Assembly (NCBI GenBank): GCA_000708835.1
Contig: DF237017.1
Location: forward strand, 182,157-246,156
Direction of reading: 5' to 3'
DNA length: 64,000 bases
From: Klebsormidium nitens
Taxonomy: Eukaryota; Plantae; Klebsormidiophyceae
Made by a program: the position numbers and the translations under genes. Below, one piece after another: positions 1 to 64,000 of this stretch; positions within the stretch are counted from its first letter, which is position 1, and every line of letters begins with the position of its first letter. Under the pieces are notes generated by a model. The model made no database searches. It saw only the letters and a program-made list of their open reading frames with translations, and was not told the origin of the DNA.

Positions 1-543
1 AGATCAGTGGTTTGCCCTCTGGTAACCCGACCATCCCCCGAGCACTCCATCTCCCTGCAACCGAGTGCCCGGTGAAATTTCGTACGGTACCGACCATTTT
101 CGACGTGGTACAGTACCGCCGCACTGTAGGCTGTAGGTAACGGTGATGTCACGCTGACGTTGCAGTTGAGACTAGTGAACTTACGTACTCTGCTGGGTCT
201 GAAGTCCGGGTTTAACCGAAAGATTCCTTCTTGGTGTGCTTTTACCAGCAGAAAAAATGCTCACAGATTTTTGGGGCGTCATGGAAGGGGCATTTTCAGC
301 TACACTCTGCCATTCTGGATTTCAGGGATCATGCTACATACGTAGGAATGTCCAGGAAGAAGGCTTTGAGCTTGAGAAACCACTGTTTGTGCAGTTCCCT
401 GAACGCTGCAAGCTCCTGATCATTGCAAGTCGGCAGAAGTTTGGGCTGGTAGATTGAGCTGAACTCCTGCCTCCTGGTTGGTTGAAGTCAAGGCCTTCGC
501 ACATTGTTCCATCATTGCAATTGCATGCAAGAATTGTGACCAA

Positions 544-3500
544 ATGGCTTTCACAAGAGTTTTTCAGGCGGGTTGTCATCATGAAGGTCTGATCCTTGTC
601 AACACTTGGCAGAAGACTAGAACCAGGACGTGTGCTGGCAAACTCAGCGGTGAAGGCAAGTGCAGCCAATCCAGGAGGCGCATGCCAGCTACTCTTCATA
701 TGCATCAGAGATCCACACATCATACAGCCACCACACAATCAAGTGATGCTTTGAAGCCCCCTCGTTCTCGTCCACCTCAATTTCCCTCATTGCCAAAGTT
801 GGCTCCACTCCCCTTCAAAAAAATACAGCATTCCTCAGTCACAGCTTACGCACATGCAGCTGGTCAGTCCGCCAGCTCAACTGTTCTGGCAGACACAGAA
901 ACGCCCCCCTTGCAAGCTGAGCTTGAGGCTGCTGTCGCAGCTGTTGAACGTGCTTGCCATTTGTGCCTGAATGTAAGGGCCAGCATTCATGACGATGGAG
1001 AACTAGACGAGGGGGACGCTCGGCTGAAGAAGCAAGACGCAACGCCGGTGACGGTGGCAGACTTTGGGGTTCAAGCCCTGATTAGTCTAGGTAGGATGAC
1101 TGTTATTGTTTCCTTGATCCTGCTCGAGCAGATTGCAGGATCTGTTCTTGCAATCTGTAGACCTTAAGCTGGTCATCTGGTGGGGCCAGTGAGAGCTTAC
1201 AAAAGTGAACTCCACAATGACTAAAATGCTTACATCAAATCTCTTCAGTGAAAGCTCATGGGTTTCCTGTACGATTGTTTCGGCTCAAAGTAAGAGATTC
1301 TTCCTGCTCTCTACAGAGCTGCGGCGCCTCTTCCCTGACGTTCCACTGCTGGGGGAAGAAGACGCAACTCAGCTGAGAAACCAGCTGAAGGAAAGTTCAG
1401 CGCCAGGTGGCAGTCTTGCGGAAGCAGTCAGGGCAGTTGTTGCCCTGGTGGCGCCCGCTGACTTGGGTTCGATCAGCGTCGACCAAGTGTTGGACGCCAT
1501 TGATGATGGGCGAGCCGAGACCACTTCTCAGGACAGATTCTGGGTGAGTGGAGTCTCCTGATCAACGGTGACATCTGTGCCAAGACCGCTTCTCAGGACC
1601 CTTTTGCCTGTTGTCAAGGTTTCCTTTTTAAACTGATGTGGTCAAAGCCCCGTTTCTGTGTGGAACGAGGCAGAAAGAGCAGGTTCCTTTCAGAGAATGA
1701 AGGCTTGGCAGCCAGCTGATGTTTCCAATCTAATCCTCTGAAGGAGCGGACAACGACAACCAACAACCATTACATCAAGGGACGACATTTTAAGGGACCA
1801 GAAGTACATAATCTGCGACTGGGGATTGATGGGCGTATTCCAATCGCTTCAGGGATCGGCCCCAGTAACGTGGAACCAGCTCACTGCAATCTGCTCGTTT
1901 CTACAGATTTTGGACCCGATCGACGGCACCCGCGGCTTCTTGCGAGGAGGGAAGTCCCAGTATGTAGTGAGCTGACCAATCTACTTTCACCATCTCTGAA
2001 TGCTGTGCCTCTTTAAATATGGAGGGAATGGTGAAGCATCCGTTGAGTAAGCGTTTTTCGTTGGAACGATATGTTGAGCCAGAGTCGACGTATGAATTGG
2101 AGCATGAGGCTAGGGAAGAGTTTCCGCAAGTGCAAGGTGCACTCTCACAAAGGCATGTGGCTCGGATGCCATTGTAACATCTAGTTGCAGGGGCCACGCA
2201 AAGGAATTGCGCGTGTGAAACGGTCGGGAGAGGGGCGCTTTTTATTGCGCATGTTGACATAGAACGTTTGTTTCCTTTACATTACTCAAAGTTGTTTTTG
2301 GCACCATTACACGTGAAATGCATTTTAATGGCTCCGATATCCTGACGTCTCCCATCCGCCCAGTTTTAGCCCAATCTGGGCAAATTTCAAGCTCAGAGGG
2401 GGAAGAAACGAAACATATGCGTTTGCCGAGCTTGCGTTTTATATTCAGACAGCATAAGAGCTTGTACAATCTGAAGGAATAAGGATCTACGCATCTGGCA
2501 TGCTTCGCCAGTGCTTCGACCAACATTTCCACTTCGGTCACCGTTTAGTGCATGATGATAAATTGTCTCCTTCAGTTTAATGTTTTCGGGGGCACTGAAC
2601 GACGATCTCTTCCCGTCCGTCGACACATTTCCCTTTCCCTTTCCCTTTCCCTAGCTTTGACAGATAGACATTGCTAATGTTCCCCTATGCTTGCAGATTG
2701 CCCTCGCTCTAGTTCAAAACGGCAAGGTGGTTCTTGGAGTCTGTGGCTGTCCCAACATGAGTGGGGCTTCTCTCGAGTGTGATACGTGCGTGCCCGACGC
2801 CACGAGAGGCCCTGTAGAAGAGGCGAGCACGCAGGAAAACCCTAGGGATCAGGGGGGAGAATGCACGTCCTCTGAAGAACGAGGCCCTCTCGATTCAAAT
2901 GTTCGGGGGCTGATTGTGTATGCCAGTCGGGGAGAGGGTACCTGGGTGCGGGGATTAGAAAAATCGGACGGTCTGACGTCCACGTCAGGAAGAGAGTCTC
3001 TTCAGTCGGACGAGTCGGAGCGTCGAGCAGCTTTAGACGCCGGTCGAGAAGGAGCCTTTTCTCACTCTGCCTGGCTCCAGCCTCAGCGGGTCAGAGTGGA
3101 CGGTGTGAAAAGGCTCTGGGACGCGCGGATCTGCATATCAGACCATGAAACGTGGGGCGAGTTGCCCCTGGCGGCCGCGCTCGCAAGCACCCCCCATCCC
3201 GAGGACAGCGATGACGAGGGGGGGCGTTTACACCACGCCGAGGAGTGGGAGGCGAAGCAGCTGCCGCTGTGCTGTGGAAGGTACGTGTGAACACGGACGC
3301 TTTATGGAAACCGAGAATCAGGTCCTGAAAGGATGTTGCTCGGTTCAGTGTCTTGCTTCCTGATATGTGCATGAGTTCTGAAGGGCCGGTACACTTGAGA
3401 CACGTTTCGATACCAAGGCACCGATGCACCTTTGGGCGCTATCTCTCAATCTTTCGCGACCCCTCCAGTTCCAGTCAACTGCAGCTCATTGTCGACCTCA

Positions 3501-4421
3501 AACTCGATCCCGAAAGCCTCCTTTCGGGCCAGAAGAAGCATGATCGACCACTCTGCTAAGGCGCACTGCTCTGTCAAATGACCTTTGAAGAAATCCGCGG
3601 ATCAGAGTCGCCCAGTCGCTGCTTGTTTCCGTCTCCCACTTATCCGCATATCTACCCTCACAACGACATGGCCGGATAGGGGAAACTGCTGAAAACCGTC
3701 CCCAGACATTCAGATCTGTCGGCCACAGCAGCGCATGCTTCAAGAAGCATCTGAGTTCTCGGTCTGTGTTTAAAAAACAATGCACGCGTAGACCCCCTCC
3801 TCGCGCCCTTTCTCGTAGTTTCCGAACATGCACGTTGCCGTAAGGGTAGGCGCCGACTCAACCACTTTAAAAAGTGGCGCTCGAGTTCTGAGATTGTCGA
3901 AGCTTTATAACGCGCTGTTTTGGCATGACACGTCAGCACGATTCATATCTCTCTCGCAGCATCTGCAAACATATTGCCGTTGCGTTGGCGCTGCCTCGGC
4001 TGTCGACCAATGCACCGTCTCCAGATCGACGTTCGAAACTAGCCGCTGCAACGTTTTAACGCACTATCTTCACATAACCTTTTTTCTCTCATATACTCTG
4101 TCATATGAGAGTATCCTCACATAATCTCTCTTTTCCCGCAGCATCTGCAAATACGTTGCCGTAGCTCTGGGCGCGGCCTCGGTCTTCGTACAGCACCCGG
4201 TCTCCAAACCAACGCTCAAAGTGTGGGACCATGCAGCGGCGCTGATCTGCGTCACAGAGGCCGGGGGGCAGGTTACTGATCTTGAGGGGCTGCCGTTGCA
4301 ACTAGGCACGGGAGAGAGCGAGTTCGCTCCGGGTGGAGGCGGGGTGATCGTAACTAATGGAGGGTTGCATGAGTTGGCGCTTGAGGCTGTGAGGAAGGGC
4401 CAGCAATTGCTCGTGAATTGA
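544..4421 (+). CDS. Inositol monophosphatase-family 3'(2'),5'-bisphosphate nucleotidase (HAL2/SAL1-like PAP phosphatase) with N-terminal extension, 5 exons
   Basis: Exons 544(or 682)-1090, 1317-1543, 1907-1966, 2697-3280, 4142-4421 all have GT-AG ends and compatible phases. Family motifs: KKQDATPVTVADFGVQALI, LLGEED, FW/ILDPIDGTRGF, IALALVQNGKVVLGVCGCPN, CCGS/ICKYVAVALG, KVWDHAAALICVTEAGGQVTDLEG. Start ATG is uncertain. Confidence 0.93.
3945..4050 (+). repeat. Degenerate duplicate of the acceptor and 5' part of the last PAP-phosphatase exon (decoy pseudo-exon)
   Basis: gcag|catctgcaaacatattgccgttgcgttggcgctgcctcgg (3961 on) matches gcag|catctgcaaatacgttgccgtagctctgggcgcggcctcgg (4143 on); offset 182 bp. 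Confidence 0.85.
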
Positions 4422-5084
4422 GGGTTCATATTGAAATAATACAACGGAGTCCTTATTGAAATAATACAACGGAATCCTTCTAAAGGTTTAGGAAAGCGAA
4501 GGTAACATTGAACAACCGAAGTGTTGCAATAAAAGCCTTGAGTGAAGAGGATGCTGGTCCTGCATGAGAGAGAAGGCCTGAGAAAGGGGGTTTCATTCCA
4601 AAGTCGAGCACCACTCACAAAGGAGCGCTTGGAGCTCAATTGACGACCTTTGCGGGCGACTACCGTCATGCTTGCCGCACACGGCCGGTCAGTCCGCGGC
4701 CGCCCCACCGGCACAACCCAGCGTCATTATGGAGTGGCCTATACTAATAGCGTCTAGACTCTATACCAATAGCGTTCCGAATTTGCAAATTCCACTTTGA
4801 AATCCGGATCTCCGCCTTTCGCATGTAGCAAATGATCTAATCATTTGAAATCATGGTCTTATTACAATCAATCATAAGCTACACTTAGTTTCTTGACCGT
4901 TTCACCGATATGGAGAGGGTCTAATCATTGCAGGGCAGTAGGGCCCCGGGTACATACCTAGTACATAGTAGGTACTAGGTATTACCGGTAGATACCGGTA
5001 TACTGGTACGGTACGACAGTGGTACCTAAACTCTCGTGCGACGTGTGACCTATTAAACGGGCGCATTCGAGCTACCGGGGCGCA

Positions 5085-5175
5085 CAAAACCAAAAATCCT
5101 AACCGAGAAAATCACAGGCTCCGCACCACCACTCACCCTATTAAACCACCTTACCTACCCCACCCGTCCCCTGGG
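5085..5175 (-). repeat. Short dispersed repeat (GGACGGGTGGGG...GGTGCGG family), copy 1
   Basis: Reverse complement cccaggggacgggtggggtaggtaaggtggtttaatagggtgagtggtggtgcggagc resembles 10775-10848 (+) and 52203-52275 (+). Confidence 0.6.
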
Positions 5176-5860
5176 CGTTTAACTTCAAGTCATATGCCTC
5201 TACAGTCACACAAGAGTTGCCATAGTGTACATAGTGAGTACGGTAGGCAGTAGGTAAGTACCGTAGTACCGTTCAAAAGTACTTGAAAGTAGTTAGTGCT
5301 GACTCCCGAGTCCCGAGTGGTGTGTTAAACTTGATGGGTATCTTCTGTACAACTGAAGGACACAGGTACGGTACCGGCATGTTCCTGATGAATTACAACG
5401 CGTAGTGCCTTGTACGCAGCAGGGACCCCGGACCCAGCGGTACAGGTACTGCCGCACTGGAGACAGCCCTCAGGTCGTGCAGAGTCGAAGAACAATGTTA
5501 AAAGTTTGGGCGAGTGCCAAGGAGCCTCTGTGAAGAGACCGGAGTCCACTGCCAGCAGAAGGTAAGGGTAAGTTAGTCGCAAAGAAAACAAAATTCGTGA
5601 CAGCAAATGATCAAAGGGGATCAGAAGGCGCCTATAACTGGACATCAATGCCCGGCAGCGTTTTCCACCACTGATCAGAGCAGCTCAGCACTCCCTTACT
5701 TCTCCCACAAGCGAAAGCCTGGCACTGTTACAATCAGAGTCTGGATTATTTTTCGACTGAACGCCCTGTATTTTACCAGGCGGAGCTGGTTGAGAGCTTG
5801 GTTAGACACCCCTGACCAGATCTTGAGGAGATCTGGATTGCAGTGGAAGCTTTCTGTGGC

Positions 5861-7498
5861 ATGGCGCCTGCGGCATTGACGAACCGAGCTGCAGAACAGA
5901 GTGCGACAGGGCCCTTACCCCAGTGCTCCTCTTGGAGCTTACATCGAACCTCCTCCACGGGCCCCCAGCACCCAGCTGCCCCTCGCCGGTTGCTGCGAAT
6001 TCGGACGCTTGCGGATCAGCCCGCACCTGCTGACTTGAGAGGGGAAGGGGAACAGATTTGGGAGGAGGCGCCCCCCGCCGTGTGGGAAGAGCAGCTACTG
6101 TACCCGGAGGCATGGTTTGACCTCTTTTTCAAGTACATCAAGCAGTCGCGCGAGGGAATGTGGGGCAGCGGGGCGGGACCGTTAAGCTGCATCCAGGTGG
6201 GAGGAGTGCAATAGCCCAACTCTACATCTCCATTGAACTTAATCAGCAAGTTGCTTAATCAGCTTACTTGCGGTATGACTAACAAATGTTAGCTGGTTAT
6301 AGGCAATAAATGTATGTCTGGTCCGTGCTGGCCAGCAATCTTAGGGAACATCCTTTTTTAAAGACAAATCTTTGCAACACTTTCTGGTATAGACCAACCA
6401 TTTATCGCTCGACTTTTACCTCTACAATGATGCCTGATCAGACAGGACGTGGTTTGCCCATCCGTGTATTTTCCACAGAGCTTGAGTGTTTTCATCACGT
6501 TTTCGTGGTAAGACTTCAACCCGCTTATGCAGAGACCCCGTTCACCCACCAGCTCACCGCTGACCTTAGTGAAGGTTGTGAACAGTGACACGAGTACTAT
6601 CCCGCAGCTTTTCTGCAGAGCGAACATTTCGTGGGTCAACTTTTACCTCGGCAAGACATCGTCAAAGTACAGTGATTCATCAGTGCGCCAATCGATCCTA
6701 TTGCATGCAGAGCCTCGGATCTTTCCGCCACCATTTATGGGAGGCCCCAGAGTACGGGCCCGAGCAGGAAAAGTGACACGACTCCTGCATTTGTTTCTTT
6801 GCGCAGGGTGAACTCGGGTGGCTGAACTTCGACTTGGGCGCAGGCGCCCAGAAGGAGGCTGCTAAAGACCATGGCTGCAGCTCTTGGGTCGGGTTCATGA
6901 TTTGCTTTCCGGAGACCATGGCGTCCTACAAGACGATGGGCGAGCTCTGGAAGCCATTTGCCGCCATAGACGACTGGATGGAGCACCAGAGTCCGCGGAC
7001 CTGGTCCCGGTGGTCGAGTGGTTCAAGGAGCTTTGGCGCATGAGGTGCGTCCTGAGGGGGTTTGAGCGGGAAAACAAGGTCCGGTCAGCAGGCGGTCAGG
7101 CAGGCGGGTTTCGCAGGTTTCCTTTCAGTCGGGGTCATGTAAAGAGAACCCACGCACTCAAGATGGTTCAAGGTCGAGCTGCAACGCCTGAGGTGCGCCC
7201 GGTATTTGACCAACTCAATTAGCAGCCGTTTTCAAGTAGGCGGGCTTGGTGGAAGGCATCGAACTTAGTGGACTTGGTCCAAAGTGCGCTCACGTAAAAG
7301 GTGACACAGCAGACATTTGAGAGCTGATTTCGAGAGCGAATCTGATAATTTTTTCGATGTCGAAGCTGACCCCCGACTTTCTTTCGAGTGCCACGACGCT
7401 CTTTACTTCACTGACACGCTCGGGACGCTGTGGGTGGCCTTCACGCGGTTCAACGACTCGCAGTCTGCTGGCCCACAAGTGGCTCATGCACACGTTCG
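5861..7498 (+). pseudogene. 5' exons of a microbial-type terpene synthase-like gene, containing a frameshift
   Basis: Exon 5861-6196 (ATG...CAG|gt). Exon from 6807 reads GELGWL...ICFPETMASYKTMGELWKPFAAIDDWMEHQ (DDxxE at 6969-6983), then the GC3-rich frame shifts at about 6990-6995 to ADLVPVVEWFKELWRM (donor 7045). A further exon ending 7498 reads LGTLWVAFTRFND. The intervening small exons could not be resolved. Confidence 0.55.
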
Positions 7499-7752
7499 GT
7501 AGAAGCAACAGCACGTCTCAGCTACGCGCTGCTGGATCCTCAGAGTAATGCATATCCATGGTGGTCATTACTTCGCAGCTAAGAGGCAGTCAACCGAACA
7601 AGGTCGACGAAAGGCGTGTAACCTCCGATTAACCATGCACACCTTGCAGATCGGGAAACTTCAACTGGTGGTAAAAGAGATTCCGAGCGGTGCAACGAGC
7701 CGTGGTTTGAACAGCGACTGCTGACTGCCATTGTCTCCCAACGTCTCTGCAG

Positions 7753-10700
7753 TGCATCAAGCGACGGACTCGACTACGACCGGGCTATCGGTGCGGTGCC
7801 CACGTGCTTTGCCACGCGGCCGGAGCTTGCCAGCGCAGCCTCGGACTACCTGCTCGCCCTAGACAAGTACAATGCGCGTGCTACGCAGGTAGACCCTGCC
7901 TGGGTTCGTCGCATCTCGTGGGGCTCCTACCTTTTTTACAGGGTGAGTTTCATCTAACCTGCCGCTAACACAGGGCTTTTTGGCGGTTAACCAGAGTCGG
8001 TTACGGGCTGGTTCGAAGCTGGTTAACTGACCATAGACCAGACTCGAGCAATGACCAGGCTTTTAACATGGCTTTACTGCGGTTCTTGGTCAAAGAACCA
8101 GGCTGATTTTTGCTTATCGAACCTGGTTAGCAGCCAGACTTTCGTGTGTATAAGTCTGCCTGATTGGAGGACTTTGTTATCCAGCCGAGGCTGGTTAGTA
8201 CTTGACTGGTTAGTCTTACCGTCTGCTGGTGACCTAAGCTAGTACTGCTGAGAATGGCTGTTGACGACGAAACGATTTGGGGTAGTAATGATGGGTCGGT
8301 ACGGCTACTGACAGCAGCTTCACCTGTGCGAGTAGGGTGTGGTACAGCTGCTGACGACATGTCCGGAAATCCTAGTGTGGCCTCTTTTCGGGGCACCGTT
8401 GGATTTGTCCGTTTTCCAGCACCGGGACCTCCCGGCGGCAGTTTATCCGATGCCCGTCAATCTGCTCAGAACAAGCTAGAGTCGGGTTTGCAGACTTCGT
8501 CCTGGCACGTGAGCCACGTCTGCTATTGTGGTCCAAAACTTTGTGCCAAAAGCGATTCACTATAAATCAAAACCCGAACTAAGAGCGGACTTTAAAATAT
8601 TCTTAGATCAAGTTTGGCTAAATAGTCCGGTTTCTCAGATCATAGCGCTCTTGATTCTGCCCTCGGATCTCAAACCAAACCGTACTGAAAACCGGACTCT
8701 TGATTCTGCCCTCAGATCTTAGACCAAATCGTACTCAAAATCAAAGTCCAGTTTTTAAGATCAACCCGTGTCTGAAAGTACCTGTGGCGCTCTTGGAAGT
8801 GCTCTTAAAACGAACTTACGATTTACAGCAAATCCAGCCTTTTCAGCGTGCCGACGAAGGCTCTCTTTGCACGCCGTTTCAACCGAACTCTTCACTTTGC
8901 TCGTGAGCGGTGTCAAAAGCGGCTCCGCTTCCGGCCTCCACAGGGCGTCATGCGCGAGGCCAACAGTCTAAGCGCGTACCAGACGCGGGGAACCCTGCCG
9001 ACGCTGGAAGAGTACCTGCAGACCCGACTCTTCTCCTTCGGCGGGATCGGCATGAGAATGCTGACAATGGTGGAGCGCAGCGTCCGGTAAGCTAGCGGCT
9101 CCGGTAGGCCCGGGTAAACGAACTCTCGATGCTACGTTAGGAACAGCCGCACTCACAAGGATTTTTGGCGGTTAAACATAGTCGGTTTACGTGCTGGTTC
9201 AAAGCTGGTTGAATGTCCAATAACCGGACTCGAGCGGTAACCACGTTTTTAGCATGGCTATGACGCACTTATTGGTCGAAGAACAACACTAAAGTCTGCT
9301 TATCAAACCTGGTTAGCAGCCAAACCTTCCTGTGACTGTCGGGAGACGCTGGTGGGGCTAGTCTATGGTTAGGGGGACACGGGCTCTCTTGCAAGATCCT
9401 TTCCATAAGCACGTTGGATCAAGGATTTGAACGAGTGAGACATCTCCTCGGTGAGCAATTCCATTCTACTCTTCTTGCGCTCACTCTCCATAGAGTCAGG
9501 AACGTCCGTGCATCTGTTAGCCCTGTCTGCATCTTGGCCTAAGCGGAATGAACAGAACCGCTTGCGTCACGGCCGTCCGAGCTTGGCATCGAAACTCAGG
9601 ACAATTCCATCCGTCCTTCATTGTCCCGACTCAGTAGCTACGCTTGCAAGCTGGCGTGGGAACAAGCGGGCCTCCGACGTTGATTAACTACAAGGGTCGC
9701 CACGTGGAATCTGTATAATCGTCGATCGGATCCGGCGCGCTCTGACCAGCTGTCGCACCCGCGGCACGCTACATTCATGGCCACGCCCCCTGAGCCCCAA
9801 GTCTTTAATCCTTCGGAAATATCCCGCTCCACGTGGCAGGCTGAACAGTGCCAGCTTTGCCCGCGCGCGCCTGCTGCTGGTGTATGCGGGCGCGGCCACC
9901 GCGCTCTTCAACGACTGCCTGGTCGCCGCCAAGGAGCCGGCCGAGGGCCTCTTCAACGCGGTCACTATCGCGGGGAAGAGCCACGTGGTGCGGCTGCATA
10001 ACGTGATCCTCGACCTCTTTGCGGACGAGGCGGCCCGCTTCTGCGCGAGCGCGGCCCCGGTGAGCGCGTGTGCTAAACCAAACCCCTAAACCCCTAAACC
10101 CCTAAACCCCTAACCCCTAAACCCCTAAACCCCTAACCCCTAAACCCCTAAACCCCCTAAAGTACAGTTTGGAAGAAAGCGGGGTCACCGATGGGCCCAT
10201 CTCCTACAAACTGAAACTTAATCTCCGCAGTGCAACAGCGGCCAATTCCTTCCTCTTCAAAGTCGCGCCGGCTTTGAACCGGAGGCCGTGCTACGGTTCC
10301 GCACATCAACGAAGCGAGGTGCTCCGTTTCGGCTCCGGTTCGAGAAGCACGGATTGGAACTTAGGTCAAGCCTTGTGGCCTTCATTCAGAGACACCAACG
10401 ATACGTGATTTTCCAAAAAGAATGGAATCGTGTTCTAATTTTTGTAAGGACATCCGGAGGCGCCACAGAAACATGTCCCTCACGGATCGGAAAATGTGAT
10501 CGAATCTGCCTTATACAACGAAGAGTACTTTGTGAACAGAAACTTCTTGCGTCTGGATTTGATGTGACGTGGTTTTGCAACGCACTGACGACGCTCTTGC
10601 CGGACAATGGTGAATAACGGCCCGCACGTTGGTCGAATATAACAAGGCTGATTAATTAACGTGGCAAATGCTCACTGAACAAGCCCCTAGCAAATTCGAC

Positions 10701-11214
10701 CCGCGAGGGGTCATCACGTGTTTTGAGTCCGGTACTCTTGTGTGCCCTAACCGCTGCTTGCGATAAGATAGGCGCCCGGTGGACGGGTGGGGTTACTTGG
10801 TGGTTAGGGTGGGTTCGGGTGCGGAGCGCGAGTTTTCCTGGTTAGTTCCATGGTGTGATTCAGTCGGGGATTGCGGATCTTCGGGCACACACCAGTTAGG
10901 CCACACAAGACTTACCAGTATCATGTCTTGCGTTGTCGCAGAAGGACGAAGCTGAGGAGTTCGTCAACGTGCTGAAGGCGAGCGTCACTGGTGGCGCCGT
11001 GTGGCACAACACCACTGGCCGCTACCGCAAGTATGTGGAGATGACGCGGCAGCCGTTTGCGATTGCGGGCTGGCCGGAGGGGCAGCTGACGGACGCCCAC
11101 AGCCGGTTGCGCGGGGAGGTGCGCGCGATGTTGCAAAGGATTGCGCGTGAGGATCTGCCAGGGGAGTTCCCGCAATCGGATGAAGCGGACCGGCGGAGGG
11201 CGGCTGGTGCATGA
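7753..11214 (+). CDS. Class I microbial-type terpene synthase-like (MTPSL) domain, 3' exons
   Basis: Exons 7753-7942, 8944-9086, 9840-10059, 10942-11214 splice in frame at GT-AG sites. They give AWVRRISWGSYLFYR/GVMREA, PTLEEYLQTRLFSFGG (R motif), NSE-like FNDCLVAAKE...NAVTI (9907 on) and C-terminal GGAVWHNTTGRY (WxxxxxRY, 11002-11025), in the order typical of bacterial and fungal class I terpene cyclases. Confidence 0.8.
7965..9335 (+). repeat. Diverged ~185 bp direct repeat in two consecutive terpene synthase introns (about 7965-8150 and 9155-9335)
   Basis: tttttggcggttaa...gtcggtt...gctggttc(g/a)aagctggtt...gactcgagc...gcttatc(g/a)aacctggttagcagcca(g/a)ac occurs in both, each shortly after a donor site. 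Confidence 0.8.
8647..8745 (+). repeat. Two-copy ~51 bp tandem repeat
   Basis: ctcttgattctgccctc(g/a)gatct...accaaa(c/t)cgtact occurs twice. Confidence 0.8.
10081..10161 (+). repeat. Interstitial telomere-like repeat (CCCCTAAA)n, about 10 units, intronic
   Basis: aacccctaaacccctaaacccctaaacccctaacccctaaa... begins about 20 nt after the donor at 10060. Confidence 0.92.
10775..10848 (+). repeat. Short dispersed repeat (GGACGGGTGGGG family), copy 2
   Basis: cccggtggacgggtggggttacttggtggttagggtgggttcgggtgcggagc, inverted relative to the 5085-5175 copy. Confidence 0.6.
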
Positions 11215-11380
11215 CCTAAGCCTGCGCAGCTAACTAAGTAACAATGAAGATGTTTGAATGTACAGGGGGCCGTTTAAGTGATTATTCTGATCTGCGTATA
11301 AAGATATAGCGGACGGTGCATGACCTAAGCGCAGTTAACGGTGACATTTGAGTCCTTCCAAATGATGTACAGAGGGCCGT
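11206..11380 (+). repeat. Direct duplication (~65 bp) spanning the terpene synthase stop codon
   Basis: ggtgcatgacctaagc...gcag(c/t)taac...atgtacag(g/a)gggccgt at about 11206-11272 and 11315-11380. Confidence 0.75.
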
Positions 11381-12361
11381 CGTGCACAATTTTGGTTTGT
11401 GTAGGAAAGGTATATATGTAGCCTCAGCCTCGCTCAACGTGTTTTGTACATTCAAAAGCATAGGCACTTGCTGGTGCAATTATGATTTCCGGGCCATCCT
11501 CCCGAATTGCATCGTAGTAAGGGAAGGCCGGCCGGCCGGCAATCATGTAGGCCTTAGGGGGGCCAGTCACGGCCTCAGATTGTACATAGTTGTACATGTG
11601 ACTTCGCGCACATCATGATGATGCATAGGATCGGAATATCATGCACATAATGTTAGCGAAAGTTATATATAGGCATGATGTAACATGTGCATGTACATCT
11701 GGTGATGATTAATGGATGGCAGCTAGCAAGTGAGGAACATATGTTCGCTCATGAGACTGATTGATCCTGAGCTGCACGTGTTTATATGAGCCTATGCATC
11801 TGGCAGATCCTAAGTCGAGGCGCCCCGGCCTGGCATCAGTGTCTGGGTCAGATCATAGGATGGCGGGCCTCGCACCAGGTAGTATGGTAGTGTTGCCAAG
11901 GGGGCCGGGGTGACATGGCCGGGCGCCCTTCCAGTCACTGGCCAGAACTCTACGTGTCGAACGCCATTTGCTTTGCTGGCTCACGCGCGCAGCCTTTGCA
12001 GAGGCATGGAAAACTTGACGCATACAGGTGTAGCAGTGGCGACGCACAAAATGTAAAATCGATGGACTATTTTGTCGCCGCAATCTCTCCCCATGTTATG
12101 GTCGTGCGGGGGACCGTTAAAGCATGCATTGGCGAATGTCAGATCGTAGTGACCAATCAAGCGCAGACGTATGAAGACTGATCCAGACCAGCATGATTAG
12201 CTGATGATTTGCAACGAAATCGAAGTAGCACGCGTTTCTGGGGTGCAAAGCGGATGCACTAAGACAAAGGACCGAGTCCGACTCGACCATTCCGCATTTC
12301 CAAACTCAAGGACGTCGGGTCAGCCAGAGTCAGTAACGGCAGCTGCACAGTCGCGCCGGCT

Positions 12362-15300
12362 CTACTTTTCCTCTTTGGCTTCGACCTTTGGATATTGCGC
12401 CACAACGTCCGACCACGCAACCACACCGTCGGCAAGACTCCGAACGACGCCCACAACCTGTTTCGTCCCGATGCGCACTTGTTCCGTGGTTTCCCGTTCC
12501 CGCAACGTCACAGTGCCGCCCTGAAGGGTTTCGAAATCGACGGTGATGGCGAACGGCACGCCGATCTCGTCCGTCCGGGCGTACCGCTTGCCGATGGAAA
12601 TGGCGGTCGTGTCGATCTGGAAGGAAAGACTTTGGTCAGCACCTCAGCTTTCATGTCTTCTTCGCTTTATGAAGTCAGCGCAACCCAACCATTTTTCCTG
12701 ACCTATCTGGTAATCAGCAGATGAAGCCCCGAACAGTGCAGAGCAGACAAGTTCCTTTCTAAATGCGTAAACATTGCTGAATCCGGAAAACGACGCTGAG
12801 CGGTGCTACGAGTCCGTTGATGTTCCTATTATTGTGACGACTCTCCTCATGCTTCGTCTTTTTGATTTCTCGCAAAGCTTCTTTAGAAACGGTCCCTCCG
12901 CTTCAAACATGTAAAATTCTTTGTCTCGTCGGTACGTAGTAACATTAGATACACGTTATGATGGTCCAACAAAAGGCACAATACGAGCTAAAGAAAGGGC
13001 CAGAAGAAGCTTCGAAGCAGCTCGCTGCTCTGTAATCAAAAGACAGAACAACAACAACATTCTTCCATGACTTCCCTCACCTTGTTCGCAACACCGGAGG
13101 CAGTCATCGCCTGCGAGATTTGGTAACCCTCCTCGTCCAGCTTGGCGTTTGACACTAGCGGGAACACAGTCACCTTGATGGGCGCCACGAGAGGCGTGAA
13201 CCTGGCCAGACGAAGGATCGGTGTTAAGCGGCGAGGTGTTTAGAAGTAGGACCACGATGGCTTCTGTCTCACCTCTCCTTAGCGCGACTATCCTACCACT
13301 TTCCTACTAGCTTCCCACAACTTTCGTACCACTTTCGCACCTTTTTACCAATTACCGTACGAGGAACAACGTCTGTTCGGTCTGCTCCGGACTCGGCTCA
13401 GGCGGAATGTCACTACCTAGCTTTGCGTTTGATATGGACTTTCTGACATCCAAGAAAACTTGACCGCCAAGCATGCAACCTGGTTTTAAAAGATGGATCA
13501 ATTCAAAATAAGTAAGGACACACAAAACCCAGAGAACCGACTGTTGTTCGTTATCCGGGGCGTTGAAAGCGATTTACCAATCTGACTACTGAAAACAGGA
13601 AGCGTCTACTTAGTGTAATACAAGCAGACAGTCTGCTCAGGAACCTCAAAGTATCCGTGACGGGCCGCTGCTCGTCGCCAGCAGACGCAATCCAAGGAGG
13701 AGACAAGCACAACAACGACGTCACAACTTGGGACAAACTCGGGAACGAAAAAGGTGGGAAAGATGGGGAGAAAAACACTGAATGTTGTAGTAAAGGACTT
13801 ACTTGAAGACGGTCCGCTGCTCATCGCCTTCCCGCGCATAGTAGGAGTGCTCGAAGAGGCAGTAGATGATGCGCCCGACGCCGAACGACGGCTCGATCAC
13901 GGACGGCGTGATGTTCTTGCCGCTCTCCGTGCGCTTCTCCTTTGCAATCTTCACCATGTCGCGGGTGATCGTAAACGTCTGGAGGCAGAAATTCGGATTT
14001 ACGTCAGCAGGCTGGGTCTGGGTGTGAGAAGAAAGAAAGATGTCGTTCAAATAACCAGAGCAAAAAGGGGCTTGTTTTGCTTAAGCTCTTCGTCAGCGCT
14101 CTTCACCATGTCGCGGGTGAACGTGGATGTCTGGAGGCACGAAATTGGGTGCACGTCGGCAGGCTGATTTAAGGTCTGGGGAAAAAAGAAAATTGTTGGA
14201 GATAAGCAGATGAGATCGTGGATAATAGTGCTTGGCTCTCCAAGCGCGTAACCTTTGCAATCTTCGCCATGTCGTGGGTGATCGTAAACGTGAGAGACAC
14301 GCCATCGGGGATACGTCAGCATGAGGGTTGGTTGGGTTTTGAAGTTACCAGAAAGGGGGTCATGGTAGATGTTATGATAACCAAATTATGACAATGACCT
14401 TATAAGCTCTCCATGCGCATCTCCTTCGCAATCTTCATTTTTTCGAGGGTGGTCGTAAACGTCTGGAGACACGCGATCGGCAGCATATCAGCGTGGGGGC
14501 TGCTTTCAAGTGGGCGTCCTGAGACTCGGAACGCCTGACGTCACATGGCGAAATCGAAGCACGGACTTCCGCTATCCTGTCGCCGAAAAGCTGGTACCGG
14601 AGTCTGTGCCCCGAGCACTGGGCCCTGCTAAAAGTGGCCGGGTGATGACGTTTGCGTAGACGCCCTCTTTCAATGTTGGGGAGAAGCAGGGCAGTGAAAG
14701 GGGAACTGTTGATATAGAGAAAATAGAACCGGGGCAGAATAGTTTGGGCTGCTGTGAAAATCGTATCCGTTTTCTTTGGCCATAGCGAATGCCTGTGAAG
14801 GTGCGGAAAAGCCTGGAGCAACCAGGTCAGGCGTCTGAAAGCGACTCAATGGCTGTATAGCCTGGGAACTAAACCCTGTTCCTTACAAGCTGCAATTGAA
14901 ACGCACTATACTGAAGTTTGCTTCTATTGCAGACGGGTACGCTTATAAAAGCCTACGTTCTTATCAAGTCCTGCTCACCTGGTTCGTTGTGCAGATGGTA
15001 AGCGGGGCTTCGCCGTCCTTCTCCAACTTGGCCTGCATAGCGAGAGCCTCCTCCTCTGACATCGCCTGCAACAAGCAAAGACGACAATCGTATCAAGAGG
15101 TAAAATGAGATGCGAGGCAAAGAGGTAAAGGTCCTCATCTGAATCTGACAAAGCCTGCAAACTTCAGAACGGCGATGGTTATTGAGTAGCGGCGATACGG
15201 AATTCTATCTTTGGAGAACGGTCGGAACCCCACAGGCGTAGAGGGGCTACATTGTGACCCATGATTCAGGGAGTTTGCGCAAACCAACCACGATGGGCGT

Positions 15301-18300
15301 CCGCAATACTGGTGCACGCCAAACTTGCGGCGCCGTTAAAAAGAGATTGCTGCGCTCATCATCGACAGGGAATCCAAGATTTTCTTCACACAAAAGGATC
15401 TTGTGGTGAAAACAATCCATGACAAGTGCGAGGCACCTCTGCATCTTATAAATCTACACGAGCGAGCGGATGAAGCACACAACAGACCGAGAAGCAACCA
15501 AGCGAGACGGCAATCAGATTGTCTACCACAATGATTAGTCGTTCACACGTGTTTGGACGACCAAGCGCGGCATCCTCATAGCCCAGCAGGCACAATGCAA
15601 CATACGTCAGTCAACAGATTTAAAACAATCAATCATGATTATTGCCGGACTTGACACAAGTGTCAGGGCTGCTGGTGTAGGTTTATAAGAGTTCTTGCCA
15701 AGAGCAGAGTCCAATCTGAAAACTCTGCCGCTTTTCTCTTGTCTCTGGGACCAAGGTGTACGCACGTCCTGCTTCTTGTCTTTTATCATAAAGATACGAC
15801 ACACAAGTGCTCTGGCGACTTTTGGCTGCCAGAGGCGACGAGAAAACCGCAAAACCAGGTGGGAAACCGCAGGCGAACGACGTATACAGGTGTCTACTAC
15901 TGAAGCAAACGGATCGGCATGATTCGGCACGAGAAAGTCAGAAGAACGTCCAAAGCTCCTGACATATCGATGCAAGATGAAATGCATCCGACAACCATTT
16001 CCCCCAAAAGTATCGATAACAGGCTAGGCTGCCTTGGAGACGATGCGAGTCTCCCAATCTATCCACTTTGATGCGACAGATAGAATTAAAATCCTTGCTA
16101 GCACAGGCAACGATTGAGAAATCCGAGTTGCTAACCAGACTAAGCACCGCCCACTTAAAACAAGGGCGCATAAAGATTCTGATCAGACCATCAGAAGCTC
16201 GCAAAAACATGAACGTGGCTGCGAGAAAACACTGGAAACTTTTTGACTCTCACACGGAGGCACTTTGTAGCGCAACAGAGAACAGGCTGTTGGTCATTTC
16301 AAACTTGCGAAAACCGACCTACCCTGATCAAACGCAGAAGCCGCTGAATTGCTCTCTTCGTTGAGAAAATAGGATCACTGGACAGTGCCTCAGCAAGAGC
16401 TATGCTAATCCACGTTTTCACAGAACGTGATCCGTCACCAAGGAAAGGGAAAGCGGTGGAAATACAATTTTACATCTTTTCCGGTCAACTTGTCAAAGGA
16501 GCTTCCAAATGTGTTGAGAGCGCTTCGGCGTCAGACTACGAGGTGCCAGCAAGGGTGCGGTGGCAGGGTTAGATGCCAAACCAAGCTCAAGGTCGTCATA
16601 ACCGAGCACGGTCGACAGGAGGGAACTGAAAATATTCAGCTCGACTTTCAGAGACATCGAGAAAACAAGCTTCCCGGGAGCAAGGCCAATCAACAATGAA
16701 GGAACGTTGAAATTTTGGCTTTCCACCCGCGCCCGTAGGTCAAGGCTTAACCTCGAATAAGAACCGAAGCACTAGTCCGCCAATAAGCATGGAAATAGAG
16801 CAGCTTGCGCCCTCCAGGCTTGAACGTGACACTCAAACTCGAAGTGGCAACCATTGAGTACGTAAAAGGCAGCATCAGCTGGATGCCCAGCCAAAATGAC
16901 GTCTTCGTAGCCACTTTATTCCACACAGAAGTTTAGCAGGGTGAAGAAACTTCCGGTCTGCTAGACAATATGCAACATCCGTACCCAGCGAAGCTCGACA
17001 AAAGTGGTCCGCCTAACGGGGACCGTTGCATCAGATTCATTTGCGACTGCTCGGCTTTCCACCAAGGAAACAGAGTCTCTGCTCAAGGGCTGAACATCGC
17101 TCGCCGGTTTATACAGGGTTACAGATTGCGTCCACTGACGGGAAGCCACGGATATGCGCTAGAAACGCCTTCTGGAGTTTGTGTCTTCAGCCTTACTCCC
17201 CCAACCGGTGATTGAATGCGAATTTGCGACGAGACTCGCTTTCCTTGACAGTGACGTCTATGAATAGAAACTAAGACAATAAAAAATCCCAATGCAAAAG
17301 CGCGGGTTGAAGCGGCCATCAGACCTAACGAGCTTCATCTGGCCCGCAGGAGAAGTGCACGACCAGGCCGGGCGTCCTCATGACCTTCTTTTGATGACTT
17401 TTGAAAAGAGTACAATGCGCTAGATAAAGAACAGAGTCAGCAGTATAGAAAGAGAAACCGAAAGCAAGAAGGAGACACGACAAAGTGCAAGCCACGACGA
17501 AAACAGAGAGACACGTAGGACGAGGTGATATCTGTGCGGGCGCACCTCGACCGCCTCCTTCTAAAGTTCTATTGTTCTTTTTGAGCGTCTTGCCAAGCAC
17601 CTTGCCACTCTGGTAGGGGGCAAGAAGGCGACACGAAAACACGACGAAGAATAGCAAAAAAAGGCAGCCACAACGGGGCTGTTCCTGGGCATCCGCACCT
17701 CGAGCGCTTCTTGTTGTCCTTCTTGAGCATTTTGCCCAGGACCTTCTCGAAAATCGGGTGGGAGGCGAAGAGGCGACACAAGAACAGAACGAGAAAAACC
17801 GACGAAGAAACCGAGCGGAATAGAGACAAGAGGCAGCCACAACTGGGGCTGTTTCCGGCATGCGCACCTCGAGCGCTTCTTTGACGACAGTGTTTCCTTC
17901 TTGAGGTTCTTGCTCAGCACTCTCTTAATGATCAGGTAGAAGGCAAAAAGGCAACAGAAAAACATGACGAACCAAACGACGTACATAACGAGCGAAACAA
18001 GAAACAAACGGCAGCCACAACGGGGCTGTCTCACACCTCGAGCGCTTCTTTGACGACCTTGTTGTCCTGCTTGAGCGTCTTGCCCAGGACCTTGCCAACA
18101 TTCAGGTAGGAGGCTCGAGGGCGACACAAGTACAGGACGAGAAGAATGAGGAAAGAAACGAGTGACAAAGAAACAAGAGGCAGCCACAATGAAACTGTTT
18201 CACACTCGAGCGCCTCCTTGACGACCTTGTTGTCCTTCTTGAGCGTCTCCCAAAACCTTGCTGTGAGGCGAAACGCTCAAAGCAACGTCCAAAACGGAGA

Positions 18301-21300
18301 CATGAAGCAGCCACAAAAACTACAAGGGTACAAGTTTGACGTGCGCACCTCGAGCGCCTCCTTGACGACCTTGTTGTCCTTCTTGAGCATCTTGCCCAGC
18401 ACCTTGCTGTCAGGCGCCACCACCACGTGCTCCACCTCGCGCGGCTTGTCGTACCGCTTGAAAGCAATCAGCGGCTGCTTGCTCTCCTCCTGCGTATCCG
18501 CAGAGACCGGCGGTTAGGCTTGCGGTCAAACCCAAAAAAAACTTCTTGAGTAACCAATATATTAATCAACTCAAAAATGAACCAATCAGCGGCTCTTTGC
18601 GACCCTCCTGTGAGAAAGGGCGGTCAGGCTTGTGGCGATGAGGGTTGCGCTTAATCAAGACGATTCTTCTTTTTGTGCATGACTCGGATTCAAAAGTCAA
18701 TTGCTTTTCGCGCCTGAAACGTGAGAGGATATCGTCCAGGACAAACAAAATAAAAAGCCAAACAACCAATAAAAACGTGATGGTGCTCGGTGTCAGATCG
18801 TATGGGGCCCAGTCCGCTGATCCCATGCACTCTACGTAGTAGTAAGGAGGCACTGAAGTAATTGCTCTTCACCGTGTGCACTGCTCCTCGATCAAATTAC
18901 CCCCGCTCTATGAGGAATTGCATCCCAATCGCGGACAAAGAAAAAACTGACAAGAGCTGCTCAAGAAACCATTAAGTCGTATGCTCGTTTCAGGCAGTAT
19001 GGGGTCCAGTCTGCCAGACCGCCGCACTCCTGACTCCAGACCCCAGTCAAGTAAAGAGCCGCTCATCAGTATGACCAAAACAAACCAAAGCCAAGTAAAG
19101 AGCCGCTGATATACACGACCAAAAACAAACCCACCGAATGCTGTTTCAGGTCGTACGCTGCCCGGTCCGCGAGCCCGACGCACTCGATCCAGCCGTAGCT
19201 GCACTCAATCTCCGCGTCCCAGCAGTCCTGCGCGTAGTGCGCCATCTCGGACGCTAGATGCTGCCGGAACCGCAGCCGCGTCTTGTCAATGCCCAACTTC
19301 GTTAGGAACAGGTACGTGCGCGCGATGAAGTAGCCCAGCGTCTCGTTGTTCACGATGCCCTGCAACGGAAATAACCGGCAAGTGTGAGGGGCTCTTACCT
19401 TCCGGTACCAGATTATCGGACCCCCATCGGCCACTGACACGTTTTCTTCAGCCTTCGACTTACTTATTCGAGTCCTGGTGGCAAGCGAGGCACCAAAACA
19501 AGCTCTGGGTGACACCACTTGTTGCTCTTTTCTCGTATCTTAGGTGGATGACCATGAGCAAGCCCTAGCGGCGCGAGTTGCTACCCGGGTATCGCGTCAG
19601 GAAAAGAAAAAGAGGTTGTTCGTTTAATAAATGGGGATGCCTCAAATGTGATGTTACCGCGTGATTGTTCATAACTACACTTACAATCGTCCCCCTAGGA
19701 TATTCGAACGTTTCAGGAACTACAAAGCCTGCGTTGTGGATTGTGCTGTCAAGGACGGCTGCATCATCAAAACAGCCATCCCGATCAACCTGTCATCCGC
19801 CTCATTTTCAGCGAAACGGGGCATGAAGCTTCTCCTCACCTGCGCAACCGCGTCCCCGATCTTGGTCAGCACCGGTTTCTTCTCCGCGCCTAGTTGCTCC
19901 GCCCGAGGATACAGCAGGAACTCGAGGTCCTTGACGTGCTTGAACTTGGGGTGGCTCTTGTCTTCGGGGTCGACAAAGTGCTCGATTTCCGCTAACGTAA
20001 ACTCGCGCACCCGCAGGAGGCCCTGTCGGGGAGCAATCTGCGCAGAAAGGCGTGCTGTAAGTTGAGTTGTCAACTTCGAACAACGCCTCAATGTTGTCAC
20101 AGACAGGAAGGGTGGTGTGACAAGTGCGCTCTCCAAAAGCAGGGCGGACGATTGCCAAACAACGACTGAGCATGCGAATTGTATGCAACCGCCACAGAAG
20201 AAGCTCAGTACAACAACGGTCAGGTTGCGACAAAATACGACCTCGATTCTTTGAGCTCTGAGCGAGGCCCTTGACGCTTCCAATAGACCGCTGAAAGGCG
20301 GAGAAAGCAGCTCAAGCCACCTGTCTCCTCACCTCGTTTCGGAAAGCCTGACCAATCTGCGCAGCGGCGAACGGCAGCTTGTTGCCGTTGTAGTACAGCA
20401 GGTCCCGGAAGTTGACGAAGATGCCCTGGGCAGTCTCGGGCCGGAGGAAGCTGCACATAAGAAATGACAAATTTCACAAAAGGTTACTCGTGATCAGAGA
20501 GAGAAACGGTACAGAAACCAGAAGCAATTACAAACGCCTAGAGCGAGGACGGGACACGTTCCTGAACAACATGTCTCACCTGCCTTCATGAGCGAACTAC
20601 AGTGGTACGGAAAAACATGTGAGCTCTTGACCAACCGTGGGTCGCATGAATCGATGCGAGACCAAGAAAAAAGTATATGCGTTACGATGATGCGGCATGG
20701 GTCCTTCATCTTGAAAACAGAGCCAGTTTCAACAACTGTTGGGCGATCCAACGGGGTAACCACAAGGCTTCATTGACAAGCCCAACCCAGGAATCAATCG
20801 ACAATCAAGCAAAAGGTCAGAGGCTGCGCTCGTCAATTCCTGATTGACAGAGGCACAGTGAACGTCCACAAGACTCGACACTGCTCTTTGCTACTTTCTT
20901 GAGGCTAAAGCTGTTTCTCGGCAGGCATATTTTTGGGATTCAAATCTCCAAACTTTTCCCCTTCCAGATATCCCTGGCACTCTCCTCCCACTTCTCACAT
21001 GCCTAATTGAGCCACGCAACTTCGTTTATTTCGAAACAATGACTCACAGTCCAGAACTCACCCTTGCATAGTGCCCGTGGGTCCGATGGAGGTGGCAAAC
21101 ATGAGGTTGAAGGGGTAAGGCTTGGACAGTTCGTTCTTGGTTTCTGGGGCCACAATCTTGTACTTTGTTAGCAGGGCGCCGAGCTCGTCAGCGGAGAACT
21201 CGTCCACACGGGCCAGGACGTTCTTGTGCTCAAGAACGACGTCGGGGGCGAAGGTTGGGTTCTTCTCGAGCAAGTCTTCGACGGCGTCCTGGAGTAGGAG

Positions 21301-22642
21301 CGGAGGTCCTTTGATTTTAGATCCAGTCAGAAGGCCAGAAGATTCAGGAGTGAATCCAAAGAACTGAAAAAGTTCCAAGAAAATCAGGTTCTTGCACCCG
21401 GCTTCAGTGACTCTGGCAGCGAGGAAACAGGAGATCAGAGGTGAGCTCCAAACATCGAGTGTTATTTTTAACTGTAGAAATTGAGGTGTCCGCGTTTCTC
21501 TTTAACCTTCAGGGTGGTGACAAAGAAGCCTTACAAGACCACAGCCTAAATGAAAGCTCTGTTAGCAACTCATCAGGAGCAGCTCCAGAACAGCGCTGAC
21601 GGCAACAAAAAGTTGCCATCGCTGGACCCAGACAAATCAAGCATCACATGGCAATATCAACCGTAGAACCTGAGAGAAATGACCACCCCCAGGATTGGGT
21701 GCACACAATCTGCACAAATTGGGTGCATGTTCTGGAACAGCCGGCATTTGCTGCACCCACGTATTCCGCAGGCGAAAACAAGTGTTTGATGAACATTGAA
21801 GGTTGATAAACTGCTCAGGCTCTAAGGAGTTTGAGCAGTCTCTGTGCAACAATTGCAACAATGAAGTTGAGCACCTTCGTTGTGCGGCCGTTGGTGGAGG
21901 TACGTCCACTTAGACATGGACATCTTGCGCACCATCAAGAGCAATTGTCTATCCCCTCAATCACCCTCTCGAACTACACCATTATCATCGAAGACTTTAG
22001 CGATGATTTGATGTCCAATCAAACTTGGGTTTGTAGCAAAGAGACTTCTAGACTTGAAGAAGTGCGCAATAATCTGCATCACGAGAATTCCCGCACCTTC
22101 AGCAGGTGGTCCGCCCGGTAGCACGCCGAGGTCTTGACGTCCTTGACCATCAGGTCCGTAAACTTCTCCACATGCCCGCTCGCCTTGAGCACCACCTCCG
22201 GTGTGACGCACGGACACTCAACCTCCAACATATTCTCCTCCATAACATAGTGCTGCCGCCAGAACTGCAGAATGTTTGCCTTAACCGCACACCCCGGAGG
22301 ACCATAATCATACAAGCCAGCGATGCCACCATAAATTTTGAAAGCGGGGATGTAGAATAGTCGCCGCTCGAGTGCATTCGAAACGTCCTCCCTGAACTTC
22401 TTCCGGCCCTCGGACGAGTCCTTGCTGACCCCCGCTTTCGCTTTGTAGGCATCCTCTGCTGCTTTGAGCTCCAACTTCAGCGCCGTCAGCTTTGCCACCA
22501 CTTTGTCGACCTCCGCTTTGTCCACCTTCTTCTCCTTGAGGGCGCCTTTCATGGCGCGCACCTCGTCGCCCGTGCGATTTACATCGGCCTGCTTGGCGGT
22601 GAGGTCCGCGTGCAGAGCGGCCAACTCGGCTTCAGACGCCAT
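12362..22642 (-). CDS. GlyRS: Glycyl-tRNA synthetase, eukaryotic homodimeric type with N-terminal WHEP-like domain, 10 exons, ~697 aa
   Basis: Exons 22642-22097, 21288-21062, 20450-20333, 20037-19840, 19359-19135, 18489-18349, 15065-14979, 13978-13803, 13201-13081, 12616-12362 are all GT-AG and phase-consistent. Motifs: [94 protein letters not shown]. Confidence 0.98.
14085..14500 (-). repeat. Three degenerate tandem copies of the acceptor and 5' end of GlyRS exon 8
   Basis: Copies at about 14100-14195, 14250-14335 and 14415-14500 resemble 13940-14040 (ctccag|acgtttacgatcacccgcgacatggtgaagattgc on the minus strand); period about 155-165 bp. Confidence 0.88.
17546..18260 (-). repeat. Five degenerate tandem copies of the 3' end and donor of GlyRS exon 6
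   Basis: aaggt(c/g)ctgggcaag...ctcaagaaggacaacaag...g(a/g)gcgctcgag|gtg copies end at 18205, 18037, 17868, 17699 and 17546; the real exon ends at 18349. Period 144-169 bp. Confidence 0.92.
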
Positions 22643-22718
22643 TGCGTGCAACTTGTCAGCGACTTCTCAACTGCGATTGCGTGAAGCCCTGTCAACAGAA
22701 GGAAAGTACTCTAAGGGG

Positions 22719-23113
22719 NNNNNNNNNNNNNNNNNNNNNNNNNNNNNNNNNNNNNNNNNNNNNNNNNNNNNNNNNNNNNNNNNNNNNNNNNNNNNNNNNN
22801 NNNNNNNNNNNNNNNNNNNNNNNNNNNNNNNNNNNNNNNNNNNNNNNNNNNNNNNNNNNNNNNNNNNNNNNNNNNNNNNNNNNNNNNNNNNNNNNNNNNN
22901 NNNNNNNNNNNNNNNNNNNNNNNNNNNNNNNNNNNNNNNNNNNNNNNNNNNNNNNNNNNNNNNNNNNNNNNNNNNNNNNNNNNNNNNNNNNNNNNNNNNN
23001 NNNNNNNNNNNNNNNNNNNNNNNNNNNNNNNNNNNNNNNNNNNNNNNNNNNNNNNNNNNNNNNNNNNNNNNNNNNNNNNNNNNNNNNNNNNNNNNNNNNN
23101 NNNNNNNNNNNNN
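22719..23113. other. Assembly gap (N run) between the divergent GlyRS and SARAF starts
   Basis: 395 consecutive n characters. Confidence 0.99.
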
Positions 23114-23548
23114 ACCTAGAAAACCCTGATAATCTGTTGAATCGAAGGCTAGTGGAGAACTTCGCTTTTAAACTTCCAACTCCATGAATTCGAGAGTCGG
23201 CCCGCAAAGGTGTGATGGGGGACCAGCCAAGGCCCAAGACACACCTAAACGAAGGTTAACGCCACGGATGGTTGGCGACAAGAACACACTTTTACCGCGA
23301 TTCTGCCTGACATGTCACACTACGGATCCCGCTAGATGAACAAACAAACCTTTACATGCCACATAGTGTCAAACCGTAGGCGACCTCACACAGAGATACC
23401 AAGTAATAACTTAAATAAAGAAAAAAATCTTAACCGAAGTCCCAATGCAAGGTTCATGCAAAGATTCCCCCAGCATTGGCCATTCGCACTGGCAGCTATT
23501 GTAGAACGGGCTGGCATACCATTTGTGATGGGCGGTGGGCGTGCGACC

Positions 23549-25793
23549 ATGCCACCATCTTGTCGCGGGGCCTGGTGTTACTTGCTTCTTTCTCTCTCTT
23601 TTCTGGGTCTCTGCATCGCCATCCACTCACCATATGGGAAGGGGGTCCGTTTAGATGATGTTCAGGCTCTCACCCTCCAGAGAGGCAAGACGACGACATC
23701 CAGAAGGGCTCAATCCACTCCCCAGTTGACCTGTTTGGGTGGTCCCTGCGAGTTCGAGCCTGAGACTGTGCATTGTGAGAATGTGGGGAGCGATGGGATG
23801 GAGGTCCAGTGGAAGTGTGAGGCGGACTTGCCGAAAGACATCAAGTTTGCAGGCACACAGGTGACCTGCGAGGTGAGGGTCAAGTGTGCTCCTGGTGTCT
23901 TTTTTATTCTCTTCTAGGCACCTTTTGGTGTGATCATAGTGCAAAAGTAGTTCTGAAGATTCAAAAACATCTTAATGTTGCAAGAGAACAGCGGCGGTAT
24001 CCGTGCGATGCAGAGGTGGTGGTCGTGAGTCTCATTTGTTTCCTCATTTGGCTACTTTTGTTCAAGCAGCATTCAGCATATACCCCTTGAAGTGAAACAT
24101 TTCGAAGAATGTCCAAAAGATTTACAGTGGCCTTCCAACATTCATTTGCAATGCCGTGGTTTGAGGGTACCATGTCAAGCACCATTTTCGGTGCTACCTG
24201 GGGTGCTTTTCAACCTACAGGCTTGTGCTCTCGAATTCCATTCGGCCCACCCATAAGGTTGCGAGTTTTGAATTCGTTCCAGACAAGGCCTAAAACAAAG
24301 GCGGATCCGCCACTCAATCAGACTAAATAGGATTTGCCTCCGGCTAGCCAATCAATTGGCTGATTGTGTCCAGTTCGGATTCAAGTGTCCTTCCTGAGCT
24401 CTTGCGTCTAAACGCTAAATAATGCCACCTCATTTCAGGGCTATGCTCATCCTGACGATGAGCGCGTCCTTGAAGGGAGCTGCGCCCTCGAGTACTCCCT
24501 GAGAAGAGTTGGAGGTGTGTGGGGCAGATGCAAATCTGAGAGCCAAGCTTTTCGAGTCTGCTCTGATTGCTTATGCTGTGGACTTTCCGTTGAGGCATCA
24601 CAATACTCTGACACATGCCCTGTTCCAATATGCCCCAAGTGACATTGTACGCTTTTGTCTTGTTTCGAAATGAGAAGAAAGGGGACCAATTCAGTCAACA
24701 TACAGGAGAAATAAAGAAAGCCTTTTTTGCGGTGCAGGTGGAGGCTGGCTAAGCTGGGACTCCTTTGGCGGGGACTATTACGGCGCTGGCAACAGTGTGA
24801 GTTCTCGGTGGCGCATCATGACATCATTTGTGCTAGCCTTATGCTGATTAACATGCCTTCTGAGGATTGGTCAGATTGAGCAACAGGACTTTCTCTCAAA
24901 GCAGTCAAGAGTAAGAAGGTGGCAGTCTTGATTCGTCTGACATTGCCATATCAGGGGGAGGTACGGTCCATTTTTGACAGGTTTTTAATGTCTTAGAGAG
25001 CAGAAGGTTTCAATTTCCGTTCAAAACGACGGCCTGGTTCCTTCCTGACATTGTGCAGGCCATGCCTTTCCAATTTGAGAAGAGGGACCAGACGTTGCCA
25101 TACTTGCTCCACAGATGCTGGTGCACGAGCGTGACGAACGAGTTACAATTAATCATCAATAGAACGGAAGTCCGACCGTCTTACAACGATCAACAGCAAA
25201 GCTGGGCATCATTCTGACCTCGCCAGATTAAGAAAGGCACACCTGCAGTTCTCGTGATTCCTCTCCGTGGAACCCGTGACCCTGACAATCACTTCAATCA
25301 GGTTGTCTTGCTTTGAGCCTTGGACACGCCTTCTGTACAGGGGAGCTCTGAACCGCGGCGAACGAGTGCCTGGGCCGGCGTAGCGCAGTTGATAACCCTC
25401 GTCCTCGTCATTTACTGTGGATACCACTTGGGGAGAGCCTGCCGGCAAGGTGTGTTTGGTCTGCTTGATGTGTGCGTGCAGTGTCGGTCACGGAGATTGC
25501 TGTTATGAGGCAATTGTACAAAGTTTCATTCGAAGGTCCACAAGGCGGCATGTGGATAAGGAATCCACTCGCAACTTGTTAGGACGTGATATTAGGTACG
25601 AGATATGACAACTATGGATGCTTTCCAAACTTCTCTGGGTCCTTAACTTTATTGTCCTTGTGTTCTGCTGTCGTCCGCAAGAAGTTGTGGTACAAGGAGT
25701 TGGAAAGCGGGGCGCATCTTACTTAATAGAGGATTACTGACCGAACCCTTTTCTTGCACAGGCCGATTTCGCCCTCGCCCTCACGAAGCTTGA
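23549..25793 (+). CDS. SARAF: SARAF/TMEM66-like single-pass membrane protein (store-operated calcium entry-associated regulatory factor homologue)
   Basis: Exons 23549-23872, 24439-24514, 24738-24796, 25341-25449, 25762-25793. Signal peptide, then VRLDDVQALTLQRGKTTTSRRAQSTPQLTCLGG...QWKCEADLP...VTCE/GYAHPDDERVLEGSCALEYSL matching the SARAF luminal domain, then a TM segment AGVAQLITLVLVIYCGYHL. The last exon is less certain. Confidence 0.85.
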
Positions 25794-26037
25794 CCTGGCC
25801 ACTAGGCATCTACCGGCTGGAATCCGCACCTTCAGGTAGTGCCAATAAAAGCCCCTTCGCAATTTTCGTGGCCCCTGGTATATCTGCAAGCGAATGGAGC
25901 TGAGATCTAGAAGGCGGAGTTATGTAACCAGCTCCTCTGACATTCATAAAGTAAGAGGAACAGTCAACGCAGGACTGCAAACTGCTTGCAGCGCAGCGTT
26001 TTGCGGTAATCTTTGCATAGAAGCATTGCGGCGGCAG

Positions 26038-26081
26038 CTGATCACCAGGTTGCCCAAGCTGATCACCAGGTTGCCCAAGCT
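26038..26081 (+). repeat. Two-copy 21 bp tandem repeat
   Basis: (g)ctgatcaccaggttgcccaag occurs twice. Confidence 0.85.
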
Positions 26082-26877
26082 CTGAGGCCTTCTGGCATAT
26101 TGATTGAGTCGGATGACCTTTGGTCCGACATAGCATGCAAAGCGATCGAGCTTGAAGCCCGCCGGCACCATGAAACGGATGCACGAAAACGCTGGCATGG
26201 ATTAGGTATTATTCTGACACGAGAAACACGTACGTTCCAAAATTGTAGAATCGTCTTTGTAGATTAGTATGCTTTTGAGGACCCACGACAGCGTTTCACC
26301 TGATTGGTATGTTGACCTATCTGATTGATGCCCTAAGTTCTGGCATGGCGGCAAGCGCAGTACGTCGGAATGCATCATGCCAGTGCTTGCCGCGAACTTA
26401 GTAACATGCGCATGCATGTTACTTCGCGCCGCGTGGCAGCGTGATTGCACACGTTTATACTGGGCCAGATGGCATAATGAACGGGCCACGTTTACGTACA
26501 TATCAGCTATAGTGCGCTTTTATACACGCAGTTTTGCCCGATCTAGATTTTTCATAAGCTCGTATAGATACCGTCACGTCGTATACTGATCATTCATACG
26601 CTGATTGCGCCCGCGAGTTTGCCGCATGGCAGCACATCATGTTCTACATTCATAAGGTCATGAGCCCAGTACCATACATGATATTGGCCTGGCCCGGTCT
26701 TCGACCTCGCACGTGCATGCGGCTGATTGAATTCGACACGCGAGCCACGGGAGCGCCTAGTCTTGCACACTTCTCGACCACGACATGAGTCCGGCGGTCA
26801 CAAGTACAAACGTTCCCTAGAAGTGAAAACCTGGTGAGACGGATGGCTAGGCTCGTGCCAGACTCGTCGAATCGATT

Positions 26878-29532
26878 TTATTGAAAAGCATTCTGCTTCT
26901 GTAATTCGTAATGTTGATGGTTGGATCAGTTTTCTCAACGGGATCCGTTTTGTTCTATATCACTTGCACCTGTGTTGCAGTTTTCGACTCGTCTACCAGT
27001 GCTTGGAGGAGGCCAATTGCACCTCCATTATTGGACGCACAAGCTGTCCGAATTTGCTGCAACACGTCCTCTGCCGTACCTACATCCCCTTTCCTAACGT
27101 ACTCCCTCACCAAGAAACCGAAAGTGCCAAAGGCAATATGGTCCGGGTCGAGGGTGATCCCCGCATCGATCACCCTTCGAAGGACACCTCGCGCGGCAGC
27201 CAAGTCGTCTGACTTCGTGTGCGCCCTCGCTACTAGACTGTACATCGAAAGACTTGGCTGCAAACTACCCGTGGCCGCCAGTTTCAGGACCTCCTCCGCC
27301 TCCGCTCCTTGACCGAGCTTCGCAAGCCCCTCCAACACTTTCGTATAGCTGGTGTTATTCGGGTGCAGCCCAATTTCCGTCATTTCCTTCAGGAGCTCGA
27401 GCGCTTCCAACGGGCTCCCCGCCTTGCAGTGCAGGTTGATCAGCGAATTGTAGAGCACCCGATCCGGCAAAACCTTCTCGTCCGCCATCTTGCTCGCGAT
27501 CGCCAAGCCCCCCAATAAATCGTCGGCCCTCGCATACGCATGTACGAGCAGACTGAAATGGAAGGCGTTCGGACGAACCCCGGACGCCTTCATGTCGTCC
27601 AACAACCGCGCCGCGCTCCCGATGTCCCCTGCTTTCACATAAGCGCTCATCAGACCGCTATAGGTTATCGCGTCCGGCTGCAGGCCCGCTGCCGTCATCT
27701 CCTCTAAGAGCTTCACTGCCTGCTCGGGTCGTTGACTCGCGGCATAGCCTTTGAGCAGTGAGTTATAAGTGGGGACGTCTAACTCCACGCGCTGAGTCCG
27801 TACTTCTTCTAAGAGGGCGTCGAGCGCAGTCCAGGATTTCAGTCGGACCAGCAGGCTCGTGACCTTGTTCACGAGTTTTGATTCGTGCCAGTAGTTCCCT
27901 TGATCCAGGATGAATCGCAGAACCTGCACCAACCGTTTGGAAACTCCGGGTTGAGTTGGTTGATCGATTTGTGTGAAAGTCGAGTTAAGGATACTTTTTG
28001 GGGTATCACCTGCCTTGTCTAAGCAGGACAGTGCACACAGCAACAGAACAAATGCAAAACATGAGCGCTGATCGTTGTACGCAGCGGAGCAATACCTCTT
28101 GAGGCGTTAAATGGCACCTGTCAAGAGGGGAAAAGTACAGACATACACAATGTACCAGCAATGAAAGTTTCTGACACCTCCAAATCTGCTGAGTGGAGAT
28201 TTGAAGATACAGTTAGTGTACCAACAGCATTCTCAGACATCTATAAGAAGCTCTTTTGAAAAGGCCTTCAACATATCGCGCACTGGAAGCGTTGCAATAA
28301 AGTGCAATAACCAGCGCTGCAGTTAAGTTCCAGCCTGATCTTCGAATTCAGGTCCTGCATTCATCTGCCAGAGGTTGTCTGATGTAAAGCGGTCAGAATG
28401 AACCCCGCCCCCCTAGAGCTTGGAACGATTACAAGGCTTCCGGATCCTCAGTCATTTGCCAGAGACCAATGAAATTGAATCCTGTCTTTCAGCAGGAAGA
28501 TGAATTCTACTGGAGACAACTTGCGAGGTGAGCCCAGGCCAATTCCATACAGCCGATGAAGAATCACCAATTTGAAGCCCTTCAGAGACCTTTAGCACAG
28601 AGCAGCAGGACTTTGGCATGGGTGTTGTAAAGTCTCTCAAAGGCAGTCTTGCCAGAATTTCCGAGCCCTAATAAGGTGTCAGGTCTTTGTGTGCAGACTG
28701 CATTGAGCACTCAAAATCAGGTTCTTTGAAACTTTCCATTGCAACATGAAGCATCGGGTCGTTCCCCAACAGATTTCAAATGGCACACTTTACACACTAT
28801 GCAGGAACTGAGAACCGGCGCTAACGCCAAACTAAACAGAATAAAGATCGAAGAAGACTGTAGCGGCAAATTTCTCACCATGATGCAACATCTCGCTTCC
28901 CCCCTCCTCTCAAACTCGTCGAGCGTGTTCACCACCAGCCCCCGGGAGACCCGCTCCAACCGGAGCAGAAGCGCTTTGACTGTTTCTGGATCCCTTTCCC
29001 GCCGCAGCAGCGCCATCGTCTCTACCACCTCCTTTGGAAGCCCCGCTCTCCAACCCAGCGGTTCGTCAGCTTTTCGCCGCCGCCAAGTGACGGGGGGTCT
29101 CCGAGTTTGCTGGCCTCCTCTCCCACTGGTGCTCGCCCCCCCATTCCGACTTGCACGGCCTTCATCGTCAGAAGACTTGGGAGCATAACCATCACTTCTT
29201 TCTCCGTTAGGCTTAGTGTCTCCCGCAATGCTGTCTGTGCGAGCTGCCTCCGGCGGCTGCAGGTGCTCACGTGCTGAGGTACTGCACTGAGGCGGTGTCA
29301 AGTGAAAGCCCTTCCTGTTTCGATGGCGGACAGCGGGCATCAAAGCCATCTGCTTACGTCCATTATAACTCTGTGTAAGACACGGAATTGGAAGACGAAT
29401 ACGTGCCAACTGCACTACTGCCAAACTGTGCTCGCTCCCGCACCTGCTCACGACACTGGCGTCATTCCTAGGCATACCCCATATGCCATGCCCCAAAGCT
29501 CCAAAAAAACCCTGTGCTACGCGGCTTCCCAT
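26878..29532 (-). CDS. P-class pentatricopeptide repeat protein with probable organellar targeting extension
   Basis: Exons about 29532-28879, 27923-26970 and a possible short terminal exon 26898-26878. About 7 tandem 35-aa motifs, e.g. VPTYNSLLKGYAASQRPEQAVKLLEEMTAAGLQPD, AITYSGLMSAYVKAGDIGSAARLLDDMKASGVRPN, RVLYNSLINLHCKAGSPLEALELLKEMTEIGLHPN. Start and last exon are uncertain. Confidence 0.9.
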
Positions 29533-30310
29533 CTGTACAAGCGTTCCAGCAACGGGCTTGGTTCCAAAGGTGGTGCTAACTCCGGAGAGAGGCACCACAA
29601 CTGCCTCTTCTTTGGTGGAACAACAAATGCTGCATTGCAAACAAGGTGGAACACTCGGGGGAACAGGGTTCAGACTCTACTTAAATCCTGGAGAATGCAG
29701 GGCTAGCTAGCAAGAGGAAGAGGCGCCACCATGAAGTGAATGTGGGAGACTCCGAAGAGGCGAATGCAGACAACGTCTCTCGAGCTGCAACTCTATCAGT
29801 GTCAAGTATCTTATACCTATACCACAGTTTGCAAATCCATCCAGAGGTGTGAATATCCAGCAGTCATTACCGTTTATACTCCACGTCGATTTCAAAACGT
29901 TCCTGCGGAGTCCACTTGCAACCATTATCGCCTCACCAGAGTCCGTGCAGACTCCGTATTCACATCTTCGGTAACTCAGCTTGGACAGTGCTAGCTTAAT
30001 GAAACCTTCAGGCTTCAGAGACTTTCTTCTTCTCAAGGACTTTCAGCAGAAGTCTGAGCCTCCTGTGCAGAGGCCGAAACACAGAGTATTATGGCGGTGC
30101 TGAGCAGGGGTTTCTGCAGCATGTGTTGGAGAAGATTGCCAAATTAAGGCAATCGTTGCAAGTGCTCAGGCTGCAAACACCTCGCATCAACCCACGCAGC
30201 GTCTAGTTCCCACCGCATCAAATTTTGAGAATTGAGCGTGCCTGCATCTGAAAGGCTGATTTTTCAACTTCATTTTTGCCAGCCTCTTTGGGGACAGCTT
30301 ACCAATCACC

Positions 30311-33300
30311 ATGGCACAGTCTGCGCTGCTCAAAACGAGCAGCATTGCCGGGATTGTCAGGGACAGCAACCACTTGTCACAGCTGGAGTCCACCGCTTCT
30401 TTTAGCCCTCTCTCAAGCAAACTCCCATTCCAGCATGGAGAGTCCTTCTTAGGAAATGGAACAGAACTTCGGCATTGCAAGCCGGTCAAAAAGTTGGTAG
30501 AGGCTCCGGAGCGAGCAACAGGTGTCTGCCGTGCGGAGGGGGGGTTTTTGGGGCGGATAGGCAGAGTTATCCAGGAAAAGGCAAAGAGTGATATTGATAG
30601 GTTGTTGTCGGGCACTGAGAAGACAAGGCAGAATCTGAAAGTGGTGGATGAGCTGCTCACATACTGGAAGTTGGAAGAGTCAGAAAACATTCTGGAAGAG
30701 TTAGAAGAGGTGAGTGTTCATTCGACAAAAACGTTGGATATGTAGAAAGGCAAGACACCTTCATGACGGCGTCGGGCCTGACAGCCAGTCTTTCTTTTGA
30801 AGAAGCGTCCTGGTTTCCCATTTCATCCTGCGCATGCAATCGTGTGGAAAGGCATTCCGGTGGTAGAAAGAGCCCTTCGGCCCGCGCAAAAGCGCTGTTC
30901 TTAACCTTGAATTTCCAGGAGTTCCAAGCCCCCCATCTTGTGTCCTTTGGGGGAGATGAACTGGGGCTACTCTTGAGAGGACTCCTGCTTTGGCTTGCTC
31001 TAGCGCCTGGCGTTCAGCTATTTGTATCAGAGTAGGCTTCTGGGAGCATACTGCAATTCGTTCAGCGCTCCTGAGGGGCAGGCAAACGCCGCAGCCCACT
31101 TTACACCACCCATCTTTCCACTCATCTCAAATCAAAACTGGGATCCTGATTCTTCATTGCTTTCCTTCTTATACTTGGAAGTACGTCTTGAGCATTCTGA
31201 ATCGTTCGGTTTGTGACAATCTTTCTTTAATGTTCCTGCAATTTCAGGACAGTGGGGCAGTTTGCTTGCAGCGGAGCTTTGAGCCTGAATGCATGCCTTT
31301 TCTCCCCGGTCTGAGAATTTGGATGGTAGGCTCTTGTGTCCAAGCTGTCAACCATCTTGGACCGTCTACATCTCATGAAGCCTTCGAAGCTCACAGAAAA
31401 TTCTCACATGATCATATTGTTCACTATGGGTTTGGTTTATTAAGCAGACAATATTGGTCTGTGTCAAGCACAACACCTTTTTTTGCAGGCTCTGCTGGTT
31501 GCTGACTTTGGCCCACGGACTAGTCTCAAAATCATTGATGCTATTAGGAAGGACATCCTGGCTGGGGAGATCAAAACGGGTGAAGAGATCAAGGTACGTC
31601 TACACTTCTCCTGTGTTTGCTCTGTTGTCCCCTTTGCACCCCTGCTTTTGGTATTTCAAGGGTCAACAACGTAGTTTGCTTTGCGACTGTTGTTGGATTA
31701 GAAGAAATGTCGACAGGTTAGCTTGCTGTGCCTCTCTGGTCGAAGTGAAAAGTACGATCTGAAGTACGGTCGAAGTTGCAACACACCAGTTGCATGTAGT
31801 ACCTGGTCATCTAAAACGTCTGAGCACCGGCCGTTTGATACGGTGATGGAAGGGAGCCTTTCTGTTTCTAGGACCTTTTCCAACAGATGTGCGTCATTGA
31901 ATCATTATTGCATACAAAACCATAGCTAACCATTCACTTGCCGTTTGAAAGTCGCCGGTGACTCAGTTCCAGGTCGAAGGGATTCGACCCGACATGTGTT
32001 CGTTTGAATCTTGATGGCGTGCCTAGAAGGGCTCGTTTCATATATGTAACTGCAAACGCAAACGCTTTTGCTGGTGCAGACTCGCCTGAAAGAGTCCATT
32101 GTTCGACTACTGACCAAGAAGGCCGGCTCAAGCGAGCTCCGCTTTGCAGCCCAGTAAGTTTGACTCCACTCTCAATCCCAGAATACCCCTGCGTCTAAAG
32201 GTTTCTCGTCTATGCTTTACTCCCTGAGCGCTTGGACTCCCTGCTTTTTTGTTCTTGAAGGGTTACCTGCTTCTGAGCCGCAAGTCACTTCACAGTGGCC
32301 ACATGCTACTCAGCGACCAGAAAGAGCAGAGTCAGAATAGAATTCAGACGACTTCAGTGAAAGATGACGAGCTCGCAAGGATATACCACTGCTTTCTGCG
32401 GTTCGTTTGTCGCTGACATCTTTCACACTCTTACGTGAACTTGCCCAAAACATAGCTGACCACCTATTCTCCAGGGCCCCAACGGTCATCATGGTCGCCG
32501 GTGTCAACGGAGGGGGCAAAACAACGACGATAGGTAGGGGACCCAGACCCCTAGCCAATCAAATTGTTGCAGCCTTCGAAAGCAGTCGGAATTTTCATGC
32601 ATGCTTCATCTCCTTGTTTAGATCTTATTCCCAAGCTTCGCAATCCTCTTGCCCGCCTCAGTTCCTATTGGATGCCTTTCCAGGCTTTGACACATCGTGG
32701 GAGAAAGCTCTAATTACCGGGCACTCTGGGCCGTGAAAGGACCTCAGGCTCTCTCCGTTCGACTTAGCAAAATGCATTGCGCATGCAGGGAAGTTGACGC
32801 ACCGGCTGAAGAACGAGGGCAAGACCGTGATGATGGCGGCGGGCGACACTTTCCGGGCAGCGGCGGTGGAGCAGCTCGAGAAGTGGGCGGAACGGACGGG
32901 GGCCGAGTTCGTCAAGGGGGCGGGAGTCAAGTCGCGGCCGTCAGCAGGTATCGTTTCTCGCTAGGGCGCCTCCTCTGTTGCTGAGCGGGGATTGGGACGA
33001 AACGAAAGGTTCAGAGCTCACAGCTGCAGACGTACAGTAGCAAGAGGAATGAAGTTCAGAGGGCCGGGTTCTGAGACAGGTTGCTTGGAGGGTGGGAGTA
33101 TCGAAGAAGGACTTGGAGATTCTGAAAATCGATGGCTCATTTGTGGAGGGGCGGGGGGTGAAGTCGACCTTAGTGACGCGGTAATAGAATCGCCGAGGCG
33201 AAGTAACGGGAAGCCACTTTCAGCATTGCCTGCGTTTTCACGATACTTTCTGGCCCTCATTGCGTCACTCTTCTTTGGCTCGTGCAGTGCTTGGACTTGC

Positions 33301-36300
33301 GTTGACGCAAGCCCGGTCAAAAGCCAACGCCGTCGACGTACTCATCTGCGACACTTCTGGACGTGAGTATCCCCACTCTCTACTCTTTTTTCTTTTCCTT
33401 TTCTTTTCGTTGTTGTTGTTGTTTGGGTCGAAGTGGCCAATCCTCATCAAATGTGACGTCGGGTGGTTCTCTCGGAGTACATGTAACTCCGGTTCTGCTC
33501 GATTGCGGGCAGCTACACAGTGGCCCCCTTTTGAAACGAAGGGTTTGGTAAATCTGCACTAAATTATCTTGAATCCCCAATCCGCTTATGACAGCGTTAT
33601 GACAACGTTATGGCAACATTATGCCAGCACGAACCAGGCCTCCAGCGTTTTCCTCTTGCCTTTGCTTGCTGCTTGTGTGCTCCACCGGAGTTGGTGCGAT
33701 TTAGTCAGCTTACGCACTAGCTCGATCAAGTGAGAAGTGCGTAGGTTATGCCTTTCGAACTGCCTGTGTCCGAAAGGTTCAAGAACCTTGCCTGCGCAGA
33801 GGTGGCAAGAAGAATACTATTTTGGTCCGTTAGTTTGCGAATGCGAATGCTGCTCTTGGCCGGCTTTTTGCCCTTGCGCGGTCCGTTGTTACCTAAACAT
33901 CATCATGCCAACATGCACACGCTTTGCATTCTTTTTGAATATACGAACAGATTTTGGCTTTGAAGCGTCAGGCGCTGCTTCTGCGGCTTTCGCTCGTTTC
34001 CTGGTTTGTGAGGCGGGGTTCAGTCGTGTGCAAAGAAAGTTCGACCTTTGCAGCCCCACTAACTCTTCAACCTGGTACACGTGGGAACGTGCTTTGCAAG
34101 AGCTTCAATTAGAGAAGGCATTTCTGACATAGATGCGACGTCGAGCGTAGAAACCAATCTGTTGCATGACTTTCTGGATGCTTGATGTTACCAGCGGTAC
34201 AGAGCTTTTCCGGGCTGCCTTTCTTCGTGTCCTTAGACGTGATCACCGGCATGTCCTAATCTGCCGACTGAAGGACGATCATGCTGCGGATCGAGCGTAG
34301 CATCCCGAGTTGTCAATAATGTTTGACGATTGCCGCCAACTTCTTTTCGTGCGTCTGTCTTAGTCTGCTTTCGAAAGTTCCCGTTTTTCTCGTTGCACGT
34401 TTCGTCGTCGTTCCAGCAAGCTCTGAGACCAACCTTCACTTGGATTGGCATTCTGGTTGTTTCTTTTGCTGCCGTGCCCACATCCACTTCGCCACTTAGA
34501 TGTTCTTGTCACGTCCATCACTCTAGTTCTTCATGTCACATTACGACCTGTCAAGCATTGCCGGAACTTGATCACTTATCAGGCCAGGAGTTTCATATCT
34601 CGTTTGCGACCCGCTTTCTGGTCAGTAGTTCTGGCAGGCGTACTGCGCGCCACTGCAAACGCAATTCGTGCCTTGTTAACAAGACGCTTTCTTCATAACC
34701 TTCGTTTTATGAGCATCTTGAGAGCACTAAGCGAGAAAGACTGGGAACGGAGCTTCTGTTGCTTTGGCGATCAGGGACCTGCGTAGTGGCACTGCATACA
34801 TCGACTTGCTTTTTCCCGGGAAAGCTGACTGGCGCTCAATTGAGCAGCACTGAGAGGTCCATGGCTGACGAGGAAGTACTCATTCCAACTGTGTCACGTT
34901 GATTGTGCCACCTTTTGACCGTTTCGATGTGAGCCGCCTGTCTTCTGGATGGTCTTCTTCCCTAGCATCTTCAAGCATCCGGTGCTGTCCTGCAGCCGGA
35001 AAATATCCTGACTGCTCAGGTCGAACCGGCGAAGGCTTTTGGCAGCAGATACCCCGCTTGGCACGATGGCTTAATGCAGCTTCTTTTCCGCAGTGATTGA
35101 AACAGACTCTTGCAAAAGCCGGGCAACCAACTTGCACTCTATCCATCGGGCTGGCAGCACTGAAGTTGCAGAGCCTGGTGCTTTACTCGCCACAGTTCTT
35201 CTTTACTCTGAGCCAGGCAGTCCAATTTTGGTGTTGAGTTTCTAGCATCAGCTGACCCACATTAGAATTGAGGCCATGCTTTCTTAACAAGCCGCACGCT
35301 TCGAACACGTCGTAGCACGTGCTGACTCCAATGACAGTCAGTTTCTGCTTTCGGCTGCAACCTCTTATGTGTCAGCGAGCGGAGTTTTTGTAATATATAG
35401 AAGCGGCTACCAGCCTAATACTGAAGCGCCCAACATTTTGGCATGGGAGATAAGGCTCGTCTTTGGCGGTGCATCGTTGCTTGCAAGTGCTTGCGCTGCG
35501 AGAACGGTCAGGCTGCTCTGTTTTTCGACTGATTGCTCAATCTGTAGGTATTTTTGAGTGGAATTATCATTGCGCCTGTAGTGTAACGAGTACTTGCATG
35601 GCAAGGACGACTGCTTCGCTGGCGGAACTTGGCTCCTTGGCCAGAAAAGAACCGTCCGCTCTTAGCCACCTGTCCGGGCTGTCCAATCTAGATGCGCATC
35701 ACTTGGCCTCCAACTGCATCTGCTCTCATGGGTTGAGAAAGGTTCTGAAGCGCGTCTTTTGGGAGATTCGAAGTGCCTCTTTGCGGGCCCATATTGCCAG
35801 AATTGGGAGCACGGTCAAGCCTGCGCTTACCATTCTCATCCCGAGAATCGGTTGCGTCCAACCGTTCCCCTAGCTCGACAAAGCTGCCTTTATCCGTGCA
35901 CAACCCAAGGAAGCTGCGGGTCTTCTACTGCTAGTGCCGGTTAATTGCATCATCGTACGGCAGACTGCTACGTGATTTCTCCGAATCTCTCCTCGAGCAA
36001 CTCATTGCGACTGTGCAAAGCTTCGTCCAGTGATCAAACCGCATTTTTGTACGTATCTCTGCTCAACCCCCTTGGGACTCGTTATGGTGAGCGAGTGAGC
36101 GCTGACGAAGTGACGAGTTTGGCAAGGAAGACGGTGGTACTGGGGTTGCGAGCCTCATCGTTGAATGTCTACCACTGAGCTACTCCTATCCGCTTTTCCG
36201 CAATGTTTGTGTCTAAGGACGGGTAGCTTCGTCAACTCTCAATCAAACCCTTCTGCCTGGAACGGCCAATGTTATTTGGTGGCTTCTTGCGCTGCTCTAG

Positions 36301-39094
36301 TAGGAAGACTTCGCCGCTGACATGTGCCAGTACTGCGCACGGAAAAAATTGTCGCTTTCTGGGAGTCAAGAGAGTTCGAGAGAAGATTTGGTTTGTTTGT
36401 AGCGCTGGAGGGTGTGGATACAAAGGAAGTTCGAAGCATGTCGTATTTGCAGCTTCCAAAAGGATCCTAGTCGCTCATTTTTTATGATCGAAAGCCCTTG
36501 CTTCGGCCATCTTTTCTAAAACCAGTTTCGGTCCCGCCTGACCAGACGGTGGTGCTTGTTGCCTTCGAGAAGCCGGTCTGCCCCAGCTCGTCTTTTGAAA
36601 ACAAGGAGCGAGAAATCCGATCAACCCGTCATTCTGCTGGAACGGTGGCGGAAGGCTTTTCAGCTGATCCAGTAATCTTCGCAGCGAGTCTTTACCATCT
36701 TACCGCGAATGCAAGGCTCCAGCTTTTGAGATGCTGGAAACCTGGGCATACTCTGCCGGTGGCTATGAGGACGTTCGTACTGGCACGATACTCCTTCGCC
36801 AATGTAGGCACGTCAATGAGCCATTTTATGAGTACGTCCCCCGACGTTGGCAGAATGCGCGTCGCTCATCCGCTCATTTGAAGGTCAACGACTGGTTTCC
36901 GCATGGCTGACCTGCATCAGACAAGGTCACTGGAAGAGGCTTGAAGCCTTTGTTTCAAAGCTTTACAGTGACTTAGCTTACATCCCCTTTGTTGACTTGA
37001 CGTTCCTCCTCTTGGGTACTGCCAAAGCACGGAGCTCTCATTGTGCTGACTGCATGTATGTGGCTGAACCATGTGCTTTCGGTTGTCATCCCTATTGACA
37101 CATGTTTTCTGATTTTTGCGCCAGGGCTTTGCGTCTGAGTGTCGTCTGCAAAGCTCTGTGTGACTCGTTTCGCTTGGGCTCGAGTTGCGGCCTAGGAGGA
37201 TCTGCAGCCCCTACGACGTTGATTGGAACTCTTTTGGCCGAATTTAATCTATCATCGGTGCAGCCAACACCACTTACCCACAGCGCTGAAACGTTATTCT
37301 GAACTGGGGCCTTCTAAAATTGTTCATCTGGTCAAACTAATTTGCAGTAGTTCTTAAAATAGCAATATACCTCTTCTCAGCATGATGAGGAATGGGGCAT
37401 CGCTAACGCTTCGCTGTTGCTGCATACAGGGCTGCACACAAATACGAACCTGATGGACGAGTTGAAGGCCTGCAAGCGAGCGCTGGCCAAGCAAATGCCG
37501 GACGCGCCGCATGTAAGCCCTCTCGAACGGCCTAGAATCGAGTTTGCCGTTGACCTTTGGTATGGGGCTCGCACCTGACCTCGCATGTGACAGACTGCGG
37601 GAGTCCTGAATGTATTCTGTAAGCTGGATTTCGTCCAAAAAGTGCTGCGCAAAGCTAAGTCATGTCGCGCGATCTGAGTCTGATTCGACGTTCGTTTGTC
37701 CTTACATGCCCTCCGTAAGCTCCCCAGAATACTAGTGGCTCTGCACAGTCGAACAAACTCCTGCAAGCTTTAGGTCTTTGCTAATGGGCTTGTGTGCCCC
37801 CCTGCACTGGTCATAGTAGTCCCTTGTTTCCGAGTCGCTGCTTGTGCGAGCACCCACAATGGAAACCGTTCGTAATTTGCTGTGGTGACGAGGCCTCCAA
37901 AATACTGAGCACGAGTGGATTGAAACCACGTGTTGCAGTATTTCGTAAAGTCCACCTTTGAGTGCGCTGACTCCGTCCCTTCTGTGTTCGATGATATCTT
38001 CAGTCTGTCAAGATCAGATTGTTCACTTGTTGCCTCCGCCCCGCAGGAGGTGCTCCTTGTTTTGGACGGGACGACAGGGCTCAACATGCTGCCGCAGGCG
38101 CGGGAGTTCAATGAGGTGAGCCAGGTGTCCCTCTCTTTGGCCATTTGTCACTCTCCATTGTCACATGTCGCTCTTTTCGCCTATCCCTCATTGTTCTGCT
38201 CCCACTTGACACCGTGTCTTTCCCACAGATTTGTACCATCTTTTTGTCTTGCAATCGCTGTCGGTGAGCTTTTGACCGCCAGTATTGCCGGTATGTTGTG
38301 AGCAGTGGTGATGCTTTTGAAGATCCATCTCTTGCAGAACCTGAAATGGCCTTGTGTTTTTGACGTTTTATCTTTTGCATCCTGCAGTATGTCGGGATCA
38401 CCGGGTTCGTGCTGACGAAGCTGGACGGGACGTCCAGGGGCGGATGCGTAGTAAGTCCGCCAGCATCTACCAGCCCTTTGTGTGTACCACAAAGTATATA
38501 ACGGCTGTTGGAATGGCGGGTCTTTGGCTTGAGTACGGCCACTTCGAATTCTGGCGCGATTTCCTGGCGCAAAACCCTGGGCAGTTTGACCGTCGCAAGT
38601 GATCCGTGGCAAACACTTCGTCGGTTCAGAAAATATACCAGTGCACTTTCCGAGAGTCAAGTTGCAAGGCTCGATGAAGAACGTTTCTCCCGTTGGAATA
38701 CTGAATTGAGAACACCACCGCTCATCTTGACTTGAAACACCATGGCTCATCTTGAAAACGGACCTTCTGGCATGGTTTTAGCCAGCTACCAGTCCGGTCT
38801 GGCAAAACCTCAAAGATGTGACGAGAAAGCGCCAGTCATCTCGCAAGGATTTGAACCGAGTTTGATCAAAGAAGCGGAAAAGGACAGACGTGTCACGTTC
38901 GTCCATCGTTCTGGTGCGTGGGTCCGAAATGGAAACGATGTACTTGGACTGAAACGACGTGCTTATTGTTTCAGGTGAGCGTGGTCGACGAGTTGGGCAT
39001 CCCCGTCAAGTTCGTCGGCGTCGGGGAGGCCCTAGAAGACTTGCAACCGTTCGATGCTGACGCGTACGTAGAGGCACTGTTTCCCAGGATATGA
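30311..39094 (+). CDS. cpFtsY: Chloroplast SRP receptor GTPase cpFtsY, 10 exons
   Basis: Exons 30311-30709, 31489-31593, 32080-32153, 32475-32533, 32789-32947, 33288-33362, 37430-37512, 38047-38115, 38388-38450, 38975-39094 are phase-consistent. Transit peptide plus SRP-GTPase motifs [56 protein letters not shown]. Confidence 0.97.
35598..35669 (+). ncRNA. Candidate C/D-like element in cpFtsY intron 6 (degenerate D side)
   Basis: ATGGC-AAG-GA...CTTA-GCCAC. Confidence 0.35.
36119..36183 (+). ncRNA. Candidate C/D-like (kink-turn) small RNA in cpFtsY intron 6
   Basis: TTGGC-AAG-GA-AG...CTGA-GCTAC; canonical D box, G-U pair in the terminal stem. Confidence 0.5.
36759..36824 (+). ncRNA. Candidate C/D-like (kink-turn) small RNA in cpFtsY intron 6
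   Basis: GTGGC-TAT-GA-GG...ATGA-GCCAT. Confidence 0.5.
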
Positions 39095-39375
39095 GGTGAC
39101 CCGGTTCTTGTTGGTGCCGCTCAAAAGATGATAATACTTGTGGAACAAATCTTGTAACAGGCCCTTGTATACCGTTCAACCAATAAGATAGCGACTGCGG
39201 CGTTCAAGAGGGAAAGCACTGAGCACTCACAAGTCGTGAATACGCTTTCCCATCGATTGGCTTGTATGCGACGCCCCGCAAGTATCCGCAAGCTACGGTT
39301 TACCGTCCTGCTTTCACCGAGCAATTCGTGCTGACTCTGTGAAGGGTTCGATCCTCAAGCTTGGACAAGTAGTCG

Positions 39376-39455
39376 GTAGCGACGAAGACGTTCCACTTTG
39401 GCAATTTGGCGTGACAGCCCTTCGTCAAAGCCTCTACTGTCTTGGTCTGAGCTAC
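39376..39455 (+). ncRNA. Candidate C/D-like small RNA with compensatory terminal stem
   Basis: GTAGC-GAC-GA-AGAC...GTCT-GA-GCTAC. Both stem arms differ from the consensus yet pair, the D box is CTGA, and AGAC/GTCT pairs beyond the GA-GA. Confidence 0.55.
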
Positions 39456-41907
39456 CTTTCCTTCCTGGGTTAATCACTGTGAGTCAGCTTGTTCATTGCT
39501 GCAAGCAGCCGGGTTGTGAAAGAATTGTCGGTGAAAGCAACTGCCGAAGCATGCTTTCACGGGCGTGGACCTCTGCTTTTGTCCGCCAGAGCTATCTTGC
39601 GTAAGACCTTATTGGTAGAGACAAGGTCTTGCTGCGTGTGTAGAAATTGTTTTAGATACTCGCGGAGTCCAAAAAGGCCGCGGCAGGGATTGTTCAAGCG
39701 AGTGGGGCTAAAAGCCGCACAGCTTTTCGAACTAGAAGTTGAGCCGCTGTCCTTGCTTTCCTTCGCTTTTCTTTCCCTTGCTTGCGACTTGCAGTCCTTT
39801 TTTCTAGCATAGTCTTCGACTTTGATCGCCAGTGATTCTGTTAGACCAACTTTCGTTGTTCGCCCCGTTTGGGCGCGCTAAATGACGAAGGCGGCCCGTT
39901 CTCACGAAAGTTTTGGGCAGATTCGTCTCCTTTCCGGACACCCGTTTTTGGTTGGGGTAACCAGAATCAGCATTGGTTGTTCTTTTCGATAGCCCCGGGA
40001 GATGCTTGGTACAGCCGTGCTTGTGTCCTACGGCTGTACTTAACTGCTTTGCTTGATTCCTCTAGTCTATCTCAATCTCCCAACTGCTCTATTCTAACGA
40101 GTTGTTCGGATGAGTCCGCATTCACACGCAAAGCCAAACGCATCGGCTCAGCTTTGCGCCCAGTCACTTATTCAGGCGAGTCTTCGCTTTACGTGCGTTG
40201 CGCCCTCCGCAGATCTTCTCGACGTTACCACTAGCAGGTTTTGAGTGAATCTTGCTTTTCTGCTCGCTGCCATTCGATGCGCGGCACAGTGCCAGAATCG
40301 GGAAAAATTGGCAGCTCGTTAGTTGCGTTCGTTGTTGGCAGTTCCTGGACGTGGCAAAGACATGCAATGCAACAGTATTGAGCTGAGACCAGGCAACAAC
40401 GGTGGCGCCACAAGACGCGTCAGTATTCCTGTGGTCTTCAGCAGAAAATTGCGTTGGTGCTTTAGTCGCGTTTCTCGATTGGAAGTTGATGATTAAACCC
40501 TCGTTAGTGAAGGCAGATCCCGACAATAATTGAAGCAAGTTTCTCACCCACCCATCAAGCCATTGGTCTGGTTGCCGAAATTTTGTCCGCTCATGGACGT
40601 CGCGAGAGGGCGATTCCCATCTCCTCGTCTGTGCCAGACATGTTTGCGAGGGTCTACGTTGGGTCGTTGTGAGAAGTAGCCAAGAGTTTGCTTGGGTAAC
40701 ACCACTGCAATTGGCAGAGAGTTATGGGGAGACAGAAAACTAGGATTTCAGAGTTGACACTTTCGTCGTGTCACCGTTGACTTCTCGCCTTGAGCCGCCA
40801 GTCTTATTGCAGATTGGCTGTTCGCGTCTGGGATCCGCAGCTGAACTACAGTTTAAGCTTCTGACATTTTGCATTAGTAGCTACGGTTAGCTCTTTCACT
40901 TGCGTGCGAGTTGGCGAGTTTTGGGGCTGGTCACCTAACCTTTGGTTCTTGACTAGGTAATTCCCAGCTTAATTACATACGCTTCTGACCCAAGAGCGAC
41001 GTATGACCAGAAAGCCTTTGTTGGACTACTTTACGGCCCCTATGTTGGCCTAACACCTTTGCTTAAACGTCCGCAGGCAGCGACTCCTGTTCACCGACAG
41101 GACACTGATATAGTGAGCCACCGGTCATCTGGCCGCCGGCTTCTCTTTCCAATTATACGACAGGAACTATCATAGGCAAGTGAAAGCTATCTTGATCTGA
41201 CTCTCTAGCCGCAATGTCTAAGCGTTGGGTCGACCATGCAATCACTGCCCGTCTCGAGTTGCAAGTAACTTGACGTATCCAGTCTCAAGTAGGTGACAAG
41301 CAGGCGAATGTTGCCAGCGCAATGGACATTTTGCACGTGGCTTCTCTCAAAGCCGCGCTTTGACCCAGACGTTCGTGTGGCCAAGTCGACGACCTGTGAG
41401 CTGCTGGTTTGCCTGACTTGCGTTTTCTCGTCCTTGCTTACAGTACGCTCATCAGACATATGGGAAGGATGATGCAGAACGTGGTTGGTTCGTTGCGGAC
41501 CACACTTGTTTGTGCATGTCCATGAGCCCATTGATTCCTCCTCTGCAGCCTCAAGACTTCGGAGGCCGGGAATCCCAACATTCGTATTCATTTTGCGGTT
41601 GACCTGTGAACCATATCGTTGTGTCGCCGGCTTTTGTCATGGTTATTTCTTGTGCGGCCCTGGATCTCCTTTGGTTGGTGGATTTCTCTTATCCGGCGGC
41701 GAGCTGCGACTTGAAGTGCAAGATGTTTGACACTGGGTACACACTGATCGCGTGCACGCACGAGCCCTGAAAGCCTTCTGTCTAGCCGTTGATATTGGCT
41801 GTCTCATCATACGTGCCGCTTTTGCCGCGTTTTTTGTCCAATTCCGCTCCCAAAAGCCGCAAACATTTTCATCCACGTACTCAAGGACGCTCGCCGAAAG
41901 CTTGTGC

Positions 41908-41983
41908 GTGGCAAGGAGGACTTCATCGTGGGGCAACAACCCAGATCGGGCCTTGGACCGTTGGAAGGTTTGTACCAAGCCGC
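41908..41983 (+). ncRNA. Candidate C/D-like element (D side CCAA)
   Basis: gcGTGGC-AAG-GA-GG...CCAA-GCCGCgc; 7-bp stem with one G-U pair. Confidence 0.4.
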
Positions 41984-43236
41984 GCTCCCAAGCATCCCCG
42001 ATCAAATTGCCCACTCTGCCTACTGTCATCTACGTACCTCTTGAATCATCGAAAGGTCTTTGCGCCTCTCTGAGATTCCCGTTCTCTCGCGGCCAACAAA
42101 CGCTGCAAACTAGGGTTGTCGGCATCGCCGTTTGGACGGTCGCGAAGCTTTTTTGTCAGCGTTTCTTCTCACGCGGGCGCGGCGTGGAGCGATCCTCGGG
42201 TTTGAGTTTCGGCTCTCCAGCGAATCGCTCACAGCCACCAATTTATAGCTATGGAAAATTCTCGACACTTGAATCACCCCAAAACCTTAAAACGCAAACC
42301 TGATACTTTTCACTTCTCCATACTTAGCCTGATAATTTTATGTTAGATCTTAGGATCTTCGTCTCCATCTTACGTTGCTGTTCCAAACTTGTAATCTGCT
42401 TTTTTGGTCGTTGTCTCGCCGTCTTCCAGTGCGTCTCGAACGCGCGCTTCAATAACCCTTGTCAGGCAGGTGCGTGCTGGCTTCCAAGAGTGGCGGCCGC
42501 TGGCAAGCGCGTTACAGATTAAGCTCGGCCTCACAGAGTACGGGCACTGTACTGATTAGCAATTTCAAAAGTGCGTTCGACAAGGAAACAATGGCAATGT
42601 GCAGAATGTAACTGGTGCTGTGCTAACGAAATGTGCCAGATAAACGAAGAACCTCTGGAGCCTCTTGCTTCGTGAAGCCGGCTTTCCTGACATTGAAACG
42701 TGGGAATCACCTATTCATATGCCCTTCTACTCAAGTTTGACCGCCTTTTGAGTTGCGCGCAGCATGCTTACTCGAGCTACATCGGCTTGAAATCAGTAGT
42801 AAGATTGACCGAACCCACCCTCGATCATGGTCTAAGCAGGGCGCCTTTCCAAAGTGAAGCTGACCCACGCGTGCGAGTGCTTTGATAAGGTTCTGAAGCG
42901 GATGCAGAGAGGGCCAGCGTGGCTGTGATAAGCTCAGCGCAGTGGCACAAGGCGTGCCAGGCGCAGTCCACGATGATTGTGTTTAGACGCCATGTGGCGC
43001 TCCATGAAGTAGGTGCAAGGTACCGCGCGAGAACGAAGGACCGCCGTTTCTGACCGTCGACAACGGCGCGCCGGCCAACATGGCTAGGTGACTCGTCGAT
43101 TAAGCTTGTGACGAGATTGTTTTGATTCTTACGTTTCCTGATTGGGCTACTTGGATATTATGCACTTGACCTTTGAAGTCGTTTGGGTTCGCATCCGTTG
43201 AGAAGCATCGTACGAGCTAGCTAGGCACTACATGCA

Positions 43237-43308
43237 GTGGCAAGGAAGCGTAAGTTCAAAGTAATGACACGTTCTTGGTGCCATTGAGAAATTCCTGAAG
43301 TGAGCCAC
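43237..43308 (+). ncRNA. Candidate C/D-like small RNA
   Basis: GTGGC-AAG-GA...GTGA-GCCAC. Confidence 0.5.
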
Positions 43309-44241
43309 CTTTCGCACTACTTATCAGTTCGGGAAAGTGTACGCCCCAGCTGCAGTGGGCGAATGGAGTAGGGATGGCCGTCGCGATCGAAAACCGGATT
43401 TTAGGTTCTGACTTCTGCTCTGCAAAGAATCTTCATTCGTTCTGTGGTCCACCTTATTCTGCTTAGCTTACAATCCTGCGCTATTGCACAGCGAGTTTGT
43501 TCTGCTTTAAGTAGGGCGTGAGCGGACGCAGCCCCATGCATGAAAACTCATAGGGCGACTGCTCAACGGGGCCTTTCTCCTGTCGTGTCGTTAAGAGGAG
43601 AGTGCCAAGGCTTCCATCCCCGAGCTTGCAGCGCTGGTAACTTGTGACCGGGGTTGACTCGTGACCGCCCAGTTGACATGACAGCCCTCTTTAGCCTGCA
43701 CAAGGATGCTCAAAGGAAGCACTCCGGAAAGCTTTCCGTCCCGCTTCTCAAATTCTCTGACTTGCGGTAGCTTCAGCCGAGCTTGTTTGAAAGTCTTATT
43801 TCTACAACCAGGAGCAGTAATCTGACGACGTAAGCATTGTCCAATTGGCGACAGCTCTATTTCACAGCTTCGCGCGTGTGGCTATGATCTATGGGCTACT
43901 TTGGGGCTGTATCTCCATTGAAGGCCAAATTGAAGGCCACCTTTCGCTTCGCATGTCTGTAAGAGGGTCGTGCTCCGATTGCCCGATCACTTCTCTCAAG
44001 CTCCTTTCCGGAGAAGCTGGTGGGTGTGTTAAAATTCGTTTGGTTTCTTCTTCGAAACCTGTACACAGATTTTCGCGCTTCCTTTTCCTGGAAAAGCCCT
44101 GCCCATCATCACGAAAGGGCTAAACGGACGCAAAACTCCGCTTAGAAAGGTTGAAGCTAGCACACGCGCTCATTCTTTGATAAGACCAGCGGTCATACTT
44201 TGCACATCTTTACGTTTGCACGGAAACTTACAAGAACCGAA

Positions 44242-44317
44242 GTGGCCAGGACGACTTTCTTGCCGGCTGCAGATCTCACCTCTGCACATTTTGACCAAAG
44301 CCTCCGTTCCGAGCCAA
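44242..44317 (+). ncRNA. Candidate C/D-like small RNA
   Basis: GTGGC-CAG-GA-CGA...TCCGA-GCCAA. Confidence 0.45.
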
Positions 44318-45126
44318 TCCTCTCGTGCAGCGATGCCATAACCTGACTATGCTAATCGGCCTTGAACGCCCGTCCGATGTCGTTTTCCACTGTCTCGTTT
44401 TCATTGTCTGGTGCCCGCGCAAGGCTGAGTGTGGCGTAATCTGCGTCGTTGTACCAGCAGGTGTCTGCTCTCTCAACGGGTATTGGTTTCTCGCCTTGCG
44501 TGGTTGCGTAGCGGCTGACTCTCATCGACGGCTGCATGTGCGTCCGGTTATCCTCCTTTGGCGTTTTCATGTTCAATTTGCCAAGTCTTGCCTTTCAAAT
44601 ATAAGCTTTGATGCGGCTGTAAGAGTATGCGGAAGGTCCGCACATCTTGTCACCAGCTAGCGTGGCACGAGGCGGCTGAGATTTCTGACGCTTCCGCTAC
44701 TAAGTATCTTCTTATCCAATCTCGAGTGCGGTAGTACGAGAGGACGTTATATGAGTGCTTTCCGCTTGCAAGATAGAAGTGGCAAGGAAGTTTTCGAAGT
44801 GGGGCCTTGAATCTCACGTCCTCTCCGCTTAGGGACACCGTCTTTTGGGTTGTAAATACTTGTAATTAGGGGCAAGCTCAGACGCTGCTCAGTCTGACCA
44901 GCCAAAGATTGTGGTTCTGTCCTCTGTAAAGGACCATCTCCGGTGAAATCGCAGTCTCGGACGTTGAGACGGGAGATTACCAGCCAGCAATTAAATTGGA
45001 TCTGGTTTTCAATGAAGCGGAAGTCACACGACGCCTTCCTAGTCTCTCCGAGTCGCGGTATAGCACCCTGCATTCTGCAATCACGAGTGCAGATTGATTG
45101 TCCAAGAGCTGAATCTTCCTATGTCG

Positions 45127-45204
45127 GTGGCAAGGAGGACTTCAGTTTCCGCGTTGGCGTGACAGCCCTTCGTCACGGTTCTGCATCATTGCGCACTAAG
45201 CCAC
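45127..45204 (+). ncRNA. Candidate C/D-like element (D side CTAA)
   Basis: gGTGGC-AAG-GA-GG...CTAA-GCCACc; paralogue of the 39376 and 50439 copies. Confidence 0.4.
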
Positions 45205-48200
45205 CTGTTCCTCTTGACTTACTGATACTTCCCGGCTTGTCAGGAGCTGCGAGCAGCCGGGCTCTGTACGAACCCTGGTAACAGCAGCTGTAAAAGCATG
45301 CTTCGACGAGCGTCGACCTTGCTTTCCATTTGCCCAGATCGCTACGATCAGGTTTTCTTTGTTGTGAAGTGATAATTTATGCGCAGTAGGGTCGCGGAGA
45401 CTTTCTACGACACTCGCAGAGTCTGATTGAGTGATCAAGAAAGCTGGGCCGTGACAGGGAAGACTCGAGCGAATAGGGCCGGATGCCGCAGAATAAATTG
45501 CACAGAATGAGCCACTGTCCTTGCGCTTTTTCGCTTTACTTCTCTTCATGTTGCTGAGACAAGGTCTTCCGTTTCCAAAGTTTGGCCGGCATCTCCTCGA
45601 TTGACGATGATTCCGCAAGTACGCTCCTTTGAATGATGCGCGTGTTTCGTAAATGCCGGGGCCCCACTTCAACGATAGCCTAGGAGAGGGCTTTCTGGTC
45701 AAACATTTTGACTTCCGAGCTTCGGCTTCTTCTGTTCCTCCTCATACCCAGAGAGGCCTGGTACTGCGCTTGCTTGGTTTCCATAACAATTCCTTTTTCT
45801 TGTTTTTTCTGACCAGATTCAGAATTTTCAACCCTTTTGTTGCAGTAAAAGGTTCCCAAACGTTGGGACGAGTCCGCATTCTCCCGCGGAGCCATTCCCC
45901 TCGGCGCATTGAAATCGTCAGGCGGCACCTCCGCTTCACGTGAGATGCTAGTTGACCCTCCATTAGTTCGGTCAAGATGGGCACAAGTAGCATAACTGCT
46001 CGCTGGTGTTGGTCTTCTGCCCGCCGCCCAAAGAATGCGCGCGCACTCTGGCATGTATTCTTGATCTTTGACCGTCCTGATTGCCGGATCGACATTGGCC
46101 GTCTCTGGCACGTGGCAAAGACAAGCAATATGACAGCAGCAATGAGCTGGACGCTGGCAACGTGGCGCCACAGGATGCGTCGTTGTCAGATGCTGTCATG
46201 TGAGTGGAGCCATGCAATCTGCTTTCACTACCCCTCTGGTCAAGACCAAAGCCTTCTCGCAATTTCGGCTTCAACTTTCAGCGCAAATTGACTTGTTGGT
46301 CCTGCTGTCAGGGCGCAGTCTAGCCTCGGTCCGGTCGCCGACGCGACTATCCGTTGTCCGCTCTCCGTATGTAACAGGCATCTTTTGCATGCAAGAACGC
46401 GGACCTGCCAATTGTATATGAATTAAGAAGCTGTCAAAGCGCAAACCCGCTCCTTTTGAGAAGTAGCCAAAGTTGCGCCTCGAATGGAGACCGCTGCAGT
46501 TGAGGCATCTTTATAAGTAGGCAAAGATACAAAAGTTTCTTAGGTGACACTCTCGCCGTGTCACGATTCGTTCGTTCATTTGCGCCGCAAGACTCGTTGC
46601 AAATTGGACGTCCAAGTCGGGCGTGACCTTCGCGCGCAGCTTAACGGCACTTTCAGCCCTTCAATTTGCGCCTAATTTGCCTTTACCGTTCTTTTCGTTT
46701 TCGCAAGTACACCAGGTTCTGACCACTAGTCGTTACTACCCAGTAACAAATCCTTTGGCGTCTAGAATGAGGCACCGTTCCACAGCTTGACTGCAACGTT
46801 TCCAACACTAAAACTGCAGTCGAACTAGGACAAATGTCGAGTTATGTAAGGTCCTTGCGTCGTGCCGGCAGCTTGAGCATTAAAGACTGCATAAATCCAT
46901 CCACCCATAGCACACTGCGATTGCGTTGTAGCGAGCCTGCGACGTCATCTGGTTGCCTCGTCAAGTTTACCCGTCTTAGGATCGTTCCACTCGGCAGGCG
47001 AAGTCGAGCGGCCTTCTTACGCCGCCTTGTCAAATGTACAGTCGGTGCGATCAGTGCCACCCTCGAGTTGCTTATGACTTGCCGTACAGAAAGTAGAATA
47101 GGTGGCAAACAGGTTAACTCTGCTGGTGCCTCAGACTCTCGTCAAGTAGCTTCTTTCGACGCCGATTTAGACCAAGAACTGACAAATGTGTGAATTCTGA
47201 TATGCCACAGTTCCCAAACCTTGCGCTGCCGCCAGCTTTGAACACCATTTTTCCTGTCCAAAAATGTTAGACTTGCGCCAATGATGATGCATGACATGGT
47301 TGGTACGTCCACGGACCACCTGCTCCCATCGTCTCGAGCTTCTGAAGCCGGTGGTTCTAGGATGCGTCCTCGACAAATCTGAACTGGGTAGTTCAAATTG
47401 TACGTTGCAGTCCACGGTTGAATCTGTGTTGAAAGTAGCACAGTTCTGCCAAGTCCCGTAATGGTCACTCTCAGATGCACCGTGCAATTGTAAGGAATTT
47501 AAGGGTACAGAAAAAGCAGACAGCTCTTTAATTGTACACATTTACTTTCTCTTCTTGCCTCTCAAGATCATGTAATTAAGAGGAACCTGGTGCTTGTTCG
47601 CTCCAGCGTCAGCTTTATCGTCCTCTGGTGTCTCTTTGAAAGGCGTGGTCTTCCTCGGGAGAACTACCGCTCTTAGCATCCACCTTGTTGCATCACCAGT
47701 CCCTGGTTGTTCTAAAGTTACAGATCTAAAATGCCTCGTGTAAGGTTCATACGCGGTGCAATCAGCTTAGCGCGTCGCTCTTTCGGAGTCCATCGATCCC
47801 GTGTGGGCTACGGAGCACTCGTGTGCTTTTGAATCGAGTTTCGGCCCCCCCGGCTTGTCGCTCGTGGCCACTCTCAACCCCATCTTACGGTCGCTGTACT
47901 TGGCAATGAAGGATATAAAAAGTGGTGCTTTGCAAGCTGCGCCATTGCTTGTCATTTCGCCCATGAACGACTTGAGCCTTCCGATCCGTAGACCGGTTTG
48001 GGCGGATCGTATATAGAATCCGGGCACTGCTTGTCCCTTTGCCCTTGTTTGATCTGAAATATGACGTGCCACATTCTTTGTAGAAGCAAGAAATATCATC
48101 TGGGGACAACGGCGGGGTATGGCTAGAAGAAGACGAACCCACTCAGGGCGAGTTCAATCATGAAGCTGCCTCGAATGACGTTGGAGTCACTACTTTGTCG

Positions 48201-49018
48201 CTTGGTGCTGAAGCCGTTAGCGAAGAGTGTGACGATGACAAGCTCAGCGCAGCGGCACAAGGGGCGCCCAGATGCATGCTGGCGAAATGCACCGGAGCCA
48301 CGTGGCCGTTAATAAACATAAGCTTAAGACATCGTACGGGTGAATGGACGGGGAGTGAATCATAGCCTTCTCCGTCTCCGAACTTCCGAAAACAATCTGG
48401 CAGATTACAATCGCAAAGTCGTCGACTGATTGCTCGGTCATTTTCTAGTGTATTCGACTTCGGCGCGTCCTGCAACCTGCGTGTTACGCTGGTCAATTGT
48501 GGATCTGGACAAGTGACATTTCTGACCTGACCGTCAGAGTTGTGTAACGTGGGTCTGTATCTCTTAAGAATGCTCGTACGAGCCAGCCTCGAACTCTCAA
48601 GACAGTGGAAAGGAAACGAGACTTTTTGGCGATGACGCTTTCCCAGCGTCATCGAATATCAGATCTAGCAAACGTGAGCCGCCTGACTGATCGCGCGCAG
48701 ATGGTCCTTTGAGTCGGACATGAGGTGTACGACCTTGGTGAAGAGTATGTAGCAAGATTAGTTTTCACGAGAAATATGATCAAGGCTCCCTCACAATATA
48801 TTGCATAAAGAAGCGTGCTTATTATCTGCCCGAAGCGGTGGTGGGATTCACTAGCACAGGTTAAATCGCACCCTTTTTCCGTCTTTTATGTAACGGTTTG
48901 TACTACTTGACCGATTTGCCCAGAGGCCTTTGCTACAAGGTCTCACTAGTACTGTAGGTTGTTACGCAAGACGGTATCTGCGTTGTTTCTGCTCACAAGA
49001 TCAGACTCCTGTTCTAGA

Positions 49019-49088
49019 TTGGCAAGGAAGTTGTCAAAGTGGGGCGTTGAGCCCCACCGCAAGTAACCCATCTCCGGCTCCGAGCCAC
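49019..49088 (+). ncRNA. Candidate C/D-like small RNA with internal hairpin
   Basis: TTGGC-AAG-GA-AG...CCGA-GCCAC; internal GTGGGGC-GTTGA-GCCCCAC at 49039-49057. Confidence 0.5.
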
Positions 49089-52000
49089 CGTGTTTCTGGT
49101 TGTATCTATTATGTGATCGAAGATATGCTCCGGTGTTGCTCAACTTGACCAGCCAAGGAATTGTGTTCCTGTCTTCCATGCATATGAAGAACCGTACAAG
49201 GAAAGGCCAATATTCGGTCGTTTTTCCGAGCATCCTACGTGCGGAAGTGGGCGCCAACGAAAAGCGTCGTGACTGATCTGCGCTTTGAAAAGAGACTTGA
49301 AACATGTGGTTTTGTTATTGCGATCTGACGGTGGCCCTGGCGCGCCATATGCTATATGTATGTTAGATTGGTCGCTGAATGTGACCCTATGGCGGCTCAC
49401 AGTCTAGAACTCTGGCGGTTTGGTTGCATTTTCCGTTGCGACCGGGCGTCAAGAAGGCAACCAAGTTTCAAGAAAACCAAGTCATCTTCAGGTCGAATCC
49501 AAGTCACTCCCTTGTAAGTTTTCATGAACACGAGTTCGACCCATTTTTCGGAGTAGAACGCTCGATCACCTCTTCCAAGCCTGACTTAATGTATGCTCTT
49601 CCCAGTGCATACTAGGCGCAAGGCGCAGCCGGGGCGTTTTTAAGGAGTGTGCACCTGATTTTGCTTTACGTTTACCCCAATTTTGCCAACGGCCCTTCTG
49701 TTTGAACTACTAAGAAGCGCTTGGGAAGGCTTCTTTGTAGTCGAACGAAGCGAGCTTGGGCGATGACGAGTTACTTGGGTGCGCCCACAGTTTGAGTGTG
49801 TCAGACGGAGCCACATGGCCTCAAATCGTTGCGCGTTCTCGACAAGTGAAACCCAGGACTCAGTTGAGGCTTGGTTGGATCTTGGCAACAGATGAATTGT
49901 CCAACGAATCTGGCCACCCGCAAGAGACACGCCTCACTCAATGCGTGGTATATTTCTTGCTTTTGTTTTCACCTGCCATTAGGTTCCAGTCGGTGGCAAG
50001 TGGGCCCATCGTGGAGGGCAGCCGTAGTCACAACTTGAAGGTGCTAAGACACTGTATGCTAAGTTCAAAGCCAACAATATTCTGGTTGCGGCAAGGACTT
50101 TGGCCATTGGGCTCCAGACATTGGCACCCTCCCGGTGCTAGTCTTCACGCTACCCTTGGAGTCTCTCTGAGCCGCCTGTTCGTTTCAGGTTCCGATTGAA
50201 GATCAGCTGGTGATTCTCGCAGCTTCCCTTGAAATTGACTCACGAGTTTTTTCGCAAAGAAAGCCGTAAACAACGAAAACGTAAACGGGCCAAATGACCT
50301 GCTAAACACAATAAGAACGTCTGGCCCCCTTGTTTGCAAAGGCGGCACAAAGTTACACGTGGGTGTACCTTTCTTCTTCGATTGAGCAAGTCTTGCTCAC
50401 TGTCTGAAAGGGAGTTTGCAAGCTCAGACAAGTAGTCGGTGGCAAAGAGGACGTCCCGCGCTGGCGTGACATCCCTTCGCCATTCAATTCAACGAAGAAG
50501 TTGTGGACCAAGCCACCTTTTCGTCCTGGGCTGAATAATCACCACTCAACTTGTCGATGGTTAATTGCAGAAACCGGGTTCTGGTAGTTGTTTGGAGATA
50601 CTCGCTGCAACAGCGTGCTTTCGTAAGCGTGAATCCTTTTCTGTTCTGCCACAGCTGTTGTCTCGGATCTTTATTGTCGATCTAATTGCTCGAGGGAATG
50701 CGAAGTGCCTCGACTTCTTTGCCTGGGGGGATCCTGTTGGAACAACAGAAAAGGGCCGTGGCATTGTGGCACTGGTACCTCCAGCGAGCCGGGCTGAAAC
50801 CCCACAGCCCACCGTTGCAAGGAATGCACTGCACTTCGTTCCTCCGGCGAATTAAGATCGCTTGTACCATCATTCTTCGCTCCCGTCTTGAGTTCTAACT
50901 TTTCTTGGGACTAGGCCTAGTGAGATCCGCTTTGCATGCTGGGGATTTTTGGTCAGCTACTGCGTATCCAAACGCAGCCGACAGGATGCGTGCCGGCGGC
51001 CGCTGGGTTGCTCGCTGCAACACTAGCTGCGGTTGCCTGTACGGCGCTTGAGTCTGCAATTTTGAAACAAGGGCATGGAGGCGAAGCGGAAAAATCGGCA
51101 ATGAGAGAATGGTCCAGGTGCTGTGCAAAAAGCGCCAGCACTGAAAAGTGGACTTCAGTCGAGCCCTTCGGTTTGTGAGATCCTTTGCCTGATTGACAGC
51201 ACGGAAACTTCTTTTCATCCTGCCCGTGTACTCAAAAAGGTTATTGAGCATCGTCCAAATAGAAGGCGGCGACTTGACGTCAGCTGGAACGGCTTGGTTT
51301 GAATATGACGAAACCCAGGTCGAATCATAGTCTGACGAGGGCGAATTCGGATCCTGGAGCTGACCACGTGCGGGAGTACTATGAAATTTTTTGGATTGGA
51401 GCGGATGCCTGCAGAGAGTGTGGATCAGCTTTCGCTGGCACAAATTACGCCATGCAATGGTTTTGGAGTGTACCGGAGCCATGCGGCATAAAGCATTGCA
51501 CGTGGAACTGCTTTAAATGCTCCTCCGTCTTCTCTCTTTCGAGAACGAGTCAGCAGCTCACGCCCAAGAAAATCCGTCGGCTTCCTGTGTTTGGTTCGTA
51601 GGTACTCTGTATTGCGCGTCCAATGCGTGGATGTCGTTTGCTGAGTCTCGTGTGATCGATCGGGCTCCATGAAATTCTGGCTTGAATTTCGGAAGTATGG
51701 GGGGAAGGCCTGCACGAGCCAGGCTCTAAAGAAAGTGGCAAGGTGCCAAATTTCCTAAATGATGACGCATTTAAGTGCCACACAACATTTTGCTTCTTGG
51801 AGTGAGCCGCCTCTCGCATCGCAGGCGGGTTCTTCGCATTGAGAAGCATACGACCTAGCTGCATTCGCGTATCGTAGAGATGGCCATCGCCCGACAAAAG
51901 TGGGCTTCCTATTTCCTGCGTTTACAGATCCTCCTTCGACGTGTGGGTCGTCTGGTCAGCTTGGCTTCACATGAATTTTGCAGAGCCCGAGTTCGTCCTG

Positions 52001-52140
52001 CTCTGAATTAGGTCGTGACGTACGGACGCATCCGCATGACGTCATCACAGGGCGACCGGTCAGCTGGAGCCCTCACCTGTCGTATCGCCAAGAGACGAGT
52101 ACGTGCCAGCAATTTTTACCCGGAGCATAACACGCTTGTT

Positions 52141-52338
52141 AAATGGATGAAATCAGGATAATTGTTATTATAATAAGCCAAGATATTGATCAGGTAACCG
52201 CACTGGGACGGGTAGGGTGGGCGCGTATGGGTACGGTGCAGGTAACCTTTTTGGGTCAGGATATTTCGTTTTTGCTGGAGCCAAATATAATCAGCTTGGC
52301 TTCATATGAGTGTCTTTCTTGAGTTCTATTCGTAATGG
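52141..52338 (+). mobile_element. ~200 bp insertion carrying the GGACGGGT(A/G)GGG dispersed repeat
   Basis: Present here but absent from the paralogous segment near 54885 (acgcttgt|agtgcgg). The paralogue offset drops from 2755 to about 2550 bp across it. No terminal inverted repeats seen. Confidence 0.5.
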
Positions 52339-54120
52339 TGCGGGCGTCTTCGACTGCCCGGTGACACGTCCCTAAGTTACTTACCCGGCAATCTTCGTCA
52401 AGCGCGCGCGCGGAACCAATCTGGAAAGCTTTCCGTGCTACTTTTGAAGCCCCCGTGTTGAGATAGACTCATCGCTGAAATCCAAGTGTTGCAAAGATTC
52501 TTCAAACCGAGTGAAGCGTGCGCTGCGGGCCGGATTATTTACATTTATGACAAAGCCGTGGCGTCAGTCGGAAGCTTCAATATTGCGCGTGTGGCTATGA
52601 TGTACGCACTAATTGGGGCCGTTCCAATGGCTTCACTGAGAGGCTTGATCTGGACGCCACCTGATTAGGGTTCGACTTTAGGTATCCGAGTCATCTTGAG
52701 CAGCTGTTCATGCTCGGCCGGTTGCTCGTCATGCTTCACCATTTTCACCGGTCTTTCTAGCCATTCATGCATTCTCTGCCTCTTGAAGTTACAAATGCCT
52801 GCAGAATTCGCTTTTGGTTCAATGTTGCAAGTACATTTGAATATGGCACAACGAACGACCAGTTGTGCTTCAATCTTCGCCGCTCGAGTAGTCAGTCACA
52901 AGGCTCGGACGCGCAACCCGGACTATTACGTTAGGCACCGAATCGGTCTACCATCTGCGCTTCTCGGTTACGTCTAACAAGGCGCCCCCTGATAAGGAGG
53001 AAACCGCTTCATTGGATAGGGATGCATTTTGTCACGTGCAACAAACTTGGCAATGACAGTCTGCTTGGGGTGGGCGCGCCACGCATGCGTCAAAGGTGTC
53101 TTATAGAGCCACGTGGCCATCATTACTGTTCATGTTGGATCAAGGCCAGACGTCCACGGAATCTCGCTGAAGTCCCCGGGACAGACTGACAGACAGTGTG
53201 TTCGAACATTAAGCCATCGGGGAGAGCGCCGACTCAATCACCTGATATGCAATATCCATTTGTTTTTGCGTGCTTTATTCTGCGGTACTGCGGGCCGAGT
53301 TGGGTCATTCTTACAGAGCACATATAGATTGTGACTTAGAACAGTGCGTGACTTACTTTCTTGCTAAAATTAGTAAGTGAATCTGCCTGCGGTTCTGTTG
53401 TCGTGCCGCCACTGATCCTATCGTGGAGGGCAGTTTTCACCACTTGAAGTTGCTCAAGGCGCTCATGTACGCTAATATCGCGGCCAACTCGGTTGGATAA
53501 GGATTTGGAAGGAATACCCAGGGTTTAGCACACTCTCGGTGCTAGTACTTGTTGGCGGGTCTTCCTGAATTGGTTACAAGCTTTGATTCAAGGTCAACGG
53601 GGCAAGTTTTTCGGCCGTGGTACTCACCCACCATATTCGTACGAAAGAAGGCGTCGGGAAACGAAACGTATGCAAGGCCCTTCGACCTGCTAAACACCAA
53701 AAAAAGTCTGACCGCGTTGATTGCAAAATGCGGCACGATATCCGCGTCAATGTATCATTCTGCTTCGTTTAAGGAGCTGGGAGTCGTGCTGACTGTCGAA
53801 AAAGTCGATTGCAAGGTCAAAGTCGGTGGCGAAGAGGACGTCCCGCGTTGGTTTCATAAGACTTCGCCATTCACTTCGCGATGAGAATATGTGGAACAAG
53901 CCAACCGTTTCTTTCTGCGGCCTGCCCTTGTACTCAGGGGACACGTGACCATCGTTAGTAAAAAGCCTTGTCTTTAGGTCATCCGTAACGGCTTCAAGTT
54001 GGTGGGAGTTAGACGAAACCCGCCGTGGAACTATACTCTGACGAGGGCGATCCTGATCCTGAAGCTGACCAACGTGCGGAGAACTTTGGAAAGGCTCTGA
54101 GGCAAATGCACGCAAAGAGT

Positions 54121-54188
54121 TTGGCAATGATTAGCTCCCGCTGGCACAAGTTGCGCCACGCTGCGGATCAGAACGGTACCGGAGCCAC
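54121..54188 (+). ncRNA. Candidate C/D-like small RNA
   Basis: TTGGC-AAT-GA-TTA...CGGA-GCCAC. Confidence 0.45.
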
Positions 54189-55113
54189 GCGGCTTAGAGC
54201 AACGAACTTGAACTACCTACACGGAACCTAATTTTTCCATCTTCAATTCGCTAGGTATGAGTCAGCAGATCACACCCTAGAGACTCTTTGACTTGCTCGG
54301 GCCCGCTTTGGGTTTGTGTGCACCTTTTAAAACTGTCCATCTACGTGTGTGTGATTCGCTCCTTCCGCACAGAATGACCTTCGATGACTCGAGCTTGGAT
54401 TGTGTGGGTCTGCAACTGTTCGAAAGGTCTGAAGGTGCCAGGCTTTGAAACAAGCGGAACCCAGGGATAGCGGCAAGGAAGCGGAACCCAGGGATAGCTA
54501 GTGACACTGTCTTAGTGCCATTCACCGGTGGTTTTCTTGGGAGGGAGCCCCCTTTTGCCTCTTCTTCTGGTGGTTCGTACTGGGGAGACATGTATACGAC
54601 CCAGCTACGCTGGTCGTATGTCGGAGAGATAGTGGTTGTCATACGCGAAAGATGATTTACGTCTTTATTAATTCTACGATGAACAGATCCTCCGTTACTT
54701 CGTGGGCCAGCCTGGTTATTTTGGCAGCCCAACTCTGCGCTGTCGCACATTTTGTTCTGCAATAATCAGGTCGTGTAAGGACGTATCCGCATGACGTCAC
54801 AGGGCGACCGCTCGGTGGGCGCCTCATCTGTCGTGTTCCGCGAGGCGAGGGCCACGGATGATGCTCTCCCCGAGCATGAAACGCTTGTAGTGCGGACTTT
54901 TTCGACCTCCCGGTGACGCCCTAAGTTTGTGCTCGGCGAGAAACTTACTCCTAATACTAATAGCAGTCCGTCCTACTTTTTGACGCCCCTAGTAACTTGG
55001 GGTACAGCTTACAGTTGAGTTGGATTGCAAAGACGACCCCCGACCCTGAGTGAAAGGTTTGAGGACATTTGTGAAACAACACCGGCGCAAAGTTCATCAA
55101 AAGCTTTGCACGT

Positions 55114-55179
55114 GTGGCTATGATGATTGCACCAACTGGGGCCTCCGCTGCTTCAGAAGGTCTCGCATGTTGAAGTCAA
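55114..55179 (+). ncRNA. Candidate C/D-like small RNA with canonical box C
   Basis: GTGGC-T-ATGATGA (perfect RTGATGA)...TTGA-A-GTCAA. Confidence 0.45.
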
Positions 55180-55567
55180 CTTACCCCGCCTTATCATCCA
55201 AGTTGGTACTTTAGGCCCAGCCAACGTTGGAGTTAACTCTTCCATTATGCTTTACAGATCTAGACTCCGCCTTAAAGCCGCCCTGCCGAGAAAGCCCGTC
55301 TTAACTGCCGCGTCTTTTCAAATTTTCCTTCGCGTTTCACGTATTCCCGAGAAATTGACGAGACGATGATCTTCTGAACCACGCAAAAGCTACTCTTGCT
55401 TATGGGTCGAAGCTAAAGTTCGTCATCATGGTCGAAGCTGGATGTCAGCCTTGCAACGGGAACTAATATTCGACGAACCATTGGTCACGCTCTACCCAAT
55501 TTTTGCGAACGCGCGGATCCGAACATGCACGCTTATTTTTGAACAGGCCAGGACGACCTTATCAGTA

Positions 55568-55624
55568 GTGGCAATTGACCTTGGCAAAACTGGTACGGTA
55601 TCAAGGGCGGGAACTCCGAGCCAC
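55568..55624 (+). ncRNA. Candidate C/D-like small RNA
   Basis: aGTGGC-AATT-GA...CCGA-GCCACt. Confidence 0.4.
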
Positions 55625-56194
55625 TTCATACCCTCACAACACTTCCATCTGACCTGGCCACGCTAATTGTACTTCATGTGGTGCCTTCCCCAAATTGCGA
55701 TTCTTCCTTCCGTTCCTGCTTCGACCGCTTAGCCTCTTCATAGCCACAGATTCTGAGCTTCCTTTGATTGCTTCCTTCCTTGCTCATGTTTCGCCAAATT
55801 TTTCGCGGGCAAGTCTCCTTCGAGAAGGGGATGCTTCCCGTGCGTGCTTTGAAGCGGGTTTCTCCAGTAGTTCAGATTGTCTTCGAACTCTCGTTTGAAA
55901 AAACTAGTCGCTGCCCGTTAGAGCTCCGATTCGAAAGAACCCATCCACCGCGAAGGGCGTATAATGAGAAAGTACGAACGTTCCGTCGCCAGCGTCAAGC
56001 GCGAAGCGATTGGCTTCTTGGCAGATTTGCACAGCGTTCTCGTGCCCTCATGCAATTTCTCTGCTTTTCTGCTTATCTCTATCTTCAAAGCACGTCACAA
56101 CGAGCCGAAAGTGCAGGTTGTGGAAACAATCTATGCGCGCCCCTTCCACGTACTTGCTAGATCAGACCCCCGACTTAACAGACCCCCGAGTAAA

Positions 56195-56257
56195 GTGACA
56201 AGGACGTGTTTGAAGTGGGGCGTTGAGCCACACTGAGCACTTGTGCATCTGAGTCAC
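56195..56257 (+). ncRNA. Candidate C/D-like small RNA with compensatory terminal stem
   Basis: GTGAC-AAG-GA-CG...CTGA-GTCAC. The G-C to A-U double change is at a different stem position than in the 39376 copy; internal hairpin at 56215-56233. Confidence 0.55.
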
Positions 56258-58458
56258 CGTCTTCTCAGACGTTGCGAATTCTGCAAGAGTGGGGGCAAGT
56301 CTCGGCGTCGCCCAGCTTCAAATGCCACGAGAGTCAATTGTCCGACGAAGGTGACCATCCAGGTCCTTTTGAGAAGGCCGGTGACAAGGCCGTCGTACTT
56401 CCTTTATAGTTGCTCGTGAGTATATATTCCAATGGAATACATGGGAGACATGGGATTCGGAGCGACTGGATATATATTGTGCCCGCTCCCGTTTAAAAGC
56501 TCCGGTAAAAGGCTCCCATTTGAGACCTTGATACGCGGCTGCATTTACAAGATTGCCTCACCGGCCCCATGCAAAGCTGGTGCGCTTGCCCTCTGGGCGT
56601 TCATATCCAATGGTGGTCGGCGTTCAGCTGTCGTGTTTGCAGTCACCTCGGCGGGCTGCCCTCGCAGAAACGACGTGTTCATGATCCTGCAGTCTGTGTA
56701 AATCTGCGGTGTGCGTGCAGAATGAACGGTTCGCTCCAGATCTCGCCGCTAGTTTCAGTCATAGGGGATTGGGCAGATATCAGCCGCATCTGGTTTCTTT
56801 GTCTTCTATTACTTCTGGATTTTGAACGGCGCCCCCAAAATGATAGTGAACTGCAGCTCGGGAAGGAGTGGCACTCGATTGCAGCGAATTTGGCAATGAC
56901 AGTCTGGTTGGGGCGGAGCCCCAAGCATCATGTATGGAACAATTCAGTTGAGGAGCCAGGTGGACATCATGAGTGCTCAGGTTCGAGTCAATAGCAGACA
57001 TCAATCAATCATCACTTGGATTCCCACAGCTAACAGTGCATTCAAAGAATGAAGCCGCTCGGAAAAACGTCAATCTGTCCGACTGAACTGCAGTTTCGCT
57101 TCGCTTCCAATTGCAGTCTTTTGCGACCGCCCATTTTCTGTTAATTTTGAAGCAAGCGTACTTTTCGGAACTCACAGAGGACATAAATCGCGTGTACTTC
57201 GTATTCAAGCATATTGCCAGGAAGTGTCATTTTGAGCGACGCTTACCGGGGTGGCAAGGATACGCTTCCTCAATCTTGGCAACCTTCCGGTGCCAAGGCT
57301 CGTGGGGATATTGAGTCTTTCTCTACAACACCAAGCAAGCTTTCATATCCGGAGGTGGGTCAAATTAAGTGCAGAGCCCCTACAGCAGAGCGCAAAGTCT
57401 CATGAAGTTTTCAGCATTGAATGTTTGAGAAGCTACGGTAAAGCTGGTGCTCTGTATCGGCTTCAGATGTATGGCGCTGGTATCCCTCCGAATGCATCCA
57501 CCCAATGGCGGCTTTAGAAAAACCGGAATCTACTGCCAGCTGTCGCTGTTTGGTCCACTTAATCTGTCATCGAAAGTGCCAGCTGTCACTGCTTCCAAGC
57601 TGCTTTACTGAGAGAGCCCGTTGAATTGTTCCATCCTTCTTATCTCTTTTGCGACGGTACCTGTACTTCGTTGTATCTATATTCATTTCTGGAAAGGGAC
57701 CTGCCCTTTCAAGACAGAAGCATGCTCCAGTTTTGGACCAAGCAGAGGGGTACTCGTTTCCATGGCGAGGCTGGATTCTGGCCTTACCACAAGCGCTTGT
57801 CGACAAAATAGCGGTCAACCACTGCCCATCCTGGCGAACACACAATTGACCATCATCCGAGTGGCCAGGATGATTTCCTTGATGGCAGATCCACCTCTGC
57901 CAATTGCTCAAGTGTTTTTCGCAAGGGCGCTCCGCGTCCCGAGCCACTTCAGAGAGGCATAGCGTTTGGTGCCTAAATCTAAGTATGCCGGTCCGCTTGA
58001 GTCGCCTGTCTCTCTGCTTGCTTGTTGGCTGGTTGCTAAGGTCCAGCAAAATGGTGACGCGTCTTTTTGGGTTGCTTGTCGGACCGCCCCGACTTGATGA
58101 TATTGCCAGTATTCTGGAATTGTCCCGGTCGCTCTGCTTTTCGCCCTGAAACCCTTTTCAATCATGAAATCCGCTGTCCGGTCTGCACCTTAGTGTTACG
58201 TGCTGTCTGGAGAGAGCTTCGGTCCGCCTGGAAAACGGCGCGGTGAAAAGCCGCACAGGGTGTCACCAGCTCGGCGCGGTCACATGCATGCTTCCGTCAC
58301 ATGCGACAAACTGTGCACTGCTTTTTTGCGCCCTCGTGTGTGTTTCTTCTACGTCTCGGCCAGTTGCTACATTACCTTGCAAGTCGTCCGCAGTTAAGGC
58401 GATAACCAAGGGGATTGCGTGCATGCTCCTCGCTTGCAGTATCAGACCCCGGTTCAAA

Positions 58459-58521
58459 GTGGCGAAGACGTATACGAAGTGGGGCGTTGAGCCCCATGGT
58501 CCCAGTTGGCCTCCGAGCCAC
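58459..58521 (+). ncRNA. Candidate C/D-like small RNA with internal hairpin
   Basis: GTGGC-GAA-GA-CG...CCGA-GCCAC; hairpin GTGGGGC-GTTGA-GCCCCAT at 58479-58497. Confidence 0.5.
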
Positions 58522-61500
58522 CAGCGTTTCTATTTGTTTCTAGTTGTAAGTTTTCCGTGTTTGGCGGCGAGCTCCACAGCTAGCATTACCATGTTTGACC
58601 AGCCATGAATGTTGTAGTTCGTCCTCTACAAAGTCGACAGTCTCAAAGGATCTTGAGAAGGCCGCTTGGTTGCTCTCTCTCTCCAAGTGGAATCGAAACA
58701 ACGACGACCGGCCTCCTAAGCGATAGGAAGGTGTCTCTGCTTATCCGAAAAAGGCTCTGTCTGCGGATGCCAAGTGTAGTACTGTATCAGTGGCCAAAGC
58801 TGACCTCTACCATCTGGGCGCGAGCAAATTGCGATGGGCGATCAGTCGTACTTGCCGCCACCTACGGCTGCCCTCGCTGTGAACGACCTGCTTGCAAACC
58901 TCTTGCATCGGCAAGTGATCGGGTTCATTAGGACCACCAAAACGAAGTGATCTGCTTCGTGCATTTCAGTAGAAGCGTCACACAAGCCTCGGCGCGCAGG
59001 CGCCAGGCGGCGGGACGTTGGGCCGAAAGTTGCGCGCACCTTCGGTTTGCTTGCTTCGTCTGGTCTTACTCGGTTTCGCTCTTCGGGATGAAAAGGATAC
59101 TGCTTGAAAACGGGTGGCAATGAAGGAGGGAGCTTGGCATGACAAATTTGGGGACGTGGCACCCTAGGACGTCGCTTGTTGAGCTTGCGGAGCCAGATGT
59201 CGATCCGATTACCAATGTTCATGTTTAAATGAAGGCCGAATCGTATGGATCCTCACAGCGAGGAATGCGACCAAAACCTTCAAGCAGCTACTTGGAAGAA
59301 CCTCTACTGAAATGCATTTTACACCGGCTCTGTCTGCTTCTGTTCTGTGGTTGCTGAGCAGTCATTTGCTTCACTGACCAGTTCTATCATACTGCTGCTG
59401 ACCAGGAGAGTGTCTAAGCGCGCGGGACCAGAATCACGAGACAATCCATCAGATCTCACCTTAGTTAATCAGATCCTTTAGGCTAGTGGCGCTTTCCCCA
59501 CTCTTCCAGAGTAACATGGGCCATCAGTGCATCGAGCCGCCTTTTAAGGCGTGTCCCTGAAACAAATCTCAGTTGGCGTTTCGTTTGATCAATCTGCTTC
59601 AATCTACTTCAATCAAGCTGCCCGTTTTGGTTCCGTACGGTGGCCAGTGGGCCAATGGTCACTAACTTTGATGCCCATCGTTACCGATTGGAGTATGTTC
59701 ACACGGCCAGCATAACCTGGAATGTGGCAAGGACAGGGATCCGGTCCGACTCGGGCTCGCAGTTGACACTCTCTCGGTGTCATGACCAGCCTGTTGTGTT
59801 CGGAACTTCTCTGAACCGCCTGTATCGGATGCAGGGTCTCTCTGACAATGAATGTTACCATGAATTTTGGCAGGGCTGATTGAACTCGTCATCAGTAATT
59901 TGAAGTTTCTTAGCTGGCATGCGTAGAGGAAGGCCTTTTGGGACGAGCTTGCGATTTGCGTTGCTGAACGAAGAAGAGTACGTCTGGCCGCGGTGTTGAC
60001 TATTGCGGTACCACGTGGGCTTCGCTGCACAGACATCCTAAATCCACAGCTTACCTTTCAAGGGATTTCTCAAAATACATTCACTTGAATCGATCTGTTT
60101 CAGAATTGCCAGTGTGCGAAAGAATATCTTTGCTCGATGCTCGTGCTCGGGGCCACTTTTAAGCAGTTCGAATCTGTCGTGCTGAGATTCATATTAGCCG
60201 CGCAAGCGTGCGTCGCTCTAGCGAGCTGCATGAGAGGTTCCGGTTTGAAAAGGGGTGGCAATGAAGACCGCTTGTTCTGGCGGCCGGTTGCCAACGTTCG
60301 GCATGCAACGATATCAAAAACGAGGCCACGCCCGAACTCCAGTCCCCCGTTACGGCCAGGCCCTCTGATGCAGATGAATCCGTGCTCAAAGCCATCGAGC
60401 ATTCGATTTTTGGAAAAACCGAAGCGGCTGGTCCTTCTTCGTTCCGACAGATGCGCTTGCTGTACTTGCGACTTTGAAATGCAGGTCGACCAGCGTTCCG
60501 CTGCAAGCTCGCATCCCGTCAGGTGATGCTTCCGCGATGTGAGCAAGGAGGCAGAAATGTCTGCCCGAGGCGTCACTTAGGAAGCAAACCTTTTTCCCTT
60601 GTTGGGCTGGTCCTCCATATCAATCCCGATAAGAGCAGCCCAGTTGTGCTAAGTAAGCGCAGAAGTAGGGCGGGGGGCCCTAGTCTCCATAAGCATGTGG
60701 GAGTACTACTTGGCTGCTTTTGAGTCGCCGAGACGCCTGCTTCTCGCACGCGCAGGCGTTCTTATTCCGTCTATCTCGTTGCCGTCGCTCGCTTTTTTGG
60801 CGATCTTTCCACACCGTCGAAAACCGTTGCCACGCGCTTTTGACCCACTTCGAACTGTCTAAGTCTGGTGGGCTGTTTCGTATCTTCGTATTGTGGACTG
60901 GCTGCAATACCGTAGGCTGTGTGCACGATCATCTGCCCCGTGTCCAACAAATTCGGATACTCGAAAAGGTCGGCAAGGACACTCATCACCTGGCCTGAGG
61001 AGCGATCTCTCTCCGCTACCAGGGTCACGAAGATTTGACGTTGTGGAGCCCTTGCGTATTTTATCGACGTCTTGCAAAGCTGTTCTAATACATTGGCAAA
61101 GCCGGCCTGTGCTTCATTTGTGTGTCCTTTCATACCTGGCTTCAAGGTTCAGACGTTCGAGTCCGTTTTAGCATCTCGCTGACGTCTTTCCTTCTGTGGC
61201 GCCGGCCCCTTTAAAAATGAAATCGAGGGTTACTCCAAATCTTCCCGACACTGATTCGAAAGGTGGCGGGCAACCACTCCGCTGACGTCCTATCTTTTCT
61301 GGTCCGGTCTTGTTTCGGACGTTTTCTCCAAATGCTCAATTCGGTTCGCCAGGTCAATTGCTTGCGCCTTCCGGGCTTTCCTTTTGAGCGGTGGGGTTCA
61401 TTTATGACGCGTACCTCGGAACTGTCAATCGAAACTCCTGTTCTGCACTTTCGAGAGAAGCTGCCGTCAGGGACTTCTTGAGATCTTTTTCGATCAAGCG

Positions 61501-63710
61501 AGCAGTTCAGGTCGATAAGCAGGAATGCTTCAGCCGCTAGCCAAAGCTGGTCTTCCTAGCCGTAAACGTTTGATCTGCTTGCCTTGCTTATTATCTGCCA
61601 GCCGTGGGCATAGGTGACCAATTTGATGGCAGGTTCGTTTGCCTGCCAGGTAGAGCGCGGTGCCGCGGGTTTCATGCTCCGTTTGCCAGATTGGTAGCTT
61701 CGGCTCTGCACGAAAATTTCGCCCATCAACTTTCATTTTGCGCCAGAAAAAACGGTCGGAGGGCGTGATAGTAATCAGTGTGGCAATGATAAGCTCGAAG
61801 CAGCGCCGCAAGACGCGTCAAAGGTGCAGCTGAACCAGAGGCCACGTTATCGTTAGCCATGCGAGACTTGACAAAGCAACATTATAGGGACGAGTACGAA
61901 AAGGCCGCCGGAGTAAGGTACACTCAGCCAGATTAGAGGTCGGCCAGTCCGCAACCATTCCATCAGTTGAAGAGCCAAATTCAATTAGTAGCTTTATGTG
62001 ACCATAGGCATGGACGCTTCGTTTTCAGCCGACCATGTAAGACCATGCGGGTTTTTACTCTCCTTGAGGCGACTGGGCCCATCAGCCAAGGTATCGGTGT
62101 TTCCCTCGGCAGGTGGGTAGTGCTGACAATATAGCCGGACTTAAAGTTGTCATTTTGAGTCTCAAGAAAGGGGAAAGGAACAAATGGCCAGCAATGACAC
62201 GCATTCGGTCCCATGAAACGGGCTGCGCATTGAGGAAGCCCTTGTTTTAACCTGCAGAAAGATTTTTTCAGTGGTCGTCTGGATTCCGCTTCAGAAGTTG
62301 CATACTTTGTGTTGATCACATTTGCCTCTCGAGTCGCTTGAACCGTACGCGTGCGTTCCCAACCTTTGGACCATTTCCTGCCGGTCGGACTTTGTCGTCG
62401 TACAAGCGGCAGTACGTCATCAAACATAGGGGGAGCCAGAAATGTCGACCTGAACGGAGGAACTGCTGCAGCAATTTCACAGGTTCATGTTAAAGCAATT
62501 ACAATGAAACCTTTTGTTTTTGAAGCGATGCTCGACTTCGGATTTGCACGCATGGCGTCCCATCGAACAACGCACGTTTTGGGAAAGGGAAGGTGGCAAT
62601 GAAGAGGTCCAGACTGCAGTTGAACCTTAGCTGCAGCAGCGCGAGGATTTGACGAAGCCCTCCTTCTTTATGTTCGGCTGTATTCGATAGATTTAGACCC
62701 CGTTATACATTGGTCTAATGTGTCTTGGAAAACTGTTATTGGTCTCTCCGACGCGCTAAGTCTTCCTTCTAGTGGCAGGTCACAGTTCGGATGGCTTAGT
62801 AACTGATTCATGCACTTGATTTTGCGTGCTTGCCTCGGCCGATGTTGCAGTGGCGGTGCGCTTCCGAGGTACTTGGTCCCGCATAGGTTGCAGGTCCGAA
62901 GCTGTGGGCCCGAAGGCAAACCTTTAGGGCCGAAAAGTGACAAATCAGACTTGTTAATTACCCTCGTCTCAAATTTTCCTGAGGTAGGTATGGCATCGAT
63001 TCAGGAATCGTACAACGTCATATTAATTGGGCTTTTGTGCCGTAGTGAGCAAGCTTTTCCCGTTAATTGACACCGTCTGCTAATCCTTGCCAGTGGTAGC
63101 TTGGACGACCCACCTGCAAGTGGTTGGACAGTCCAAGTTGCCCCGCTGAAAGGACGCTGTATCCTCTCGAAGATTGCTCTTCTGACATTGCTCCTGAAAC
63201 GTTTTCTTGCTTGACCGCTTCCTTTTTCAGTAGCCGTCAATACTGTGACAGCTTAACTTTCAGGCAGACGTCGATCTGAAACGAATTGGCCTTGGAACAG
63301 CCAACTGCACGTCAGATCCGATCGTCATGCCGCATCCGACTTCCTCTGATAATCCTTCATATTGCTATATCAAGTTTGTGATGGGAATCAAGTGGTGGCG
63401 AGCCAAAGTCGACTCATACTGACGCGTAGCAGCCTCAGCTGTTGCTTGTTAGACCGGCTGTTGAGGAAACGTGGGCGGACTGCAGGAACCAAACTTTCAC
63501 CTTGAGTACTGGGCTAGAGATTTCAAATTAGGATGCCTTACCGGGACTGCCAGAGCTTTCTTCTTCTTCAGCGTTCGTTAAACTGATTGCCCATCTTGGA
63601 GTCTGGCTAGAGAGTCAGGCCCGGCTCATGAAAAACGTACGGCTCCTTTGGCTGCATAAGTGCGCAAGCGTCCGCGTGCTGACTTGTGGTCGGCGCGGAT
63701 CAAGACGGTC

Positions 63711-63789
63711 GTGGCAAAGAAAAGCTCCTGAAATTGACACGTCTCAGTGTCACTGGCAACCGTCGTAGACGTTGTGACAATTGAGCCGC
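63711..63789 (+). ncRNA. Candidate C/D-like small RNA (last copy seen; the array may continue past the window)
   Basis: GTGGC-AAA-GA-AA...TTGA-GCCGC; A-U pairs replace the usual G-C beyond the GA-GA. Confidence 0.45.
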
Positions 63790-64000
63790 CATTTATCGGA
63801 TTGGATAATCAAGTCCGAATCTCATCGAGTCCCAGTATTCGTGTGTGATGATCTCAGTCAAGAGGGACATAGCCGGAGAATCTCTATGAATATCATGACG
63901 TGAACCGATTAAGTCGTATTAAGTCGTAAGCAGAAGAACACATTTCCTGGCCAGCCGTCACTTGGCTTCATTCACGTCTTCTGCTTTCCGCATGCTTTGG

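Follow-up and report, generated by a model that had tools for sequence, protein, structure and literature searches.

A candidate family of kink-turn-closed small RNAs arrayed in and downstream of cpFtsY in Klebsormidium nitens

In the streptophyte Klebsormidium nitens, about 40 co-oriented modules lie on the plus strand between 34.8 and 63.8 kb of the 64,000-nt stretch of DNA analyzed here (the window), and we consider it rather likely that they are the genes of a lineage-specific, strongly amplified family of kink-turn-closed candidate small RNAs, relatives of orphan box C/D-like snoRNAs that are processed from a host transcript. The window is identical (100%) to scaffold DF237017.1, and the array is located both inside an intron of cpFtsY and 3′ of this gene, reaching the end of the scaffold. 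Every module is closed by a terminal stem of 5 bp (GUGGC/GCCAC), next to which come a bulge of 3 nt (AAK) and GA dinucleotides that face each other. An earlier reading made from the letters alone (hereafter, the sequence-only reading) had described the array, which we confirm as real, and had rightly assigned it to the green lineage, while its interpretation as a whole was partly supported.

Assembled RNA-seq contigs showed plus-strand transcription of the array, in partly spliced form, as a continuation of the cpFtsY unit past the usual poly(A) site of this gene; no separate RNA of 60–100 nt was visible in these assembled contigs. The host gene and transcript comprised the following features.

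30311..39094, +, cpFtsY coding region with SRP54_N and SRP54 domains, the host gene 5′ of the array (GenBank DF237017.1 gene model; introns spliced in four RNA runs)
33363..37429, +, cpFtsY intron 6, 4,067 nt, GT..AG, with four sense family members (exon junction at the loose end of RNA contigs)
39096..41076, +, 3′-UTR intron, 1,981 nt, GT..AG, containing elements 39376, 39680, 40351, and 40711 (spliced contig in run X8; splice sites read)
41077..41175, +, non-coding exon of the host transcript (observed splice joint on each side)
41176..41443, +, GC..AG intron of the host transcript (joint in runs X1 and X8; sites read)

In the four RNA runs, cpFtsY was spliced correctly, with a depth of zero in its introns. 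The spliced cpFtsY contig of run X1 extended without a break as far as 41175, and 41442–49007 was spanned by another contig of 7.5 kb from the same run. Splice joints inside the array were GT..AG and GC..AG, both on the plus strand, and the donor of the 3′-UTR intron is located 1 nt after the cpFtsY stop codon. The host transcript is a product of RNA polymerase II, and every module lies in sense on it, eight of them inside observed introns (four in cpFtsY intron 6 and four in the 3′-UTR intron). The claim of a 25-kb gene-free array holds for protein genes, in that the 10 longest ORFs of the array had no Pfam match, and one array ORF searched for homologs had none at all; the array also showed no sign of tRNA genes. 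It is not an independent locus, but continues the cpFtsY transcription unit.

Lengths of the 36 elements placed by hand ranged from 57 to 119 nt (median 74), and the distance between them had a median of 641 nt; the array elements fell into at least 12 sub-families that have diverged from one another. Within 39376–63789, where about 33 elements had been reported, we placed 33 of the 36; the family starts earlier than the proposed 39376, at 34862 inside cpFtsY intron 6. In the same interval, we reproduced the reported excess of GTGGCAA on the plus strand (18 versus 1 on the minus strand), the expectation from dinucleotide shuffling being 11.5 for the whole window and both strands, or approximately 2.2 per strand for this interval. 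A composite pattern, consisting of a GTGGC-like 5-mer, 3 nt, and GA, and then of GA and a perfectly complementary 5-mer, matched 23 times on the plus strand and twice on the minus strand at 33–64 kb, and three times and once, respectively, at 1–33 kb. The covariance model (CM) proposed by the sequence-only reading was built with 35 hand-placed elements as seeds and was run unfiltered on both strands of the window. It returned 37 plus-strand matches with E<1 at 34.8–63.8 kb, mostly its own seeds and few new, and only one such match outside the array (16841..16917, minus strand). The co-orientation claimed for the array holds and is strict. Scores in bits below are from the CM.

34862..34937, +, I-like element in cpFtsY intron 6 (13.8 bits, E 1.2)
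35598..35669, +, family F, D side UUA (29.7 bits)
36119..36183, +, family M, D side CUGA (30.5 bits)
36759..36824, +, family F (36.1 bits)
39376..39455, +, family A, covarying stem GUAGC/GCUAC, D side CUGA (34.2 bits)
39680..39747, +, stem GCGGC/GCCGC, full kink-turn signature (pattern scan)
40351..40469, +, family H, long, internal palindrome GUGGCGCCAC (CM on 5′ part, E 1; paralog alignment)
40711..40798, +, weaker element, UGACAC/GUGUCA hairpin (13.6 bits)
41908..41983, +, A-like, D side CCAA (31.0 bits)
42919..42993, +, family C (28.7 bits)
43237..43308, +, family J (33.3 bits)
43878..43940, +, family E (19.1 bits)
44242..44317, +, family F (21.2 bits)
44779..44838, +, family B, decayed 3′ end (23.3 bits)
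45127..45204, +, family A, D side CUAA (42.5 bits)
46112..46213, +, family H (21.9 bits)
48229..48301, +, family C (29.9 bits)
48605..48682, +, family I (24.2 bits)
49019..49088, +, family B (35.1 bits; consensus fold)
50088..50175, +, family K, stem GCGGC/GCCGC, D side CUGA (32.4 bits)
50439..50516, +, family A (43.6 bits)
51415..51482, +, family D, 5′ stem lost (18.7 bits)
51735..51810, +, family I, 5′ GA lost (25.7 bits)
52591..52660, +, family E (26.9 bits)
53047..53112, +, family G (33.6 bits)
53826..53904, +, family A (23.7 bits)
54121..54188, +, family D (36.8 bits)
54470..54551, +, family J (26.5 bits)
55114..55179, +, family E, only perfect AUGAUGA, decayed 3′ end (13.9 bits)
55568..55624, +, element N, 4-nt bulge (10.4 bits)
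56195..56257, +, family B, covarying stem GUGAC/GUCAC (35.9 bits; compensatory pair)
56890..56959, +, family G (28.2 bits)
57251..57331, +, 5′ half and hairpin intact, 3′ end lost (18.0 bits, non-seed)
57861..57947, +, family F, most box C-like 5′ side (AGGAUGA), D side CCGA (28.0 bits)
58459..58521, +, family B, with the ends of a Kt-7 test construct (34.4 bits; PMC5689011)
59114..59196, +, family L (17.9 bits)
59724..59819, +, family K (29.0 bits)
60255..60329, +, family L (28.2 bits)
61780..61845, +, family C (32.2 bits)
62593..62661, +, family L, D side CGAA (23.3 bits)
63711..63789, +, element O, last before the scaffold end (31.1 bits)
16841..16917, −, outlying member in an intron of the glycyl-tRNA synthetase (GlyRS) gene, sense to that gene, 5′ half matching and D side absent (18.6 bits, E 0.14; GlyRS exons on both sides)

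Judged by their sequence, the module ends fit the textbook kink-turn core, since the standard k-turn has a 3-nt bulge and then tandem G-A/A-G pairs, with C:G at −1b:−1n (PMC5689011). The consensus is G-U-G-G-C-A-A-K-G-A at element positions 1–10 and G-A-G-C-C-A-C at the 3′ end, with 1.1–1.8 bits at each position. The complete signature was present in 20 of the 36 copies, and the proposed kink-turn, box C/D-like architecture holds; the statement that the G after the 5′ GA usually faces a C was too strong (G-C in 14 of 36). In the terminal-stem alignment, 89.7% of cells were paired, a value somewhat inflated because the 3′ ends were picked with complementarity as a guide. Double changes occurred at four of the five pairs, a level seen in just 1 of 500 shuffles, and the covariation that had been noticed at 39376 and 56195 is real, with GCGGC/GCCGC (50088, 39680) as a further covarying stem. 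Terminal stems also contained more G-U than A-C pairs (14 versus 4, p=0.03), which together with the covariation points to an RNA made from the plus strand. In family A, an A replaces the G at the 2n position, which is known as a rare form of k-turn and is still bound by L7Ae (PMC3985660); in the consensus fold of this family, the 5′ GA sits in an ordinary helix instead of a kink-turn. Folding energies of the elements were only mildly below those of shuffles (mean z −0.9).

The many copies and their short inverted ends (GGUGGC...GCCACC) could also suggest a MITE-like miniature transposon with short terminal inverted repeats, or a satellite, yet we regard either as extremely improbable. Target-site duplications were present at no offset, pairing ends after 5 bp, and all copies are on one strand rather than giving equal signal on both; the excess of G-U over A-C pairs likewise speaks against such an origin. 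Additionally, Tandem Repeats Finder detected no tandem array in 39–64 kb, and its only two matches in 33–64 kb were short repeats at 33586 and 38702.

Beyond the parts named in the sequence-only reading, the elements share a second conserved module, a hairpin closed by UG...CA that starts approximately 22–25 nt into the element. A perfect 5-bp version was found in 22 of the 36 elements, versus 4.2 ± 1.8 (maximum 9) in spacer controls, with stems that vary by family (UGGCA/UGCCA, UGACA/UGUCA, UGGGG/CCCCA, and UGCAG/CUGCA). Identity between paralogs reached 0.83 at one end, 0.85 at the other, and 0.74 across nt 14–45, as compared to 0.62–0.64 in the 3′ interior, 0.59–0.67 in the flanks, and a random baseline of 0.60. 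Only the ends and the hairpin are conserved, and the box D guide segment has drifted like the spacers. In the single readable ortholog stretch, from organism B, divergence was 5.6% in the element versus about 10% in the flanks, a difference that was not significant; the 43237 ortholog carried four changes there, none of them in the kink-turn core.

Could the modules be mostly dead relics, in which an ancestral snoRNA-like gene was multiplied by segmental duplication and its copies ride passively in a read-through transcript, giving rise to no functional RNAs? Decay of some copies had been suspected and is evident, with the full kink-turn signature absent in 16 of 36 and one end lost at 44779, 51415, 55114, and 57251; moreover, identity in the 3′ interior does not rise above the neutral baseline, co-orientation is an automatic outcome of tandem duplication, and array depth in the poly(A)-type runs was just 2–6% of that of cpFtsY. 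We nevertheless consider this unlikely, given that the ends and hairpin retain 0.74–0.85 identity where flanks have decayed to the random baseline, that compensatory changes are found in both the terminal stem and the hairpin, and that the kink-turn motif is retained across families whose interiors are too diverged to align.

Regarding box C/D character, a perfect RUGAUGA was found in 0 of the 36 listed elements, in line with the earlier view that box C is often non-canonical, and CUGA was present on the D side of 5 of 36. The perfect RTGATGA reported at 55114 is indeed there, as the only perfect AUGAUGA, but in a copy with a decayed 3′ end. No C′ or D′ box was recognizable in the elements, and the 9–12 nt between the box C position and the hairpin leave little room for both a guide and a D′ box. 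When compared with 14 complete eukaryotic rDNA units (k=9–13), the elements were no more complementary than antisense and spacer controls. The rRNA part of the target search suggested by the sequence-only reading returned background, and its term guide-like was not borne out, the segment upstream of the D side being unconstrained between paralogs. An ordinary cluster of canonical box C/D snoRNAs guiding rRNA or snRNA 2′-O-methylation, as in plant and Chlamydomonas clusters, is very unlikely on these grounds and on the lack of a match to any Rfam family, even at E<=10. It would have in its favor the general architecture, the intronic or polycistronic setting with its algal and plant precedents (PMC7671301), and the copy at 34862, where a 13-nt complement to a conserved stretch of 18S precedes CUGU, the only copy whose rRNA guide is plausible.

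For the amplified small-RNA family that we favor, a Snu13/15.5K-type protein would bind the kink-turn after transcription, with or without splicing, and exonucleases would trim back to the protected terminal stem, freeing RNAs of 60–120 nt; snoRNAs of plants and algae, whether intronic or polycistronic, are trimmed and released in this way. The family presumably grew by repeated local segmental duplication, and the 15–30-nt segment before the 3′ GA may be free to drift, which would leave most copies without a role as methylation guides for conserved rRNA sites. Alternatively, the modules might never be excised, acting in cis as protein-binding sites in a long non-coding RNA or long 3′ UTR; they could then serve L7Ae-family proteins as a platform or sponge, or be snoRNA-like caps that stabilize transcript pieces, as in sno-lncRNAs. 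Elements are contained in the long continuous transcript of run X1, 41908 is within RNA contigs from poly(A)-type runs, and conservation is limited to parts of protein-binding type (kink-turn and hairpin), with no guide. Still, we hold this to be quite unlikely, as each module has its own terminal stem, the arrangement that protects excised snoRNAs, and both cpFtsY and GlyRS, which are unrelated genes, have members in their introns, as would be expected of excised intronic RNAs more than of pieces of one lncRNA.

Among known systems, snoRNA clusters of Chlamydomonas, Ostreococcus, and Arabidopsis are polycistronic or intronic and include orphan members (PMC7671301). The K. nitens array resembles such plant and algal box C/D clusters in unit size (60–120 nt), kink-turn terminal stem, sense placement in Pol II transcripts, several units per intron, and growth by local duplication. 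It differs in that box C is almost never RUGAUGA, CUGA is rare, C′/D′ boxes are not recognizable, rRNA complementarity is at background, and a UG...CA hairpin is positionally fixed; it is also far larger, with about 40 units in 30 kb spaced about 0.6 kb apart, versus 0.1–0.3 kb in the plant and algal clusters. The mammalian SNORD115/SNORD116 and SNORD113/114 arrays, which have undergone birth-and-death evolution via tandem duplication (PMC12429941), likewise hold dozens of co-oriented orphan C/D-type units in a long spliced host transcript, non-protein-coding in mammals. Their copies, unlike those of K. nitens, keep canonical boxes, are near-identical within an array, and lie one per intron of a regular, imprinted exon-intron repeat, whereas in K. 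nitens the sub-families have diverged, units are irregularly spaced with several in an intron, and the array is headed by a protein-coding gene. Dictyostelium class I RNAs are similar in their many copies, short terminal stem, adjoining conserved motif, and variable interior, but have their own upstream promoter element and, to our knowledge, neither contain a kink-turn motif nor are arrayed in one transcription unit. Finally, the modules share with L7Ae/15.5K-bound k-turns, such as ribosomal Kt-7 and the U4 snRNA 5′ stem-loop, the C helix GGC/GCC, a 3-nt loop RAN, tandem G-A/A-G pairs, and C:G at −1b:−1n, and element 58459 (GUGGC-GAA-GA/GA-GCCAC) matches the Kt-7 construct (PMC5689011). K-turns of that kind lie within large RNAs, whereas the K. 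nitens k-turn closes a small, many-times-repeated module.

An array of kink-turn RNA elements lies on the + strand downstream of cpFtsY, the chloroplast FtsY gene (SRP54 domains, CDS 30311-39094), which is the nearest gene upstream of it and has the same orientation. The scaffold ends at window position 64000, so the assembly truncates the array. Its existence is real and far beyond chance. The motif GTGGCAA occurred 18 times on the + strand and once on the - strand in 39376-63789, with approximately 2.2 occurrences per strand expected from dinucleotide shuffles, which confirms the strand bias reported in the sequence-only reading. A composite scan (a GTGGC-like 5-mer, 3 nt and GA, then GA with a fully complementary 5-mer) gave 23 matches on + vs 2 on - in 33-64 kb, and just 3 on + and 1 on - in the first half of the window. 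The 36 elements that we placed by hand measured 57-119 nt (median 74), had a median spacing of 641 nt, and fell into at least 12 sub-families with common interiors; recurring offsets of about 5.3-5.8 kb point to old segmental duplications.

A covariance model built from 35 elements, with the terminal stem as sole structure, was searched unfiltered on both strands. Its 37 matches with E<1 in the array, mostly the model's own seeds, were all on the + strand at 34.8-63.8 kb, and new members included those starting at 57251, 49757, 55114, 34862 and 40711. The sole comparable match elsewhere, 16841-16917 (-, E 0.14), lies within an intron of the glycyl-tRNA synthetase gene, sense to that gene, and has the 5′ half (GUGGC-UAC-GAAGACG) while the D side, the 3′ end where box D would sit, is missing. 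This lone member indicates that the family extends beyond the array. An assembly gap (run of N) at 22719-23113 is located near the 5′ part of the same gene.

Several other identities were considered and rejected. A protein-coding array was discounted, as the ten longest array ORFs had no Pfam domain and the one ORF tested had no homolog, itself included, in agreement with the earlier description of the region as gene-free. ARAGORN returned 0 genes, removing tRNAs and tRNA-derived SINEs from consideration. Searches against Rfam 15 produced no match at the gathering score and no snoRNA or ribozyme match at E<=10, and hammerhead and other ribozymes, SECIS elements and riboswitches were likewise without an Rfam match. 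Tandem Repeats Finder detected no array in 39-64 kb, arguing against a satellite or tandem repeat, and in 33-64 kb found two short repeats only, at 33586 and 38702; self-BLAST gave short matches only, at 70-82% identity. The repeated units with complementary ends could be read as copies of a transposon, an account that we regard as extremely improbable: for a MITE or DNA transposon, target-site duplications (k=3-8) were absent, pairing ends after 5 bp, and only one strand is used. The sequence-only reading had named assignment of the units to a known transposon or satellite, with equal signal on both strands, as fatal to its own proposal; no sign of a transposon or a satellite emerged.

The element ends had the profile 5′ G-U-G-G-C-A-A-K-G-A and 3′ (C)-N-G-A-G-C-C-A-C-C-U, that is, a C helix, a 3-nt bulge, facing GA dinucleotides, and C:G at -1b:-1n (-1b is C in 34/36 elements, -1n is G in 35/36). 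A standard k-turn is defined by a C helix, a 3-nt bulge, tandem G-A/A-G pairs and a -1b:-1n pair that is usually C:G (PMC5689011), and judged by their letters the element ends match this definition, giving the predicted kink-turn of a box C/D RNA. The core letters of element 58459 are the same as those of the Kt-7 construct in that study. The complete signature was present in 20 of the 36 elements; by position, G9 was found in 35, A10 in 34, the 3′ A in 30 and the 3′ G in 24. Family A has A rather than G at position 2n; according to PMC3985660, L7Ae is still able to bind k-turns of this rare type.

Pairing of the 5′ and 3′ ends into a short terminal stem, another box C/D trait, was also present. 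Across its 5 bp, 89.7% of cells were paired, and most single-sequence folds predicted it. Compensatory double changes occurred at 4 of the 5 pairs, a level reached by 1 of 500 shuffles, so that the proposed covariation held up, with GUAGC/GCUAC and GUGAC/GUCAC, both cited originally, joined by GCGGC/GCCGC. Stem positions contained 14 G-U pairs vs 4 A-C mismatches, which assigns the structure to the + strand RNA. In families C, D and G, the complement of the 3′ stem directly follows that stem (GCCAYGYGGC, + strand, at 42989, 48297, 51478, 53108 and 54184), making an alternative 3′-end hairpin possible; in two copies the sequence is exactly GCCACGUGGC, which contains CACGTG. Separately, both H-family elements carry the 10-nt palindrome GUGGCGCCAC (40402-40411 and 46162-46171, +), in which the 5′ and 3′ stem motifs directly abut, resembling an "empty" module placed inside a long one.

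The multiple alignment exposed a second common module, a hairpin whose closing U-A and G-C pairs read UG...CA and which starts approximately 22-25 nt in from the 5′ end. A perfect 5-bp UG...CA hairpin was present in 22 of the 36 elements vs 4.2 ± 1.8 (maximum 9) in length-matched spacer controls, in a test anchored on UG...CA since automatic picking of the best hairpin was too noisy. The stem sequence differs among sub-families (UGGCA/UGCCA, UGACA/UGUCA, UGGGG/CCCCA, UGCAG/CUGCA and UGGCG/CGUCA), and the hairpin thus covaries; for family B, RNAalifold recovered both it and the terminal stem.

Identity among paralogs was calculated by segment from whole-region alignments, as separate segment alignments are biased by segment length.

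Paralog identity by segment of the elements (18 paralog pairs, with random baseline)
5′ kink-turn strand: 0.83
nt 14-45, hairpin included: 0.74
3′ interior: 0.62-0.64
3′ kink-turn strand: 0.85
Flanks: 0.59-0.67
Random baseline: 0.60

On these alignments, constraint is limited to the ends and the 5′ interior, and the box D guide position evolves like spacer. Mostly dead copies would account for incomplete signatures and lost 3′ ends such as that of 55114; we consider this unlikely for a set in which the kink-turn strands are held at 0.83-0.85 and the terminal stem covaries. A syntenic copy of the region in a related Klebsormidium species (run X13) had approximately 88-92% identity, and the ortholog comparison was restricted to one stretch with 40 listed differences. 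Over its 72 nt, element 43237 differed from its ortholog by 4 changes, all outside the kink-turn core; one of them turns a hairpin C-G pair into U-G. The flanks were approximately 10% divergent, and the lower divergence of the element is suggestive, not significant. Conserved islands of a third kind, about 125-150 nt long (+; approximately 43511-43637, 52012-52137 and 54769-54890; mean column identity 72%), recur between J/I-type and E-type elements, each with a pyrimidine tract and AG before it and GUA after it. They may represent a non-coding exon repeated in the host transcript or a further structured RNA. The copy at 43.5 kb is partly within a stretch that has diverged beyond 80% in the sister species.

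Evidence for transcription came from the assembled contigs of sequencing runs. In four RNA runs the cpFtsY introns were correctly spliced and had zero depth, indicating that DNA carry-over was small. Three poly(A)-like runs placed the cpFtsY mRNA end near 39142-39224 and covered the array patchily, at depth 2-6 vs 65-207 for the mRNA. Run X1, from another study, contained a spliced cpFtsY contig unbroken beyond the stop codon to 41175, across elements 39376 and 40351, and a 7.5-kb contig of depth 18 spanning 41442-49007. Two introns were resolved within the array: 39096-41076 (+, GT..AG), the donor of which lies 1 nt past the cpFtsY stop codon and which removes four elements, and 41176-41443 (+, GC..AG). 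Together, the contigs continuing from cpFtsY and the splice joints show that the array belongs to the cpFtsY unit, as a long 3′ extension that is partly spliced. Four further members lie in cpFtsY intron 6 (33363-37429), so that eight are intronic. The elements are sense to the transcript, with several per intron; plant and algal snoRNAs are processed from sense units of this kind, in introns or polycistrons (PMC7671301).

Coverage differed among studies. In runs X1, X2 and X4, from one 2022 study, the array was present in full at depth 18 (41442-49007, +), about one-fifth that of the cpFtsY mRNA contig, and in other studies the array was at 2-6%; either library type or growth condition strongly enriches the array transcript in the 2022 study. 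A query of two adjacent elements matched no small-RNA library, only runs that cover the stretch partly or fully at low depth. The donor 1 nt past the stop codon (39092-39097, +) is an alternative one, and the isoform that uses it keeps the full cpFtsY protein and gains spliced 3′-UTR introns. Spliced 3′-UTR introns after an intact CDS are a layout typical of NMD-sensitive snoRNA host transcripts. The continuous contigs would also suit cis-acting protein-binding modules of a long RNA, a role that we judge quite unlikely, since members lie in introns of two unrelated genes, cpFtsY and that for glycyl-tRNA synthetase.

Perfect matches to box C (RUGAUGA) were found in 0/36 elements, with one mismatch in 8 and two or more in 28, as anticipated in the earlier description of box C as often non-canonical. 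The perfect RTGATGA noted at 55114 is indeed present, the sole such copy, and its 3′ end is lost. The box D consensus fared similarly (CUGA 5/36, CNGA 14/36, NNGA 24/36). As targets for possible guides, we used 14 complete eukaryotic rDNA units from metagenome contigs, oriented and without fine annotation, a set that excludes K. nitens' own rRNA, snRNAs and tRNAs; one unit (L042, contig Ga0134124_10006065) has one group I intron in the SSU and two in the LSU. Counts of exact complementary words of 9-13 nt in the elements were equal to or below those of the antisense-strand and spacer controls, and words conserved across several units were no more frequent than in either control. The guide-like character claimed in the sequence-only reading therefore found no counterpart in this rRNA search.

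The sole exception was 34862-34937 (+), in cpFtsY intron 6, in which 13 nt (GUACUCAUUCCAA), directly followed by CUGU, are complementary to UUGGAAUGAGUAC, a conserved stretch of 18S that lies about 1,300 nt before its 3′ end. With approximately 0.1 such 13-nt matches expected by chance, we treat it as a lead only. By its complementarity it may be a true methylation guide linking the array family to canonical snoRNAs; no match was made between its predicted site, the Am in 18S UUGG-A-AUGAG, and a known modified position. Elements 43237 and 55568 were rejected as guides, their 10-mer matches to conserved 18S falling within chance expectation. That the elements are ordinary rRNA guides, as the match at 34862 would allow, is very unlikely next to control-level complementarity in the rest. 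With box C and box D mostly off consensus and rRNA complementarity at control level, the elements do not qualify as true box C/D snoRNAs.

The motif, its covariation and constraint pattern, the strand specificity, transcription and intronic hosting are established. In the account that we moderately favour, the elements are orphan kink-turn RNAs of a box C/D-like type, a lineage-specific family that has expanded and is processed from a host transcript beginning at cpFtsY. [quoted passage not shown] In the array the kink-turn and hairpin are constrained and the guide position is not. A speculative extension, to which we give little weight, is a new class of kink-turn RNAs that would serve streptophyte algae as a family of programmable guides or decoys, with targets other than rRNA. 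Equally tentative is its architecture, a fixed scaffold of terminal k-turn and UG...CA hairpin bearing a freely diversifying 15-30-nt segment. If this were true, targets could include mRNAs, tRNAs and transposons, and the array would be a reservoir of specificities.

At this locus a housekeeping gene for chloroplast targeting is joined to the long spliced 3′ extension in which the modules lie, a host-gene arrangement that is directly testable. Klebsormidium is one of the streptophyte algae, the group that gave rise to land plants. Next to nothing has been described of its non-coding RNAs, and a full-text literature search for Klebsormidium and snoRNA returned no study devoted to the subject. 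The best-known large arrays of orphan snoRNAs so far are those of placental mammals (SNORD115/116), and an independent algal expansion would permit a comparative test of why such arrays arise.
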